Shown one piece after another: positions 1 to 64,000 of a stretch of DNA of 64,000 nucleotides. How positions within the stretch are numbered: the stretch's first letter is position 1; every line of letters starts with the position of its first letter. Under the pieces are notes generated by a model that saw only the letters and a list, made by a program, of their open reading frames with translations, did not search any database and was not told where the DNA came from. The position numbers were made by a program, and so were the translations under genes. The stretch comes from Eutreptiella sp. 'Long Island Sound 2002' (Eukaryota; Protista; Euglenida): the NCBI GenBank assembly GCA_964036045.1, contig OZ038378.1, forward strand, positions 26,040,001-26,104,000, read 5' to 3'.

Positions 1-1161
1 GGCGGGGGGGGTTTGGCACACAGACCCGGGGGGGGGGGGGGGGCTTGGGGACCTCAAGGGCTGGAACTGACCCACCCACCCACCCACCCTTCAACCCACC
101 CACCCACTTCCAATCCCCCCCCCCCCGGTCATATACGTTTGCTCGGTTGGCCCACACGGCCTGTAGCTCGGAGGAAGGTCCCCGCTCTTCGAGACACTTG
201 GTGGTCCCCTATCCCCCACAAAAAATAGTGGGTCATATCATCCCCTGAACTTGGTCTCTCTGGAAATTGAACCCAGCACCTTCAGTTCTGAAGAACATGC
301 TGTTAACCATTCAACTACCTTCCTTAGCACACAAATATTGGGCAACAGGTGCCTCATTGGGTGACCACTATATCAAAATTTTCAGTGCCCCTGAGTCCCA
401 AGGCTCGCACACCCAGCACCCAAGAAAATCACACCCCCACCCCGGCAGGGGGGGGGTCCATGCCTCCCAAAAACCACTGAACAAGGCCTTTGACCCACCC
501 ACCCACCCCCCACCTGGGGTAGGGTGTCCAACACACTAAGCAAAAGCCTGGAAGGGAGTCTCATTGTAATGAGGGAACTCGGCATGCGTTCGTACAGGAG
601 GAGGTGGGGATAGGCGGCTGTGCAGAGCCGTGGGTGTCAAGGGTGTAAGTTCCAGGGCCTTTGCTGCATGGCAAGGTCATCACAGACCACCCCCACAAAT
701 CTCAATAAATGCGCCTTACACTGGAAGCTCAGGCATCCAACTCGTACCTGAGCCTCCAATATCTTGCACGACATGGCTTGGCAGGCAATTCCTCAATCCC
801 AAATGCAAATCCAAGCCACCAAGGTGCTCTGGAACCTCATAGGCACCCAGGTAGCCAGCATGGCACCAAGGGGTGGTGGTGTGGTGCGCTCATTGTGCAA
901 GTCACCCAAAAACCACCAAGACTGACAGTACTCGTTAGTGATCCTGTACGTCTGATCATTCTGCTGTCTACTGTATGTAGGCGTTCCATCTACAGACCAT
1001 GTTGCATCCATCTCCCATCCATCTCCCATATCTAAGCCCAGCCCAGCCCATCAAGAGACTTGCTCTGTAGAATAACCAACCTACCTAACCAGCTTACCAC
1101 TCACTTCTGAGCCCACAACCAGCACCAAACAGCACATACTGCACACAACAGCAGTGGGCAC

Positions 1162-2106
1162 CATGGAGGTGCCGTGTGTGGCCACTTCAGCGGTCGCACA
1201 GGAGGACTCGTCGGAGGCTTTGGCTTGAAGACCCACATCATTGGGCTCATGGTTCAGCATTGTGAGGCTTGTTTCCTTGTTGACAGTGCTCGTGACTGCT
1301 GCTAGGGTAGGGGCGTTGTGGTCACCACCAGAAGTGTTTGCACAAGTTGTATGTGCAGTGGTGGAGCTGCTGGCAGTGGTGCTGTCCAGTGCTGGGTTCA
1401 GGGTAGCATCCAGGATGACACCATGCGTCGCACTCTGCGGGGCACTTTCAACGTCCGTACCAGGGGCGTTGACAAGTGCAGGTGTGGGCGCAGGAACACT
1501 GCCAGGGAACATGGTTGGCACCCCTGTAGGGGCGTCCACAACTGCATGCGCGGAATCAGCCACCGCACGACATGTTACTGCTGCGGCAGGTCCATCGAGC
1601 ACATTTGCAGAGGTTGGCAAGGCGCTGCTAGGGACGAGATCCGTCGGCATGCCAACCGCATCTGCGCCTGGGGTTGCTCCAGTAATGGGGTTCGTGGAGG
1701 GAGTGGTGGACAGGAAGTCAGGAGTACCTGAACCAGCGGGATTGGGTGTGACTTTTGGGTGGTCCGCTCGTGTGCCCTCAGTATGCGGGAAGGAACCTGC
1801 ACCAATGACAGAAAGTGTGATGGGTTTAGCTGAGGGGGTGCCGTCCGAACTGGCATCCAGATGCTGGACAATAGGCGAAACGCCAAGGATCGGTGGCTTA
1901 AATGTGTCAATTGGAGATACACTGTGCAGCGCCTCCATTGCGGATGCAGGTCTTACCTGCGGCGCTGCATTGGCTGAGGGACATAGGCAGGGGCTGGATG
2001 GTGGAGAAGGTGGCTGCGTGTCGGGGGGTGAGGGCATGCAGCTGCGAGTAAATGGCTGTGCACGTGGGAGACAGGGTTGCCCAGTGCAAGGGACGTCGAG
2101 GAGCCA
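1162..2106 (-). CDS. Probable large internal exon of a low-complexity Pro/Thr/Ala/Ser-rich protein (rest of gene not resolved)
   Basis: It lies inside the stop-free ORF 1081-2148. It is bounded by a pyrimidine-rich acceptor (TTCTTTTTGCAGTCTCTTTCCTGCAG|) and a donor |GTGCCC like those in the CorA gene. Length is 945 nt, phase 0-0. No recognisable domain. Confidence 0.45.
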
Positions 2107-3329
2107 CTGCAGGAAAGAGACTGCAAAAAGAAAGGTGACACCGTTCATGGGTCACATGGGTCACGATGCAGCGGTGATACACTTGGGAATGGACAACAAC
2201 AGCACGTCCAGCAAGCACCTACCAGCGGCATCCAACCCTCATGCAGAAATAACCCGGCTGGAGTTGACGAGTCTTGTCAAGTTGGTGATGCAGCAGTGGG
2301 GTTCATGTTTTCATGTGGTAGTTGTCCTGGGGTTATGAGTTTCTTGCACTACCTTGCCTTTGTTTCTACCTACCAAATACCAAACAGGATGCATGAGCTT
2401 TCTGTTGTGCCTTTGGTGGTGGTGGTGGTGTAGGGGGCACTGGATTCATCGTGGGGGAAAGTACAATCTAAACAAACTAAAACCTGGGTCCAGAGGGGGG
2501 GGGGTGCTCCTCCTACAGTTGACAGCTGTTTCAATTTACCGCTGAGCAAGCTTGAAATAAACACTAGTCAACGGCCATTTGACCAGTGACCGTACCTTGT
2601 TTATTTTGGTGAAATTTTTTTGTTTTTTTCCCTTGTTTTTTTGACAAATTGTTCACAAAAGTGGCCATTTTTGCTGATACATGCCTCCTTTTTCCTAATC
2701 CTTCCATTGCAGTTTGTTGCATGTGATTGGTGCCATTCAGCTCTGTATAATTTTCTTGTACATGTTCACATATGTTTGTATGTTTTTCAGACATGTTTCC
2801 TTGGGTGCGGTTTATTCCTTGTTCATTGCAAGATGTTGTTGTTAAATTTTGGTACAAATATAATCCCATGCTGTTTATTCTTGGATGTTGCCAATCATTG
2901 TTATTTTCGGGACCTTCATTCAACTGAAAATGTTTTTCCTCTATGCGTTGTTTTTTCCCCCAGTTTTTTGGCTTGCATGCTAATAATTCCTAGTGGTCTC
3001 TGTTAATGCCTTCCCATAATCCATACCGTGCACATGAAACAACGGCACAACATAAGCAGAGGGAACATGTTTCTAATCAAATGCTTCTACGCTTTTCTGT
3101 GCGCGGGCTCCACTGCCCGACTGCAATTGCTTTAGTGGTCCGGTGGCCATTCACTCCCCTCCCGCTCCCTGATAGCCCTGCGGTCGTGCTCCCGCCCCAA
3201 GCAGAAGCGCCCCTCCCCCTCACCCTCCTCTCCTCCTCCTCCTCCACTTCACCACCCTCCTCCTCCTCCTATCCTCATCCTGTGCATCATCGTCCACATC
3301 CACGACATTCCTCAGGGCTGTAGCTGACG

Positions 3330-4420
3330 GTGCCGCATTGTGCAAGGCATCGTTAACTACTGTCACAACTTGCGCTGCCCGGGGGTCTGTAAAGCAAACG
3401 GGATCCAAATGTCCAACTCCACCCCAGCATAGGCCATACTGCGCTTCAATGCGGTGGCAACACCCTAGGCTGTACCGGAAGGGAGGGATTGACATGAGAA
3501 AAAAATGGTAGCCATCATTGCATCCTCAACCGTACGAACATAAAAAAGCTCTTCCTTCTTCGAGGAGCGGTCGGTGCAGGAGTCGGACGCAAGGACAAAA
3601 AATTGACAGTTCTTCACATTCTCTCCCTGTGTGGCACGGAATGGCACCGCAATCAAGCGCAGAATCTCTACACCAGAGGGGCGGGAGTGATAACTCGAGG
3701 TACTGGTGCCTTTGTTGAGTGCCACTAGCTCGGAATCCCCTTCCAGATGTGTCAGGGGACCAGAGTGTTGCATGATCCTGTACACAGTACGGAACAATGC
3801 CAAAATGCCGTCCATCACATGGGGGGGGCAACATGTGAATGACTGTTGTGACACGCCCACCCAACTGCCATAAGGCGAGCGACACACAGTGCGTGCCACA
3901 CCTCGGATGTTGTTTAATGGACCACAACTTAAAATTGGACGTTCCGTGGACGAACGAAACTGAGTGCCCAAGTTGCGGATGTGCACGACAAGCGGCACAC
4001 CACATGAGCACACACATGGCATCGTACCGCAGCCACGGATGAGTAAGAAGCCACTCCGTTTTAAACTTGCGCGACTTGGGCACAACGTCGGATGGTGGTA
4101 CCCTCACCGTGCAGCAGGTACATATGCCATCCGTGGTACATCCCGCATGCACGCGGAAATGACAACCCTTACATTTTAATGGTGTGGGAGGACACCTAGT
4201 TTCCACATGCGCGGCAAGTACATAATAAACAGTGAACAGGTGGTCCCACAACTTGCATGTGGGCCTCATCAACCACCTGGTGGCACCTAGTGCAGGTGTA
4301 CTTGGTGCCACAAATGTTTGCGGCATAGCAAGCACATCGCACGGCAACCGGGAAAAATGAAGTAGGGGAGCGGGGGGCGGCTCCCGGTTGCAATGGCGAT
4401 GGCGATGGTGATGGGGCAGC
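3330..4420 (-). pseudogene. Decayed hAT-superfamily (ZNF862/ZMYM-like) transposase with TTF-type zinc finger
   Basis: RKFKTEWLLTHPWLRYD..MWCAAC..FVHGTSNFKLWSIKQH..H matches the ZnF_TTF pattern. After a frameshift in the G8 run at ~3821-3828 it continues as LFRTVYRIMQHSGPLTH..FFVLASDSCTDRSSKKEELFYVR, the first catalytic-D region of hAT transposases. There is an in-frame TAG at 3465-3467 and no C-terminal half is recognised. Confidence 0.8.
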
Positions 4421-6584
4421 CACTGCGGCTGTGACGGACGGCGGCTCCTCCCTAGTGAACGGCCAGCCGTCACGTGTGGCGTTACTCTTGGCGGCCCGGG
4501 AGACTTGGTTGTGGTGCAACTTTCTCAGGGAGCCGCCCGCCGGGGAATGCGAGTGGCGGAGAGCGGCGGCAACATTAGGGAAGTGCATCCAATGCACACC
4601 CTCGGGCGCCACTGGACTGCATCCAATGCACACCCTCGGGCGCCACTGGACCAAGTGCCCGCATCCATACATCACCACCCATCCCGAGGATCAGGAAAGG
4701 AAAAGGTGACTAAAAAGGACCCATGATCAGAGGAGACAAACAAATCGCACAGCAAAGAAATCCAACACCATCTCTAATCAATGCATAGAATTGGCGAAAA
4801 GCCGACGGCGGTTCGAGGGCAACCAACGGCGGTGGGAGGTCCCTTAATATAATAAAAAAAAAACGATGAGCGTCCTTATGGGACCCCCTAGTTGGCAAGC
4901 GATGTTTACGTGGTGGAGGAGCACATGTATGACCCTTTTGCCCTGCGTGGTCTGAAGTTGACAAACACCCAAAATGATGAAAATCGAAGAAATTGCTCAG
5001 CAAGGCAGCCCAAAACCTTCCCTGAGCAATGGAGGAATATAAGAAAACACAAATAAACATCAATAAACATCGATAAACAATGGTGGCTGCCCAAAACCCG
5101 GTGTTTTTCGGGGGGGGGGGGGGGGGCAAATGGTGAATGTAGAATTGCCCCATCCAACAGCATTTAGGGATGCAATGCAGGTAACATCACCCTGCATCAC
5201 CTCAACATTGCTTTTTGACATGCCCACCACCACCAATTTGGTGCTGAACCACCTAAAATTTTTTCTTTGGATCTCAGCGGCAAGCTTGAATTAAATACTG
5301 GTAGGGGATTCTGGGGGGGGGGGGTACATTCAGTGGGGGGTACCTTAAGTGTGTCTGGGAAGGGTTTACCCCCGTGCCAAAATTTGGAGCATGCCTCAAC
5401 AAAACATGAAATGCGTGGAACCGGAAATACCAACTAGCAAACCTACTCCGCCCACTCAATGGACTTCTTCTTTTTGCGTGTCTCCTGCGGAAGAACAGAA
5501 GAACAGAAACACACAAAAACATTACACACAGAAATCGTCAAATTCTGCCTGACTTAATGTATCCCCCACACACACTTATTTGTTCCACAACTCACAAAGG
5601 CAGCCTGGGCTGGAAAAATTACCCCTTGGTCAATGTCCCCAGGCCAAGGGGGGGGGGGGGATCAGGGTGGGATGTCTCTCCCACTACTCACAAATGCGGC
5701 ATTGTATCCTGTTTTGACCACTCCCCTACTAGAACTACCAGGCTGTACATTCAAACATTGCCACATTTTGTTTTCACTTTTGATTGTGAAGTTTAGGGGG
5801 AGTCTTTGCACTGCGCGCGCACTGCGCGCTACTTTTAGACTATGTTCCCCCCGAAGAGCCCCCAAGCACACCCCTTGGAAACGCCCTTAGAATTAGGTGA
5901 CCCAAACTGCCCCAGCTCAAGAAAGTTGCAAACTACCTTCCCTTCACATAACACACATCATGCACAACTGGAAAAGCCATGAACAGCGCATTGGTTGCCA
6001 CCCTCAAGAACACACATTTGTCTCTCTGTTCCATTGTCAACTAAATACACATTGAGAATACGCAACTTGTGTGCACAACATGACACAGTTGCAGAATCAA
6101 AGAAAAGTCACATTGTCATATGTGTGTGTGTCAATGCAATCTGTACAATATTGCAGTTCACACTTGTCACACATGGACATCTTCTCACGGTCAGACTTGG
6201 TGCAACAAAGGGCACAAACATCCCCATCATCATTGTCCTCCTATGTAGGTGCAGTCCGTACATGTGTAGGTACGTGTTCCCACGGACCATATGGAGGGTA
6301 CCGTACCTGTCTTCGAATCAAAAATTGCCGCAAATGCAAGAGTACACGCACGTACTCATGCAACTCCGTACCGGATCCCCTCCATATGTTCCTTACGATG
6401 CCCCAGTGCCACATGGAGGCGCCCCTTGTATGCACCATCCATGGAGCCAATCTCATAATCCATATAATGTCCCTTCACCCTTTTGGGCCCCTCGCGATCC
6501 CAAATGAGAACATCCGCCGATGTCCCAGGGGCCAACGGACAAATCCAAACGATGTTGCCCAAGCTGTCAATGGCACCCGTAACT

Positions 6585-6755
6585 TTGTATTCTCGGGGGT
6601 CCCCAACAAAGGGGGACAAAATCAGAACTCAAAACCTCCGCTACGGGTCACCATGATGCCCCTAGGGGCCCCTAGTATCTCAAAGTATGGGTCTCTAGTA
6701 CGGCCACACGCCCAAATAGTTGCACTGCACGCGCACTGCGCTTGAGGCGCCCCCT
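6585..6755 (+). repeat. Dispersed repeat family C, copy 1
   Basis: TTCTCGGGGGTCCCCAACAAAGGGGGACAAAATC..CTAGTATCTCAAAGTATGGGTCTCTAGTAC also occurs at 63075-63260 (minus) and partly at 26735-26850. Confidence 0.75.
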
Positions 6756-8036
6756 TAGATGCTGCTCACCATCATTGATGTGGTAAACAGAAGGCAAAAG
6801 GTTCCAGATCACCAGTGGACACATCACTATGTGCAGCTAGAGGTTTTGCTTGACCAACCCTACATTTGCATTCATGGTGTTGGTGATGCCCATGATGTTC
6901 CCCTCCTTCCTCTCACCGTTCTACCCCTGAAGAGGCAATCCCCTGAAGAGGGCACTTGGATTAAATTCAAATGCCCCCGTGTCGCAAGCATATGGTCATC
7001 ACCATCAAGCCTTGAGTTCACCCGTCCAGGCTATTGAGTGTTTCTTGGGCTAGCTCGCTGAAAAACAAAGAACATAAAGTCCAGGAGATGCCGACAAGAT
7101 GGGAACCATTCGCCAAATTGGATGCATGGTGGGAATTCATCCCAGGATACTAGGCTCAACAGCCAGGCATGTTACTACTGGGCCAGGCAACCATGTTACA
7201 TTTGAACTGGCATACGTGCATATTGTCCGTCTGTGCAGTCCTTTGGGCTCTGCTCATCTGCCTCCTGCGCTTTGGGCTGGTTGCCAGGTCACAATCTGCG
7301 GAGCTGACACTGTCACTAGAGGAGGAAGAGGTGTTACTGTCCAACAAATGTATCCCCAATGAGTTTTTGGTCGGGACCCTCCCCCCTAGACCCCCCACAC
7401 TCTGACACCTGAAACCCACTTTTTGGGTGGGGATTGAGGGGGTTCAAAAAATATCAATAAAATCACCCTCCCTTTTTTGGGTTCGTGAATCACGAAATCA
7501 CAATACTCAACAATTAACGGCCCCATTCCATGTGTGCATTTTCCCCACAATAACACATACATCGTCCGAGCACTCTGAGTGTGGATTTGAACACCTAGAT
7601 ATTAGAATGTTGTCTGGACTACACCACTAAGCGCTAGGATCTTTTGCAAAGAAGGATGAAAAGGGGAGTTTTTTGCCGCCTCTAGCCTTGCCCAGGGCTG
7701 GCCGTGGCCCATTTGAAAATGCAAAATCATCGTTTTCACCAACAATGACTTGCATGAGTTGGCTGAAAAATGCACTTTTTCCGGCAACCCTTGACGACCC
7801 CTCGGGCACCTTGGGCCAGGGTCGGGTGGTCATTTTGTGACAGTACAGGTCCCGGCTCTATCTCTAGGTTCCTCTCATCCCCCCCCCCCTCTATGGGCCC
7901 ACTGCGGGGCCTCGTGGGACAAATACCCACTTATTACTATCACCATCAGACCCACTTAGCCTCGATTCGCCACCCATATTCCCTTTGGACTTGTCGTCGG
8001 ACAGTTCCTCTACCCCTAGTTCCGCCCAAATGTCCG

Positions 8037-8240
8037 TCACTTCCTTGAAGGTGTGCACCTGATATAATGATGCCCTCGCCCTTTACCTGCCCTATCATCT
8101 CCCTCCTCATTGCCGTGCACCCTCACATGGGAGGGTACCCACTGGATGGACACTCTGTCTCCCAATGATTGCCATCTGGACCAGAGATCCATCCAGTGAT
8201 GATTGTGGGGGGGAGGGGGTACTTTTCGACCGCCATCCAC
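8037..8240 (-). mobile_element. Non-LTR retrotransposon RNase H remnant
   Basis: VSIQWVPSHVRVHGNEEGDDRA matches the RNase HI C-terminal motif WVPSHxGxxGNExADxLA. A CxxC..H..C-like segment (ORF 9160-9375) lies nearby on the same strand. No RT domain was recognised. Confidence 0.6.
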
Positions 8241-10984
8241 AGCCTATTGGGGGGTCACAGGGGGGGGGGGGGGTTCAACCACAGCGGTCCCCACCCCATT
8301 GCCTGACCAACACGGCAAATGCACACAAGGGCCACATCAAAAAGTACTTCCATATGAGCAACATGTGAGCTGGACACTGTCCAGTCACTGAACATTGTCA
8401 GCTTACTCATTGTCCGAGCTGCGCAAAACAACTTTCCTGCTAAATAACCTTGTTGGCACTTGTAAAAGCAATCAATGCAACTGGCAGCGGCCTGTCTGAA
8501 GACCACAAAAAAATTTTCTGGCATACAGCATTGTTTTTTTGGGGGGGAGGTGGGCAGATTTGGGGGAAGTCCACCAGGCCAGCAACAACTGGAAATTAAC
8601 ACTAGTGGCCCCCAACAGGCCTGTGCTTACTTCTGCAAAAGCGGTACAGTAGGTTTGGTGGGGGGCTGGTGGGTGCTTTTTTTTCTCAACACGGGTGCTC
8701 GCATGGTGCGGACATCCTAGAGGGTGGAGGGGTGGGTGGATGGGAAGAGGTAGGGGGCATGCTGTAGCAGGTGCAGAGGCAGGCTGAGTACTAGCAGGCT
8801 TAGTCTGATAATAAGACAGAATGCCATACGGAGGAATGCCATACGGAGCACTGTGGCCTAGCCAACCTGAAGCACAAAGACAATGTCATGAGGGGGAGGG
8901 GGGTCGCGCTGCCAAAGTTGTAGTTAGCATTTCTTGTTAGTGGCCTTGCCAAGTTGTTGGGCAGTCTGGTGTTCTGTAATAAAGTATTGCACTGGTTGAT
9001 CAAGGTTGAGAGTGGGTGTTGCGCTTGGTCACTGCTTTGGAAAAATGAAGAGCATACGGATCCTTTCCTGGAGATGGGGGGAAGCTACGATTTTGTGGAG
9101 AGTGAGCTGAACAAGGATACTACTGAGGGCAAGCCGTCAGTTGCCCTGTAATTGGAGACTCACCGCTCGAGGGTTACTTTGTGAAACCCAGGGGGAGGGG
9201 GGCATGCTGCGTAAAAGGTTTGCTCATACTTTGCTGCGGCAGGGCAGAGTGCAATGTAGGAGAGTGGGTCCATGGGGTGAGGCATATGGCACGTGGGGCA
9301 TGAGTACTCACTCATGAGGCAGTGCAGATGGCAGGATTGTGCTCCATTAATTTCCCGAAAGTCCTTTGAAGGCAAAAGTGGAAAACATTTGCTTCACTGA
9401 AGGAAGCTGTAACTGAATGCCCAAAAAGGTGTGCAAATGCTTTGCAATGAGGGAGTGCAGGTGGTATTTAGGGGTTCTGAAAGGCTTGACCTGGCCAAGG
9501 TGACAAAGCCTTTCGGAGGGTGGGGCAAGAAGATGACAACAAAATGGGATGGGGGATGAATTGACAGAGCTCTATGGGCCTAAATCGCATGCTTCCAGCA
9601 GTTGAGCGCACCCGAACCCTCTTGCTTGAATACCAACATGAGCACAAACTTTTCGCTTATGCCCTGGGGGCCTCCACCCCTGAGAGGATGCCATTCTGAC
9701 TGTGTCCGCGTTGTCCCTGAGAATATCCAACAGGGCTGCCACTGGTGCGTTTCAGAGGTGCCTTAGAGCCTCCAGAGTCAGGAAGGGGGATGTGCAGCAT
9801 AGCACGTACATCTTGGTAAGAGAGAACTGTTGCTCACCGCCCATGGCCTGTAAATGCTGACCTTCCTGCCTGTATAGATCCGAGCTGTGTCTTGAGAAGA
9901 GAGCATTGAGCCAGCAGACCATTGAGGTATTGTACACTCACAGTCTGCACCAGTTTTGATGCTGCGTTGTCATGGATCTGAACTATCATCATCCACCCCC
10001 CCCCCTGTGTCAGCTATGCAAGGCGTAAGACCATGATACACCAAAGCTGACCCCTTGTTTCTTGGTCAGAGCCACAGCCCACTTTGGCATATCTCTTGGG
10101 GACATTCATAATACGCCAACACGGAGGATATTGGCCCTTTTTGGGAGGTTTTGCAAGTTTCACTTTGATGTGCGGAAGTATGGACATCTCCCCCCCTATT
10201 TTGAGGGTTGGAACTCAAAAAAAAAACATGTTTTGGGAGGTACTTAGATGGGTTGGGGTGGAGTTTGTGACCTAGTAAGGGGTTGTGTCCAGGAGCGCCT
10301 GTATTTTGTCCCCGGTGCCAGGTGCCGACACCCAGTGGGGTTCCATGGGGGGCCGAAACCGTGGGGGAGGATTCGCAAAAAATGGCAAGCTTCAATGAAT
10401 CCATCAAGGAAGGGGTTGGGCTCTGTGCCGAGGGAAGGGCTCAAAATAGGGCATGACATCATCCTACACAGATTGCTGAAAATAGGCAACTTAGGGACAA
10501 AATTAGTGACGTGAGCCATTATTCACTCCTGAAAGTGACGGTCAATGATGAAAATGAGCAAAAGGAAGAGGAATGTTTCTAACTTCCATGGTATAGGGGG
10601 GCTGAGGGATGGGCTATTTTTAGGGGTAAAATGGCTATCTTTAGCACTCTAGGTAGGATCCTATCAACAGTGATGCCCTATCCCATTTTTCTCATAATTT
10701 TGCCCTTGTACAGCTCACCCACTGTCCCAACATTCTCCGAAACATAACTTTTTGAACTTCCCGCCCCAAAAATAGGGGGGATACCCCCCCCAAAAAAAGT
10801 GCACCCGGCAATGGGGGTAGGTGTGAAGTCCAAGGTGTCTAAAACCTGACCAGAACAGGCCCAAAAACACCCAAACCATCAATGGTATCTGCCAATTTTT
10901 GAAAAAAATATGGTTCCGCCCCCCCCAACCCCAACCCAACCCATACATCTTCGAAAAGCCCTTTTCGAGGGCTTTCCGAATATA

Positions 10985-11171
10985 CCCCACATGCCCCTAC
11001 CTCCGGGACACTCATTGGACACAAATGAAGCAACAATGGCTCCGACCCCTGAAAGCCCTCTGTGTTGGCATAATCGGCACCGTCCCCGAGAGATATGTCG
11101 TCAACTTGGAGGAGCTCACAGCCTGGGAATCTCACCTCAGCAGAAAATTAGAGCCAAATATCAAAACTTAA
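10985..11171 (+). mobile_element. Possible remnant of the restriction-like endonuclease C-terminus of a non-LTR element
   Basis: LKALCVGIIGTVPERYVVNLEEL resembles the P-I-V-I-G-x-x-G-T-I-P...L-E-E-L tail of RLE domains. The match is short and by eye only. Confidence 0.3.
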
Positions 11172-11544
11172 AATACAGCAGAGGCGAATGCCTTGACACC
11201 CATACACAAGCAGTGATATATAAGAAAGTTTTGTAGCGCCTGGCCTGCCCCATTTCCCCAAGCCTTCACCGAGGGTTGAACACAAAGCCAGGAAAAAACA
11301 GCTGAATACCGATGTGAGACAAGGCAAGAGGCCATCCCACCTCTTGGATGGTCCTGGACCCTCTGGGTCCCTTAATCTGGAGGGACATAGTGAGCTTTCC
11401 AAAGAATTTTACAGCTAACTCAGTAAATCTGTGCTGGGCATCACTACTGCAGAATTCAGTGTCCATGGGCTGTATCACAACGCGTGTGGAGGTATTGCCA
11501 TATGATTGTCAGAAGCTTTGCTGTCAAGGCGACCGTTTGGCTGA

Positions 11545-11666
<122 letters not shown>

Positions 11667-12079
11667 CGCCTAGATCTTTCATTCATGCACTGTAAATCCA
11701 ATCTCTATGCACCTATCTGGGGCTACACTTGACCTCATTGTTGTGCAACGGGCACATGACCATGACACACAGCTTGATGCAGGTGTACACCAACCCTGTC
11801 GTTGCCACTTTGGCAGAGATAGATCACAGTCCTACCATTGCGAGCGCCACTTCCAGCGCCCACACCGGGAGACCACACCGATACGAAAGTGCTAATCCGC
11901 AGTCAGCTGCATCAGCAAGAACAGCAGGAATTTGAGAAGAAGAGGGGTTAACAGGAGCATGAGGACCATATGACATATCTGTGTGGACACCTTTGCACGT
12001 GCGCGCACTGTGCACTACTTTCAAAACCCACTTCCCCAAAACAGGCCTTCAAACAGCCCCCCTTCCATACACCTCCATG

Positions 12080-13480
12080 AAAAAGCCTCTGAACAACACA
12101 CTGATGGGGTGTTGCACCCTACCTTCTGGAGTCCAGTTCCCCAATGGGGAAAACTTGTCCTCTGGGAGAAACCTCCTCCCAGATTCACAAACGATGGATT
12201 TTTGTCCTCCCGGGAAAATCCCCCTCCCGGGTTCCGGACAGAAATCCACCATTCAGGAACCAGGGAGTCTCCCCATGGGACAATTTTCAGGCCGGTTCCC
12301 AAATGGGGGAAAATTGTCCTCTGGGGACAGAAATCCCCCATTTGGGAACCGGAGAGGGGGGAACCCAGCAGTTCACAGCAGCCCATCACCCCAATCACGA
12401 ATCAGTATACTAGGGCTGGTTCCTGAATGGGGGATTAATGTCCTCTTGGGAGAAACCCCTTCCCCAGTACCCGAACAAGGGATCTTTGTCCTCTCGGGAG
12501 AAACCCCCACCGCGGTTCCCATGAGGGATTTCTGTCCCCTGAATAACGGGGACTGAACCCCGGTTTTTCAGCACAGAGATCACATAGAGGTCCGTAAAAC
12601 AAGGACGGTTGAAAAGGTAGGGGGATTGGCACACTGACAAGAGGGGGGGGGGGGTCAGCATACGTATGTTGTATACTAGTGATTGAACCCTGCCCTTATT
12701 GGCGTGTGAGGCTATGTGGGACCCTCAGGGCAGCGTAGCCTGTGACACCCACCAACAAATCAACAACAACCCGTACACCCACCAACAAATGTGACACGAA
12801 TGTGACTGTGTGAATCACCCTCACGTTCATGTCACATTTGGCGAGTGCCAAAGGCTCAACTCCGGTGAGGGACCCGCGCAGCCTTGCACAGCAATAAGGG
12901 TAGTGAAGGATCACCACATTGATAGCATTATTTAACAAATCAATTATTCAAAAACACAAGTCAACTTAATCCAATGCACCCGCTCGGCAGAATCCACACA
13001 CAAGCAAGCGCAAAAAAAAAAGTGGAAGGCTAAGGCCTGCTGGCTTTGGCAGGGGCAGCGAAACAGCCACATGGTGAGGCAGGCACAACGTCACCAGAGC
13101 AGCAACAGGTAGCACAGTAGTAGCAGAGCAGTGGCAAGCGGCAGCAGGAAGAGAGGAACCACACACCCGGACATCCTGGAAATCGAACCCGTGAATTTTG
13201 AGGACGAAAATCTCCCATTCAAGAACCAGGGCAGGGGTTTCCCAAGAGGACAAAAAACCTCTGTCTAGGGACCGGGGAGGGGGCTTCTCTTGAGAGGACA
13301 AAAATCCCCCATTCAAGACCCGCCCCTATTATCTACCAATTCCAATGGCTGTCGGTGCACCCTCCTCAGACCCCCTTATCCAGTTCCCGGATGGGGGACT
13401 TTTGTCCCTAGGGAGGACTCCCTGCCTGGTTCCCAAACAGGGGATTCCTGTCCTCGACAACACCAGGAATCCAACGCTAG
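12080..13480. repeat. Older repeat built of ~60-70-bp subrepeats (GTCCTC..GGAGAAACCCC); it resumes at 16999-17135 after the TIR insertion
   Basis: The GTCCTCYBGGGAGAAAYCCCC motif recurs at 12157, 12203, 12317, 12440, 12488 and in inverted form at 13230-13450. The same sequence style continues right after the TSD at 16991-16998. Confidence 0.6.
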
Positions 13481-14059
13481 GACGGCTGCACGGGGGGCGA
13501 CTACAACCGGTCCTGATGCGACCCACCCCCCAGCTATCTGTCAAAACTCGGGGGGGGGGGGGGGGGGGGGGGGGGGTAGCTGGGGGGGGGGTCAGCTGGG
13601 GGGTGTAGGGGGGGATTTGCCGTGGGGGGGGTTTCCAAGGTGGGGGGGCTTGCGCGCGACCCACTATTACCACATGCATACCTCCTGGGGGGTGTGTGTC
13701 TGGGGGGTTGGGGGTACGGAGGTATGTATGCGATGATAGCGCTTTCTCGTCATTGCCGAGAAGAAAGTCTTAAGGGTCGCCGTGTTGCCCCCCTCCCCCC
13801 TCCCCCCTTCCCCCTCCGCCCCTGTTCGCCCCCACCCCCCGGTTAGTTTGTGAGAAAAATTCCTGAGGCTTGGTTAGAGTTGGGGTTTAAAAGAAGAAAT
13901 GGATGGACTTCCGCTTAGAGGTCCTTGAAAAGTTCCCCCTCTGAGGAGGAGGAGGAGGAGGAGTCTCGGCGGGCGCGCTTCGAATGAAGCTCACGTTGGG
14001 CTTCGTCCCGCCTCTTTTTGTTGCGCTTCCCAACGCTCTTAAGAGGCCGAGATCGCTCA

Positions 14060-14860
14060 GCCCAGAGGTCGTTGCCTCCGACTCACTTGGGAGCGGGCGG
14101 GCGGGAGGTTTTGACTGGGGCAAAGGCAAGGGAGGCAAGCTTGACGACGATGAAGCGACGTCGCCAGGTGCAGATGAGGCCGCTGCATCAGACTGGGCGT
14201 CATCAGCCTCTGCAGGAGAATTGCCCTTCTTTTTTTGTTTGCCTTATGAGGCACCCAATTCAACACCGCCTCTTGCTCTGCCTCTGCAATGTGCATCAAA
14301 TCAGGGTGCCGTGCAGTGTCATGCACATCAGCATAGTGCTGTGCATGCAGTATGACCAAACTGTCTTTGTGCACAGAGGACACCGCACAGGATGATTCGT
14401 GCACGGGCTGCTTGCAGATCTTTTTGCAAGCGTGTTCCAGCGCAGCTTAGCTGGTTGACTTGGACAGTCAGAGATCATGAGGGTGACCAAGGCATGTGTC
14501 CGCTTGTTGCGCATGACGACCTGTGTTGAGCAGGTGACACGATCGCCACAAAACCCACAAGCGGTGGCCAAAGAAATGTCTTCTTGACCTTTAACATACT
14601 CCTTCCTGCAGAAGGTGTTGACCCACATGTGTGCGCATGCATATGCGAGGCACTGTTGCCTCACAAATCTTGCACTGCAAGGAGCGGGAAAGGTCAGTGG
14701 TCAACCCTTTGTCACCACGATCTGTCGTAAACAAGCCTTCATACGGCTCACACTTCACGGGTGGCACCTTTTGAGGTGCCGTTTGGGCACACCATTCAGC
14801 AAGGGCATCCACCACGCAAGTCCCTCGCTTCAGCGACTTCTCAAGATCGAGTGTCGCCAT
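14060..14860 (-). pseudogene. Frameshifted Cys/His-rich (putative multi-zinc-binding) protein inside TIR element C
   Basis: Joined frames give CKICEATVPRICMRTHVGQHLL..CGFCGDRVTCST..SDCP..PCTNHPVRCPLCTKTVWSY..QHYADVH..IAEAEQEAVLNW. At least two frameshifts are needed; the second copy (15804-16110) differs near the first one. Confidence 0.6.
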
Positions 14861-15603
14861 AATGTGTCGCTGCGCTATACAAAGGGAGCAAAGCAAGGAC
14901 CAAACACATGGCACAGCCTCTGAAAGGGACACACCAACGGCGAAACGCAACGTACTATCAACACCCTATTCAGCCTTGCGCGGAACAACATGGTGCCTAC
15001 TACCGTCGCTCTGCGGCGAATGCTTTCCTGGGTGCCTACTCCCATCGCTCTGCGGCGACTGCATTTGTTGTGGTTTAGGTTTCGGCACACACAGGTTTGG
15101 GTTTGGCACCATGCTGGCCTTTGACATATTTTGCAAGGGGAAACGCCCCATGAGCACTTGCCTAAAAAAACGCCGGGAAAAACGTCGCATGAGTCCCTAA
15201 CCCACGGGGTTGTGAAACAACAAACAAGTGGAACACCCACATTTCACATTGTGGGTGGCAGCATCCCGCGCCAGGGCCCCTTGTCCGCGGGCTGACGTTT
15301 GCAGTTAACATGTCTGGGTCAAACAACAAGTGGAACACCCCACATTTCACATTGTGGGTGGCAGCATCCCGTGCCAGGGGCCCCTTGTCCGCGGGCTGAC
15401 GTTTGCAGTTACATGTCTGGGCAAACAAACATGGAATAGTGTCAAGTGCCAGGGGCCCTTGTCGCGGGCTGACGTTTGCAGTTAACATGTCTGGGCAACA
15501 AACGACATTTGTATAGCGCCTCGTCTTGCGAAATCTGGCGCTCACACTAGAAAAGGGGGCGCCGTTGGTGCCACGCGGAAAAAAGGGGGGCGCCGTTGGC
15601 GCC

Positions 15604-15803
15604 NNNNNNNNNNNNNNNNNNNNNNNNNNNNNNNNNNNNNNNNNNNNNNNNNNNNNNNNNNNNNNNNNNNNNNNNNNNNNNNNNNNNNNNNNNNNNNNNN
15701 NNNNNNNNNNNNNNNNNNNNNNNNNNNNNNNNNNNNNNNNNNNNNNNNNNNNNNNNNNNNNNNNNNNNNNNNNNNNNNNNNNNNNNNNNNNNNNNNNNNN
15801 NNN
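15604..15803. other. 200-N assembly gap with flush duplicated flanks (14555-15603 = 15804-16888)
   Basis: Sequence after the gap restarts at CCACAAGCGG (14555). Sequence before the gap ends at GTTGGCGCC, matching 16888. Confidence 0.95.
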
Positions 15804-16475
15804 CCACAAGCGGTGGCCAAAGAAATGTCTTCTTGACCTTTAACATACTCCTTCCGCAGAAGGTGTTGACCCCACATGTGTGCGCATGCATATGCGAGGC
15901 ACTGTTGCCTCACAAATCTTGCACTGCAAGGAGCGGGAAAGGTCAGTGGTCAACCCTTTGTCACCACGATCTGTCGTAAACAAGCCTTCATACGGCTCAC
16001 ACTTCACGGGTGGCACCTTTTGAGGTGCCGTTTGGGCACACCATTCAGCAAGGGCATCCACCACGCAAGTCCCTCGCTTCAGCGACTTCTCAAGATCGAG
16101 TGTCGCCATAATGTGTCGCTGCGCTATACAAAGGGAGCAAAGCAAGGACCAAACACATGGCACAGCCTCTGAAAGGGACACACCAACGGCGAAACGCAAC
16201 GTACTATCAACACCCTATTCAGCCTTGCGCGGAACAACATGGTGCCTACTACCGTCGCTCTGCGGCGAATGCTTTCCTGGGTGCCTACTCCCATCGCTCT
16301 GCGGCGACTGCATTTGTTGTGGTTTAGGTTTCGGCACACACAGGTTTGGGTTTGGGCACCATGCTGGCCTTTGACATATTTTGCAAGGGGAAACGCCCCA
16401 TGGAGCACTTGCCTAAAAAAACGCGGAAAAACGTCGCATGAGTCCCTAACCCACGGGGTTGTGAAACAAACAAAC

Positions 16476-16790
16476 AAGTGGAACACCCCACATTTCACAT
16501 TGTGGGTGGCAGCATCCCGCGCCAGGGGCCCCTTGTCCGCGGGCTGACGTTTGCAGTTAACATGTCTGGGTCAAACAAACAAGTGGAACACCCCACATTT
16601 CACATTGTGGGTGGCAGCATCCCGCGCCAGGGGCCCCTTGTCCGCGGGCTGACGTTTGCAGTTAACATGTCTGGGTCAAACAAACAAGTGGAACACCCCA
16701 CATTTCACATTGTGGGTGGCAGCATCCCGTGCCAGGGGCCCCTTGTCCGCGGGCTGACGTTTGCAGTTAACATGTCTGGGCAACAAACGA
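16476..16790. repeat. 105-bp tandem repeat, 3 copies (degraded duplicate at 15227-15500)
   Basis: AAGTGGAACACCCCACATTTC starts at 16476, 16581 and 16686. Confidence 0.9.
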
Positions 16791-18855
16791 CATTTGTATA
16801 GCGCCTCGTCTTGCGAAATCTGGCGCTCACACTAGAAAAGGGGGCGCCGTTGGTGCCACGCGGAAAAAAGGGGGGCGCCGTTGGCGCCATGTCCCCAGCC
16901 CACTATCTCTCAAAACCCGGGGGGGGGGGGGGGGGGGGGGGGGGCTGGGGGGGGTCGCATACAAGGACCGGGCCCGGCCGCCCCCCCGTGGACGGCTGTT
17001 GGGAGAACCCCCCTCCCCGTTTCTGAAGGGGGGATTTCTATTCTCGAAGAGAAAAGTCCTCCGTTCAGGAACCGAGGAGGGGGTTTCTTTCAGAGCAATA
17101 TTTCCCCAATTGGGAACCAGACTCATCTTCTCTGGGGCCTAGAAAACATGCAAAAGATGAACAGCATGATATTGCGGAGAGCACTAATGAACACACTTAC
17201 GACATATTGTTGCCCTGTGGCCGAGAAGCTCTGCAAGGGAATGGCAAATTGGAAACCCTGAGTGTGGAACTCAGGGGATTAGGACGGGAGGGGGGGGGGC
17301 AAAGGCCACAGCGGAGGCAACTCCCAAATCGACTGTAACCCCGCTGGCCGTCATCGAAGAGGGCTAAACGAGCTGCAGCTACAGATCATTACTCATCAGC
17401 AAGCTAGCCGGATTTAGTTGCCAAGGTGATCCCCAGCCCTAATCAATGTTGCCCTGAAGATGCTGCCCCCCTCTCACCCAGAGACTTTTAGCTGAAAACA
17501 TCAGACACCTAATCGGATGATGTCAATCAGGGGACAAATGGTCTTGAGCCTCAAACAGACAGGGGCCACATGGTGCTTCTCATTACACCTGGCGCATGTG
17601 ATACTAGGTCCTTGACCCTGAAAAACTGCGCCTGTGTTTTACAACACAAAATTGCACACCTCACTAAACAACCAGGCAGGTAAGGTTGGTCTTATGGATT
17701 GGACCATAATCATTCCAAATCCCCCACATGTCATTGCCTGCCACACAACTCTTAGCGAACAAAAAATCGCGTCACGGTCACTGAATGTGCTTGACCAGCC
17801 GTCCCCAGATGTCTGCTCAAAGCGCATACCCTCTTTTCGTTTGCACAGTGTGGAATTCCTTGCACCTTCTTTACTCCATGCCTGTGACCCGTTTGCCCAG
17901 CAACCATTTGCACAGAAACCCCATACATTGTGAGCCCCCATGACCAGCATCCGTGACTGTCCCCTTATTTTCCAACAAAAATATTGCGGCCACAGGACAA
18001 CAACGCTTAGAATTGGTGCATCAAGTGTGCACCGATGCATTGATGGAGCTGTGGACCTAGGCATGTCATGCAGTTCAGTACCAGCATGTGTCCCGGAGTC
18101 CCACGACACCAAGCACAGGATGCAGGTGTGGCCCAAGCGTTGGGGTGGCCACAACATAATGTGTGCCTGCAGCAGTCGATGGCCCTGGGGTTGAGCAACC
18201 ATACACACTGATGGCCATGATGGTAGAAGCAGACGGTTAGGTGCACAGAAAGGAAGCAGGATGGTTTGGTGTGGTATCGACTTCAGGAGAAGGGTTTGGG
18301 ACACCCGTGGGAGGAGGACACTGCTTCTAAGCAAGGTCAGCAATAGCCACTGCATAGCAAATAGTGCAGACTACTTGGCACCATCAGGGGCGCAGCTGGA
18401 GCAACGCATCACGCTCTTCCCATGCTCGATGGGACGAGCACATGTTTCGCTGCCATCAGATGCGTCTGATGGGCCACGATTCGCACGTGAACAAAAGCAA
18501 CACAGGAATGACTCTGAACCAAACAGCTCCCAATCGGGGTCTTCGACAATCAGTTGTGTTTCTGACAAGAGCCTTCCAATGACACCCTTTGACGGACCCC
18601 TTCAACATATGGCTGTTCCCCCCCGTGTCCACTTGTCCTCACTGACATGGGGACAATGCAAACGCTCTTTGACAGGCAGTGTGGAACAGCCAGCTAAAGA
18701 CATACAGTGCTCGACAAACGGTCTTTGACGGTTCTGGAACACAGATACCGTGACAGACAGTCTTTGACAGATCATCGGTGACCACGGGGGGGCCGTCCCC
18801 TCGCTTTTAGACGCGACTCCCCCCCCCCCCAGTAGAAGTGGGCCGAAGGCCCCTA

Positions 18856-18892
<37 letters not shown>

Positions 18893-19070
18893 TTGGAGGG
18901 GGGGGGGTTCAGGGAGGGGCGATTGGGGGGGGGGGGCGGTCGGGAGGGTCAGTTGGGGGGGGGGGTCCAGGTGGGGCGATTTGGGGTGGTGGGGGGGGGG
19001 GCAGGCTCCCGTTACCTCCCCTTGCCCTCCCTCTGGGGTGAGAGCTTGGGCTAGGGTTAGGGCTAGGGTC

Positions 19071-22000
19071 ACCGAGCTGGTGGAACCAGTCTTGGTTTTA
19101 TAACCCTTTTCACCGAGCTGGTGGAACCAGTCTTGGTTTTATAACCCTTTTTAGTGTCTAGGGTGGACCTACCAGGTTTAGCAGCAGCAGCAGCAAGCAG
19201 CAGCAAGCAGCAGCAAGCAAGCAGCAGCACGCGCGAAATGGGGAAAAATCAGAACTCCGTCGTGGTGCTTCAGATTCAGCTGAAATTTTGGTGGATGATA
19301 CCTATGGGTGTGAAGTACAATCACACAAAGTTTGAGCAAGAAACTCAACGGTGGCGGCCGGGAACGGGATTCGCAAGTGGCGGACCTCAGTTTCAAAAAC
19401 TGCAGTTTAGGGCCAAAAACAGCCATTTTTGGGCCAAAAAAGCCCTGGAACACATTCAAAACGGCCAAATGAAGGGAAACGGTGGGTACACTGCACATGT
19501 GGCTTGACTTCCCCATGTCAACGAGCTCTTTGCGCCCCTCTGACTCCATGATATGTCCCGGAAACGGCCCAAAAAGGCCCCCAAAAGCTCCAAATGCCGA
19601 CAGCCACAAACCAAGAATAGGCCATATCTTTGGCTACATGGCTCAAAATGCGATTCCGAGGGCACCTACTCCACCCACAACCCCCCACTTTTTGTGGTTT
19701 CCACCCCTCAGAATTGCCTCAAAGGACGCCTAGACCCCAATACCTAGGCCCACTAGGCTGCGGCAAGCTGCAAGCTCAAGCCCAAACATGTGGGTGCCCA
19801 AATGGGTCAACAGGGTCCAGTAGGGGCAAAAAGATGACTTTTCTCAAAAATGATCCTAGACCATGTGCGACGCTAAAACAAGTGTTTTTGGACCGTTTTG
19901 AGCTTGTGGTGGCCCATTTTGGTCCTCCGAACATCCCAAAATGCCTTGAAAATGGGCTGTTTTGGGACCAAAAATGGGTCAAAAATGGGTCAAAAACACA
20001 TTTTTCCAAACCTCATCCTAGACCATATGGGGTGCACAAACGGGTGAAATGAGCCCATTTTGAGCCCATTTTGGGGCATTTTGGCCCCTTAGAAGTCCAA
20101 AAAGCCTTGAAAGTGGGCCTCGTGGTGATGGGGTTCACTTGCAAGCTGATTTCACTTTGTCAAGAGCCATCAATGTGTGAATCATTCTTGATGTCCCTCA
20201 CCAGTCATAGCTGATGTTCCCCTCCCCCACCAGCTCGGTCCCAATATTCAGTCTTGATTAGGGTCTAGGGTGGACCTACCAGGTTTAGCAGCAGCAGCAG
20301 CAAGCAGCAGCAAGCAGCAACAAGCAGCACGCGCGAAATGGGGAAAAATCAGACATCCGTCGTGGTGCTTCACATTCGGCTGAAATTTTGGTGGATGATA
20401 CCTATGGGTGTGAGGGACAACCACACAAAGTTTGAGCCAGAAACTCAACAGTGGCGGCCGGGAATGGGTGTCGCAAGTGGCGGACCTCAGTTTCAAAAAC
20501 AGCAGTTTAGGGCCAAAAACAGCCATTTTTGGGCCAAAAGAGCCCTAGAACCCATTCAAAACGGCCAAGGAAAGGGAAAGGGTGGGTACACTCCATGTGC
20601 GGCTTGACTTTCTTGTGTCAACGAGCTCTTTGCGGCCCTCTAACTCCATGATATGTCCCGGAAACGGCCCAAAAAGGCCCCCACAAGCCCCAAATTTTGT
20701 GCAGATTGGCTGGCGACAGCCACAAACCAAGAATAGGCCATATCTTTGGCTACATGGCTCAAAACGCGATTCCGAGGGCACCTACTCCACCCGCAACCCC
20801 CCTCGTTTTGTGGTTTCCACCCCTCAAAATTGCCCAAATGGACGCCTAGACCCCCGTACCCAAGCCCAGTAGGCTGCGGCAAGCTGCAAGCTCAAGCCCA
20901 AACAGGTGGGTGCCCAAATGGGTCAATAGGGTCCAATAGGGGCAAAAAGATGACTTTTCTCAAAAATGATCCTAGACCATGTGCGACGCTAAAACAAGTG
21001 TTTTTGGACTGTTTTGAGCTTGGGGTGGCCCATTTTGGTCCTCCGAAAATCCCAAAATGCCTTGAAGATGCGTTGTTTTGTGACCAAAAATGGGTCAAAA
21101 ATGGGTCAAAAATGCATTTTTCCAAAACTCATCCTAGACCATTTGGGGTGCACAAACGGGTAAAATGAGCCTATTTTGAGCCCATTTTGGGGCATTTTGG
21201 CCCCTCACAAGTCCACAAAAGCCTTGAAAGTGGGCCTTGTGGTGAAGGGGATCACTTGCAAGCTGATTCCACCCTGTCAACGGCCTTCAATGTGTAACTC
21301 ATTGGTATCCCTCACCATTCATATCTAATGTTCCCTCCCCCACCAGCTCGGTCCCAATATTCAGTCTTGATTAGGGTCACCGAGCTGGTGGAACCAGTCT
21401 TGGTTTTATAACCCTTTTTAGTGTCTAGGGTGGACCTACCAGGTTTAGCAGCAGCAGCAGCAAGCAGCAGCAAGCAGCAGCAAGCAGCAAGCAGCAGCAC
21501 GCGCGAAATGGGTAAAAATCAGAACTCCGTCGTGGGGCTTCATATTCGGGTGAAATTTTGGTGCATGATACCTATGGGTGTGAAGTACAATCACACAAAG
21601 TTTGAGCAAGAAACTCAACGGTGGTGGCAGGGAACGGGATTCGCAAGTGGCGGACCTCAGTTTCAAAAATGGCAGCTTAGGGCCAAAAACAGCCATTTTT
21701 GGGCCAAAAAAGCCCTGGAACACATTCAAAACAGCCAAACGAAGGGAAACGGTGGGTACACTTCACGTGCGGCTTGACTTCCCCGTGTCAACGAGCTCTT
21801 TGCGGCCCTCTAACTCCATGATATGTCCCGGAAACGGCCCAAAAAGGCCCCCAGAAACTTCAAATGCCGAGAGCCACAAACCAAGAATAGGCCATATCTT
21901 GGGCTACATGGCTCAAAATGCGATTCCGAGGGCACCTACTCCACCCGCAACCCCCCACTTTTTGTGGTTTCCAGCCCTCAGAATTGCCCAAACGGACGCC

Positions 22001-23670
22001 TAGACCCCAATACCTAGGCCCACTAGGCTGCGGCAAGCTGCAAGCTCAAGCCCAAACAGGTGGGTGCCCAAATGGGTCAACAGGGTCCAGTAGGGGCAAA
22101 AAGATGACTTTTCTCAAAAATGATCCTAGACCATGTGCGACGCTAAAACAAGTGTTTTTGGACCGTTTTGAGCTTGTGGTGGCCCATTTTGGTCCTCCGA
22201 AAATTCCAAAATGCCTTGAAAATGGGTTGTTTTGGGACCAAAAATGGGTCAAAAATGCATTTTTCCAAACCTCATCCTAGACCATTTGGGGTGCACAAAC
22301 GGGTGAAATGAGCCCATTTTGAGCCCATTTTGGGGCATTTTGGCCCCTTAGAAGTCCAAAAAGCCTTGAAAGTGGGCCTTGTGGTGATGGGGTTCACTTG
22401 CAAGCTGATTCCACTTTGTCAAGAAGCATCAATGCGTGAATCATTCTTGATGTCCCTCACCAGTCATAGCTGATGTTCCCTCCCCCACCAGCTCGGTCCC
22501 AATATTCAGTCTTGATTAGGGTTAGGGTCACCGAGCTGGTGGAACCAGTCTTGGTTTTATAACCCTTTTTAGTGTCTAGGGTGGACCTACCAGGTTTAGC
22601 AAGCAAGCAGCAAGCAAGCAGCAAGCAGCAAGCAAGCAGCACGCGCGAAATGGGTAAAAATCAGAACTCCGTCGTGGTGCTTCGGATTCGGGTGAAATTT
22701 TGGTGCATGATACCTATGGGTGTGAAGTACAATCACACAAAGTTTGAGCAAGAAACTCAACGGTGGCGGCCGGGAACGGGATTCGCAAGTGGCGGACCTC
22801 AGTTTCAAAAACTGCAGTTTAGGGCCAAAAACAGCCATTTTTGGGCTTAAAAAGCCCTGGAACACATTCAAAACGGCCAAATGAAGGGAAACGGTGGGTA
22901 CACTCCACGTGCGGCTTGACTTCCCCATGTCAACGAGCTCTTTGCGCCCCTCTGACTCCATGATATGTCCCGGAAACGGCCCAAAAAGGCCCCCAGAAGC
23001 TCCAAATGCCGACAGCCACAAACCAAGAATAGGCCATATCTTTGGCTACATGGCTCAAAATGCGATTCCGAGGGCACCTACTCCACCCACAACCCCCCAC
23101 TTTTTGTGGTTTCCAGCCCTCAGAGTTGCCCAAACGGACGCCTAGACCCCAATACCTAGGCCCACTAGGCTGCGGCAAGCTGCAAGCTCAAGCCCAAACA
23201 GGTGGGTGCCCAAATGGGTCAACAGGGTCCAGTAGGGGCAAAAAGATGACTTTTCTCAAAAATGATCCTCGACCATGTGCGACGCTAAAACAAGTGTTTT
23301 TGGACCGTTTTGAGCTTGTGGTGGCCCATTTTGGTCCTCCGAACATCCCAAAATGCCTTGAAAATGGGCTGTTTTGGGACCAAAAATGGGTTAAAAATGG
23401 GTCAAAAATGCATTTTTCCAAACCTCATCCTAGACCATTTGGGGTGCACAAACGGGTGAAATGAGCCCATTTTGAGCCCATTTTGGGGTATTTTGGCCCC
23501 TCAGAAGTCCAAAAAGCCTTGAAAGTGGGCCTTGTGGTGATGGGGTTCACTTGCAAGCCGATTCCACTTTGTCAAGAGCCATCAATGTGTGAATCATTCT
23601 TGATGTCCCTCACCAGTCATAGCTGATGTTCCCTCCCCCACCAGCTCGGTCCCAATATTCAGTCTTGATT
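19071..23670 (+). repeat. Tandem array A: four ~1.1-kb units
   Basis: Heads ACCGAGCTGGTGG at 19071/19112 (41-bp head duplication), 21379 and 22530; unit 2 is headless from ~20260. Tails CCACCAGCTCGGT+CCCAATATTCAGTCTTGATT end at 20259, 21372, 22517 and 23670. Confidence 0.95.
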
Positions 23671-23776
23671 AGGGTTAGGGTTAGGGTCATGGGTAGGGTT
23701 AGGTGTAGGGTTAGGAGCAGGCTGAGGGTTGGGGTGGGCGTTAGAGTCAAGGTTGGGTTCAAGTATAGCGTTGGGG
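23669..23776 (+). repeat. Interstitial telomere-like hexamer tract (3 perfect TTAGGG decaying into variants)
   Basis: TTAGGG x3, then TCATGG GTAGGG TTAGGT GTAGGG TTAGGA.. in 6-nt phase. Confidence 0.9.
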
Positions 23777-25860
23777 TGCTCCACCGCCTGGGCGGGGAGG
23801 GATGCTACGTGGGCAAGGGGAATGAAAAAATTTTTCGGGCGCCTTCGGCGCCACCATATGTATGGCCAGTAGCTATTCATCCTTGGTAACTAAGTGGGCC
23901 CGGAGGGGGGGGGGGGGGGGAGTCGCGTACCGGGACCGAGGAGACGGCCCCCCCGTGTCGGTGACATATGGTCCTTGACGCTTAGACTTGGACGGGCGAA
24001 ATTTTACACACATTTGACAAACAACTTTTGGTAGTCCACCTTTGAAATACAATCTTTCACGGACATTCGTTGAGAGACAGGGTTTGACAGGCGATCATTG
24101 ACAGCCTTTGAGACACAGTCATTGACAGGCAAACTTTGATAGAAAACGTGTGGTAGAGAAATAGCGCTTCTCTGACACACAGTGATTGCCATATACAACC
24201 TACCTGGAAAAAAGCGACAGCCTCAGGCCTACACTCTGTTGGGAGAAAATAGCACCGGTCCTCAAACTCCATTGCTCTAGATGATAGCAGATGATACTTG
24301 CTCTCGGACCCTGCACTGCTAAAACAACAGACAACAGTGGCAGCAAGACCACACTGTGGGCCAACAACAATACAAGACATCTTTGACGGATAGTCTTTGA
24401 CAAAACAGTAAATGACGTACAGTCTTGGACAGACGGTGTTTGATCGGTGGTCTTGCATGGGCAGTCCTGAACAGGCTGCCCATGACAGACAATCCTTTAC
24501 ATGCAGCCCTTGACAAATGGGCTGCGACAGGCTCTCCTTGACACACCGCCTGTGCCAAGCTATTTTTGATGCAAAGTGGGCATAGGTCATCGGCCAGGTT
24601 GACATGACCGTGTGCATATGGCATGGAGCACGTGGTGCAGACATTGGGAACAAACAGTACCCAGGGCTTCGGCGTTTGTCATCCTCTCTGGAAGCCCGGG
24701 TGGCGCTTTCACAGGCGAGGGGTGTACCACGGGCAGAACCTGACCAGGGGGAGGGGCACGCAAATAAGGAGGACTGGCCGAGTGGCGGTGACAGTGAATC
24801 CCATTCCAACACGCACATAAACAGGAAATCACAGCCAGCCATGAGCCATCAGCCGATGGAACATGTAAATGGTTCCCACGTCCATGCAAGATCCCTGCCC
24901 ATGGCACCCATGGTGACAGCCCATGTCGCCTGCCAGGTCCACTTGGATTAAAAATGACTAAGATCAATACTTATTGGCCAGGGATCGCGACGCTATCCGT
25001 TTCAATGAAAACCCTGACATTTCATGAAACGCCTTGGGAGGGAGGGGGGGGCATGTCTGCAGGGAAGCGCTGTGCATTGTGGAGGATAGCGTGGATAATA
25101 AAGCTGTCCTTCTTTGGGGGGGGGGGGTCCCATCTCCAAATCTGGGCAACATCTTGGGGACGTTTTGCAAGCCTACGCACCTTATTTCTTGATATAAGTT
25201 GCAGGAGCATGCCACAGGATGGAGTCACATGCGCAGGTGTTGCTTCGCTTCATGCTTCGCTTTGCTTCGTCTTCCAATGATTTCTTCACTGTGTACAGGT
25301 ATGTCGTCTCCCTTGTGACATGGCTGTTTGTGACTGTTTGTGTCACGTCTCACCATGTGTGACCATGGCCCAGGACCACGGATCCTGCCCTCATCACTTA
25401 AAGCGAGACCGCCCCTGACAGCCCATCCCTGAACAAGCCAGGAGGAGCAGGAACCCCCCCCCTCGCCCCCCATTCTAGGCGGGCACATACACAGGGATGG
25501 AGGCGGGAAGCGTTTCAACACTGCTACCCCCAAACTTCGATATGGCAGACAGGAGTACCCTCAGCCACCGGGGACGCCGCCCAGGCGCACTGCAGAGCCC
25601 CCTGCAAGCGCCTCAAGAGGTCACCACAATTGCGGCCTCGGGCACCATATCTTGGGGTACGTTGCGGGGGCGCTGCATGCTACAGCATCACGAGCTGCCT
25701 GGGGCGTCTGCACGTTGCAGGCGCGCCGCCGAATGCACCTGGGGGGGGGTGGGATTGTTGCCCCCACCACCAAGCCGCACGTGCTGCATGGCACACTGCA
25801 CTGCAGAGCTACTCGGGGGTGCACCAACATCCCCCCACCCGAGCCGCTCTATTGGGGCAC

Positions 25861-25991
25861 TCAGAGCCATTTGATCCGCCGGAACATCCACACGATGAAG
25901 CAGTTGATGCCCGCGATGACCCCCCAGAACGCCCAGTAGCCGTACTTCCACTCGAGCCAGGGCATGTGCGTGAAGTTCATGCCAAACAGGC
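25861..25991 (-). CDS. corA: CorA exon 7 (GMN motif, TM2, stop)
   Basis: TTTGTAG| GLFGMNFTHMPWLEWKYGYWAFWGVIAGINCFIVWMFRRIKWL*. Confidence 0.95.
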
Positions 25992-28900
25992 CTACAAAGG
26001 GGCAGGACATGAGTGTGAGTCGCAAACTTCATCACATGCGTTGCCTCAGAGGGTCCCGCCGCAGCAGTGCCTACTGATCAGGAGAGGAAAGTGGGAGCTG
26101 GCAAATGCTCCGCCGCTGATGTTGACTGGCTCAGTGCTGTGACGTCCCATGCACCAACGGCGTGGGGGAAATTCAGTTTTTTTGGGGGGGGGGGCGGGCA
26201 TTCAAGTTTACATTCCGAACCCCCCCCCCCTCAAAGGGGCTCCCACGACTGAGGCCCTTACCGACCCAGCGACAGGGTCCATCAGGGGGTTCAGGGGGGG
26301 GGGGGGGAGGAGGAGGACCCATGGGCCTCACACCCAACCAGGCTTGAGGTGCATGTCTCAACAGACCTGGACTTCAGCCACTCCTCTCGTCTCCACCTCA
26401 GACGATACTTGTCTGGAATCTGGGGTACATCCCCCCTGTAGGGCATTTCGTAAAACCTAGTATGCGCTGTAGTAAAACCTAGTAAAATGTAGTAAAACCT
26501 AGTAAAATGTAGTAAAACCTAGTTAAAAAATTTTTTTTGAAAAAAAAATTTCAAACAGTTTTTTTCTTTACTAGGTAAAAAAACAAAATTTTGAAAAAAA
26601 AATTTTCCTTACTAAGTCAATTCCCGGCCACTGTTGCCAGTGGCGCCCCACCCAGGCCGAACCATGCATCTTGTGAAGAAGGACTTCATGTATGTTTCGA
26701 AACCCTTTGGAGGAGAGGGGGGGGGTTTGCAAAGGGGGACAAAATCAGAATTGGCTGCCTAACCCCTGCGTTCTGGAGGGCCCACAAGTGGGCGGAAATG
26801 CTACGTCACCCCTTCATTCTCGATGATCCCCAACAAAAGGGACAAAATCAAAGCACAAAAAAAACAAAAAAAACAAAAACGAAAATTTTCCCATGATGTC
26901 TATGACTCAGCCTAGGGCTTTGCAGATTACACCCAATGGGGTCTGAACCCATGACCTTCCACTTGTAAAGGCACTGATTTACCCACTGGGGTATGAGAAA
27001 TTTGGAGGAATTGGATTTTCCCCCATTTCTCCCCATTTCTCCCCATTGTTCCCCATTTTCCCCCATTTTTCCTCCCCTTGTGGTGCCGTTGGCCACCCCC
27101 CCAACCCCAACCTGTCAGACAAAAATGGTTTTTTGGGGGGTTTTCACACCATGTTTCCCCCATTTACCCACATAAATCACAAAAAATCTCACCCCAACGC
27201 CCATTTCCCCCCATTTTCCCCCATTTTCCCGCATGTTTCCCCATTTTTCCTCGGGAGCTTTCGCCAATGCACCCCCCCCCCCCCCACAGCCTTGTTGCCA
27301 ACCGAACCCTTGATTTTTGGCCTTTTCAGCCCCAAAATTTCCCATTTTTCCACCAAACAATCTAAATTCCCCTCGTTTATCCCCATTTCCCCCCATTTTT
27401 CCTACTTTGGCCCATTTCCCAGATAGTGTTCCGCTAAATGTACCCAAAGTGGGTACTTCTAAGCTCTGCCATGGTGAGTCCGCCGTAAAAAGCTAGGGAC
27501 AAGGGTCTTGAAGCCTGGTAAGGGGGTGTGTTGAATTGATATGCGATGGAATGTCTGTTGTTTGTACCCCTATTGGATGTGAGCTGTCCAATTTTGGGAG
27601 GTTTGATTTAAAACGTGTCCCGGTGTCCAAGGCTTTGGCACCCGCAGACACAAAGAACCCCACCCCCACTGCCCATGCAAGATAGTACCATTAGACTTAA
27701 CCATCCCATTTTACCCTTAATTGACCTTTGTTTGTTCTCAAGAATAGATCGGAAATTGCTATCTCAAACCTAGGCTATTTCACCTGCCTCCCCCTCTTTT
27801 CATTATGGCATTGGCAGCTGTCCTGGACGCACTATCCACAATGTCTGGGACCACGTCTAAAAAAACGCCTCAGTAGTGAGAACATAGGTGCCGCGGGTTT
27901 TCAAATGAAGTAAGTAACCAACGCTTGGCAACACCCAAAGGATGTCCCCCACCAACCTGTGTTTCTCATACGCCGGTCGGTGCTCCACCAAAGCTTCAAT
28001 ATAAGATTTCAAGTTTGTGAAAGTAGGATTGTGTCATGGCACAAAACTGCACCAAAACTTGTCAGTGCTCCACCAAAGCTTCAATATAAGATTTCAAGCT
28101 TGTGAAAGTAGGATTGTGTCACGGCAGAAAACTGCACCAAAACTTGTCAACACATGTCCCCAAGCGTTGTTGGACCATGAGGAGGACCAAGCCGTGTACG
28201 ATTCCACGACAAAAGAGTGGTCTAACGCAATAGGAATATACACGGGATAAATCCTGTAAGATCCGGTATCCCGGCACACAATAGCAAAAGCCCCGGCACA
28301 ACAATGGTTTGGGATCCATGAAGCATGAGTGGTGACAAATGTCGCGTTGTCTAACACATGCTAAACATTATGAATGACTAGCTGCGGGCATTGTTGGAGC
28401 CCATCGCAGGCAAGAAGAGACCGGCCAAACCGAAGAATGCAATGGCCCACCAGCTTGAGCGGCTTGCTAAAGGGTGTAATATCTCCGGTCCATCAAAGGA
28501 TGCACCTGTTGCGCTTGCTAGTCATGGCGTGCTCTAGCCATGACATGGGGTCGCACCATCGCTAGGTCCACGTCCAGGAGGTAAACTGTGACCCCTAAGA
28601 AGTGTAAATAGGCTAGAGACATATCATGACCGGTGTTGTGGCAACAACATAAGAACTTCAGCACTTGTTGGTAGCAAGGCATGTGGGGACCCACGCGCCA
28701 GTGCACAGTAAAAAGGCCATGCAACGTCGAAGCACTCACCGCAGCACTCACCGCAGGGTTGCCATGTTGCAGCTGGCGTGAATAGGTGGGTGTGAAAGAA
28801 CTCGGAAATGCTAGAAACCACTGCAGGGGTGAACCTTGCCAAAACAGCATCTATTGGCTGCATGAAGAGGGCGGAGACAAAATTATGCCACCAGGTAACC

Positions 28901-31900
28901 CTACAGATTGCACAAGCAGCCACATGATCGCAAACACGCATAGCTGATAAAGTTTGCTAGCGGTGTTGACCACCAGCGGAGCCTGTGTAGATGTGTAAAG
29001 GGAATCTAGCTGACAATTCAATCATGTATGGAACCCAAGCCGCCCGCCACGACTTAGAGAAGAGCTTAAAATTCTATTGCCTTTGGCAGTGCACCTCGAA
29101 GAGAGGCTGTCAGTCAGTTAGACAGGCCAGCAGTCAGTCAGACAGAAACACACACTTTGGGTTTTTTGTCAGTGGCAGACACGTGTCCAAGGAGTGGGGA
29201 GAACAACTGGGCGCAGAGTTGGCAGTGGCCGAATGGTAATGCAGGCGGCCGCAGACATTTTGGTGGGCGGTTCAAACCCTGGTGAGGCCAATACGGCAGC
29301 GGCGCCGCCGCCGGCGTCCACCAACCGGGATTCGAACCGCCGACCAAAAAATCTGCGGCTTGGTGTGTTACCATTCGACCGGGGGTGGATGTGACACAAC
29401 TGTGTCTCCCATTGCTTGGAGCCTTCTCAGCGAAAACTTTTGACCCCCCCCCCCACCACACACACCCCCACCCCCCCCTCAAAAAACTGTTATCCAGTTT
29501 TAGGGGATAGAGGCCTCAAAATCAAAAAATCCATTGGGGGATGGTCTTATTGGGCAAAATAATGATTTTACAAGGGGTTGGACATCAAATATCATGCCTT
29601 GGGGTATGCTACGCGAATGACCCCAAAAAAGGGGGGGTATACGACGCCCGCGCCTGCGCTTGATCTAACAACCTCTCTTCGGGGTGATTTATCCATGAGG
29701 TGATGAACATGTGGCAATGTGCATGCCCAAAACCCTAACATACCTTCGACTAGCTTGCATCTACCGGAGTGTTACCCAAGAGAAGTAGCAGTCATTGTAA
29801 GTGTACCTCATGAAGTATCGTGTAGGCAACCACCACAAGCTATTTATGGCCAGATGAAACTAGGTTAAACACTGAACTTGCCTTAAAAAGATTGATCACA
29901 CAACGGTGCAAAGACTCAACTGAGTCTAAACATCAAATGGTATAATCCATGTATCCTAATCAACTAAGGGAGCCACAAGGAATGAATAGACCATTGCCCA
30001 TGTAGAGCACCGTGGAGCGACTCCCGCCAACAGGCCCACCTCCCATATGGACAGCAGAGGATACTGCCATGGCCACGAGAAGCTCAACCACAAAGACATG
30101 GAACCCCGCTCCCGTCAAGATGTCATGAAGGATTTGATGGACGACAAACCTGTACACATGGTGGATATCATCCACCACTATCACCGCTGGTTTCCCCTTA
30201 GCCCATTGGAAAAGGATATGATCATGCAAAACCTCAAGCAAATTGACCGCAAACAATTTTTTTTATGGGCAAATGGTGTGGGGGGGGTATGATGCCATGT
30301 CACACAACATCGACAAGTAATGATGGACTAGAATCATGGCAATTAATTGCCATACCGTAGTCCGATTTAAAAGTGGTCAGGCGTTGGAAACCGGTCTGTG
30401 AGGTAGTTTGTTGGGAGGGGCATAAAAATTGCTTGTAGCAATTCTGGAACTGCCTTTTCCTCTAAAATTTCACCGACAAAGCCAACATCACGAAAAAGGA
30501 GGAATTTGCGACAACCCGACAATAGGTCCCGTGCCAAGCTCAAAGTCAGCACCGGGAGGGGGAAAGACCAACCAACACCAGCCCAGTGTACCACATGTTG
30601 TAGTTCACTCCTAGTTAGTTGAACAACGGGTGAAAGATGTTGCCGCCGAAACACATTTAGTGCTACCACCGCATGTAATGCTGTAGGTACTTCATAACCA
30701 ACCACAATTGTGGGAGAAACATGTGCTGTGCAAGGATGATGCAGCAGGCGTCGATGTCGGTAGTCCTTCTTTCCCGGAACAACTAAAAACACCTTAGAGG
30801 AAACCTGTGGCACCATATCTAATGTGGGCTCCAAAGCTGCTTGAGTAATGGACAAAAGTAGGTGTATGCAGGATCCACCCGAACCCACCTTAAGCCATAC
30901 TAGTAAGCTACTAAGGTGCCCTTGCACATTGCCACCAAGTCCCTGTCCCAGAACCGGTGTAGCATGTACCCCATTTGTGGTCTGAACTGCTTTGTGGCCA
31001 TGCGTTACAGCAGCTGAGTCACAAAGGAGGGCTCAGACAAAGGCTAGTTTTCCCAGGGCCTGTCACACCACCCTAGACTAAAACGGGAAATTGGGGCAAG
31101 ATCCTGCCAGTTTGGGATGATGTTCCACACCATCACTGCACCGCTGACCTGGATCACAAAGGGTCACAGGGTGTGGGCCACCTTGTCGCATTCTCAATGC
31201 AATTAAAATCCATCACTCTACAATGCACCATGCCTCCCATGTTGTTGTACAGACCTCCCACAACACTTCGGGTGACTGTTGCAGTGGTGCTGAACTATGG
31301 CCCAGATTTTTTCATATTTTGTTTGCTTACGGGTGGCTCAGGGGGGGGGGGGGGTGAAAACGCCCACTAAGCCCTGGGGGTGGAAAATTTTACGGGTGGG
31401 GAAAATTTTTAGGGGAGGAATAAAAAAATGGGGGGGTGTAAGGGGGACTTTTTGTCCTATAATTTGCACAACATCAGTGCAATCTGGGGTAGCTGGGGGG
31501 ATAATCCCTCGAGATGCCAGGCGGCGTGGGGTTGAGGGGTCCATAGGAGATCCTGCACATCCCCCTTACCTGGTAGCGGCCATACATTGCACAAGCGTGT
31601 CACCTTTATCTGAGGGCTGGGGAGGAGGATCAGGGCTTGGGGTCACGGCCCAACTGACGTTGTTCAGGTGAGCATCCAGCATGTCAGCAGGGCACCTGTC
31701 AAGAATTGCGCGGGAATAAACAGGGCGGTGATGAGCGTTAGCAGGTACATGGTACGATTCATTGCATCCTGCTGCATGTATGAGTAATCATCCTTGAGGG
31801 ATCGTGAGGAGGCCTGGGCACAGTGGAACAAGGGGGAGGGCAGGGCACAGTCAGACTGTGTTGTGAAGGAGAGTGGGCTGTCACTGAGACAGAAAATTGG

Positions 31901-34900
31901 CAAGGGGAGCAGGAAAGGGGGTGTGTGAACAGGTTGCGATCAGGGTAAGAGAGTTGTTTGCAGTATGGGCAAGGGGGGCGAGAAGATCCAGAGCAGGTAG
32001 GCGGGGGATAGGATGCCCTTTGCAGGGAATTTGCTGGGACCACTGAAGCGGTGCTAGACCGGTGCTCTCCAACTGGTTTGTGTACCATGGCTCGCCTATG
32101 AAGACCATGCAAATGGGCCATGGAGGGTGCAAAAACGGACCCCATCACAAAGTAGGCACAATCTGTGCGCCAACGGGCAGCGGCAAAACAACGGCTGTGG
32201 TTTGGTACAGCCAGGATTTTTTTTCAAAAAACGCCAAACACTCACTTAACGCCAGGACGGAAACGATAGAACATAAAACAAAAGGCTGGAAAAAAAGGTG
32301 AGGACCCTGCCGTCCAGAAAAAATATGGGGGGGCAAGACTATTGGCAGATGGGACACGGTACACACAGTGCGTTGCCTCCGACATGGGAGGCGAATTTTT
32401 CGTAGCTAGTTGGGGCAATTGACCCCCCCCCACCCCTCCCTTTTCCCTAATTTTTACCCCAATTTTTTCCATTTTTGAAAATCATGCAGAAGAGGCCATA
32501 GAATCTTGTAGCCGTTTGCTACAGGGTCCAAGCAATTTCTGCATCAAAAATTCCTTCCTTTCATTTTTCAAGACACAGTCTTTGATATATCATTGTGTAC
32601 ATGTACTTCAATGTGCCACCAGTCAAATATTTGTCAAAAACGATTTTTTCACCATTTTTAATCGCAAAAGAAGGGGTCCTGAATGCTGCTAGTTGGATCA
32701 AAAAGCTACAAAAGAGGGCCACAAACTCCAACAAGAAAAACCCCAATGCTTTGTCCCAACTGGGCTATATACACCTGCAGCGACGCCACGTAATCAAGAA
32801 TAGTCAAAATGTGATCACGCAAATCATTGTAGTGCCACTGCAGCTCCGTCATATTCCGTTGCCTTGCGTGCTCTGTGAGTGAGGCTACAGTGGATGCCAG
32901 CGGCCGCAGTACAAACAAAAGGTTGTTCATCTCTTGCAAAGTAGTTTGAATGACACGGAAAATGGTAGCGTACTGTTGTTGCGCAATGTTGGGACCGCCG
33001 GTCTTCGGCCGCTCGGTGCAGAGCAGATCACGCACCTTGTCCAGCTGCATTCTGAGAGAGGAGAGAAGCGATGCATATGTGTATGCTGCAGTCATGATCT
33101 GCGATCATACAAAAAACACACAGACACGCAGAATGCACTGCTCCAGTGCATGCTTCCACTAATTTGCACAAAGTACATTCATGGACTGGTTTGAGGATAA
33201 ATTGCAATTTGGAATCATTTGCCATTTCTCCGGTCCTGCAGGGATTTCATATTGCTGTGGGCAGAAGGAGTTGGGGGGTTCAGATTGATTCCCTACTGAT
33301 TGCCTCCTTCGATTGCGTTTTGGTATTCTGTTATTCAGTCCAGCAGCATTTATGCTGCCCATTGCCACCGTGCGTCAGTCCGAATATGTTTTTCATCCAT
33401 TATTGAGTTCTCCAGAAAAATCCGAGTGTTTTGAGTATAGACACATGGGGTGAAAAACCATTTTTTCACCCTCTGCTGCATCAAGCAAATTTTCCTGATA
33501 GCTCCTTTGGCGCCGCCGGTCCGGCACTTCCCAGCCAATTTCCAAGAGGGAGGAAGGGGGGGGGGGGGGTGTCGGCGTAAAGGGTCCGGGCCCGGCGTCC
33601 CGGGCCTGGCCCACTCTCCACCTTCGTGCGGAGGGTGGTCAGGACAAACATTACGAAGATTGTTGCAAAATCTGTTTCTGTCTACAACTGTTTCAGTGGT
33701 AACAATGTCCAAAAAAAATTGAATTTTTTAGATTACATTCTACCTATGTACAATGTATGATCAGCTCAGGCATGACACCGTTCCATGGGCTGCATTCTAC
33801 TATACATTGGATTCACCCCCTTGAGTTGTGAGAAGATCGGGGCGTTGTTGAGGGCTGTGGTCGGTTACTGAAGGTTTTGAAGCCTTCTGGAGGGTCGTCA
33901 ACGGATGTTTAATGTTGTCTCAGGCTGTTCAGGGTTGCTAATGATTGTCGTAGGGTTTACCAGGCTTTTGCCCTGAAGCACCTTCAACAAGGCACCAGTG
34001 GCCGCTGCCCCCCCACGAGAGTATTCTGGTGCGGCAGTACTGACGGATAGTCCCTTGGGATCAAGCTGCAGCCAAAGCTTTGTGCCATTCTGATGAAATT
34101 GGGTTTGTGTGGGTGAAGATCAGTATTGTGAGTTTGGGTTATTGTGAAGGGAGACCAGGCACAGATTCAGGCCGCAGCTTCGAACCAGCCGTGGTGTTGT
34201 AGCTGCATTCCTTAAAACTTGACGGTGTTCCACCAGTGTTCCTCTCTGGCATTGTTGTTGAGGTTGTGAAGGGGCAAGGGCATTAAGGGTTGGCCAGGGT
34301 GGTCCATTGTTCAGCGTTGCTCAGCATGTGGAGTGATGAGGATCGTTGGAGGGTCGTTGAGGGGTGTGGAGTGTCTGTTAGATCTACACTTTCTGCGTCT
34401 CGCAGCAGCTACTGCAAGAATATGGCTTGCGCTGCGGCGTAAACGTGGCCCATTGCTGTGAGCCCCGGTAGGTCACCAGCTCACCAGCCTGCAACACCTT
34501 CCAGAGTACCCGACGTTTGTCAGCTTGTTCCCAAATCAGCCTCAGCCTTGGCTCTCAGTTTTGTCTCTCGTCGCCAACGCCATCAACAGCCGAGCAGTGT
34601 CACCGACCTCACCACGGCGGACAGATACACCGCAGCACACAACTCTTTTGCAGGTATTGAAAGAATCTGAAGCATGTTGGAAGGGTACACAGGATCAATG
34701 TTGCTGAGGTCCAAGGCTGTTCAGGGTTGCTAGTGATTGTTGAGGGGCTTGCCCTTGGCAACCGTTGAAAAGGCTTTTGCCCTCAAGCACCTTCAACAAT
34801 GCAACACTCTGTAACCCCTCGACAACCCTGTCCAAGGCGGGAGAAAGAACACCATGACGTCCCTGACACAAAGGCCGAACCATAAACCCAAGTCAAGGGG

Positions 34901-35850
34901 ACCCAGAACCACAACCATAACCGTGAGCCTGGACATACTACCTGAACCGGTTCATCATGGGGTATAAGCGATCGACCTCCTTGTCGATGATCATGTGCAA
35001 CAGCCAGTGTGCATCCGTAGTGCGAAGTTTGGTTCCTGGGGTGGCAATATTGGACTTGCAGATTTCCACAGTCTTGGAGGGGCTGTTGAAGAAACTCAGC
35101 AGCGTGTTGTCCTGACAGGGCAAGCGAAAAAGGGTGGGGCACCAAACCTACGGAGCCTGAACCCGGGACGTAATGACTGGAGATGAACACAAATTGCAGC
35201 CTTGGCCCAGAGGCATCTAGAGGCCATTTTTTTTGAAGAAATGGATGGCATACAGCTCCCTTGTGGCAGAGTCGACGCACACAGGGCCACAACAGACCAG
35301 CCGAGTGCAGATAGAAGACGATTGGAAGGGATCACGGGGGGGATGTCTCCTCGCTTTTATACGCGACCCCCCCCCCAGTAGAAGTGGGCCGAAGGCCCCC
35401 AAGAGGGGGGGGGGGGGGGGGTTCAGGGAGGGGCGACGGGGGGGGGGGGGCGGTTGGGAGGGTCGGTTGGGGGGGGGGGTCCAGGTGGGGCGATTTGGGG
35501 TGGTGAGGGGGGGGCGGGGGGGGGGGGGGGCAGGCTCCCCTTACCTCCCCTTGCCCTCAATCTAACCATACCATCACCATAAACCTAACCCTAACCTTTG
35601 CAGCCAGTTGGTTTGGCCATGCCAGCCATGTCAATTGGGCTGCACAAGATCCCCGAAATTTCGTTCATGGCTGCTTTTGCCACATCATTGCTCTCCATTG
35701 TGGACCCCAACACTCATTCTAACCCGAGCCTAGGGTGAGAGCTAGAGCTAGGGGCAGGGCTAGGGTTAGGGTCACCGAGCTGGTGGAACCAGTCTTGGTT
35801 TTATAACCCTTTTTAGTGTCTAGGGTGGACCTACCAGGTTTAGCAGCAGC

Positions 35851-35881
<31 letters not shown>

Positions 35882-38800
35882 CGCGCGAAATGGGCAGAAA
35901 TCAGAACTCCGTCGTGGTGCTTTGGATTTGGGTGAAATTTTGGTGCATGATACCTATGGGTGTGAAGTACAATCACACAAAGTTTCAGCGAGAAACTCAA
36001 CGGTGGCGGCCGGGAACGGGATTCGCAAGTGGCGGACCTCAATTTCAAAAACTGCAGTTTAGGGCCAAAAACAGCCATTTTTGGGCCAAAAAGACCCTAG
36101 AACACATTCAAAACGGCCAAACGAAGGGAAACAGTGGGTACACTCCACGTGCGGCTTGACTTCCCCATGTCAACGAGCTCTTTGCGCCCCTCTGACTCCA
36201 TGATATGTCCCGGAAACGGCCCAAAAAGGCCCCCAAAAGCTCCAAATGCCGACAGCCACAAACCAAGAATAGGCCATATCTTTGGCTACATGGCTCAAAA
36301 TGCGATTCCGAGGGCACCTACTCCACCCGCAACCCCCCACTTTTTGTGGTTTCCAGCCCTCAGAATTGCCCAAATGGACGCCTAGACCCCAATACCTAGG
36401 CCCACTAGGCTGCGGCAAGCTGCAAGCTCAAGCCCAAACAGGTGGGTGCCCAAATGGGTCAACAGGGTCCAGTAGGGGCAAAAAGATGACTTTTCTCAAA
36501 AATGATCCTAGACCATGTGCGACGCTAAAACAAGTGTTTTTGGACCGTTTTGAGCTTGTGGTGGCCCATTTTGGTCCTCCGAAAATCCTCAAATGCCTTG
36601 AAAATGGGCTGTTTTGGGACCAAAAATGGGTCAAAAATGCATTTTTCCAAACCTCATCCTAGACCATTTGGGGTGCACAAACGGGTAAAATGAGCCCATT
36701 TTGAGCCCATTTTGGGGCATTTTGGCCCCTCAGAAGTCCAAAAAGCCTTGAAAGTGGGCCTCGTGGTGATGGGGTTCACTTGCAAGCTGATTCCACTTTG
36801 TCAAGAGCCATCAATGTGTGAATCATTCTTGATGTCCCTCACCAGTCATAGTTGATGTTCCCTCCCCCACCAGCTCGGTCCCAATATTAAGTCTTGATTA
36901 GGGCAAGGGTTAGGGTTAGGGTCACCGAGCTGGTGGAACCAGTCTTGGTTTTGTAACCCTTTTTAGTGTCTAGGGTGGACCTACTAGGTTTACCAGCAGC
37001 AAGCAGCAAGCAGCAGCACGCGCGAAATGGGTAAAAATCATAACTCCGTCGTGGTGCTTCGGATTCGGGTGAAATTTTGGTGGATGATACCTATGGGTGT
37101 GAAGTACAATCACACAAAGTTTCAGCAAGAAACTCAACGGTGGCGGCCGGGAACGGGATTCGCAAGTGGCGGACCTCAATTTCAAAAACTGCAGTTCAGG
37201 GCCAAAAACAGCCATTTTTGGGCCAAAAAGACCCTAGAACACATTCAAAACGGCCAAACGAAGGGAAACAGTGGGTACACTCCACGTGTGGCTTGACTTC
37301 CCCGTGTCAACGAGCTCTTTGCGGCCCTCTAACTCCATGATATGTCCCGGAAACGGCCCAAAAAGGCCCCCAGAAGCTCCAAATGCCGACAGCCACAAAC
37401 CAAGAATAGGCCATATCTTTGGCTACATGGCTCAAAATGCGATTCCGAGGGCACCTACTCCACCCGCAACCCCCCACTTTTTGTGGTTTCCAGCCCTCAG
37501 AGTTGCCCAAACGGACGCCTAGACCCCAATACCTAGGCCCACTAGGCTGCGGCAAGCTGCAAGCTCAAGCCCAAACAGGTGGGTGCCCAAATGGGTCAAC
37601 AGGGTCCAGTAGGGGCAAAAAGATGACTTTTCTCAAAAATGATCCTAGACCATGTGCGACGCTAAAACAAGTGTTTTTGGAGCTTGTGGTGGCCCATTTT
37701 GGTCCTCCGAAAATCCTCAAATGCCTTGAAAATGGGCTGTTTTGGGACCAAAAATGGGTCAAAAATGCATTTTTCCAAACCTCATCCTAGACCATTTGGG
37801 GTGCACAAACGGGTAAAATGAGCCCATTTTGAGCCCATTTTGGGGCATTTTGGCCCCTCAGAAGTCCAAAAAGCCTTGAAAGTGGGCCTCGTGGTGATGG
37901 GGTTCACTTGCAAGCTGATTCCACTTTGTCAAGAGCCATCAATGTGTGAATCATTCTTGATGTCCCTCACCAGTCATAGTTGATGTTCCCTCCCCCACCA
38001 GCTCGGTCCCAATATTAAGTCTTGATTAGGGCAAGGGTTAGGGTTAGGGTCACCGAGCTGGTGGAACCAGTCTTGGTTTTATAACCCTTTTTAGTGTCTA
38101 GGGTGGACCTACTAGGTTTACCAGCAGCAAGCAGCAAGCAGCAGCACGCGCGAAATGGGCAGAAATCATAACTCCGTCGTGGGGCTTCAGATTCGGGTGA
38201 AATTTTGGTGGATGATACCTATGGGTGTGAAGTACAATCACACAAAGTTTCAGCGAGAAACTCAACGGTGGCGGCCGGGAACGGGATTCGCAAGTGGCGG
38301 ACCTCAATTTCAAAAACTGCAGTTCAGGGCCAAAAACAGCCATTTTTGGGCCAAAAAAGCCCTAGAACACATTCAAAACGGCCAAACGAAGGGAAACAGT
38401 GGGTACACTCCACGTGCGGCTTGACTTCCCCGTGTCAACGAGCTCTTTGCGGCCCTCTAACTCCATGATATGTCCCGGAAACGGCCCAAAAAGGCCCCCA
38501 GAAGCTCCAAATGCCGACAGCCACAAACCAAGAATAGGCCATATCTTTGGCTACATGGCTCAAAATGCGATTCCGAGGGCACCTACTCCACCCGCAACCC
38601 CCCACTTTTTGTGGTTTCCAGCCCTCAGAATTGCCCAAATGGACGCCTAGACCCCAATACCTAGGCCCACTAGGCTGCGGCAAGCTGCAAGCTCAAGCCC
38701 AAACAGGTGGGTGCCCAAATGGGTCAACAGGGTCCAGTAGGGGCAAAAAGATGACTCTTCTCAAAAATGATCCTAGACCATGTGCGACGCTAAAACAAGT

Positions 38801-41800
38801 GTTTTTGGAGCTTGTGGTGGCCCATTTTGGTCCTCCGAAAATCCTCAAATGCCTTGAAAATGGGCTGTTTTAGGACCAAAAAAGGGTCAAAAATGCATTT
38901 TTCCAAACCTCATCCTAGACCATTTGGGGTGCACAAACGGGTGAAATGAGCCCATTTTGAGCCCATTTTGGGGCATTTTGGCCCCTCAGAAGTCCAAAAA
39001 GCCTTGAAAGTGGGCCTTGTGGTGATGGGGTTCACTTGCAAGCTGATTCCACTTTGTCAAGAGCCAACAATGTGTGAATCATTCTTGATGTCATAGCTCA
39101 TGTTCCCTCCGCCACCAGCTCGGTCCCAATATTCAGTCTTGATTAGGGCAAGGGTTAGGGTTAGGGTCACCGAGCTGGTGGAACCAGTCTTGGTTTTATA
39201 ACCCTTTTTAGTGTCTAGGGTGGACCTACTAGGTTTACCAGCAGCAAGCAGCAAGCAGCAGCACGCGCGAAATGGGTAAAAATCATAACTCCGTCGTGGG
39301 GCTTCAGATTCGGGTGAAATTTTGGTGGATGATACCTATGGGTGTGAAGTACAATCACACAAAGTTTCAGCGAGAAACTCAACGGTGGCGGCCGGGAACG
39401 GGATTCGCAAGTGGCGGACCTCAATTTCAAAAACTGCAGTTCAGGGCCAAAAACAGCCATTTTTGGGCCAAAAAAGCCCGGGAACACATTCAAAACGGCC
39501 AAACGAAGGGAAACGGTGGGTACACTCCACGTGTGGCTTGACTTCCCCGTGTCAACGAGCTCTTTGCGGCCCTCTAACTCCATGATATGTCCCGGAAACG
39601 GCCCAAAAAGGCCCCCAAAAGCTCCAAATGCCGACAGCCACAAACCAAGAATAGGCCATATCTTTGGCTACATGGCTCAAAATGCGATTCCGAGGGCACC
39701 TACTCCACCCGCAACCCCCCACTTTTTGTGGTTTCCACCCCTCAGAATTGCCCAAATGGACGCCTAGACCCCAATACCTAGGCCCACTAGGCTGCGGCAA
39801 GCTGCAAGCTCAAGCCCAAACAGGTGGGTGCCCAAATGGGTCAACAGGGTCCAGTAGGGGCAAAAAAATTAATTTTCTCAAAAATGATCCTCGACCATGT
39901 GCGACGCTAAAACAAGTGTTTTTGGACCGTTTTGAGCTTGTGGTGGCCCATTTTGGTCCTCCGAAAATCCCAAAATGCCTTGAAAATGGGCTGTTTTGGG
40001 ACCAAAAATGGGTTAAAAATGGGTCAAAAATGCATTTTTCCAAACCTCATCCTAGACCATTTGGGGTGCACAAACGGGTAAAATGAGCCCATTTTGAGCC
40101 CATTTTGGGGCATTTTGGCCCCTCAGAAGTCCAAAAAGCCTTGAAAGTGGGCCTCGTGGTGATGGGGTTCACTTGCAAGCTGATTCCACTTTGTCAAGAG
40201 CCATCAATGCGTGAATCATTCTTGATGTCCCTCACCAGTCATAGTTGATGTTCCCTCCCCCACCAGCTCGGTCCCAATATTAAGTCTTGATTAGGGCAAG
40301 GGTTAGGGTTAGGGTCACCGAGCTGGTGGAACCAGTCTTGGTTTTATAACCCTTTTTAGTGTCTAGGGTGGACCTACCAGGTTTAGCAGCAGCAGCAGCA
40401 AGCAGCAAGCAAGCAGCACGCGCGAAATGGGTAAAAATCATAACTCCGTCGTGGGGCTTCAGATTCGGGTGAAATTTTGGTGGATGATACCTATGGGTGT
40501 GAAGTACAATCACACAAAGTTTCAGCGAGAAACTCAACGGTGGCGGCCGGGAACGGGATTCGCAAGTGGCGGACCTCAATTTCAAAAACTGCAGTTCAGG
40601 GCCAAAAACAGCCATTTTTGGGCCAAAAAGACCCTAGAACACATTCAAAACGGCCAAACGAAGGGAAACAGTGGGTACACTCCACGTGTGGCTTGACTTC
40701 CCCGTGTCAACGAGCTCTTTGCGGCCCTCTAACTCCATGATATGTCCCGGAAACGGCCCAAAAAGGCCCCCAGAAGCTCCAAATGCCGACAGCCACAAAC
40801 CAAGAATAGGCCATATCTTTGGCTACATGGCTCAAAATGCGATTCCGAGGGCACCTACTCCACCCGCAACCCCCCACTTTTTGTGGTTTCCAGCCCTCAG
40901 AGTTGCCCAAACGGACGCCTAGACCCCAATACCTAGGCCCACTAGGCTGCGGCAAGCTGCAAGCTCAAGCCCAAACAGGTGGGTGCCCAAATGGGTCAAC
41001 AGGGTCCAGTAGGGGCAAAAAGATGACTCTTCTCAAAAATGATCCTAGACCATGTTTGGCGCTAAAACAAGTGTTTTTGGACCGTTTTGAGCTTGTGGTG
41101 GCCCATTTTGGTCCTCCGAAAATCCCAAAATGCCTTGAAAATGGGCTGTTTTGGGACCAAAAATGGGTTAAAAATGGGTCAAAAATGCATTTTTCCAAAC
41201 CTCATCCTAGACCATTTGGGGTGCACAAACGGGTAAAATGAGCCCATTTTGAGCCCATTTTGGGGCATTTTGGCCCCTCAGAAGTCCAAAAAGCCTTGAA
41301 AGTGGGCCTCGTGGTGATGGGGTTCACTTGCAAGCTGATTCCACTTTGTCAAGAGCCATCAATGTGTGAATCATTCTTGATGTCCCTCACCAGTCATAGT
41401 TGATGTTCTCTCCCCCACCAGCTCGGTCCCAATATTCAGTCTTGGTTAGGGTTAGGGTCAAGGGAAAGGTTTGGGGGTAGGGTTAGGAGTAGGCTGAGGG
41501 TTGGGGTGGGCATTAGAGTCAAGGTTGGGTTCAAGGATAATGTTGGGGTGCAAAGTGGACAAAATGGGCAAGGGGAATGAAAAAAAAAATTTCGGGCGCC
41601 TTCGGCGCCACCATATGTATGGCCAGTAGCTGTTGACCCTTGGCAACTAAGTGGGCCCGGAGGGCAGGGAGGGGGGGGGAGGGGGGGGGGGGGGAGTCGC
41701 GTACCAGAACCGAGGAGACGTCCCCCCGTGGAAGGGATCGTGGACGAGTGCAGAGGGCAGTCTGTAAGCTGTAGGCTGTTGAGGGCAATGGCCGTAGAGG

Positions 41801-44800
41801 ATTTTGAAATTGTCCAGAGGCTGCAGCCCACTGTGTGGTGTGACTTGTGTGACAATATCAATGTCCCACCTCTGAATCTGTTGAATCCGGGGCCCTGTAC
41901 AGTCACGTTGCTTCTTCCAGCGCAACTAGCGGCTTCGCGGCCGTTTCAGCCTGCTCCCTCGTGGTGTGGGACGGCAGAGCGTGAGGAACAGAACTCCGTC
42001 CAAAAGGGACAGGCATCAGGCATCAAAAGCCAAGGCACAGGGACCTCTGAAACCCAAACAAAGCAGCGCGTGCAGACAGCAGCATACAGCAGAACATCAC
42101 AAAAAGTAGCACGTAACATTGCTGCTGAGCAAGCAGGAGGAAGCAGCAAGCGCCATGGCACAGTGGTATCACAGCAGACTGCAGATTAAACTGCACAATT
42201 TCTCCGGCAGTCCTTGGTGCTTTCCGTGTGACTTGCATCAGCTACAGCGTCGTCACAGGTGCACTCACGATGGTCATCCAGGCCATTGATGTGTTGCTAT
42301 TGTCACTGTCGAGGGTGGGTGGGGGGGGGGGGGTGTCAAAATGGTTTTCGGGCCTGAGGGGGGAGGGGTTTCAGTTCCGTTTCATTCTGCCGATGTTGGA
42401 CATACACGACTTGAGGGGTAGAAACCCGTTCCCCCTATCGGGGCCACACCACACATGGGTGTGGCTGCATAATCCCAGTCGCCTCGGGGCCACACCCAGT
42501 GAAGAGGCCTGTACCTGTTCCCATTGACGTAGGTCGCGGGGTCCGGAAAAGGTCCGGCCCTGCACGGCACCCCACCGCATGTGAAATGTACTGGCTAAAT
42601 CCAATCAATAGCCAAACAGGACCCTGCGTCCCAGAAAGGCCAAAATTGTCCTGCCCACCACCAATTGATATAAGCGACATCTGCTGTGCGCTTTGAAAGC
42701 AAACCAGCCAGTCCATATCTGACAGGTTCCCACACAAATCGGATGGGAGTGGGTCGGTATGACATAGGGGGGGTCGGTATGACATAGGGGGGGTCGGTAT
42801 GACATAGGGGGGGATTCCTACTAAACTCAGGAGACAATGTCCATGGTAGGTTTGGGTACTATTTGGGGCTGGGTATTTTTGGGATTCCGTCACACATTGG
42901 CAGATCATACGCACTACCACAGGGATGGGGTCACTGAAAGGAGGCACAAGCCCTACTGCTAGAAAGGGGAAAGCACTCTTCAACAAGATTCCGACCGAGA
43001 CCTGCAATACCAGACTGACTTGATCCATCTCAAGCTTCATCACGTTTAGGCCTTCCAAGTCGGAGTCACCCAGTTCCTCTTCCACAAGTTTCACTGCTTG
43101 GAATAATATCACCAGCCCGTTGGCTCCCAAATTCTCGACTTTGGAGCGCTCGGCGTCATTGAGAATGTCCTCGATGAACAACGGATGCACCTGCCAAGCC
43201 AGAGCACACGGACAGACTAAAGCACGGCCAGCAAAGGGTCGTCCTTTACCAAAACAAGCAACTCTGCTCAGAAACAGCACTAGAGTAAGCATGAATGATG
43301 CTTGGGACTCGGGCACGAGCATTTACAGGAACTATATCCATGTGCCACAGATCGTGACAGCCCCACCCTAGTGCCAGTTTGCAGGGGGTTTGAACATTTG
43401 GTACCCCAAGTTGTGTAGGGTAAAAATATGGATTCAGTGCAGAACACAATTTCTTACAAATGTGGGGGAGGGGTCCGGTGCACTAGCCCACAAATTTGCC
43501 GCTACGGAAAAATTTTATGAAACGTGCAAAATCCCCGCAACGATTCAGAAATATTCCGAAATATTCATGGTGCTCTGTGTTTTTTGAATCTTAATCTTAA
43601 CGGCATGCAGCAGTATGTTGGCACAATGCACACCTGTTTTGTGGGTGGGGGACTCATGCAGTCGGGGGTGCATGACCACAATCTGCGCTCTTTTTTGGGT
43701 GTGGCCCCAATACGGCAGGAGATACATAGCAACACTCCCCACTCTTCCTTGTGGTGTGGCACTAATACGGTGAGGTGTGTGCCGGAAAAATCCACCTTTC
43801 TTGGGGTGTGATCCGCAGAGGGCAAAGGATATGCAGCCACAATCTGTGGTATGGCCTCGATATGTGGGAGATTTAGGCACGATTCACGCCCTTTCCGCGA
43901 TGCAAGTAGTTGTCTTTGCCGGATTGTCAAGCGTAGCGCAGACGGCAGGATACCTGGAACATAACGTGGTGCACCCTCGTACCAATTGACACTGAGGTGC
44001 GATTTCATTCGTCTGTTTGCATTGTTGCCAGTCATTCTGCTGTGGAATCTCTTTATTCGAAGGCAGTGAAACCCGCAGGGGATGCAGCACAGACCCACAA
44101 TTGCAGGCAGTGCCGATTCTATACGACGTACGATTTTGCATGGCACAGGATACATAGCCACAATTCAGTCCTTTTTGGGGTGCTGCCCCACTTCAGCAGG
44201 GGATACGTTGCCACAATCCGAGCTGTTTCGTGGGGTGTGGCCCTGATGCAGCGCGGGGATATGTGGCCATAATTCACGGTCTTTTGGGGGGCATTGCCCT
44301 GAAGCGGCAGAGGAACGTACCAACAATATACACCGAGCCTCCTTTTGAAGAAAAGCTGAGGTGCACATGCTGAGCGCCACACATGTAGCACAAACATGCC
44401 ATGGTCTCATAACGGTGCACCAAATAGTTTCTGATTTTTTTTTGGTTTTGCTCCACACCTGTCTTCAAACCTTAACAGTGGAATCAATAGGGAAGATGAT
44501 TGCAAGTGCAAGGCAGAAATTCTACGTGTCACGCCACTTGATCCGTACGCATTTTTTTCATTGTTCAATTTTGTTGTACAACACTTCCCAAATCCTGCGT
44601 GTGGCATTGTAAGTTTTGATCCCATTTCGCATTACTAGGACCGCACACACACAAACACGGACACACAAACGAAAAAACGTGTTTAGCCCTCCAGTCGCAA
44701 AAGGCTAGGACTCTTGATCTGTCAATTGCGTGGCCGCACAACTGCCCCGAACACACACCGAAAAAAATCAACAGCACAGTACCACAGCATGACGCATACG

Positions 44801-47266
44801 ATGACAATCCACCAACAGCGCCGGGGTCAGGCAACGACGGTGGTTGACCGGTCATCGACAGTAGTCAGCAGGTACAACACGACAGCTGGCGGCCAACCGA
44901 CACGCTTTCGGTGGGCTGGCGGTTAAATCAGCGGTTGACGCTTCACCGCTGGCAGTTGGCCAGGAGCCGCCAGCCTAGAGGACCATTCTGGGGAAAAGCT
45001 GCATGCACCAGCCATTTTGTCAAGCAAGTCGAATGTCCGGAAGCGAAAACTCAAAAAATCAATACATATGGACGTGCACGAACATGCCCACTTCAGTGCA
45101 TGCACACACACGTTGTATGCTTCCAGCGTTGGCAACTGCAACTTTCCCCGCGTGCCTGTGACGTTGACCCACCGCAGCACTGCTTCGTCCTTGGTCAAAT
45201 ACCGCAGGGTTTCGCACTGGCGGCTGGTCTTGAGGTTGCGCTGCTTCGGAGCGCGGCTCCAATCCTTGCTGTACTCGATTATGAACGCCTTGTCGTTGTA
45301 TTCAATGTCTGGAACTGGCAGGATTTCCAACTCCTGGAAGTGGTGGCGTGGAAGTGGTGGGAAGAGTGTTTTCGAGGGGTCAGCGGACTGTTGAATAATG
45401 GATCATTTCTTCACGATCACCAGCTCACAGTCACCAGGGCGTCCGCGAGAGGGAAATTGCTTGTGCCATGCAGTCTAAATGGATTCCCTTGCCTGCACAA
45501 TCATAATAAAATAGATTTGTCTTGTCGCCAACATTATGACATACTGTCGGCTCTGTTTGCTCACTTCCATGCAATAAAAAAACTATATTTCAGTGGTTCT
45601 CTTCCTCAAACACAACAATGGCACTGGACATCAATCGAGATGTAGCCCCTCTTGAGCCGCGAGTGAGCTGTGATCGTGGGCACACACCCAATCCAACTGG
45701 TAGACACCTCCGGCAACAGCAGCAGCGGGTGTGCATTACATCTTGATAAAACTTTTGCCGCAAAATTAAACAAATTCAGTGCATGTTTGTTTGGTATCTG
45801 ATGACGCAGGCCACAAAGCCTAATTGTGACTTGCAACTAGGACCGAGCTGGGTTTGTGGGTCTCCTGAACCTGGTTGAAATACGGCTCTCATTTTCACCT
45901 CAAAATGGACCATGCATGGCGCCACGGCGTGAGAGACACCTCATTGAACACCTATTTGCAATCATTTGATGGTCTAATCAATGTGGAAGAAGAGCGGCCC
46001 TCATTGGAGACACCTGCTTGATCGTCCTGAACTTTCAGGATGATTGTCCCGAAAACAGGCTGAAAACGGTCATTTTTGGACACCAAATTGGCCATACAAC
46101 AGGCTAGACAGCTCAAAATCACATGAACCTTGTTTCAAGTGATGCATGTTTGCTCTGCAGTCATTTTGAGCTGCTTGGATGCCCATTTTGAGCCACACTG
46201 TCCCAAAAAAAGACTTTTTTTGTGCCTGTTGCTTGCTGCTGCTGCTTGCTGCTTGCTACTAAAATCCGTTTCTCACCTTGGACCCGAAGAAGGGTTGTAA
46301 AACCCCCACTGGGAGACCCAGCTCAGTAATCAAGACTTACAACTAGGACTGAGCTGGGTCCTAGTCTTGCTCATTGCCTCAGAAATTGCTGTGGAAGAAA
46401 ACTAGCCTGCGTTGGAGATGTTTGCTTGACACACTGGTGATTGTCCTGAACCTTCAGGAGGATTGCCCTCAAAAATGGCTGAAAAAAGGCTCATTTACAC
46501 CTGAAAATGGACCATCGAATGGCACCACGGCACAAGAGACACCTCATTGAACACCCGTTTACAATCATTTGATGCACCAATCAATGTGGAAGAAGAATGA
46601 CTCTCATTGGAGACACCTACTTGACACAGTGGCGATCGTCCTGGGCTTTCATGATGATCGTCCTGAAAATTGGCTGAAAACGGTTGTTTTTTTGGACACC
46701 AAATTGGCCATACAACAGGCTGGACAGCTCAGAATCGGCTCCGGGGGGGGGGAGGGGGAATCCTGGTTACCAAGCTGGGTCTCCCAGTGGAGGTTTTACA
46801 ACCCTTCTTAGGGTCCAGGGTGAGAACCATATTTTAGCAGCAGCAGCAGCAAGCAGCAGCAACAGACGCAAAAAAAAGTCTTTTTTGGAACATCGTGTCT
46901 CTAAAGCGGCATCTAAGTAGCTGAAAATGGCCGCAGAGCAAATGCGCATCACCTGAAAGAAGTTGCATGTTATTGGGTCGTTTCTCCAAATACCTCACAT
47001 CCCCCACCCCATGGGCCGTGTGCGAAGACGAGTGAGACTGGGAGAACGAATGAAGGGGCAGCAAGCCTCTTTTGGCAGGTTGGAGGGCATGGAGGTGCAG
47101 AGAGCGTTGCACACAGTGGCAAGAAATTGGAATGCAAGAGTGGCAGGGGCAACAGGGAGGTTGGCACCTCATACTCCTCTTCGTCATCACTATCAGACTT
47201 GTACTCGGACACTGGACGGTATTCTGTCGCACGTGGAGTGAAAGGGGTGGCGAGGGCGGCCGCCAT
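25861..47266 (-). CDS. corA: CorA-family Mg2+/Co2+ transporter, 7 exons, 401 aa: join of 47266-47168, 45333-45112, 43190-43002, 35111-34942, 33051-32775, 31813-31696, 25991-25861
   Basis: All six introns are GT-AG with consistent phases (1206 nt total). Motifs: LRWVNVTG, VHPLFIEDIL..RSKVE, DQVSLVL, LRTTDAHWLLHMIIDKEVD, YNDLRDH, MNRTMYLLTLITALFIPAQFLTGLFGMNF, MPWLEWKYGY. Confidence 0.93.
26735..26850 (+). repeat. Dispersed repeat family C, partial copy
   Basis: GGGCGGAAATGCTACGTCACCCCT..ATTCTCG..TCCCCAACAAA.GGGACAAAATC matches the reverse complement of 63185-63250. Confidence 0.7.
27010..27420. repeat. Degenerate ~10-bp CCCCATTT(T/C) tandem repeats
   Basis: More than ten CCCCATTT-like units in two clusters. 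Confidence 0.8.
27981..28149. repeat. 85-bp tandem duplication
   Basis: TGCTCCACCAAAGCTTCAATATAAG.. starts at 27981 and 28066. Confidence 0.9.
29219..29290 (+). pseudogene. tRNA-Cys(GCA)-like sequence, 72 nt, degenerate
   Basis: A box TGGCCGAATGG (29226), B box GGTTCAAACCC (29269), anticodon-loop-like CCGCAGA. The stems pair poorly. Confidence 0.6.
29317..29388 (-). pseudogene. tRNA-Cys(GCA)-like sequence, 72 nt, degenerate, inverted relative to the first
   Basis: Minus strand: CCACCCC C GGTCGAATGGTAACACA CCAAG CCGCAGA TTTTT TGGTC GGCGG TTCGAAT CCCGG TTGGTGG A. The acceptor stem pairs 5/7 and the B box is perfect. Confidence 0.65.
31696..31813 (-). CDS. corA: CorA exon 6 (TM1)
   Basis: GCCCAG| ASSRSLKDDYSYMQQDAMNRTMYLLTLITALFIPAQFLT G |GTGCCC. 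Confidence 0.93.
32775..33051 (-). CDS. corA: CorA exon 5 (stalk helices)
   Basis: CTCTCTCAG| ..MQLDKVRDLL..YNDLRDHILTILDYVASLQ |GTGTAT. Confidence 0.92.
33555..33608 (-). mobile_element. Solo TIR-like end related to the CACG family
   Basis: Reverse complement CAGGCCCGGGACGCCGGGCCCGGACCCTTTACGCCGACAC(n) parallels the right TIR of element C. No partner end or TSD was found. Confidence 0.45.
34942..35111 (-). CDS. corA: CorA exon 4
   Basis: CCTGTCAG| DNTLLSFFNSPSKTVEICKSNIATPGTKLRTTDAHWLLHMIIDKEVDRLYPMMNRF R |GTAGTA. Confidence 0.92.
35774..41447 (+). repeat. Tandem array B: five ~1.1-kb units
   Basis: Heads at 35774, 36924, 38052, 39169 and 40317. Tails end at 36899, 38027, 39144, 40292 and 41447. 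All four junctions read AGGGCAAGGGTTAGGGTTAGGGTC. Confidence 0.95.
41446..41548 (+). repeat. Interstitial telomere-like hexamer tract, homologous to 23669-23776
   Basis: TTAGGG x2 followed by in-phase degenerate hexamers. Confidence 0.88.
42751..42813. repeat. 20-bp tandem repeat x3 (GGGTCGGTATGACATAGGGG)
   Basis: Three perfect copies, directly visible. Confidence 0.95.
43002..43190 (-). CDS. corA: CorA exon 3
   Basis: TTGGCAG| VHPLFIEDILNDAERSKVENLGANG..MDQVSLVLQ |GTCTCG. Confidence 0.93.
43600..44290. repeat. Degenerate ~60-70-bp tandem repeat (GGGTGTGGCCC..GGATAYRTAGCCACAAT); inverted relative at 42430-42510
   Basis: GGATAY..GCCACAAT recurs at 43716, 43826, 44147, 44200 and 44257. Confidence 0.6.
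45112..45333 (-). CDS. corA: CorA exon 2
   Basis: CACTTCCAG| ELEILPVPDIEYNDKAFIIEYS..LRWVNVTGTRGKLQLPTLEAYN |GTGTGT. Confidence 0.9.
45822..46327 (-). mobile_element. 506-bp relative (family B) of the 1.1-kb array unit, complete copy
   Basis: Head ACTGAGCTGGG..GGTTTTACAACCCTTCTT.GGGTCCA.GGTG..TTTAG(AGC)n. Tail CCCAGCTCGGT+CCTAGTTGCAAGTCACAATT (20 nt). Confidence 0.8.
46328..46975. mobile_element. Second family-B unit: tail and body on minus (46328-46735), head inverted on plus (46769-46975)
   Basis: The tail CCCAGCTCAGT+CCTAGTTGTAAGTCTTGATT abuts the head of the first unit. 46490-46735 matches 45890-46120. The head TT|ACCAAGCTGGGTCTCCC at 46769 matches the reverse complement of 46130-46327. 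Confidence 0.75.
47168..47266 (-). CDS. corA: CorA exon 1 (start)
   Basis: MAAALATPFTPRATEYRPVSEYKSDSDDEEEYE |GTGCCA, phase 0 matching exon 2. Assigned by phase and position, not by domain motif. Confidence 0.75.
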
Positions 47267-50200
47267 TGTCAATGATATCTTGGTGTTGGCAGTGTCTTTC
47301 CACCAGAAAGTCCAAAAAGGCAACGGGTTGTCAGACGGCAGAGGTCTCAGAAGCCCCCTGAAGAGAGGCGGACTGAGACCAGGATCGAGAACCTTGTAAC
47401 CCGAAAGCGCACAGGCTACGGACAGGTGTGCAAATTTTCAGGTGCAGCGTTGCGACGTGCGTCATCTCACAATGTCTATGAACACACCATTGGATTGGTG
47501 CCGCTTGGGCAGATGAACTCGAGTGCCCAGCCCCATGCAATTTTCAGTCCCTCATGTCTCATGTCGCACAAACACAAGGGTACTGATGACCTGGGATCAA
47601 TTGCATGACTGAAAAACCCATGTGGGATGGCACCTGCGAGGCTTTCGAGCAGCGCGATCTTCTGGTGCGCTGAAAATCATCGGTAATTGAACTTAAAAAA
47701 AACGCACGTCATAACAAAATAAACACCCACGCAGGGCTGTCTTGTACATGCCAAAGACAGACTCCCTCTGTTACAACAAACAGTAGTGATACCAGACAGC
47801 AGTGGCATGCACGCCCATGCTCTCAACAGGGGCATAATGCGGTAACATTAGAAGAAGACACGAGTCTTCATACCCGCTGCTGCGCCGTTTCTGGACGACA
47901 TATGTTGCAAACATCGCCACAACAATCATAGTAGCCACTGGCAACAGATTCACCATGCCTGCCCCTGTAGAACGTGCAGTCCCGAAAGATGAAATGACAA
48001 AGCGCGCAGGACCCAAAGCCTCAGAAGCCTCATACATATTGGTGACCTTGATGGGTCAGGTTGCAACAAGGGCCGCGTGCCACATTAAAGGTCTCACAAG
48101 AAAATGAAAAAGGCAGGCACCCACTTTTTGGCTTAAGGCACAGCACTTGGCCAACCCAGATTGGGAAGGGGGGGAAGTCACCCCGAGGTGGCAGTGGGTT
48201 AGGGCTGTTTTTTTCAGGTGAGTGCCTTTTTCACTTGGGAATCCCACTACCCCCCCACCCCACCCCCTGGGTTGCGCCAAAATTGGGGTGGGTGGTCGAA
48301 GGTGTAGGGCTATTGGTCCTCATTTTCAAGGTGCCGAAGGTATCGCAAGAAATTTTTCTTCGTGTTCAAAGTATGTTGGGGGTTTCGGGGGTCGGCAGTT
48401 GGGTCCCCTCCTACACTGCACTACACAAAGGTCTGGTGTGGCTCCTGGGGTCTGAGTTTGGAGGTCCAATCTCTTAGGCCTGGGCCTTCAGTTTCTGGTT
48501 TCTGGTTTCAAGCTGTGGGGTTTGAAGGCCCATGGGGCTTGGGGTGGGTCGTTGGGGGTTCAATGGGGTTTGCAATGGAGTTGTAGTGGAAAGGAACAGT
48601 TTCACACATGCCTGGGGGAGGGGGATTGTCATTTCGCGACCGTTCCTGCCAGGGATTGGGGGACCGTCGCGCGTTCTGCAGGGACTGTTCACGGGGGCGT
48701 GGGGTTCAATGCAACGTTGAAATCCAGCCAACCATATCATGGCAGATGACAGGTAATTGCTCCACTCAATGCCTCCGGATGCAGCTGAAACCTTTGCTAG
48801 AGGCTGCTGGATGCGGTTAGGGTGGCTCATATGTTTCATTCATGGCACTCTCTTGGGGTTTTGGAAGAAACACTATATCTTCTTCCATAGTACCAAACTG
48901 CCCCACCCCTTTGCAATGGGGGATGGGCATCATGCACCACTGTTTGGCCCCTACACTTGGACTTGAGGAGAGAGTCATGCAACATGAACAACACGGCTTG
49001 CTTTTTTGAAGAGCATGAACATCTTTTTTGCCCACTACTAGGAATTTGTAAGGCAAGCCACTGGCGCCGCATTGCTACTCCGTGTACAACACTCAAGCAA
49101 GAAAGCAGGTGGATATTACATGCCTTGCAAGGCTGATTTCAATAGAGCGCAATGTCCTTTCACCCCCACGTGTAATATGGAGTCACGACACGTGGAGCTT
49201 CTTGGGTGTCCCAACATTTTCTTCGTAGTGTTGCCAAATGTTGTTGTAAAATAGGTTAGAAATTCACCAACCATTCCAAAAATTTGTGCTTACGTGCTGC
49301 AGCATCAAATTGAAACACTGTTCCCTCCAACAGAGGTCCATTTTCCAACTGAACGGTCATAGCCCAGTCATCTTCAAAATTCCTTCCAGGGTACCTGTAG
49401 AACAATCCTAGGAATGTGAGCTTGCACTCTTTGATATATCCCACTTTTTGGCAGCCAAGCTGCACGATGAATGGATGTGGGGACATTTAGAACTATGAGG
49501 GTAGCGATGTGTACTTGAAGCTTACTTGAGCATGGCACAACGGATTCTTGCCGAGGCTTCGACCAACCAACGAGCCATGGGGGGGGGGGGGGGCAAGCTC
49601 ACAATCCCACACTCATCGTCACAAGAGATGGTCCTCACATGCTCCTCCCCTTGCCAAAGAGGTGGGTGGGCACAAATTTCCAACCCGGTCGCCCTTCCAG
49701 AAATGTCTATTTGTGCTTCTTAGAGAGTGGATTTGACCTAGCGCGATGCTGCTCATGCAACACAATCAACAAATGGGCAAATAGAGCTAGGGCATTGAGT
49801 GGCACATAAACGCAAAAATCATATGCCAACCAACCTTGTGGTGGGTTGTCGTTGCCAAAGGTGGCCGGACGGCTAGAATCAATGCAAAATGCTAACATCG
49901 GCTTTGGTTTCGTGTTAAGGTTCAGTTTTCGGAAAAAATTGTGGGATATGGGTCTTGGAGCTTAGGTTTGGGGTTTTGTATTGGGCTCTAGGTAAATTGT
50001 GGGGTGGTCCCCAAATTCGAGGTGGTAGAGGTGGGTCTTGGAGCTCGACATGTTGGTTTAATTATTTGTGTTCTGTAGAAATGCTGAAACAGTTGGCGGT
50101 GCATGTGGGATAAAAACGGTGGACCGAATCCAATTTTTGCACAACTTAACATACAATTTTGGGATGTACCCAGTTCACCGGCAACCAATGCAATTCTTGT

Positions 50201-50591
50201 TGCCGCACCAAGCTTTCAAGCTGCATGTAGCATACACCAAAGCGAACGTTGGTGCACATTTTCTTCCACATGAACCTTTATATCTAAATGTATTGAATAT
50301 AAATATGTGGACGGTCGTGCTTCATGCTTCATCCCCCCCCCCCCTTTGCTAACCCGTTTATCAAGAGCCTAAAACGGGTACTATTGGTTCACCGCTGACT
50401 ACGAATTAGTCAAGAACCATTGACAACAAGCTAAACCTAATTGACTACCTTCCCGTGCGTCGTTTTTTTTTTGTGAAATGTAGTGGAACTTTTTTTTTGT
50501 TTTTTCTCCGTGGCGTTTGCACGGACTAAGGGCAACAACCGGGGACCCAAGGGCCAATCATTGGCAGCTAACTCGCCTTTCACTTAATGTG

Positions 50592-51250
50592 CAGTAGGTA
50601 GTCCGCGGATCACTGATCCGCGGGGGTCCAAACCCCCCCCCCCCAAAATGATCCGCGGATCACGGATCACCTACCCCATAAATCCCCCCCCCCCACTGCC
50701 TAGCAAAATGATCCACAATTTCCCGGACCATCCATGCAGGCACGTGATGATGCAACGGGCAGTAAGAGTAACACAGAGTGCAAGTACAAAGCACCATATT
50801 GATCCACCAATTTGTGTAAAAAAATGATCCAAAAATGTAAGTTCCAAAAAAGAAATGATCCACCGATTGATGTTCACAAAAATGATCCAAAAACGTAACT
50901 TCCAAACATAAGGGTGACATAGTGCAAGTGCAAAGCCACATATTGAACCAACAATGTGTGTTATAAATGATCCAAAAATGTAACTTCCAAATGTAAGTAT
51001 CACACAGCAACATATTGGACCAACAATGTGTCTAAAAAAAAAAGAACCCAAAATGGAAATTCACTTGTTCCAACAATTTAACTTCCAAAAAATGATCCAC
51101 AAGTCCACAAGACCATTGGCACAGAGTTAAATGGTCCAAGAATGATCCAAAAGTGATCCACAGATCACCACCCTTGAACCCCCCCCCCCCACTGCCTAGT
51201 GTTTGGATCAAAAATGATCCGGATCACCCCCCCCCGCTCCCCCTTGCCTG
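50592..51250. mobile_element. MITE-like element with about a dozen (AAA)TGATCC motifs and GATC palindromes
   Basis: Palindromes CCGCGGATCA-C-TGATCCGCGG (50603-50623), TGATCCGCGGATCA (50649-50662) and TGATCCGGATCA (51215-51226). Direct repeat C(n)ACTGCCTAG at ~50690 and ~51185. No TSD was found. Confidence 0.5.
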
Positions 51251-54200
51251 CCAAGTTTTGCTACAAATTAATGCCAACTCGCTCAAGGGACATAGCAATG
51301 GTATTTTTTTTCCGAAATCCACAAGTAGGCCGTGCTTATTACAAATGAGTGGGGCAACACATGCAAGGAATTTGCATACTTTGTGCACATTATAGGCAAG
51401 CATCATCATCCCGGCTCTCGTGGCCATCATGCTCAATCGTGGTGATGGGTGGCATGCATGTGTGGGTTTTGGGGTTGCCCGAGGTCAAACAAGACACACT
51501 AATGCACTATGGAATATGGGCTTACACAATCCATCATCAAGAGACTCCATAATTTGTGGATTCATGAAACAACACACAATCTTCCTTGTAGACGGGGTTC
51601 GTCACACCTTTCGTGCTTGCGTTGGATTGCATGTTGATGAGCAAAGATTGCGTGCGGGCCCACTTGTCCTTGTCGACACCTTGTCCAAAGTCTGCCGTAG
51701 CAAAGGAAGCAAAGGAACTACCCCAATATCTTTGTTTATGGTGAGCATAGACCGCCGTCTTTTGCAGTTCTACTTTTCAATGGTCCCATGTCAAGTGCAA
51801 AGGGCAACACAAACACGATGCGCAACGTTGTGTCATCCGCGAACATGAGCGCACCCCCACTCTAGCCATGGTGGCTCAAGGACGACCACGACATCCACAA
51901 AACATAGTACAAATATGAAAGACGGTGAAGTGTGACAATTGGCGGACCAAAACTAACACTTGAACTCTTGCCGAGGTTGTATGCACTGCTCCTCGCATTG
52001 TACAAAGGCATGGGCCCATTCCCTAACCCGAATGGAATTCTCCACATTGTCCACAACATCCAAAACACTGCCACAACGACCCCTTCTCGAAACCATGTCG
52101 ATGTGTGGCTGGCATTAGATGGAGGGCGTGGAGATCGGTGCAACGTGTGGCAAACTTGGATGCAAACCACAACAAAAGAGTAATTGCATGGCACAACTTC
52201 CGCGCAAGTTGGAGAGAAGAGAAACTTGTGTGTGAGCAAGCAAAAGTACATCCAACGAGGTGTAGGCAACTTTGAATGGAACACACGGTCAACCAAGAAT
52301 TGTAAACGATACACCTTTGGAGTGGCAAGGAAAGGGACAATACATCCACATATCACAAAACCTACATGCTTGGCAGGTATCCCGAAGTTGCACTCATCCC
52401 TCATTCGATCAACCATCTACAGAGGCATGGTCCACACCTTGCTCGTAATTTGTCGCAGCATGCGGGAGCGAATGGAGCGTTGATCGTTGGCTAAAAACGA
52501 GGAAGCGCACCAACGGAGCTGGGGGGAGGGACAAGCCGTATCAGCATGCCTCCGGTTTGCGTGCGTATGGAGATTAAGGCACAGACCAATCTCTTGATGG
52601 GGCAAATGCCATGACAACGCAACCTGGCCTCGAACGGCGGACTTTCCCATCGTTCCCGTTTCAATCATTTCATATTGTTACTACTATTGATTACCATGTC
52701 AATAGCAAGGTGTTGGGGTGTTAACACTTTCGCACTCGAGGGGGGTGGAGGGTCGTCCCAGGTGCTCAGCGGCGTTCCAAACTTCGAAAGTAGAATGGTG
52801 CGATCACTTGCGTGACATCTTGCACCCAAGCACGAAGAGAAGCGGGTTATGTGCAAGACATGCACGGCACCTCGTTCGCACGGAGCTTCGTGCTAGCAAA
52901 CCGGGAGTCGCTCGTAGGTCATACACCACATGACTCGAAGGAATGCTAAAAGCCATTGTGCTTCTTGTTATGTTGACGGCATTGGTGCAACTCCACAACA
53001 GTATGCAAAAAACTGCCGAGGCAACCACCATCCGGAAAAGTAAGGAGGATCTCGTACCATGCAACAACGTATCTTCAAAATGGTCAAGACGCCCCAAGAG
53101 TCGGGATCTTGGGGTTTGTGTCATGTTCGAGAAAGGCACTTCGAGAAAGCAAACAAGCTCATGTGAGGGGTCGACGTGTTGTCGCATTGTCGCATTGTGA
53201 ACATTCTTGCGTGTCATGCCCAAATGTCAGCAACATATGAAACTGGGGATGCGTTGCATACATGAAACAAGGGATGTGTTCCATATGCATCATCCGCATT
53301 TTGCGTGTGTGCTATCAACATGCACTCGTAGTCTTGGGAAAAGTTGACGACTTTCTTGGAACAAAAGTACCAACTTGCACCGATGACTCACCCTTTCCTC
53401 AACTTGAATAGCACATGAAGTGCCGCAAGTGTCGAACCCAAGATCGCACCAAATGGCTCGGTGACTTATGAGGGTTCATTCAAAAGCCGGTGACTACTTT
53501 GGTAATCCGTCTTGGCCCTACTCACGACTCACGATTTGATCGACTAAATCAAAAAGAAAGCACGAGTCCAACACTAGCCAAAGAGGCATTCTCGGGGCCA
53601 TCACCTCCCAAGGTCAAGGTGTGCTCATGGAACTAATGTCACATTGATCCAAATGTGTCGTCGTCTCCAGTTTTTGCGCATTGTTGATGTGCACCAACGG
53701 GGACACTCAAGTTCCCTTTTTTTAGTCTCTCTTAGCGAATTGTTGCTTTGTCACACGTTTTGCTAGTGCCCATTGACGAGCCCATTAGGTGACTCTGCAG
53801 CAGGCCGTCGCATGTCATGAAACCATTTTCGATGGAGCTTGTGGGAATAACGGCGCATTGACCGGCTAAATGTACAAGTAGGTGCGTGCATTCTAAGTTC
53901 GAAAGCAAACGACTTTCTTTTCTTTTCGGTGTCCGAAATTTCGCATTCTTTTGCATCGTTTCGTAGTCATAATCTCCCAAGGTTTGTCCTTCCCAAAACC
54001 AATACCGAACTTGTTCTTGATGCTACAACTTCAAACAAATCGAGCAGTTTGGAAAGATTGTTTTGAAACCCGTGATCCATGTTCTTGTGTGGAAGGGTTT
54101 CACCTCTAGATGACACCTTCTTCAAACCAGGGGAGGAAGTGAAGGGAAGGCACTTTTCGGCGTTTGGCGACCTCATGTGAGGAGAAGATTTGAAGCGGAT

Positions 54201-56774
54201 GCATGATATCATGATACCATCCTGCTGTTGAAATATAGCTCAATGAATTTGCTCCTCAACGCTCAATGCCGCGGCATTGGGTCTGCCTAATCCGCCGGGA
54301 TCGACCCCTTGAGCAGATTCAGGATGGATACTACCATGGATAATCCCCCACCACAGTGAACTCAGTGCCGCCCAGTGGATGCAGTTTGTGCAGCAGTGTG
54401 TACTCCAAGACTGTACTCTGTGTCACTTCTGGTGTATAAAGTCCAATTTACAGGCCTGATTTCTTACCAGTTAAAATGACCGGCGCCGCCAAAACATCGA
54501 GAAAACACCTTTTGTGAATCACTGGTGGTGCAATTTCCTTGATTTCAGGTCGCTTTAAGCGTTTTTCAATCTTCCCACCACAAGCAACGGACAATCGAGT
54601 ACATTCCTTGGAGTCTTGGCTCTCTTTAACCAAAAAACCAAAGGCCGCTTGGAGCGCTTGGAGCGGGGCGTGCCCCGCGTCCAAGTGCGCCAAGCGGCTT
54701 CACAGGTCTCCTTTTTGGTTTTTGGTGCCTTTTTGAGTGTGTTTCGTCACAAATTGACTGTTACACAACTATATCTACATCCCTAAAGCATACACTCTAC
54801 GTGCTATACCTACACCTTTGTCTAGTGCAACTTGACCCTTGTTTGTTTGGCAAATGGCGATTTTAGCTCATCGCCGAAGGTCTCACCTTCTGACGCCCAT
54901 AAATGAGGCAATCTGGCACCAAATCTGGAAATTTTTATATAGGTGAGTAGCTTGGGTCTCATTCTATCGATCTGTGCATACAAATCCAGAAAAGACCACA
55001 AATTCCAAGAGAAATCCTTCCGACTGGGAAGGACGGGCCGTTTTGGGTTCCGGGTCAAAAATCGGCGGCAGCCAAAAGATAACCGTAAAATTTGAACGCG
55101 GGTGTAAATCAATTAACAGCCGCTGGTTCTGGGGCATTCTTATTAAAAGACGCGGAAGCAAAACGCGAACACAAAATCAAACCATTATTATTAGCGTCTT
55201 TAACCACACTTTCCCCAGACTTCCATCAATACAGACATTGTGCTATGCACACTGACTCTTGCTTTGGGCACTTCCCGAAACGCACCCCATGCGCGTGCAC
55301 TCATCCCTATGTTTTCGACGTTGGTGACCTTGAGATGGCCTAGTGGTCATTGTATCCTTCTTCCTCGGGTGCTAGACGATGGCCATGAAAAGAACGCAAG
55401 ACACGGGCAACCACCGGTGGCACATCAAATTGTGAAGCCACTGGAGGATACCCATTTTTGCACCAGGCTTTAACATGAAGGTCACGAAATACTTTTTGGG
55501 CCTCACATGCACGACGACGGACATCAAAAATGGGAACACGAACCGGTTTGCCACGGCAGCAAAATTTGTCCCTTTAGACCCCACCGCCACTATTTTTTCA
55601 TAGTCATGACGTCATCTGCCTATGCAACCGTTACTTTCGGGTGCAAAACCGTTTTTTTCGCTTAAAATAAAAATGTGGTGAAAACTACTTTCAAAGAGCA
55701 AAGAGCACAAGAAAATATTTGTGCAGAGGGGTCACAACCCATAGTACACTTGTGTGGAGCCCTCAAAAGGGGGTTTTTGGCCAAAAAAGGGCATCTCAAG
55801 CGCTTGCGACCCCCTGCGACCGTCACCCCAAAATCACATTAGTGCTTGAGCCGAAGGCCAATACTTTGCACCATGGAGCGATCATGCTCACTTGCTTCAA
55901 AAGCATCAACCAACTCTTGACAACCTATCAAGTGCGCAAGTGCTTCCCAATTCAAAGAGTCCTCTTGTTCCTCTCCGCGATTCAAATATAAGAGACCCAG
56001 TACACTTTAAGAGACCCAAGCCTTTGCTTGCAGGTGAAAAAATTAAGAGACCCTGGACTACGGTCACGGGGGGCTACTGTCGTGAGCCGTGGAGGCCACA
56101 TGCCACAATTTTTTTGTTGTGTCGTTCAACCTCATTAGAAATAAAGGAAGGTTGTGTGCGCCTCACAAATTTGCATGATGATGATGATCCACAATACGGT
56201 GCTGGTGGGACTACGGCAATGCCCCTCTTGGCACACCAAGGGGTTCGCTAAGTTGGTTGCAATGGGGCCACTCGTGGATTTCGAAGCATTGTGAGATGTC
56301 CTTTTTCTTGGGGAGCACGGAACACGACATGTCTAACATTTTTAATTCTAGTTTGGGGTTACCGGAGGTAGTCAAGTGGGCAATCTCGGAGTTCAAAAAA
56401 GGGTGGAGGGGGAATTTATTGTGGTTTTCACTCTCGAAAGGGTGGAGACGTCGGGACACGATTGGGAAGTCTTATCAACGCCTTTTGCGAGGAGTTGGCG
56501 AGCAGGTGGACTAGGTGCTAGGTCAAGTATGCCAAGTGGTACGCAAGTGTGAAAAAATCCTCCATCTCTTGTGTATGGAACAAGAGCCCGCGGTTTCTCG
56601 GCAACTGCAAGCTCCATGTTGTACACCTCAATCAAAGAACCAATCAATTTGCTCCAAAAGTAACATCGTTTGAGCTCATGTTGATGTCCCGCACGCATTT
56701 GTATCCAGGTGGCTCTTTTTTGTTTCAAATTGCACAGGACTACCCCCCGAATTCCCTCAAGACAGCACACAAGC

Positions 56775-59700
56775 ATGCCTGCTAAGCGCGCACCGCAGCC
56801 ACCACCAAGGCCATCCGGGCGTGCACATGCTCGACAAGTATGTTCCTCGTGGACATTGCATTCATCTTTGCACTACATGACGGTGTGGTAACCCCATGCT
56901 TCTTTATCGATGTGTCGCGCGCATCTAGGTGTACGTAGTGTCATGTGTCACGGCGTCCGTGACGGCATACGTAATGCCAAAGGCCATGGCGTGCCTTGTA
57001 CACGCCGGTTGTCTTCATCCAGCCCTTAGTGTCATATGTTACGGCGTGCATAGTTTCCGCTACATACACAATTGCTTTCAATCTCTTTGCGACAGGCGAG
57101 AGAGGCAACCAAGGATTATTGGCAAAATTTTCTGAACATGCAAAGTATGGCATTGTTGAACAAATCGAAGGCGGGCTCATCACATGGGGTTGCACTGCCA
57201 CTCCCCGAAGCTTACCCAGAATTGAACAAAGTGAGGCCCCAAGCACCTTCGTTTAGCTTGTCGAGCCGCCCTCCGAAAAGCAAGGCAAACGACACTCCTG
57301 GACCAGGTATCAGTCTCTTGTATTGCCTTCTTGCAATGGATCGTCGTCAAAAGTTGATTTTGTAATCTCAAATCATTCAAAAAACGATGAGAATTACTTG
57401 GGCTATCAACCATTCCTAGGGTATGCAGGTCTAGTCGTGAGAAGAACACCTAGATGCAAGCATGACAAATAGCAAGAGTGACCGCAACAGTTCCTCATGA
57501 CTGTGTTGAGGGCCCCTGAGGCCATGCTCCTTGTTGGTAGAACCGACATTTGCAAGTTACCGCTGCACACCAGATCACTTTAGTGCAAACGTTTGCTCGC
57601 ACCTTTTTGTTGCTTTGTGCTGTGTGCGATGATGGCTTCCACGAACTTACTCCGGAAATCGGGGGCGGTGATATGTGGTATATGATAAAGGTGATCAAGT
57701 GATAGAGGTGGTTACAGTAAACCTCAAAGGGCACTTAGTGCAAAAAATTGGGCACTTGGATGCCTCAGCAACTTGGCATTTCGTGCACGTGAGAGGAGGA
57801 AATGGGCTTTTCTCGAGGCAGCCGCCAACTCCTAGCCCGGGTGTGCGTGCGAGACATTCTACTTCGCGAGAACATCGTTGCCCACTCATCCCCCCTGCCC
57901 CTGATCTCGTACCTCGTACCCATCCAACATCACAACATCAGGTGCGTATTCACCCGCACCTCCAAGAACCAAAGTGTGCCCAAGGATGGCTCCCAACGTT
58001 GGGGCCTATGTCCAGCGCCATGTTGACCCTGGGCCAGGCTCCTATGATGTGAAACTGAGCAAAGGGCGAACCACGGTCATTGGACGTGGTGCCGCTGAAA
58101 TTGCCGATGCCAACGTGAAGGCCAACCTGGAGAAACTCAAGGAGGCAAAACAGACGCCAGGACCTGCAGACTATAACCTCCCTCCCCATGTTGGAAAGGA
58201 AGGCCGATGGTGCACCTTTGCAGGTACTCGACTGCTACTTCGATTTTTAAGCATGTTCTTTGGAACACGTACATTTCCAGTTGCCTCCAAAGGGTCCCAG
58301 TTGCATGACGCCACCCCTTGTCAACTGAGACCGGTTCTTAGCCTTTCCTTGTTGTTTTTGTTCAGACCGGGGGGAACGGCACAGAGCTGTTAGAGTTCTG
58401 AAGACGTCAAAAATGGTGGTTCAGTGGCGGCTGATAGGTCGAGGGCCCCAACCAAAGAACGCTGGCAAAAGACCGTGATGTGAGGGAGTGGGCCAAGCTG
58501 TGGACGATGACCCAGGAACAGCGGCACCCCAAACGATGCTAACAATTGAGTGGGCGCACAACGCGATACGCGAACGGCAGAATGGGCCACGGTGGCAAGA
58601 GAGTGAACGCTGCCAAGCACGGAACAGAAAGCATTTGCACCCCGAAAAGCAAGAAAACAGCTTTTTGTGTGTCATGAAGGCAATGCAGACAAACCAGCAG
58701 GGAACAGCATGGCACGTCGCTTGCTGTTCAAATCTCGGTTTTAAGCGTGGTGGATGAGCTGTGCCGCTCATCGCTCACACCTCAGATCCAGCAACCGTAC
58801 GGGTGCTGTACCTCTGGGCGAGGAAAAAGGTTACCTTTGGCCCAATCACCACACCAAAGCATCACGCACCCTTGATGCTGGTGGAAGCAAATTCTTGTGC
58901 AACCAAAATGCACAATGATGACATGTGATAACAGTACTCCATGCGGTTTTTAAGCATGGCGAGGGCAAAGAAAAGTAGTAGTTCTCGAGTGAGCCAACAG
59001 TTGACGGGGCCATTGTTGTTTTTGTTCTTGTTGTTGTTCTCGTGCTCCTGCTCGTGCTCGTTAAGGTTTTTTTTCGTTGCCGTGGTCGTTCTTGTTGTGG
59101 TTGTTGTTGTGGGGACGTCGGTTTTGTTCTGTCTGCTTGACTGTCATATGATTTATGCTTTGTCCGGTGCGACATGAACAAAACACACACACCATGCTGA
59201 TGTGGCAATACATTTTTGGTGACCGTTGCATTTTTGGCATCTATTTCGAGGTCTTCTCTCCAGCTCGCTGGCTTTAACGTGCATGTTCATCTTGCTCGAT
59301 TTCGGTTTTCTTTGTTGTTTCGCAGCCTGGCGACGACCACACTTCAGCACCCTGCGCTTTGCTTAGTATTGCGCTGGTACCTTCTTTTATATGGTGGAGG
59401 GGATGGACAGTATTGATGCCATTCTAAAGCACTCGCTGTTACCTTGACCAACAAGCTGATCTGCCAATGAAATGGACTCTGGGCTCAAGTTCCCAGTCAC
59501 TCGGTCGCACACGAATGCAGTGGGAACGCGATGGGCGGACACCAGTGACGCAGCGGACGACAAGGCGGGCGAGCGAAGGGCGCGCGGAGCAACACGCAGA
59601 GAGGGCGGCGCGCGAGACACACCCAGCGGCGGAAGGCCGTAAGGAACGGGAGGAGACGTGGGCGCCCATACACTTGGCTTCTGCAGCGAAATGCCCGAGT

Positions 59701-60433
59701 CTCCGATGCCTGAAGCCTGACACACACATGCACACGCGCGTGCACGCACACGCACGCACACACACACACACACACACCACACACACATACACACACAGAG
59801 AGAGAGAAGACCCTGTCCGTTCATGGTACTGACTGCGGGCGTTCGGCCCCCAGCACAATGCAGTCAACGAGGTATCTGCACTCACCTACAAATGCAGGTC
59901 GCACACATACCCCAAAGAAGGCCGCTGCAGATATTCCTGGACCAGGGACTTACGAGATGCAAAACAACCATGGACCCGCTGCCACCAGCACCAAGAAATT
60001 CGGGTTTGGGGGCCGCCATCCTGAGCCCACAACCGATGCCGTCCGCTTCCCAGGCCCAGGTACAGCAGTGCAGCCCGTGTTGCAGGGGCAGGGTTTTGGT
60101 GTGCAGTTATCCCCCCCTGAATATGCCGCCGACTCATGCGCTGCCCATATCTATGGATACCTATGGCTGCTCCGTTCAATGTGGGATCTTTGCATCGCAC
60201 ATGCTGAAGTGTCCTTGTGGCAGCTGGGGCAATGTGCCACCTCAACCCAGTGCATTTCCATTCCCTCGTCCTCACAAACCGCCCAGATCTCTGCACTACC
60301 CGTGGTTTCTCCCTGCTATGTAGGCACCTACGTTGCTCCAAGTGATTTCGACCCTGCGGTCTCCATGAAGAAGGGGATTACCATCAAAGGCCGTGAGGCC
60401 ATTGATGGACGAGCTCCACCTGTGCTGCCATAA
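56775..60433 (+). CDS. SHIPPO/STPG (sperm-tail PG-rich repeat, ODF3-like) protein, 5 exons, 275 aa: join of 56775-56837, 57096-57306, 57942-58223, 59898-60059, 60324-60433
   Basis: GT-AG introns with consistent phases (828 nt). Repeats TPGPGAYSP, DPGPGSYDV, TPGPADYN, IPGPGTYEM and FPGPGTYV, with APSFSLSSR / KFGFGGR / ITIKGR linkers. Confidence 0.88.
59720..59806. repeat. (CA)n-rich microsatellite in STPG intron 3
   Basis: Directly visible. Confidence 0.9.
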
Positions 60434-62184
60434 AGGGCAGGCCCCCAGACATGCGGGTCCGTGGACATGTGATCGTTGCTTGTTGACCTCTCACTGTGGG
60501 GCAATGTCTGCTTTCTGCAATCGGACGTTTTGCCTTGTGTCTCGTTACACAGCCCATGCTGCCTCTGACAGGGCGCATACCGCCTTGTGCAATGAAAGGA
60601 GCCAGGGTCCATTACCATTCAACCCCTGTTTCCCTCGTGCACTGCCCCATTTCTTCCATTCCATTTCTTTGTTTTTGCTGGAAGCCAGTCATGCTGTAGC
60701 CATGACCGATCTGAGGTTTTGGTGTGACCTCATATCCTCCCCAAGGACCAACCGAATATAACCATCTTCCCTTTCAAGTACTCTTTCTTCCTCCCGGCTC
60801 CGACCGTATCTTCTTTTCATGTTGCATGATTTGTCTCCCTCTTCCTCTTTGATACAGAGCTTTCATGGCTGCCAGCTCCCCTAAACCGCTCCTTTCGTGG
60901 CCCCAGTGAATTTGGACTGTGTGTATCAGCAGCTTTCGATTGTACTATCAAGCTCCATGCATGCGATTGCTGGAACATACCCTATACCGTGCCCCAGACA
61001 TCTTCCTAAAGATTTCCTGTGTTGCCTGAGCAACACGCCCACACACATGCCATATGACGGCACCTCAGTGTATATGTGTAGTTCCCACTACCTCCTGAAT
61101 GGTGACCGCGCTTTGCTTTTTCCTTTCTGGCATCATTGCACAACATTGCCTCAACGTAATTTCATCCAAAGTGTGTAGGCATTTCATTTGCACTCTCCAA
61201 AGTGTGGTCTCTTCTCAGCCACAACCAGATGTGTTGTTAGCATCCATTCTGAAACGGCATTCTAGATTCCCCCCGACACACACGTAGGTCAATACGAGCA
61301 GCGCCGCAAGCCTCCACCCACGCACGATCTCCCAAGTGTGTGCAAATCCCCAGGACTTAGCCCCACCCCACTTTGTCTGACCGTGCAGACGATGGCACCG
61401 AATATGGGCACCATTCAAACCAAACCCTGTCATTTCCCCTGAGCAGCACCATGGGAATGCCCTACACACCTCTGGCTCGAGGCCAGGCTGCAGGATGAAG
61501 GATTGTTGTGGAAACGCATGAATCCACCCCCAAGTTGTGATGTCAGATGTCATCGCTGCAGTAGTCGTGCACAGGCATTTCAGCACGTTATTGCTTGCCT
61601 ATTCCCCTTTGTACTCCATAGGGCGGGTACCAGAACACCTTAACCCGAACGGAGATCTCATGATTTGTCCCACCAGTTTGAACCATGAAGGCAAGGAGTG
61701 CCGTCTGTCTCCGCCCCTCAAGCCACTTCTTTCACCCCTCCTCTGCCCACAAAATTTGAATGTCATATTCAAAAATGTTCGCAAAGAATCTGAAACCTTT
61801 CTCCTCTTCAAGCACAGTCTTCGCCCTCGCCGCACGCCAGTACAATATCATTCTCCAGTCTGAGTTGGGGTGGGTTGCAGCAGGAGAGATCAGGGAGGAG
61901 GCCGGTGTTATTTTGGGATGGAGGTTTGTAAATAGGAGGTGCGTTCTCTGTTCCTCCCTGTTTCGTGGGCAGTTGGCAGGCAAGGGAACAACAAATTCAC
62001 TAGCTCTGAGCTGGCTTCCTGGCCATGGATGCGTTCATGGGCATGGTGTGCAATTTGGTCATGCATTTCTACACCCACACACTCTACACACTACGCAAGC
62101 CCGCTGATTGCCTGTTCTGGTATCACACAGGGGGCGGGGCAGAGTCAGTACGAGGAAGAGGAAGAGCAGAGGGAGGCGAACAAG

Positions 62185-62221
62185 GAGGGAGGGAGGGAGG
62201 GAGGGAGGGAGGGAGGGAGGG
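62185..62221. repeat. (GGGA)n microsatellite
   Basis: Directly visible. Confidence 0.9.
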
Positions 62222-63074
62222 ATTGAGGGGCACAAATGTGGTAGGTTTTGTCTTTTGCCATTGAAGCACAAGAAGCCTCCATTGTGCAATATGTTGGACT
62301 GCAGATGATTTGGAAGTACTGTACAAAGTGCTCCAAAGTATCCTGGAAATTGAAGAAAATGATCGTGCAGGAGCCTGCACAAAGAAATTTTTCCGGCCCA
62401 GCCCATCACCGCCCTGCATACCAGCGGTGCTCGGATTTGCCCCTGGCGCATGATATGATATGGAGGAGGTGGAGGAGCTGCTAGGGATCTGACCAGAGGA
62501 TCCGCGGATGCAAAAATTTGGGACAGAATAACCCCCTTCCACTGTAAGTGTTTGTTTTACAATGTGAATGGCTTGAGTGATTGCATGTGGGGTGCATCCC
62601 TCCGGGAGGCAAACAGGGTGCGGCGGTGACACTAGCAGGGGACAGGAGAGCAGCATTGGAAGTGTCATTTTGGAGCTCAGCCTCCCCAGGCTTTCTCGCC
62701 TACATCTTCTTCTGTCGAAGCCATTGACAAAACAAAGGCCGTGCCCAAAGAATCTGGCCTGGGCAATTTGTTTTGTGGCGATGCCCTGTCAGTGGCTGGT
62801 GTTACAGAGGACTCCTGACAGATTGAGTGGAAGAATAAATTGTCCCTCTGGGTTGGCAACCTAGAGGGGGCGTTAGGGCTGCTTTGGGCAATAAATACTG
62901 TTTTTGTCAAAAATGAGCAGATTCTAGGCTGCTTTTGGGCCCTTTGTGAGTGCGTCTTTCATGTCTGGTGGCACCCATCATTCAACACAAATATGTGTTT
63001 AGGGGGGAACGTTAGCGCGCCGGGCATCTTTTGTGACCCGTGCCCCACCCGTGGCCCTCTAGGGGGTGCACTAA

Positions 63075-63260
63075 GGGGGCGCACTTAGTGCATTGCAGCT
63101 ATTTGGGCATCTGGCTGTACTAGAGACCCATACTTTGAGATACTAGGAGCATCATGGTGACCCCTGGCGTAGGTTTTGACTTTTGGTTTTGTCCCCTTTG
63201 TTGGGGACCCCCGAGAATGCAGGGGTGACGTAGCATTTCCGCCCTCTTTTGGGCCCCAAC
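63075..63260 (-). repeat. Dispersed repeat family C, copy 3
   Basis: The reverse complement matches 6585-6755 (GGTCACCATGATG..CTAGTATCTCAAAGTATGGGTCTCTAGTAC..CCCAAATAG.TGCA). Confidence 0.75.
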
Positions 63261-64000
63261 CTTTCGGTGCTATTGAGGAAACTGGGACAATCTCTGAATC
63301 CACGCTTTGTTGTGTGGCCCCTTGGGTTGGCTATCGACCCCCCCCCCCCCTGGAAACGAAAACCCGGCCTCCCCATTGCTGCGAGGTTGCGTGCCCCACC
63401 CCCCCCGTCGGCCCCCGTGGGGGAGGCATAACGGAGCAAGGCGAGTCCACCAGGGAATGGCAGTTTTCGAGTAGCTGCTTGCTACCCTATCCTCTTTTTG
63501 TGCCCGTGTACCTGACCTTCCCAGGTCCGAGGACATGGGGCACGGGGCCACCATGGGCCCCATGGTGGATCCGGACGTATTCCGGAGCCTCTACCCAGCT
63601 GCTGCCCAACGCCGATGGAAGCCCTAGTCCTTGTGGAATGGGATAGTGTCGGCCAGTAATGGTGCTCAAACACAAGTAACACGGCAGCCCCCTCCCTAGC
63701 CCTGGGGGCACCCCAGTAGCCGCCTGGTGGTATGGCGACCACGGTCGGTCACAGATGGTGTGGGAAAGCCCCCTCCCCAGCCGGGGGGGGCACGCGGATA
63801 GCCGCCTGTTGGTATGGTGGGCGGAGTCGGTCACAGGTGGTGCAGCGCCCCGCTCCACAGCCAAGGGGCACCATGAGGGCTACTATCCCCCCGACGAGGG
63901 GACAGGGGCGGCAGATGCGTACTCCAAGGGCCCCTCTAGGTCCAGCCCAACGCCGGTGACAGCGAGGTCCTCCCTTGAGGGGACAGGGTCGGCCCAAGGT

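Follow-up and report, generated by a model that had tools for sequence, protein, structure and literature searches.

Tandem arrays of a candidate Helitron2/Helentron-like unit in the TTAGGG tracts of terminal inverted repeat elements from Eutreptiella

INTRODUCTION

Transposable elements nested in other transposable elements, tandem arrays borne by transposable elements (PMC7492417), and Helitrons that target telomeric repeats (PMC13085455) have all been described. In Crassostrea gigas, a Helentron is the carrier and a satellite is its cargo (PMC7492417). The telomere-capping Helitrons of Paramecium aurelia, described in 2026, lie in a single orientation, which has been attributed to a strand preference during insertion into telomeric repeats (PMC13085455). 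Telomere-repeat targeting by Helitron-like elements has so far been reported only for Paramecium chromosome ends. The nonautonomous elements called HINEs are defined by inverted repeats of 12-15 bp, set 2-4 nt in from the 5′ terminus and subterminal at the 3′ end, by a palindrome or stem-loop of 5-10 bp placed 8-35 nt before the 3′ terminus, and by insertion in TT (or TY) without a target site duplication (TSD) (PMC4067079).

Here we compare these systems with a locus of the euglenid Eutreptiella sp. 'Long Island Sound 2002', using a window of 64,000 nucleotides (assembly GCA_964036045.1, contig OZ038378.1, positions 26,040,001 to 26,104,000, forward strand) in which two elements with terminal inverted repeats (TIRs), E1 and E2, each contain an array of a 1.1-kb unit. 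An initial annotation of this DNA had put the arrangement forward as a candidate new nested system. Because its components have already been described (PMC7492417, PMC13085455), we do not regard it as a new kind of system: in our reading it is one mobile element nested in another, an unusual variant of kinds already known.

RESULTS

A family of TIR elements with 8-bp target site duplications

Element E1 (18783-23957, 5175 bp, plus strand) is bounded by TIR ends and by a perfect 8-bp TSD, TCGGTGAC, copies of which lie at 18775-18782 and 23958-23965. Its left arm (18783-19068, plus strand) carries the TIR CACGGGGGGGCCGTCCCCTCG, a GCGAC motif, a C-run and a GGGCC-GAA-GGCCC hairpin, together with G-rich repeats of ~30 nt and a short degenerate TTAGGG-like tract. 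The right arm (23669-23957, plus strand) consists of three perfect and then degenerate TTAGGG repeats and a unique segment that includes a GGCGCC-TTC-GGCGCC hairpin, a G-run, a GTCGC motif, and the right TIR ending CCCCCCCGTG. E2 (35333-41730, 6398 bp, plus strand) likewise has TIR ends and a perfect 8-bp TSD, GAAGGGAT, at 35325-35332 and 41731-41738, and both its left arm (35333-35771) and its right arm with the right TIR (41446-41730), on the plus strand, are homologous to those of E1. Aligned columns of the arms, covering the G-rich left part, the degenerate TTAGGG tracts and the right part, are 85-93% identical. The left arm of E2 contains an extra piece of ~168 bp (35558-35725) that E1 lacks, bounded by a CCCTAA-like tract and a TTAGGG-like tract; this piece is also present in contigs of run X5, where it was seen as loose ends at 19034/19036. 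The only Rfam matches, weak and miRNA-like, fell on the G/C hairpin in the arm.

A third member of the family (13489-16990, plus strand) is flanked by the TSD GACGGCTG at 13481-13488 and 16991-16998. It contains none of the 1.1-kb units, its cargo being minus-strand Cys/His-rich ORFs and 105-bp tandem repeats, and an assembly gap lies inside it at 15604-15803. The cargo ORFs had no Pfam match, and atlas searches with them returned weak C2H2-like leads only. Cargo differs between copies of this vehicle, the E1/E2 type having an internal telomere-like TTAGGG tract. The six termini of the three copies align as CACG6-7, ~22 nt, GCGAC, and a C-run. When the window was searched with the terminal pattern CACGGGGGGNNNGTCNCCTCG, five matches with ≤3 mismatches were found where 0.16 were expected; the ends of E1 and E2 account for four, and the fifth (48165, 3 mismatches) coincides with no element end. 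Perfect 8-bp TSDs flank all three copies (3/3), each with a different sequence. The vehicle family is abundant, since in run X1 the arms reached a summed word depth of 4e4-1.7e5, far above the ~30 of the flanks. No transposase was found in the window.

P elements make 7-8-bp TSDs and have 5′-CANRG termini, and hAT elements make 8-bp TSDs and have 5′-YARNG termini. The initial annotation had called the vehicle ends typical of hAT and P: the 8-bp TSD agrees with both superfamilies and the CACGG termini match the P-type consensus, but the third terminal base is C, not the purine of the hAT consensus. The vehicle resembles the nonautonomous elements of P and hAT in that its TIRs are short, its TSD is 8 bp long, its cargo varies, and several copies lie within 28 kb; unlike them, it has a GCGAC motif and long C/G runs beside the TIR, which to our knowledge have been described for neither superfamily. 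Merlin elements have 8-9-bp TSDs and a conserved terminal 5′-GG (PMC8101967), and this superfamily was ruled out by the CA at the vehicle termini where GG is required. Judged from the termini, the combination of CACGG ends and an 8-bp TSD appears closer to P than to hAT or Merlin.

The E1 insertion site was also recovered in an exact empty form from an independent sample. Contig record 25 of metatranscriptome X8 (476 nt, 0 mismatches) joins position 18774 to position 23958, leaving a single TSD copy. Because this contig comes from an RNA library, we infer, rather than demonstrate, a strain difference at the E1 site. It is very improbable, in our judgment, that the empty form instead reflects removal of the whole of E1 from a transcript as a euglenid nonconventional intron. 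Such introns are thought to be MITE-derived, and TSD-like repeats frequently mark their borders (PMC12501133, PMC11282704), and the X8 run amounts to 382 Mb, in which four-fold depth of a single-copy locus would be hard to reach from DNA. Their border code, however, is N3-CDG...CH′G-N5-6|R, where R is a purine (PMC12501133), and exact loss of the element plus one TSD requires CDG at TIR positions 1-3. The TIR has CAC at these positions and CGG/CCG at positions 3-5; with CGG at positions 3-5, 3-4 extra nucleotides would therefore remain, and the X8 contig shows none. The E1 junction thus does not follow the code, and the E1 site lies within no long reading frame. Homologue searches with two minus-strand ORFs (24057-24842 and 1081-2148) returned nothing and so gave no protein-level confirmation of the host intron placement proposed in the initial annotation; ORFs flanking the elements had no Pfam match.

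The data support the conclusion that the vehicle is a nonautonomous cut-and-paste TIR element making 8-bp TSDs. This had been proposed in the initial annotation and is borne out by the perfect TSDs of all three copies and the exact E1 empty site. The two TSD-flanked insertions with inverted ends, their homologous arms, with a G-rich left arm and telomere-like and degenerate TTAGGG tracts, and their arrays of four versus five units joined by telomeric hexamers were likewise correctly described in the assembled sequence. The further TSD-flanked copies that it anticipated are represented in our search of the window by the third member, though this one is without 1.1-kb units.

Arrays of the 1.1-kb unit

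Sequence comparison delimited an array of four units in E1 (19069-23668, plus strand), at 19069-20257, 20264-21370, 21377-22515, and 22528-23668, and an array of five in E2 (35772-41445, plus strand), at 35772-36897, 36922-38025, 38050-39142, 39167-40290, and 40315-41445. The units are 1093-1189 bp long and 92-98.6% identical to each other in the assembled contig; their numbers, four and five, are as assembled, the sequences available for comparison being short-read contigs only. Each unit ends with AGTCTTGA and is followed by whole TTAGGG-type hexamers, after which the next unit begins with TCACCGAG. The E1 spacers consist of 1, 1, and 2 TTAGGG hexamers, and the E2 spacers are identical at all four junctions (4/4), each being the 24-nt sequence TTAGGGCAAGGGTTAGGGTTAGGG with the variant hexamer CAAGGG. 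Within E1, the second unit is missing its first 58 nt, the first 41 nt of the first unit are duplicated, and one unit, which is truncated, is 92% identical to the others.

When the units were compared, units 2-5 of E2 grouped together, and three private variants were common to the leftmost unit of E1 and that of E2. Both arrays begin and end at equivalent positions in the arms. The arms of the two elements differ by ~9-13% and the units by ~3-4%, the arms being 2-3 times more diverged. The four identical spacers and the grouping of units 2-5 show that at least the E2 array grew in place. Taken together, the arrays seem to have grown in two ways, through successive insertions on the same strand and through local duplication.

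Conserved ends and target phase of the unit

The 5′ pattern ACCGAGCTGGTGGAACCAGT is common to all nine units except the 5′-truncated E1 unit, and the 3′ pattern CCAGCTCGGTCC-N8-AGTCTTGA is present in all nine. An asymmetric inverted repeat of 13 bp is located 2 nt from the 5′ end (ACCGAGCTGGTGG) and 18 nt from the 3′ end (CCACCAGCTCGGT), with a hairpin, CTGGT-GGA-ACCAG, nested in its 5′ copy, and an (AGC/AAGC)n microsatellite occurs ~110 nt into the unit. The 3′ tail is fixed; in this main family it contains AATATT only and has no stable fold (z-score +0.47), and in the sister family described below it folds weakly. We observed no target duplication around the unit. All 18 unit borders (18/18) are in one hexamer phase and one orientation, ...GGGT|CACCGAG...TCTTGAT|TAGGG. 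Because one T is ambiguous, insertion at T|T is indistinguishable from insertion at G|T, and borders of the form GGGT|...|TAGGG are equally compatible with TT and GT target sites.

A sister family of ~0.5-kb units with the same end code is present at 45824-46975. Unit S1 lies at 45824-46330 (minus strand), S0 (46330 to ~46760, minus strand) directly abuts S1, and S2 (46767 to ~46975, plus strand) comprises the 5′ part only. The family is diverged, has a different body, occurs in both orientations, and lies outside any vehicle, no CACG6-7 ends being found around 45824-46975. Its inverted repeat, ACTGAGCTGGGTC/GACCCAGCTCAGT, covaries relative to the main-family repeat, and its hairpin, CTGGG-TCT-CCCAG, has compensating changes with respect to the hairpin of the main family.

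Neither Pfam searches with the unit ORFs nor Rfam searches with the unit gave a match, and Rfam searches of the whole window at the gathering threshold, and of the left part of E2 by E-value, detected no ribozyme or RNA family. Viral contigs scanned with the unit 3′ end and with the TIR gave 0 matches, as did a metagenome scan with the unit 3′ end. The corresponding scan with the 5′ end identified one unrelated 1.1-kb contig (L001), which contains a tandem unit junction only, in the same hexamer phase. RNA libraries contain ample unit sequence, such as a 925-nt contig in X19. At further genomic junctions, truncated units are joined through TTAGGGTT, and in some contigs the unit 3′ end and its TTAGGG repeats run into heterogeneous sequence unlike the vehicle arm; unit-to-arm depth ratios are compatible with most units lying either inside or outside vehicles. 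Judging by its conserved transposon-type ends, the unit is probably more than a mere internal satellite, and the telomeric hexamers most plausibly represent the sequence into which it inserts.

Comparison of the unit with Helitron2/Helentron elements

The unit ends look like those of nonautonomous Helitron2/Helentron (HINE/DINE-1-like) rolling-circle elements, with putative insertion at T|T of TTAGGG. The inverted repeat is placed as in HINEs and its two copies covary in the sister family, and the short hairpin nested in the 5′ repeat, as in DINE-1, is found in both families. Repeat placement, 5′ hairpin, microsatellite, lack of a TSD, borders consistent with T|T, and head-to-tail arrays are all shared with HINE/DINE-1 and Helitron2 elements (PMC4067079). 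The 3′ tail, in contrast, is 38-60 nt in mite HINEs and 18 nt, without a clear palindrome, in the unit, and HINEs target T-rich DNA whereas the unit is found in a specific TTAGGG phase (PMC4067079). No Rep-helicase partner with the unit ends was found in the window. Two other candidates were rejected. Canonical Helitrons (HLE1) have 5′-TC and 3′-CTRR ends and insert between A and T, and the unit starts with TC but ends with TTGA and is flanked by G/T and T. In a tyrosine-recombinase site model, the joined 13-bp repeats would flank a spacer of ~26 nt, longer than a crossover core allows.

Like the Paramecium Helitrons, which include ORF-less, repeat-rich derivatives, the units have telomeric repeats on both sides and lie in a single orientation (PMC13085455). 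The Paramecium elements have C-rich-strand flanks and are located at chromosome ends, whereas the units described here have G-rich-strand flanks and form short regular arrays at an interstitial position inside another transposon (PMC13085455). As with the Helentron-borne arrays of C. gigas, short tandem arrays would be dispersed in gene-rich DNA by a mobile nonautonomous element; in contrast to the oyster, the outer shell here is formed by the TIR element, and the repeated part is the Helentron-like unit (PMC7492417).

DISCUSSION

We give an even chance to a two-level nest, in which a TIR vehicle contains a mobile Helitron2/Helentron-like unit inside TTAGGG repeats. The outer level would be the nonautonomous cut-and-paste vehicle, with the internal telomere-like tract of the E1/E2 type, and the inner level a noncoding mobile unit of 1.1 kb inserting in one orientation and one phase within that tract. 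An inserted unit would retain TTAGGG on both sides, and later same-strand insertions would therefore land beside the earlier unit; whole blocks of unit and spacer would also be duplicated in place. The rolling-circle enzyme would be supplied in trans, and the vehicle could transpose with the array on board. Dispersal of the array by the vehicle is plausible but unproven. The internally expanding, satellite-like array of the initial annotation thus survives as in-place growth of E2, but not as a full account of a unit that has transposon-type ends of its own and a sister outside vehicles. A more specific form of the proposal, which we put forward tentatively and rate clearly below even, is that the unit is a rolling-circle parasite of the Helitron2/Helentron type that targets the G-strand TTAGGG phase, has reached very high copy number, seeds interstitial telomeric repeats, and rides a P-like MITE in which a telomere-like tract provides a landing pad.

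Alternatively, and at only a little short of even odds in our estimation, the vehicle may have moved unit-free, with the unit later invading the TTAGGG tract of each copy and the arrays growing there, so that the vehicle would be a landing pad and not a carrier. The greater divergence of the arms (~9-13%, against ~3-4% for the units) is explained by such independent colonisation, or by gene conversion, no less well than by co-transposition, although G-rich arms may simply be more prone to mutation and misalignment. Units cluster mostly by element, the hexamer context of the left border is unlike between E1 and E2, and the E1 junctions are heterogeneous, with one E1 unit truncated and 92% identical, all of which argues in the same direction; the equivalent start and end points of the arrays in both arms and the three private variants of the leftmost units argue against it. 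The copy numbers of four and five and the identical E2 spacers are also what would be expected of an immobile macrosatellite internal to the TIR element, with unequal crossing-over changing the copy number and the hexamers being part of the repeat. We consider this unlikely in view of the variable E1 spacers, the contigs in which the unit 3′ end and TTAGGG lead into non-arm heterogeneous sequence, and the sister family, with its covarying ends, different body and both orientations outside vehicles.

It is similarly doubtful that the unit derives from a telomere-repeat-specific retroelement, SART/TRAS-like or endonuclease-less and Penelope-like, that used target-primed reverse transcription, the TTAGGG repeats being target or tail. 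TAS/TATE-type and SART/TRAS retroelements do share with the unit a fixed-phase insertion in telomeric hexamers and arrays parted by telomeric repeats, but the unit has no reverse transcriptase (RT) or recombinase remnant and no poly(A), and its ends are DNA-transposon-like. One 5′-truncated copy preceded by TTAGGG, the variable number of hexamers behind each unit 3′ end, the truncated units joined via TTAGGGTT at other junctions and the strong presence in RNA libraries, including the X19 contig, would all suit a retroelement. An RNA signal is expected in any case of a repeat that is abundant in transcribed regions, however, and we found neither poly(A) nor an RT remnant, nor did Rfam reveal a hammerhead or any other motif; the asymmetric inverted repeat with its covariation, the 5′ hairpin and the end-to-start abutment of the sister units are typical of HUH/rolling-circle elements.

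For genome annotation, library entries are needed for the CACG6-7 vehicle and for the unit; both families appear very abundant and, without such entries, would pass for satellites or telomere relics. If the unit does target TTAGGG, it would readily supply the gene regions of this euglenid with interstitial telomeric repeats and with kb-scale tandem arrays. Helitron-like targeting of telomeric repeats would then have arisen outside Paramecium with the opposite strand preference, and Eutreptiella would represent the second lineage, after Paramecium, with telomere-repeat-targeted Helitrons and the first with such elements at interstitial sites. By riding in a P-like cut-and-paste MITE, the unit would gain a second route of spread, and the internal sequence of one transposon may in this way become a safe landing site for another.

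Results

A direct-repeat search of the window returned nine copies of one non-coding unit in two blocks, with start-to-start distances of 1100-1170 bp. Block-end sequences and a script check placed the blocks within two larger insertions, E1 (18783-23957, 5175 bp, flanked on both sides by TCGGTGAC) and E2 (35333-41730, 6398 bp, flanked on both sides by GAAGGGAT). Their terminal pattern, allowing up to three mismatches, matched five times in the window against 0.16 expected, four of these matches being the four E1 and E2 ends, and the arms on either side of the arrays are homologous between the two insertions. The unit search, end pattern and arm homology bear out the layout proposed in the initial annotation (four versus five units, a G-rich left arm, telomere-like tracts, a right arm and inverted ends). 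The left arm of E2 holds an extra ~168 bp (35558-35725), with a CCCTAA-like tract on its left and a TTAGGG-like tract on its right. Loose ends from the public sequencing run X5 also contain this piece, and a deletion in E1 is therefore the probable explanation; alternatively, the piece may be a further small insertion into the telomere-like tract.

Scanning the window for CACG5+ and its complement revealed a third family member, M3 (13489-16990), with perfect 8-bp duplications (GACGGCTG) and the end layout of E1 and E2, namely CACG6-7, ~22 nt, (A/T)(C/T)GCGAC and then a C-run. M3 is without any 1.1-kb unit; its cargo comprises Cys/His-rich ORFs on the minus strand, which show no more than a weak C2H2-like signal, together with 105-bp tandem repeats (15223-15428 and 16467-16788). 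Near-identical sequence lies on the two sides of an N gap at 15604-15803, so part of M3 was probably duplicated by the assembly. All three members share one orientation inside 28 kb (13489-41730), which may reflect local hopping or a neighbourhood rich in TEs.

We compared public contigs with 18400-24300 of the window. One contig from run X1 crosses the right TIR/flank junction, and the insertion is therefore present in X1. In run X8, an estuary metatranscriptome, a 476-nt contig joins 18482-18774 to 23958-24140 with no mismatches, an exactly empty E1 site with a single TCGGTGAC. X8 is a 382-Mb RNA library in which the single-copy flank reaches four-fold depth, which is unlikely to come from contaminating DNA, so the E1 flanks are transcribed. 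The element might then be missing from the transcript through removal at the RNA level, as a euglenid nonconventional intron, for which an experimentally derived code is available (N3-CDG...CH'G-N5-6, then a purine; PMC12501133). We consider this very improbable: exact removal of the element plus one TSD copy requires CDG at TIR positions 1-3, where we found CAC; splicing by the code at the CGG/CCG of TIR positions 3-5 would leave 3-4 nt, whereas the X8 contig has none; and the E1 site is outside any long reading frame. In our reading, the contig comes from a strain that lacks the E1 insertion. Three perfect TSDs and an empty site establish the outer element as a genuine TIR transposon, and it encodes nothing recognisable and is therefore non-autonomous. 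Summed word depth in X1, which does not equate to copy number, was ~30 in the flanks, 4e4-1.7e5 in the arms and 0.4-1.4e6 in the units; the outer-element and unit families are both clearly very abundant.

The TIRs of E1, E2 and M3 carry CGG at positions 3-5 (within 18783-18787 in E1), mirrored as CCG (within 23953-23957 in E1), which fits the Euglena code (PMC12501133) with one flanking nucleotide 5' and 3-4 nt 3'. The base after N5 is a purine in all three elements. Judging from these motifs, an element of this kind within a gene might be spliced out, leaving a 3-4-nt scar.

The terminal consensus is CANRG for P-type and YARNG for hAT elements. The CACGG termini agree with the former and depart from the latter at the third base, and the outer element is putatively a P-like 8-bp-TSD MITE family, a superfamily assignment that would need a transposase. 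Merlin of Euglena gracilis, with 8-bp TSDs (PMC8101967), was rejected on its GG termini, versus CA in E1, E2 and M3.

All full units begin TCACCGAGCTGGTGGAACCAGT and finish CCACCAGCTCGGTCCCAATATT(C/A)AGTCTTGA. They carry a 13-nt inverted repeat: ACCGAGCTGGTGG is located 2 nt from the 5' end and its reverse complement, CCACCAGCTCGGT, 18 nt from the 3' end. The copy at the 5' end overlaps a hairpin (CTGGT-GGA-ACCAG), and ~110 nt in there is an (AGC/AAGC)n microsatellite whose length varies. The longest ORF is at most 123 aa, and the unit had no match in Pfam or Rfam. The first unit of E1 contains a tandem duplicate (19069-19151) of the unit's first 41 nt, the 5' end including the hairpin. A 925-nt unit contig occurs in X19, a probable RNA run with another organism label. 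An unrelated environmental metagenome contig, L001 (Ga0180434_10377456, 1-1101), is ~90% identical to the unit and has the same unit junction, head-to-tail across three degenerate hexamers (TTATGGTTAGGGTTGGGG); the family and its arrays are thus present in an independent sample.

Every 5' border is preceded by ...AGGG and every 3' border followed by TTAGGG (9/9 units each), and the inter-unit spacers always divide evenly by six, at 6, 6 and 12 nt in E1 and 24 nt at each of the four E2 junctions. Written as ...GGGT|CACCGAG...TCTTGAT|TAGGG..., the borders correspond to insertion at the hexamer's only TT; since one T is ambiguous, G|T fits equally well. Among contigs matching 18400-24300, further genomic junctions connect units with internal breaks via TTAGGGTT, and many contigs continue past the unit's 3' end across TTAGGG repeats and then enter heterogeneous sequence.

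A sister family of ~0.5-kb units occupies 45824-46975 in three copies, the third in opposite orientation. It shares homology with the main unit over its first ~100 nt and its final 28 nt but has a different body; compensating changes preserve pairing in both its inverted repeat (ACTGAGCTGGGTC / GACCCAGCTCAGT) and its hairpin (CTGGG-TCT-CCCAG). Two copies adjoin end-to-start with zero nucleotides between them (...AAGTCTTGA|TTACTGAGC...), while TTAGGC follows one 3' end and ...CCTGGT precedes one 5' end, flanks compatible with the main unit's target preference. The window scan found no CACG6-7 end near these copies. Shared ends, different bodies, both orientations and a location outside the vehicle would mark the two as a non-autonomous mobile family served by one enzyme type, which would make the unit more than a satellite.

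Discussion

Two modes of array growth can be recognised. The E2 units are 97.2-98.6% alike (n=5), with units 2-5 clustering together, and its four spacers are identical, each with the variant hexamer CAAGGG; these are unit-plus-spacer blocks duplicated in place, whether through unequal exchange or through transposition of read-through products or multimers. The E1 spacers are heterogeneous, and its second unit shares only 92% identity with the others, is missing 58 nt at its start and begins at an internal TCTAGGG directly after a target-mimicking TTAGTG. The E1 array looks like separate insertions side by side. Same-strand insertion into the tract, with repeats kept on both sides each time, would build head-to-tail arrays unaided.

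Did the vehicle carry the array? We lean toward co-transposition, for which count the equivalent place of the arrays in the E1 and E2 arms and the three private variants common to the leftmost units. That units later invaded each resident vehicle separately is a lesser but serious possibility: arm identity between E1 and E2 is 85-93% in aligned columns (451/510 over six segments, 88%), below the unit identity of 95.7-97.2%, and the cleanest arm segments hold 15 differences in 183 nt versus ~6 predicted from the unit rate. Independent colonisation would explain this gap, as would gene conversion of the units by other members of their large family.

By the published definition (PMC4067079), Helentron-associated non-autonomous elements (HINEs) combine subterminal inverted repeats of 12-15 bp, set 2-4 nt from the 5' end, with a microsatellite or tandem repeats and a palindrome at the 3' end, and insert at TT without duplicating the target. 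In DINE-1, the 5' repeat also encloses the 5' half of a short inverted repeat. The unit resembles these in its 13-nt subterminal repeat 2 nt from the 5' end, overlapping hairpin, microsatellite and lack of a target duplication, and its borders are consistent with TT insertion, though ambiguous with G|T. The likeness is not convincing at the 3' palindrome, as the main-family tail has only AATATT, without a stable fold. A canonical Helitron was rejected, the unit having neither the CTRR end nor the A|T target. Paramecium Helitrons are reported with telomeric repeats of one strand on both sides, an arrangement attributed to strand-specific insertion at such repeats (PMC13085455, 2026); the unit differs in that its flanking strand is G-rich and its sites interstitial. 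We therefore give even chances to the unit's being a rolling-circle, HINE-like element, and think it likely that it is independently mobile by some mechanism.

The nested structure proposed in the initial annotation is real. It consists of one mobile element inside another and does not represent a new class of system. Within the literature searched, both families appear to be undescribed for euglenids: a putative telomere-repeat-phased, HINE-like, non-coding inner element and an outer, probably P-like, MITE family.

What the first reader, a model, noticed from the sequence alone, without database searches (positions are those of the whole stretch)
19071..23670. The 1.1-kb unit has Helentron/HINE-like asymmetric ends, so it may be a rolling-circle element in its own right
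Seen in sequence: the 13-bp ACCGAGCTGGTGG sits at the very start of each unit and its inverse CCACCAGCTCGGT lies exactly 20 nt before the end. Units end in GATT and have an AGC/AGCA microsatellite ~70 nt from the head. The head contains overlapping mini-hairpins (CACC-GAGCT-GGTG, AACCA-GTCT-TGGTT, GGTT-TTAT-AACC). No TSD surrounds the units. Established knowledge: Helentron-associated non-autonomous elements (DINE-1/HINE type) have asymmetric subterminal IRs, a microsatellite and TT ends, and rolling-circle elements form head-to-tail arrays. Inference: the arrays are rolling-circle concatemers captured inside a TIR element.
Basis: partly seen in the sequence, partly recalled or inferred. Interest (0 to 1): 0.8.

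Follow-up and report, generated by a model that had tools for sequence, protein, structure and literature searches.

The report
Telomere-repeat-homing Helitron-like passenger element
The 1.1-kb unit is a non-coding jumping element with about 8,000 copies that lands, always in one direction and without a scar, at GGGT^TAGGG of telomere-type repeats; it is built like the passengers of rolling-circle (Helitron-type) transposons, but its arrays are not rolling-circle concatemers and its enzyme was not found.

Summary
The sequence features are real. The 13-mer occurs 18 times against 0.06 expected, sits at the unit start, and its inverse lies 20 nt before the end. An AGC microsatellite follows 68 nt in.

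TTAGGG is this genome's true telomere repeat.

The unit moves on its own:
- There are 7,968 heads and 6,545 tails genome-wide.
- Copies lie in several vehicle types and in short non-vehicle tracts.
- 240 empty vehicles carry the uninterrupted tract and 980 are filled, at five or more hexamer positions.
- One filled site minus the element equals the commonest empty sequence exactly.

The architecture matches Helentron/Helitron2 passengers (HINE/DINE-1), except for a clear 3' stem-loop.

About 700 nt of the body is 75-78% identical to the 5' arm of an intact RepHel Helitron family in this genome.

The concatemer-capture idea fails:
- None of 2,770 tail-to-head junctions is direct; each keeps at least one hexamer.
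- Array 1 is a mix of unrelated copies.
- Array 2 grew by local duplication of unit plus spacer.
- The TIR element is a landing pad.

No RepHel with matching ends was found. This scan reached the same family reading three times before on other DNA (s1-202942, s1-219460, s1-203012).

The parts
19070..20258 (+). Array 1, unit 1 (1189 nt; 41-bp duplication of the head at 19070-19151)
20265..21371 (+). Array 1, unit 2; lacks the first ~62 nt of the head and joins at TAGGGT microhomology. Nearest relative is a copy at C1:13.09 Mb (97.4%), against at most 92.5% to any unit in the window
21372..21377 (+). Spacer: one telomere hexamer, TAGGGT
21378..22516 (+). Array 1, unit 3. It is 98.4-98.8% identical to copies on other chromosomes but 96.8% to its closest relative in the window
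22517..22528 (+). Spacer: two hexamers, TAGGGTTAGGGT
22529..23669 (+). Array 1, unit 4, followed by degenerate TTAGGG-like repeats of the vehicle
21379..21391 (+). 5' sub-terminal inverted repeat ACCGAGCTGGTGG (example in unit 3). CTGGT inside it pairs with ACCAG 3 nt downstream, forming the head hairpin
22485..22497 (+). 3' sub-terminal inverted repeat CCACCAGCTCGGT (example in unit 3), 19-20 nt before the 3' end
21447..21499 (+). AGC/AAGC microsatellite, 68 nt from the head (example in unit 3)
18783..23957 (+). Vehicle 1: non-autonomous TIR transposon. Imperfect TIRs of about 48 bp (CACGGGGGGGCCGTC...), a poly-G minisatellite, and an internal (C/T)TAGGG tract that holds array 1
18775..18782 (.). 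Vehicle 1 target-site duplication TCGGTGAC (second copy at 23958-23965)
35333..41730 (+). Vehicle 2: same TIR family, TSD GAAGGGAT (35325-35332 and 41731-41738); holds array 2
35773..41446 (+). Array 2: five units (35773-36898, 36923-38026, 38051-39143, 39168-40291, 40316-41446). The four spacers are identical 24-nt TAGGGCAAGGGTTAGGGTTAGGGT. The units are each other's closest relatives (97.4-98.8%), so the array grew by local duplication of unit plus spacer
45823..46328 (-). 0.5-kb sister-family copy with the same end code: head TACTGAGCTGGG with hairpin CTGGG/CCCAG. Its head abuts the tail of the next copy (46329-46358) with no spacer
46755..46975 (+). Partial sister-family copy (head ACCAAGCTGGG..., then the AGC microsatellite)

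Best explanation
The 1.1-kb unit is a non-autonomous DNA transposon of the Helitron2/Helentron-passenger (HINE/DINE-1-like) type.

Inferred mechanism: a RepHel (HUH nuclease plus Pif1 helicase) supplied in trans cuts one strand at the two ends. It is guided by the 13-nt asymmetric inverted repeat and the 5' hairpin. It then transfers the strand into single-stranded target DNA between the two T's of GGGT^TAGGG on the G-rich strand. That would give one fixed orientation and no duplication.

Shown:
- The target, the orientation and the scarless insertion.
- Mobility independent of the vehicle.
- Recent activity.
- Homology of the body to a RepHel element.

Inferred:
- That a RepHel is the enzyme.
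- That the transfer is single-stranded or rolling-circle.

The TIR 'vehicle' is a separate cut-and-paste element. Its native five-to-seven-hexamer tract makes it a landing pad. Arrays arise from repeated hits into the same tract, each leaving at least one hexamer, and from later local duplication of unit plus spacer. Some copies probably also spread by riding in vehicles.
For: Copy number and ends: 7,968 exact heads and 6,545 exact tails, so there is no 5'-truncation bias.

Target and orientation:
- At least 69 of 83 sampled heads follow GGGT, and the rest follow one-mismatch variants.
- At least 58 of 81 sampled tails are followed by TTAGGG.
- All lie in the G-strand orientation.
- TTAGGG is the real telomere repeat at four contig ends.

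Empty and filled sites:
- 240 vehicles carry the uninterrupted tract.
- 980 are filled, after the 2nd to the 6th hexamer.
- L029 minus the element equals the commonest 74-nt empty sequence.

Independence from the vehicle:
- Units lie in at least three vehicle types and in non-vehicle tracts (L014, L027, L030, L009).
- Unit 3 is 98.7% identical to a copy (L002) in a different vehicle type on another chromosome.

End code kept in three families with different bodies (1.1, 0.5 and 1.7 kb), with covariation:
- Inverted repeat: ACTGAGCTGGG with CCCAGCTCAGT.
- Hairpin: CTGGT/ACCAG becomes CTGGG/CCCAG.

The layout matches the published DINE-1/HINE and Helitron2 descriptions (PMC4067079, PMC5148889).

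The genome has at least 863 candidate RepHel sites; the 150 that were scored all pass Pfam's cut-off, and many lie in open frames of 1,400-2,600 aa.

Body homology:
- Unit positions 297-1009 are 75-78% identical to the 5' arm of RepHel family C.
- That arm has the same order: head, AAGC microsatellite, body.
- It is contiguous with the RepHel ORF in at least 11 copies.

Telomere-repeat-homing Helitrons with fixed orientation are described in Paramecium (PMC13085455).
Against: No RepHel element with ACCGAGCTGG ends was found. I looked in:
- 25.5 kb around a family C copy.
- Two further C-type loci from another public assembly that shares 99%-identical RepHel proteins with this genome.
- The DNA between two family B copies.
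- Head-tail pairing over 22 Mb.
- A screen for tails in foreign contexts.

Family B ends in a canonical hairpin plus CTAG. Family C starts TTACTACACC next to (TA)n. Neither matches.

The expected 3' stem-loop is not significant.

The body homology could reflect shared modules rather than descent.

No circle or single-strand intermediate was observed; only assembled contigs of public runs were available.
Confidence: 0.6

Rival explanations
1. The unit is moved by a site-specific recombinase acting on a circular copy, for example a tyrosine recombinase of a Crypton, DIRS, VIPER or TATE-like element. The circle junction (tail repeat, about 20 nt, hexamer, head repeat) would recombine with genomic TTAGGG. 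That would also give a fixed orientation and no scar.
For: The two 13-nt arms face each other across the junction and form a strong stem (-21 kcal/mol, z -5.4). Insertion is scarless, oriented and hexamer-specific. An earlier scan note reports a VIPER/TATE-type element nearby; from my own knowledge, not checked here, TATE elements of Leishmania sit in telomeric hexamers.
Against: The arms sit asymmetrically around the crossover point (about 19 nt on one side, 1 nt on the other). The non-array insertion L037 has no repeated core on its two sides. The nearby locus L031 shares nothing with the unit. No recombinase gene with these ends was seen. The layout matches HINE point by point.
Confidence: 0.12
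2. The unit is a telomere-repeat-specific non-autonomous retroelement, SINE-like, mobilised by a TRAS/SART-like or Penelope/Athena-like reverse transcriptase.
For: It is telomere-repeat specific and forms head-to-tail stacks. One unit lacks its 5' end. Unit words occur in RNA libraries.
Against: There is no poly(A) or other 3' repeat belonging to the element. Head and tail counts are nearly equal. Both ends are conserved with inverted-repeat covariation. There is no Rfam ribozyme or RNA family hit. The only reverse-transcriptase-like ORF found next to a tail is a nested insertion inside a unit.
Confidence: 0.05
3. The unit is not mobile itself. It is an internal satellite of the TIR element that spreads only when the vehicle transposes, and grows by unequal crossing-over.
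For: 980 vehicles are filled against 240 empty. Array 2 and several giant arrays are clonal duplications with identical spacers.
Against: Units occur outside vehicles and in different vehicle families. Insertion points differ between vehicles. Array 1 units are closer to copies on other chromosomes than to their neighbours. Related families with other bodies keep the same ends.
Confidence: 0.04

Closest known systems
HINE / DINE-1 (Helentron-associated interspersed elements; Thomas et al. 2014, PMC4067079)
   Same: 13-bp sub-terminal inverted repeats placed asymmetrically; a short inverted repeat whose 5' half is nested in the 5' repeat; a microsatellite plus central tandem repeats; insertion at TT without an evident duplication; non-coding; very high copy number; a tendency to form tandem arrays.
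   Different: The target is one position of the telomere hexamer (GGGT^TAGGG) in one orientation, not any T-rich site. There is no clear 3' stem-loop. No Helentron (Rep-Hel-endonuclease) partner was found. The host is a protist, not an animal.
Helitron2 (e.g. FoHeli of Fusarium, PMC5148889; Bao and Jurka 2013, PMC3627910)
   Same: Asymmetric terminal inverted repeat with the 3' copy about 20-40 bp from the end; a hairpin at the 5' end; a T(T/C) target; no duplication.
   Different: No partner is known here, there is no 3' hairpin, and the target is telomere-repeat specific.
Telomere-capping Helitrons of Paramecium aurelia (PMC13085455, 2026)
   Same: Helitron-type elements and their ORF-less, satellite-rich derivatives are flanked on both sides by telomeric repeats of one polarity. 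Strand-specific insertion into telomere repeats was proposed for them.
   Different: In Paramecium the elements sit at chromosome ends, the repeats read as the C-rich strand, and the autonomous copies are known. Here the sampled copies are interstitial (in TIR-transposon tracts and short internal tracts), read with the G-rich strand, and the autonomous copy is unknown.
TRAS/SART telomere-repeat-specific LINEs of Bombyx (from my own knowledge, not checked here)
   Same: Insertion at one fixed position of the telomere repeat, in one orientation, with stacking in arrays.
   Different: Those are retroelements with a poly(A) tail, reverse transcriptase and 5' truncation; none of these is seen here.

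Membership tests
HINE / DINE-1 (Helentron passengers) | 12-15 bp sub-terminal inverted repeats: the 5' copy at or near the terminus, the 3' copy tens of bp inside | tested here: met
   A 13-nt repeat sits 1 nt from the 5' end, and its inverse 19-20 nt from the 3' end, in all full units. It covaries in the sister family.
HINE / DINE-1 (Helentron passengers) | Short inverted repeat or hairpin whose 5' half is nested in the 5' sub-terminal repeat | tested here: met
   CTGGT (inside the repeat) pairs with ACCAG. The fold is -6.9 kcal/mol, z -2.85. The sister family has the compensatory pair CTGGG/CCCAG.
HINE / DINE-1 (Helentron passengers) | Stem-loop or palindrome near the 3' end | tested here: inconclusive
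   The last 46 nt fold no better than shuffles (z +0.66). Only a 3-bp TCA/TGA mini-hairpin and a 6-nt palindrome (AATATT) are present.
HINE / DINE-1 (Helentron passengers) | Insertion at a TT dinucleotide without target duplication | tested here: met
   Insertion is at GGGT^TAGGG. The filled site L029 minus the element equals the empty vehicle sequence. L037 shows no duplication. A cryptic 6-bp duplication inside arrays is not excluded.
HINE / DINE-1 (Helentron passengers) | Microsatellite and central tandem repeats | tested here: met
   An (AGC/AAGC)n run lies 68 nt from the head, with 21-nt and 11-nt internal repeats and sub-repeats of about 160 nt.
HINE / DINE-1 (Helentron passengers) | An autonomous Helentron (Rep, helicase and AP endonuclease) sharing the termini | tested here: not met
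   None was found in the samples I could reach. The one RepHel read in full (family C) has Rep, PIF1, SAP and DnaJ domains and no endonuclease. The search was not exhaustive.
Helitron2 | Asymmetric terminal inverted repeat, T(T/C) target and a RepHel partner without endonuclease | tested here: inconclusive
   The ends and the target fit. The partner was not found.
Canonical Helitron (Helitron1) | 5'-TC, 3'-CTRR, a GC-rich hairpin 10-12 nt from the 3' end, insertion at A^T | tested here: not met
   The unit ends ...CTTGAT, has no 3' hairpin, and inserts at T^T. By contrast, RepHel family B of this genome does end in a hairpin plus CTAG.
Rolling-circle concatemer (element-only head-to-tail multimer) | Tail joined directly to head with no host DNA between | tested here: not met
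   There are 2,770 junctions with a spacer of 30 nt or less. Of the first 100, 97 have spacers of 8+6n nt. Only 9 genome-wide have fewer than 8 nt, all 7 nt, and none is direct. The 0.5-kb sister family does show one direct joint.
Telomere-capping Helitrons (Paramecium type) | Flanked by telomere repeats of one polarity and located at chromosome ends | tested here: inconclusive
   Polarity and flanks are met. All sampled copies are internal. The four telomeric contig ends I read are pure repeat over 400 nt. Subtelomeres were not surveyed.

The most novel reading that the evidence does not exclude
A lineage of Helitron-type transposases in euglenids has evolved to read the telomeric G-strand hexamer as its target, independently of the Paramecium case. 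Its passengers have colonised a second transposon family whose internal telomere-like tract acts as a portable landing pad. One mobile element thereby creates and spreads safe-harbour sites for another. The same enzyme may also act at real telomeres.
Probability: 0.35. Interest if true: 0.65.

Novelty: new variant of a known kind. Interest (0 to 1): 0.5.

Why it matters
Target-specific Helitron-type elements are rare, and telomere-repeat homing has so far been described only in Paramecium (2026).

This is a second, very abundant and recently active case. It offers hundreds of paralogous empty and filled sites that fix the insertion point to one phosphodiester bond of the hexamer. That gives a clean substrate for testing how a HUH transposase chooses its target and strand.

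It also shows a two-tier arrangement: a TIR transposon carries the landing pad for another element. That explains how internal telomere-like tracts and kilobase satellites spread through a 2.3-Gb genome.

For annotation, the arrays should not be read as captured concatemers.

Tried and rejected
- **Rfam scan of the window:** no family, so no ribozyme or retrozyme reading.
- **VIPER/TATE-type locus noted 17 kb upstream (L031):** no similarity to the unit.
- **Coding potential of the 140-aa frame in the body:** 52% protein identity at 77% DNA identity to the family C arm, as expected without constraint.
- **Partner hunt 1:** family C copy plus 10 kb upstream and 5.5 kb downstream; no head or tail motif.
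- **Partner hunt 2:** DNA between two clustered family B copies. It holds a canonical hairpin plus CTAG end and captured exons. A 14-of-15 match to the head in reverse orientation is probably chance.
- **Partner hunt 3:** pairing of the first 100 heads and tails on contig 1. Every apparent long element proved to be ordinary units with mutated tails.
- **Partner hunt 4:** tails in foreign upstream context (237 hits). These gave a 1.7-kb non-autonomous family, other short families, and one 8.9-kb reverse-transcriptase-like element that is nested inside a unit, so it is not a partner.
- **Partner hunt 5:** RepHel relatives from public assemblies (L057-L060). C-type copies have (TA)n-side ends. 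The only Helentrons with an endonuclease come from a 39%-GC organism.
- **Representative search with the family B N-terminus:** nothing useful.
- **Reads:** only assembled contigs of public runs were available, so circles could not be tested; no direct tail-head joint stood out.
Full report
**Observation**

The window holds nine copies of a 1.1-kb unit: four at 19070-23669 and five at 35773-41446. ACCGAGCTGGTGG or its inverse occurs 18 times, against 0.06 expected.

- The forward copy begins each full unit.
- The inverse copy is followed by exactly 20 nt ending GATT.
- An AGC/AAGC microsatellite starts 68 nt in.
- Unit 2 of array 1 lacks its first ~62 nt, and unit 1 has a 41-bp head duplication.

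The description needs one addition. Every unit is preceded by (T/C)TAGGGT and followed by TAGGG. Spacers between units are whole hexamers: 6, 12 or 24 nt once boundaries are drawn as Y-ACCGAG...CTTGAT.

**What the unit is**

It is a high-copy dispersed family. The head 25-mer has 7,968 exact matches in the 2.28-Gb genome and the tail 25-mer has 6,545. Controls gave none.

The near-equal counts argue against a 5'-truncating, LINE-like mode. Copies up to 99% identical to unit 3 lie on many contigs.

In 28 fetched loci plus the window:
- At least 69 of 83 heads follow GGGT, and the rest follow one-mismatch variants.
- At least 58 of 81 tails are followed by TTAGGG.
- The orientation is always that of the G-rich strand.

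(TTAGGG)n is the true telomere repeat of this genome. It stands in the proper polarity at four contig ends.

**The vehicle**

Both arrays lie in members of one TIR family. The TIRs are imperfect and about 48 bp long. The TSDs are exact 8-bp copies: TCGGTGAC for 18783-23957 and GAAGGGAT for 35333-41730.

A pattern bridging the vehicle's internal tract found 240 empty vehicles with an uninterrupted run of five to seven hexamers. A pattern for the left junction found 980 filled vehicles, with the unit after the 2nd, 3rd, 4th, 5th or 6th hexamer.

The single-unit vehicle L029, with the element removed, gives exactly the commonest 74-nt empty sequence. The tract therefore belongs to the vehicle. 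The unit arrived later, at different positions, precisely and without added or lost bases.

**Independence from the vehicle**

- Units also sit in two other vehicle types (L029 type and L004 type).
- They also sit in short internal telomere-like tracts with unique flanks (L014, L027, L030, L009).
- A 1.7-kb family with the same head and tail (L037) is inserted at GGGGT^TACGATT. That site is a single partial hexamer, and there is no duplication.

**How the arrays formed**

Genome-wide there are 2,770 tail-to-head junctions with a spacer of 30 nt or less.
- Among the first 100 (49 loci), the spacers measured from ...TTGA to ACCG... are 8, 14, 20 or 26 nt in 97 cases.
- Six of the 15 loci with several listed junctions mix different lengths.
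- Only nine junctions in the genome are shorter than 8 nt. All are 7 nt, a one-T loss. None is a direct joint.

In array 1:
- Unit 2 is closest to a copy 13 Mb away (97.4%) and at most 92.5% identical to any unit in the window.
- Unit 3 is 98.4-98.8% identical to copies on other chromosomes but 96.8% to its closest relative in the window.

In array 2, the five units are each other's nearest relatives (97.4-98.8%) and share an idiosyncratic CAAGGG spacer.

Array 1 is therefore a pile-up of independent insertions. Array 2 grew by local duplication of unit plus spacer, and so did the giant arrays on contig 1 with their identical spacers. Element-only rolling-circle concatemers captured by a TIR element are not what is seen.

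The 0.5-kb sister family at 45823-46358 does show one direct tail-head joint.

**Link to Helitrons**

Published definitions:
- DINE-1/HINE: 13-bp sub-terminal inverted repeats, a short inverted repeat nested in the 5' one, a 3' stem-loop, a TT target, a microsatellite and central repeats.
- Helitron2: an asymmetric terminal inverted repeat with the 3' copy 20-40 bp inside, hairpins, and a T(T/C) target.

The unit meets all of these except the 3' stem-loop (z +0.66). The head hairpin has z -2.85.

The end code is conserved in three families with different bodies, and it covaries:
- ACTGAGCTGGG pairs with CCCAGCTCAGT.
- CTGGT/ACCAG becomes CTGGG/CCCAG.

The genome has at least 863 candidate RepHel sites; the 150 that were scored all pass Pfam's cut-off, and many lie in long open frames.

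One family (C) has a 2,535-aa ORF with Rep, PIF1, SAP and DnaJ domains. It begins (TA)n|TTACTACACC..., then an (AAGC)n microsatellite, then an arm 75-78% identical to unit positions 297-1009. That is the same order of parts as in the unit. The arm is contiguous with the ORF in at least 11 copies, three of them next to listed Rep hits. Divergence in the arm is not coding-like.

**What is missing**

No RepHel with the unit's ends was found.
- Family B ends in a canonical hairpin plus CTAG.
- Family C has its own termini beside (TA)n.
- Family A could not be read.
- Screens by head-tail pairing and by tails in foreign context found only non-autonomous relatives and one nested reverse-transcriptase-like element.
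- Public runs were available only as contigs, so circles are untested.

**Verdict**

I read the unit as a non-autonomous Helitron2/HINE-like element with an unusual, strand-specific telomere-hexamer target (confidence 0.6).

Rivals:
- A site-specific recombinase acting on a circle (0.12).
- A retroelement (0.05).
- A vehicle-bound satellite (0.04).
- The remainder is left for an unknown enzyme.

Three earlier follow-ups of this scan on other DNA of the same genome reached the same family reading, also without finding the enzyme.

This report adds:
- The empty and filled landing-pad evidence.
- The junction census that rejects the concatemer reading.
- The termini of RepHel families B and C.
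- Two further families that share the end code.

Noticed in passing
L035:5740 to L032:2060 (G000:C6:28321740-28328060): An element of about 6.4 kb ('X') with a 1,304-aa ORF that has no Pfam hit. It has at least 2,437 candidate copies, and the 39 other copies that were scored are 97-98% identical. It is bounded on both sides by (TA)n and by inward-facing copies of the family C Helitron head.
   Followed up: partly
L032:4290 to L033:1894; also L057 and L058: Family C RepHel (2,535 aa) ends in SAP and DnaJ domains. A repeated hairpin motif (GGTGTACTCTTAACGGAGTTACC) flanks its ORFs. Its 5' end abuts (TA)n in three copies, and the same head recurs inverted across (TA)n.
   Followed up: partly
L034 (G000:C6:9810500-9816800): Family B Helitron has a canonical 3' end (10-bp GC-rich hairpin, then ATTTACACTAG|T). 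The DNA between clustered copies carries kinase-like exon fragments, as in gene capture. Copies of this family cluster 12-28 kb apart at several loci.
   Followed up: partly
L045+L046 (G000:C2:18287830-18300900): An 8.9-kb element with ORFs of 765 and 1,831 aa is nested in a unit just before the 3' inverted repeat. It has reverse-transcriptase-like and RNase-H-like motifs by eye; the two C-terminal open frames I scanned (915 and 289 aa) have no Pfam hit. It ends in (CCCAAC)n.
   Followed up: partly
G000:C1:112470892-112518455 and C1:118147198-118178115: Giant uniform arrays of the unit: 42 listed copies at a period of about 1,114 nt, and more than 23 at a period of 1,145 nt with identical 14-nt spacers. 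These are satellite-like expansions.
   Followed up: no
L042 (G000:C3:148946600-148949720): A further family: a tail with the same 3' inverted repeat, followed after a non-telomeric spacer by a head variant TCACCGAGGTGGTGGAAACGG.
   Followed up: no
window 13489-16990, 15223-15428, 16467-16788: A third member of the TIR family (right end ...CCCCCCCGTG at 16990) holds 103-105-nt tandem repeats instead of the telomere-like tract and units.
   Followed up: no
runs X16-X19 (estuary metatranscriptomes): Contigs from RNA libraries match parts of the unit at up to 100% over about 90-110 nt. The element may be transcribed, or DNA may have been carried over.
   Followed up: partly
spacers in several loci (e.g. 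L004, L020): Some spacers contain TTAGCCCTAGGG, a recurrent non-telomeric variant (GCCC) inside the tracts. Its origin is unexplained.
   Followed up: no

Follow-up and report, generated by a model that had tools for sequence, protein, structure and literature searches.

A window of 64,000 nucleotides from the genome of Eutreptiella sp. 'Long Island Sound 2002' (positions 26,040,001 to 26,104,000 of contig OZ038378.1) contains units of ~1.14 kb stacked head to tail, with spacers between them whose lengths are multiples of the telomere hexamer. This arrangement raises the question of what holds successive copies in hexamer register. A sequence-only reading of the locus had offered two answers, either extension of a free 3' TT end by telomerase before joining or targeting of the TT of TTAGGG tracts with flanking repeats carried along, and had proposed that the element is linked to telomere biology. 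Our analysis indicates that the unit is very probably a non-autonomous DNA transposon with Helitron2/HINE-type ends, which inserts in a single orientation at TAGGGT/TAGGGT (the slash marks the insertion point) without target duplication, the hexamer gaps being pre-existing tract.

Stacked units and the phase of their gaps

The bounds of the unit were taken as CACCGAG...CTTGAT, the same strings as in the sequence-only reading with coordinates offset by one base. The unit is non-coding and is present in about 8,200 copies in the 2.28-Gb genome; an exact-pattern search returned 8,223 exact heads genome-wide, indicating that its 5' ends are precise. In the window, array A lies on the forward strand within a host repeat whose left half, with a degenerate TTAGGG tract, occupies positions 18781-19069 and whose right half occupies 23670-23957. 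The array begins with an older unit, Y (19070-21371, composed of 19070-19110 and 20259-21371), which when rejoined measures 1,154 nt and is 89.7% identical to the reference unit end to end. A younger full unit, X (19111-20258; 1,148 nt, 95.4% identical to the reference unit), is nested in the head of Y at CCCTTTT/TAGGGTC, and the T count at this site (4 + 1 = 5, as in an intact head) shows no target duplication. A reading of this stretch as a junction between a 'headless' second unit and a duplicated head of the first was rejected. Y is followed by a 6-nt gap, TAGGGT (21372-21377), by unit 3, the 1,139-nt reference unit (21378-22516), by a 12-nt gap, TAGGGTTAGGGT (22517-22528), and by unit 4 (22529-23669). 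The host type of array A has 244 unoccupied copies elsewhere. Array B (35773-41446, forward strand) consists of five units (35773-36898, 36923-38026, 38051-39143, 39168-40291 and 40316-41446) with the same 24-nt gap, TAGGGCAAGGGTTAGGGTTAGGGT, at each of the four junctions (36899-36922, 38027-38050, 39144-39167 and 40292-40315), and is enclosed by the left (35331-35772) and right (41447-41730) halves of its host repeat. About 290 nt flanking arrays A and B on each side are mutually homologous (78-83%).

The gaps in the window therefore measure 6 nt once, 12 nt once and 24 nt four times, and in them the flanking T of the unit tail completes TTAGGG in register, as had been reported. The exact pattern of a tail, 0-130 nt and a head was found 3,490 times genome-wide, compared with none for a reversed-pattern control. 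Gap lengths were determined in a junction set made up of the first 100 places listed per search and about 35 loci picked as the best matches to one young unit. Among the first junctions listed of the genome-wide search, 92 of 99 had a gap that was a multiple of 6; when identical gaps were collapsed per array, this was the case for 68 of the 72 gaps from the junctions listed (binomial p about 6e-48 at 1/6) and for 42 of 46 in a second, independent locus set (p about 2e-28). The off-phase gaps (13, 16, 19, 21, 37, 47, 98 and 119 nt) look like the result of single-base indels or long degenerate tracts. These data extend to the genome the earlier observation that unit-to-unit spacers are hexamer multiples.

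Element ends and a related rolling-circle family

A 13-nt repeat, ACCGAGCTGGTGG, is located 1 nt from the 5' end of the unit, and its inverted copy, CCACCAGCTCGGT, 19 nt from the 3' end. The nine units of the window and the genome-wide copies all share this layout, and short (12-16 nt) inverted repeats, terminal at the 5' end and subterminal at the 3' end, are a feature of HLE2-type non-autonomous elements. A short inverted repeat, a DINE-1 feature, is nested in the 5' terminal repeat and folds into a hairpin (-6.9 kcal/mol, z -3.5; 0 of 200 shuffles as good) that family B keeps through compensatory change on both sides (CTGGT with ACCAG versus CTGGG with CCCAG). After the right repeat, where a 3' stem-loop would be expected, the tail of family A shows only a 6-nt palindrome, AATATT (-1 kcal/mol, z 0.5), and in family B a hairpin encloses the repeat (-7.6 kcal/mol, z -3.1). 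An internal (AGC/AGCA)n microsatellite was also found within the unit. A second 5' hairpin contains AACCCT, a hexamer complementary to AGGGTT that both family A and family B have conserved.

This anatomy matches the end descriptions available for HINE/DINE-1 and HLE2 elements (PMC4067079, PMC11417382). With the non-autonomous HINE/DINE-1-like elements of the Helentron-Helitron2 (HLE2) group (Thomas et al. 2014, PMC4067079; HELIANO, PMC11417382) the unit shares T/T insertion without duplication, the 13-nt asymmetric inverted repeats (5' by the end, 3' subterminal), a further short inverted repeat inside the 5' one, the internal microsatellite, the high copy number and the tendency to form tandem arrays. 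On the other hand, HLE2 elements target TT or T-rich sequences, whereas a full hexamer on each side (TAGGGT/TAGGGT) is used here in one orientation, and the 3' tail is of 19 nt with a weak stem-loop versus 38-60 nt in HLE2. The unit further departs from HLE2 in that an end-sharing partner was not found and the related coding family is devoid of the AP endonuclease and of the DUF6570 marker.

In that coding family, an intact 2,535-aa ORF with Helitron_like_N and PIF1 domains, SAP and a DnaJ-like match is preceded by a leader to which the body of the unit is 74-78% identical over 600-740 nt. Neither the AP endonuclease (Exo_endo_phos), a trait of Helentrons sensu stricto, nor, even at E <= 1, DUF6570, the HLE2 marker (PMC11417382), was present in this ORF. 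The RepHel family (L043 and L067, C6:28.32 Mb) inserts into (TA)n microsatellites and forms arrays there, and resembles the 1.14-kb unit in its terminal repeat, its (AAGC/AGC)n microsatellite, its homologous leader, its subterminal inverted repeat, its short tail ending in GAT, and its insertion and stacking in a simple repeat. Its termini differ (ACTACACCCCTCTCC and GGAGAGGGGTGTAG), it occupies (TA)n in either orientation, as the self-complementarity of this repeat would predict, and it encodes the 2,535-aa protein, whereas the 1.14-kb unit is non-coding. No autonomous element with family A's own head and tail was found in several searches, in which 150 of 863 Rep candidates were scored. The 1.14-kb element is very probably a DNA transposon of Helitron2/HINE type, with a very high copy number and recent activity; it would move via a Rep/helicase (HUH) rolling-circle transposase cutting 3' of T on the G-rich strand, a mechanism that rests on the anatomy of the unit and on its homology to a sister family with different termini.

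A SINE-like retroelement that depends on a reverse transcriptase specific for telomere repeats (SART/TRAS-type non-LTR or endonuclease-less Penelope-like) and priming on TTAGGG would share the strict hexamer target and its orientation, and head-to-tail stacks parted by telomere repeats are found in such retroelements (SART1, PMC7265360). We consider this origin very unlikely, since the unit lacks both a poly(A) and a 3' simple-repeat tail, its 8,223 exact heads do not form a 5'-truncation spectrum, terminal inverted repeats and terminal hairpins are present, and a RepHel DNA transposon has a leader homologous to the body of the unit. Precise ends and inverted repeats are thus found in place of the A-tail and variable 5' truncation of telomere-specific non-LTR and SINE elements. 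SART1 and TRAS1 of Bombyx (PMC7265360, PMC2868851) are alike in their one-phase, oriented insertion into telomere repeats and in stacks parted by whole repeats, but their movement is RNA-mediated, with endonuclease, reverse transcriptase and poly(A) tails, in contrast to the inverted repeats, precise 5' ends and RepHel homology of the unit described here. The location of the units also argues against such a retroelement: no unit was present in the three chromosome-end telomere arrays examined (2 to over 9 kb), and tails followed by at least 7 perfect repeats were only 17 genome-wide, none of them at a chromosome end. Penelope-like terminal elements of the Athena/Coprina type attach to true chromosome ends and carry hammerhead ribozyme motifs; here, the window yielded no match to a ribozyme or any other RNA family of Rfam, and terminal arrays are not abutted by any tail. 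The proposed link of the element to telomere biology finds no support in these data.

Target site and origin of the gaps

The target logo obtained from 79 heads and 76 tails was TAGGGT/TAGGGT, with 78-100% conservation per position. A T precedes the head in all of the first 100 heads listed, and a base other than G at position -2 was found in only 222 of the 8,223 heads, nearly all still within hexamer variants. Insertion occurs between the two T of this sequence, in one orientation, and target bases are neither added nor lost. The sites used are interstitial TTAGGG-like tracts, short and degenerate, that belong to at least two other dispersed repeats or lie in unique contexts; besides the unique sites, units occupy host contexts of at least three unrelated kinds. 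Unoccupied sites were identified for host repeats H1 (244) and H2 (101), with no matches in the controls. Subtraction of the units from H1 sites L027 and L017 leaves unoccupied variants of 83 and 89 nt, and an odd 54-nt gap at L018 (TAAGGT AAGGGT TAAAGT TAGCCC ...) is, one substitution aside, identical to unoccupied H2. What separates stacked copies is leftover target sequence, and the earlier proposal of insertion aimed at the TT of TTAGGG tracts is borne out both by the logo and by the identity of filled sites, minus the unit, with unoccupied ones. Gaps are multiples of 6 because copies always enter one phase of a pre-existing hexamer tract: one insertion leaves the neighbouring T/T sites of the tract intact, later copies enter the same tract, and any two of them lie a whole number of pre-existing hexamers apart (6, 12, 18, 24 nt, etc.). 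A gap is at least 6 nt long, since GGGT is required 5' of the site and the element end (...TTGAT) does not provide it.

Family B is represented in the window by a unit of roughly 0.5 kb on the minus strand (46327 down to 45822) and the abutting tail of another copy (46328-46375), together spanning 45822-46375; the junction at 46327/46328 is indeed spacer-free, as first described. Genome-wide, 6 of 45 family-B tails directly abut a head, and the remaining flanks begin with T/TAGG-like sequence but without hexamer tracts. With its looser T/TAGG-like target, family B can abut directly, with a gap of 0.

In 28 of 34 adjacent unit pairs, a member proved closer in sequence to a copy on another chromosome than to its neighbour; in one example, the two members are 91.7% identical mutually versus 99.0-99.5% to copies elsewhere. 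Unit 3 of array A is 98-99% identical to copies on other chromosomes and 95% to its right-hand neighbour; in a second alignment these values are 98.9% (best copy elsewhere) and 96.8%. Most neighbours, being nearer to copies on other chromosomes, therefore arrived separately. Some arrays, array B included, later grew through tandem duplication of unit plus gap; local growth of array B is indicated by neighbours that are 97.7-98.1% identical, compared with at most 96.7% elsewhere. The idea that the unit carries flanking repeats along is unneeded for most arrays and stands only in this restricted sense of local duplication copying unit and gap. Amplification of a single ancestral unit-plus-spacer by unequal crossing-over, as in a satellite, with gap lengths varying by hexamer slippage, would agree with array B, whose units share four identical 24-nt gaps and are nearer each other than elsewhere, with long arrays of one repeated gap at C1:22.17 Mb and C9:12.56 Mb, and with higher-order patterns at C12:57.81 Mb. 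Such amplification is very improbable and cannot be the general cause, given the closer relatives that most adjacent pairs have on other chromosomes, the gaps that reproduce the tract sequence of the specific host, the variety of host contexts and the nested insertion in the window.

Also very improbable is a cut-and-paste or recombinase-type element with a 6-bp (TAGGGT) target duplication that adds one hexamer per insertion. Such a duplication would be invisible on a hexamer tract, and three-unit stacks do occur on longer tract variants; the tract alone cannot separate a 6-bp duplication from none, and a duplication was excluded through a small number of off-tract or variant-tract cases. The L025 unit, inserted beyond the tract, has the junction GGTTGGGT/TTAAGG against GGGTTTAAGG in the host; the L018 junction TTGGGGT/TAAGGT equals the unoccupied H2 sequence; and neither site, nor the nested CCCTTTT/TAGGGTC, contains a duplication. 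Moreover, the inverted repeats are asymmetric and not terminal on both sides. Finally, the least credible explanation is that telomerase extends a linear or nicked intermediate with TTAGGG at its free 3' end (...GATT), so that newly synthesised repeats form the gap once the next unit is joined. Such extension would agree with the in-register T of the tail and with gaps in hexamer multiples, but only 61% of the in-phase gap hexamers are perfect, compared with 99.3-99.9% in true telomeres, which argues strongly against telomerase, the other 39% being variants (TAGGGC, TAGCCC, CAGGGT, TAAGGT and others) that keep the order of unoccupied host tracts, while the head-side register is fixed too, which telomerase would not impose, and one 'gap' (L025) is plain host sequence beyond the tract.

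Target choice in rolling-circle-type elements

The element is a target-specific variant of Helitron2/HINE-type transposons. The first description of Helitrons that target telomere repeats dates from 2026 and concerns a ciliate, in which they cap chromosome ends (PMC13085455); these Paramecium aurelia elements are coding and lie at true ends of germline chromosomes (BMC Biol 2026, PMC13085455). They are alike in their proposed telomere-repeat insertion, absolute orientation bias and internal telomere-repeat blocks between copies. The repeats 3' of the right end are C-rich in Paramecium and G-rich here, and the unit of Eutreptiella is non-coding and resides in short interstitial tracts of other repeats. 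The same kind of telomere-repeat targeting as in the ciliate capping Helitrons is combined with opposite strand polarity and a different niche, in which interstitial tracts are occupied and the sampled telomeres are spared.

The targets differ by family: (TTAGGG)n for the 1.14-kb unit, (TA)n for the coding family and T/TAGG-like sites for family B. A tentative and rather unlikely extension of these observations is that this lineage of rolling-circle-type elements has a 'programmable' target, with sister families of homologous leader and same end architecture combining different termini with different simple repeats at a fixed phase. In IS200/IS605 elements, guide sequences beside the end hairpins specify the target. 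If terminal DNA did specify the target here, it would be the first such case among eukaryotic HUH transposons, and AACCCT is one hint in this direction. The 1.14-kb family and its (TA)n-homing relative form a natural pair for the study of how rolling-circle transposases choose their target. The 1.14-kb element also illustrates how short telomere-like tracts at interstitial sites can be expanded by mobile DNA into kilobase arrays and satellite-like repeats.

Units and gaps in the window and genome-wide

The window (C1:26,040,001-26,104,000) contains a non-coding unit of 1.14 kb, family A, in two arrays of head-to-tail copies: array A at 19070-23669 and array B at 35773-41446. With element boundaries taken as CACCGAG...CTTGAT, the units start with CACCGAGCTGGTGG... 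and end with ...CCACCAGCTCGGTCCCAATATTCAGTCTTGAT, and the gaps from the tail of one unit to the head of the next measured 6 nt (21372-21377) and 12 nt (22517-22528) in array A; each of the four gaps in array B was 24 nt long. TAGGGT-phase hexamers make up all of these, so the sequence-only reading was correct in describing the window spacers as hexamer multiples, with coordinates one base off. Array A lies between the halves of an H1-type host repeat (18781-19069 and 23670-23957), and array B between host halves at 35331-35772 and 41447-41730. A smaller related element, family B, occupies 45822-46375 on the minus strand and contains a zero-gap junction. The proposal that 13.4-17.0 kb of the window represents a third family member was abandoned, neither ends nor body being common with the unit. 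The Rfam scan revealed no Rfam family anywhere in the window, and the sole Pfam match among ten long window ORFs was one zinc finger unrelated to the unit, a C17orf113-type domain (PF25431, E 2.9e-7) in a 315-aa ORF at 3526-4473 (minus strand) that may belong to another transposon. Long stretches of poly-G and G-rich repeats of 29-30 nt (13550-13603, 16919-16954, 18856-18965 and 35406-35527) lie alongside several window repeats, among them the host repeat that flanks arrays A and B.

The exact pattern of a tail, 0-130 nt and a head occurred 3,490 times in the assembly searched (2.28 Gb, 2,317 contigs), with no occurrence of the reversed-pattern control. Among the matches listed, the gap was a multiple of 6 in 92 of 99 junctions, and in 68 of 72 when identical gaps per array were collapsed (binomial p ~6e-48 at 1/6). 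A second, independent sample, biased towards young copies and drawn from about 30 loci spread over many chromosomes, gave 42/46 (p ~2e-28 at 1/6). The 6-nt stepping anticipated for spacers genome-wide was thus observed in both samples; the non-multiple gaps resemble one-base indels or long degenerate tracts. No family A gap shorter than 6 nt, and no direct tail-head join (...CTTGAT|CACCGAG..., the bar marking the insertion point), was present in about 145 sampled chromosomal junctions.

Target site and origin of the gaps

At the sampled loci, all array starts were preceded by ...GGGT and all array ends were followed by TAGGG.... Exact heads numbered 8,223 genome-wide; a T preceded the head in 100 of 100 of the matches listed, and a non-G at position -2 was found in just 222 heads, nearly all of them still hexamer variants (e.g. 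TAGGAT, AAGGTT). The target logo obtained from 79 heads and 76 tails was TAGGGT|TAGGGT, with 78-100% per position. Altogether, the flanks, the head counts and the logo indicate a single hexamer phase and a single orientation for the unit.

The tracts hit by the unit belong to other dispersed repeats, H1 (signature CCTAGGGTGAGAGC...AGTAGGCTGAGGGTTGG) and H2 (poly-G, then TTAGGG...TTAGCCCTAGGG), each with a short degenerate TTAGGG-like tract. Unoccupied copies were recovered for both (244 for H1 and 101 for H2; controls, 0 for both), and their tract lengths differ by steps of 6 nt, with variant hexamers typical of each host repeat. Stripped of its two units, locus L027 is identical to the 83-nt variant common among H1 copies; L017 without its three units, located at three adjacent T|T sites, equals an 89-nt H1 variant; and the 54-nt gap at L018 (TAAGGT AAGGGT TAAAGT TAGCCC TAGGGT ...) corresponds to unoccupied H2 sequence bar one substitution. 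Since removal of the units from filled sites yields unoccupied sequence, the gaps are pre-existing tract between same-phase sites. The logo and the emptied sites thus bear out the earlier suggestion that the unit targets the TT of TTAGGG tracts. Mechanistically, the unit would insert at one T|T phase of a hexamer tract in a single orientation, and a later unit in the same tract would leave whole hexamers of the old tract between the copies.

The alternative, that the gaps are repeats added by telomerase to a free TT end before joining, was not sustained. Among the gap hexamers that are in phase, only 61% have the perfect sequence, versus 99.3-99.9% in four terminal telomere stretches of the same genome; the imperfect ones include TAGGGC, TAGCCC, CAGGGT and TAAGGT. 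In addition, the register is fixed on the head side as well, which telomerase extension leaves unexplained. Telomerase is not involved in making the gaps, which are remnants of the older tract.

A 6-bp target duplication would be invisible on a hexamer tract, and therefore off-tract cases are decisive. At L025 the second unit lies in H1, off the tract, at GGTTGGGT|TTAAGG, where other H1 copies read GGGTTTAAGG; by this comparison no base was gained or lost. At L018 the first unit is inserted at TTGGGGT|TAAGGT, a sequence that is single in unoccupied H2 copies. The seemingly duplicated head and headless second unit in array A proved to be a nested insertion, in which the younger of two units (19111-20258; 95% identical to the reference unit at 21378-22516) splits the older (19070-19110 and 20259-21371; 90%) at CCCTTTT|TAGGGTC, with a T count of 4 + 1 vs 5 in the intact head. 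The arrangement of a solo head followed by a full unit recurs at G000:C1:3132464-3132546 and window 19070-19111, and this secondary target within the unit's own head, CCCTTTT|TAGTG/TAGGG, was struck more than once.

Regarding the smallest gaps, family A would require GGGT on the 5' side of the cut, a motif missing from its own end (...TTGAT), and therefore the next usable site would be one hexamer on. Family B is low-copy, with 45 exact tails genome-wide, of which six directly abut another head; its 3' flanks frequently start with T|TAGG, yet are not hexamer tracts. Family B may take the T|T formed at the element's own end or make read-through concatemers. The simplest reading is that the 5' GGGT need of family A, versus tolerance or concatemers in family B, explains gaps of 6 and 0, respectively.

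Neighbouring units were also compared with copies elsewhere. For 28 of the 34 pairs of adjacent units, one member or both resembled a copy on another chromosome more closely than the neighbour (in one pair, 91.7% identity between neighbours vs 99.0-99.5% to copies elsewhere), a test biased by the choice of the central unit of each locus for its good match to the query; unselected neighbours gave the same pattern. From these identities, most sampled neighbours appear to have arrived independently. In array B, identity is 97.7-98.1% between neighbours and does not exceed 96.7% with copies elsewhere, and the four gaps are identical, which indicates growth by duplication of unit plus gap. Long satellite-like arrays were seen at C9:12557751-12578479 (at least 15 copies), C1:14122411-14133029 (at least 9) and C1:22171680-22183292 (at least 10), each with a single repeated gap or a single repeated pre-head hexamer variant, e.g. 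TAGGAT, which points to local amplification after insertion.

Element type and coding relative

In its ends, the unit matches HINE/DINE-1 and HLE2 elements as they have been defined (PMC4067079, PMC11417382). The likeness extends to a T|T target without duplication, a 13-nt repeat adjoining the 5' end that recurs inverted at 19 nt from the 3' end, a hairpin formed within the 5' repeat (-6.9 kcal/mol, z -3.5) and retained by family B via change on both sides, and an internal (AGC/AGCA)n microsatellite. As a difference, family A has a weak 3' stem-loop.

A coding RepHel family has a 5' leader to which the unit body showed 74-78% identity over 600-740 nt. In its representative (L043 + L067, G000:C6:28324800-28341799), the order is head, (AAGC)n microsatellite, leader and an intact 2,535-aa ORF; the ORF contains Helitron_like_N, PIF1, SAP and a DnaJ-like region, and AP endonuclease and DUF6570 are absent from it. 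Its termini are unlike those of the unit (head ACTACACCCCTCTCC; subterminal inverted copy GGAGAGGGGTGTAG, then ATTAGAGGAT), and more than 3.9 kb separate the ORF from the 3' end of the element. Copies of this family occupy (TA)n microsatellites, where they are stacked and occur in either orientation. The copies sampled, more than 60, all belong to one family, with 92-100% amino-acid identity; more than 50 are near-identical, L046-L050 and L068-L070 being among the members.

The searches described here recovered no coding element bounded by the ends of the TTAGGG family itself, and for this reason the rolling-circle mechanism of the unit is one that we infer. The unit's head was never present upstream of nine coding-family copies (L043, L046-L050, L068-L070), which include the most divergent subfamilies (92-93% amino-acid identity; L071 gave no match); what lay there was either a head of the (TA)n type or the homologous leader together with a (TA)n tract. 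Six of seven further Rep matches belong to the coding family. The seventh, L053 (G000:C2:160894800-160895700; Helitron_like_N model positions 3-190, 92.8 bits), is unlike it and is a further Rep lineage, without match to the (TA)n-family protein. Several candidates were discarded: a 17-kb interval between two C1 junctions corresponded to two separate arrays, and a match limited to positions 1-963 of the unit turned out to be a normal copy carrying an indel. A pattern from the leader-homology end, with positions excluding the unit's base, recovered mostly other leader-type repeats, its three most unusual matches being a unit split by a GC-rich repeat, leader-type repeats only, and sequence unlike the unit. 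Matches to an 8-kb coding-element stretch used as DNA query were dominated by unrelated abundant repeats. The unit at L074 (G000:C5:30529600-30533099), 88% to the reference, is broken about 90 nt before its tail, from position ~1435, by a very GC-rich repeat laden with poly-C/poly-G.

Chromosome ends and other telomere-repeat elements

TTAGGG is the genuine telomere repeat of this genome, and uninterrupted telomeres were found at the left end of C11 (5.3 kb of CCCTAA), the right end of C11 (>9 kb of TTAGGG) and the right end of C27 (>2 kb of TTAGGG). No unit was present in the 3.7 kb internal to the C11 left telomere. Just 17 tails genome-wide are followed by at least seven perfect repeats, and none of these is at a chromosome end, the nearest being 25, 104 and 561 kb off, one wrongly oriented. 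The supposed link to telomere biology is therefore unsupported, the three telomeres inspected being unit-free and no long-repeat tail lying at an end. The assembled ends C1:1-2000 and C1:200964161-200966160 (L059, L060) and C27:1-2000 (L063) are without telomere repeats, so the assembly is not telomere-to-telomere for all chromosomes.

SART/TRAS retrotransposons stack phase-specifically in telomere repeats with whole repeats between copies, and the unit resembles them in both respects; an RNA route for the unit is ruled out by its anatomy. The Helitrons described in Paramecium in 2026 target telomere repeats, are coding and cap the ends of germline chromosomes, and the repeats 3' of their right end are C-rich (PMC13085455), whereas the unit is non-coding, interstitial and of opposite polarity. 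The niche of the unit is short interstitial tracts.
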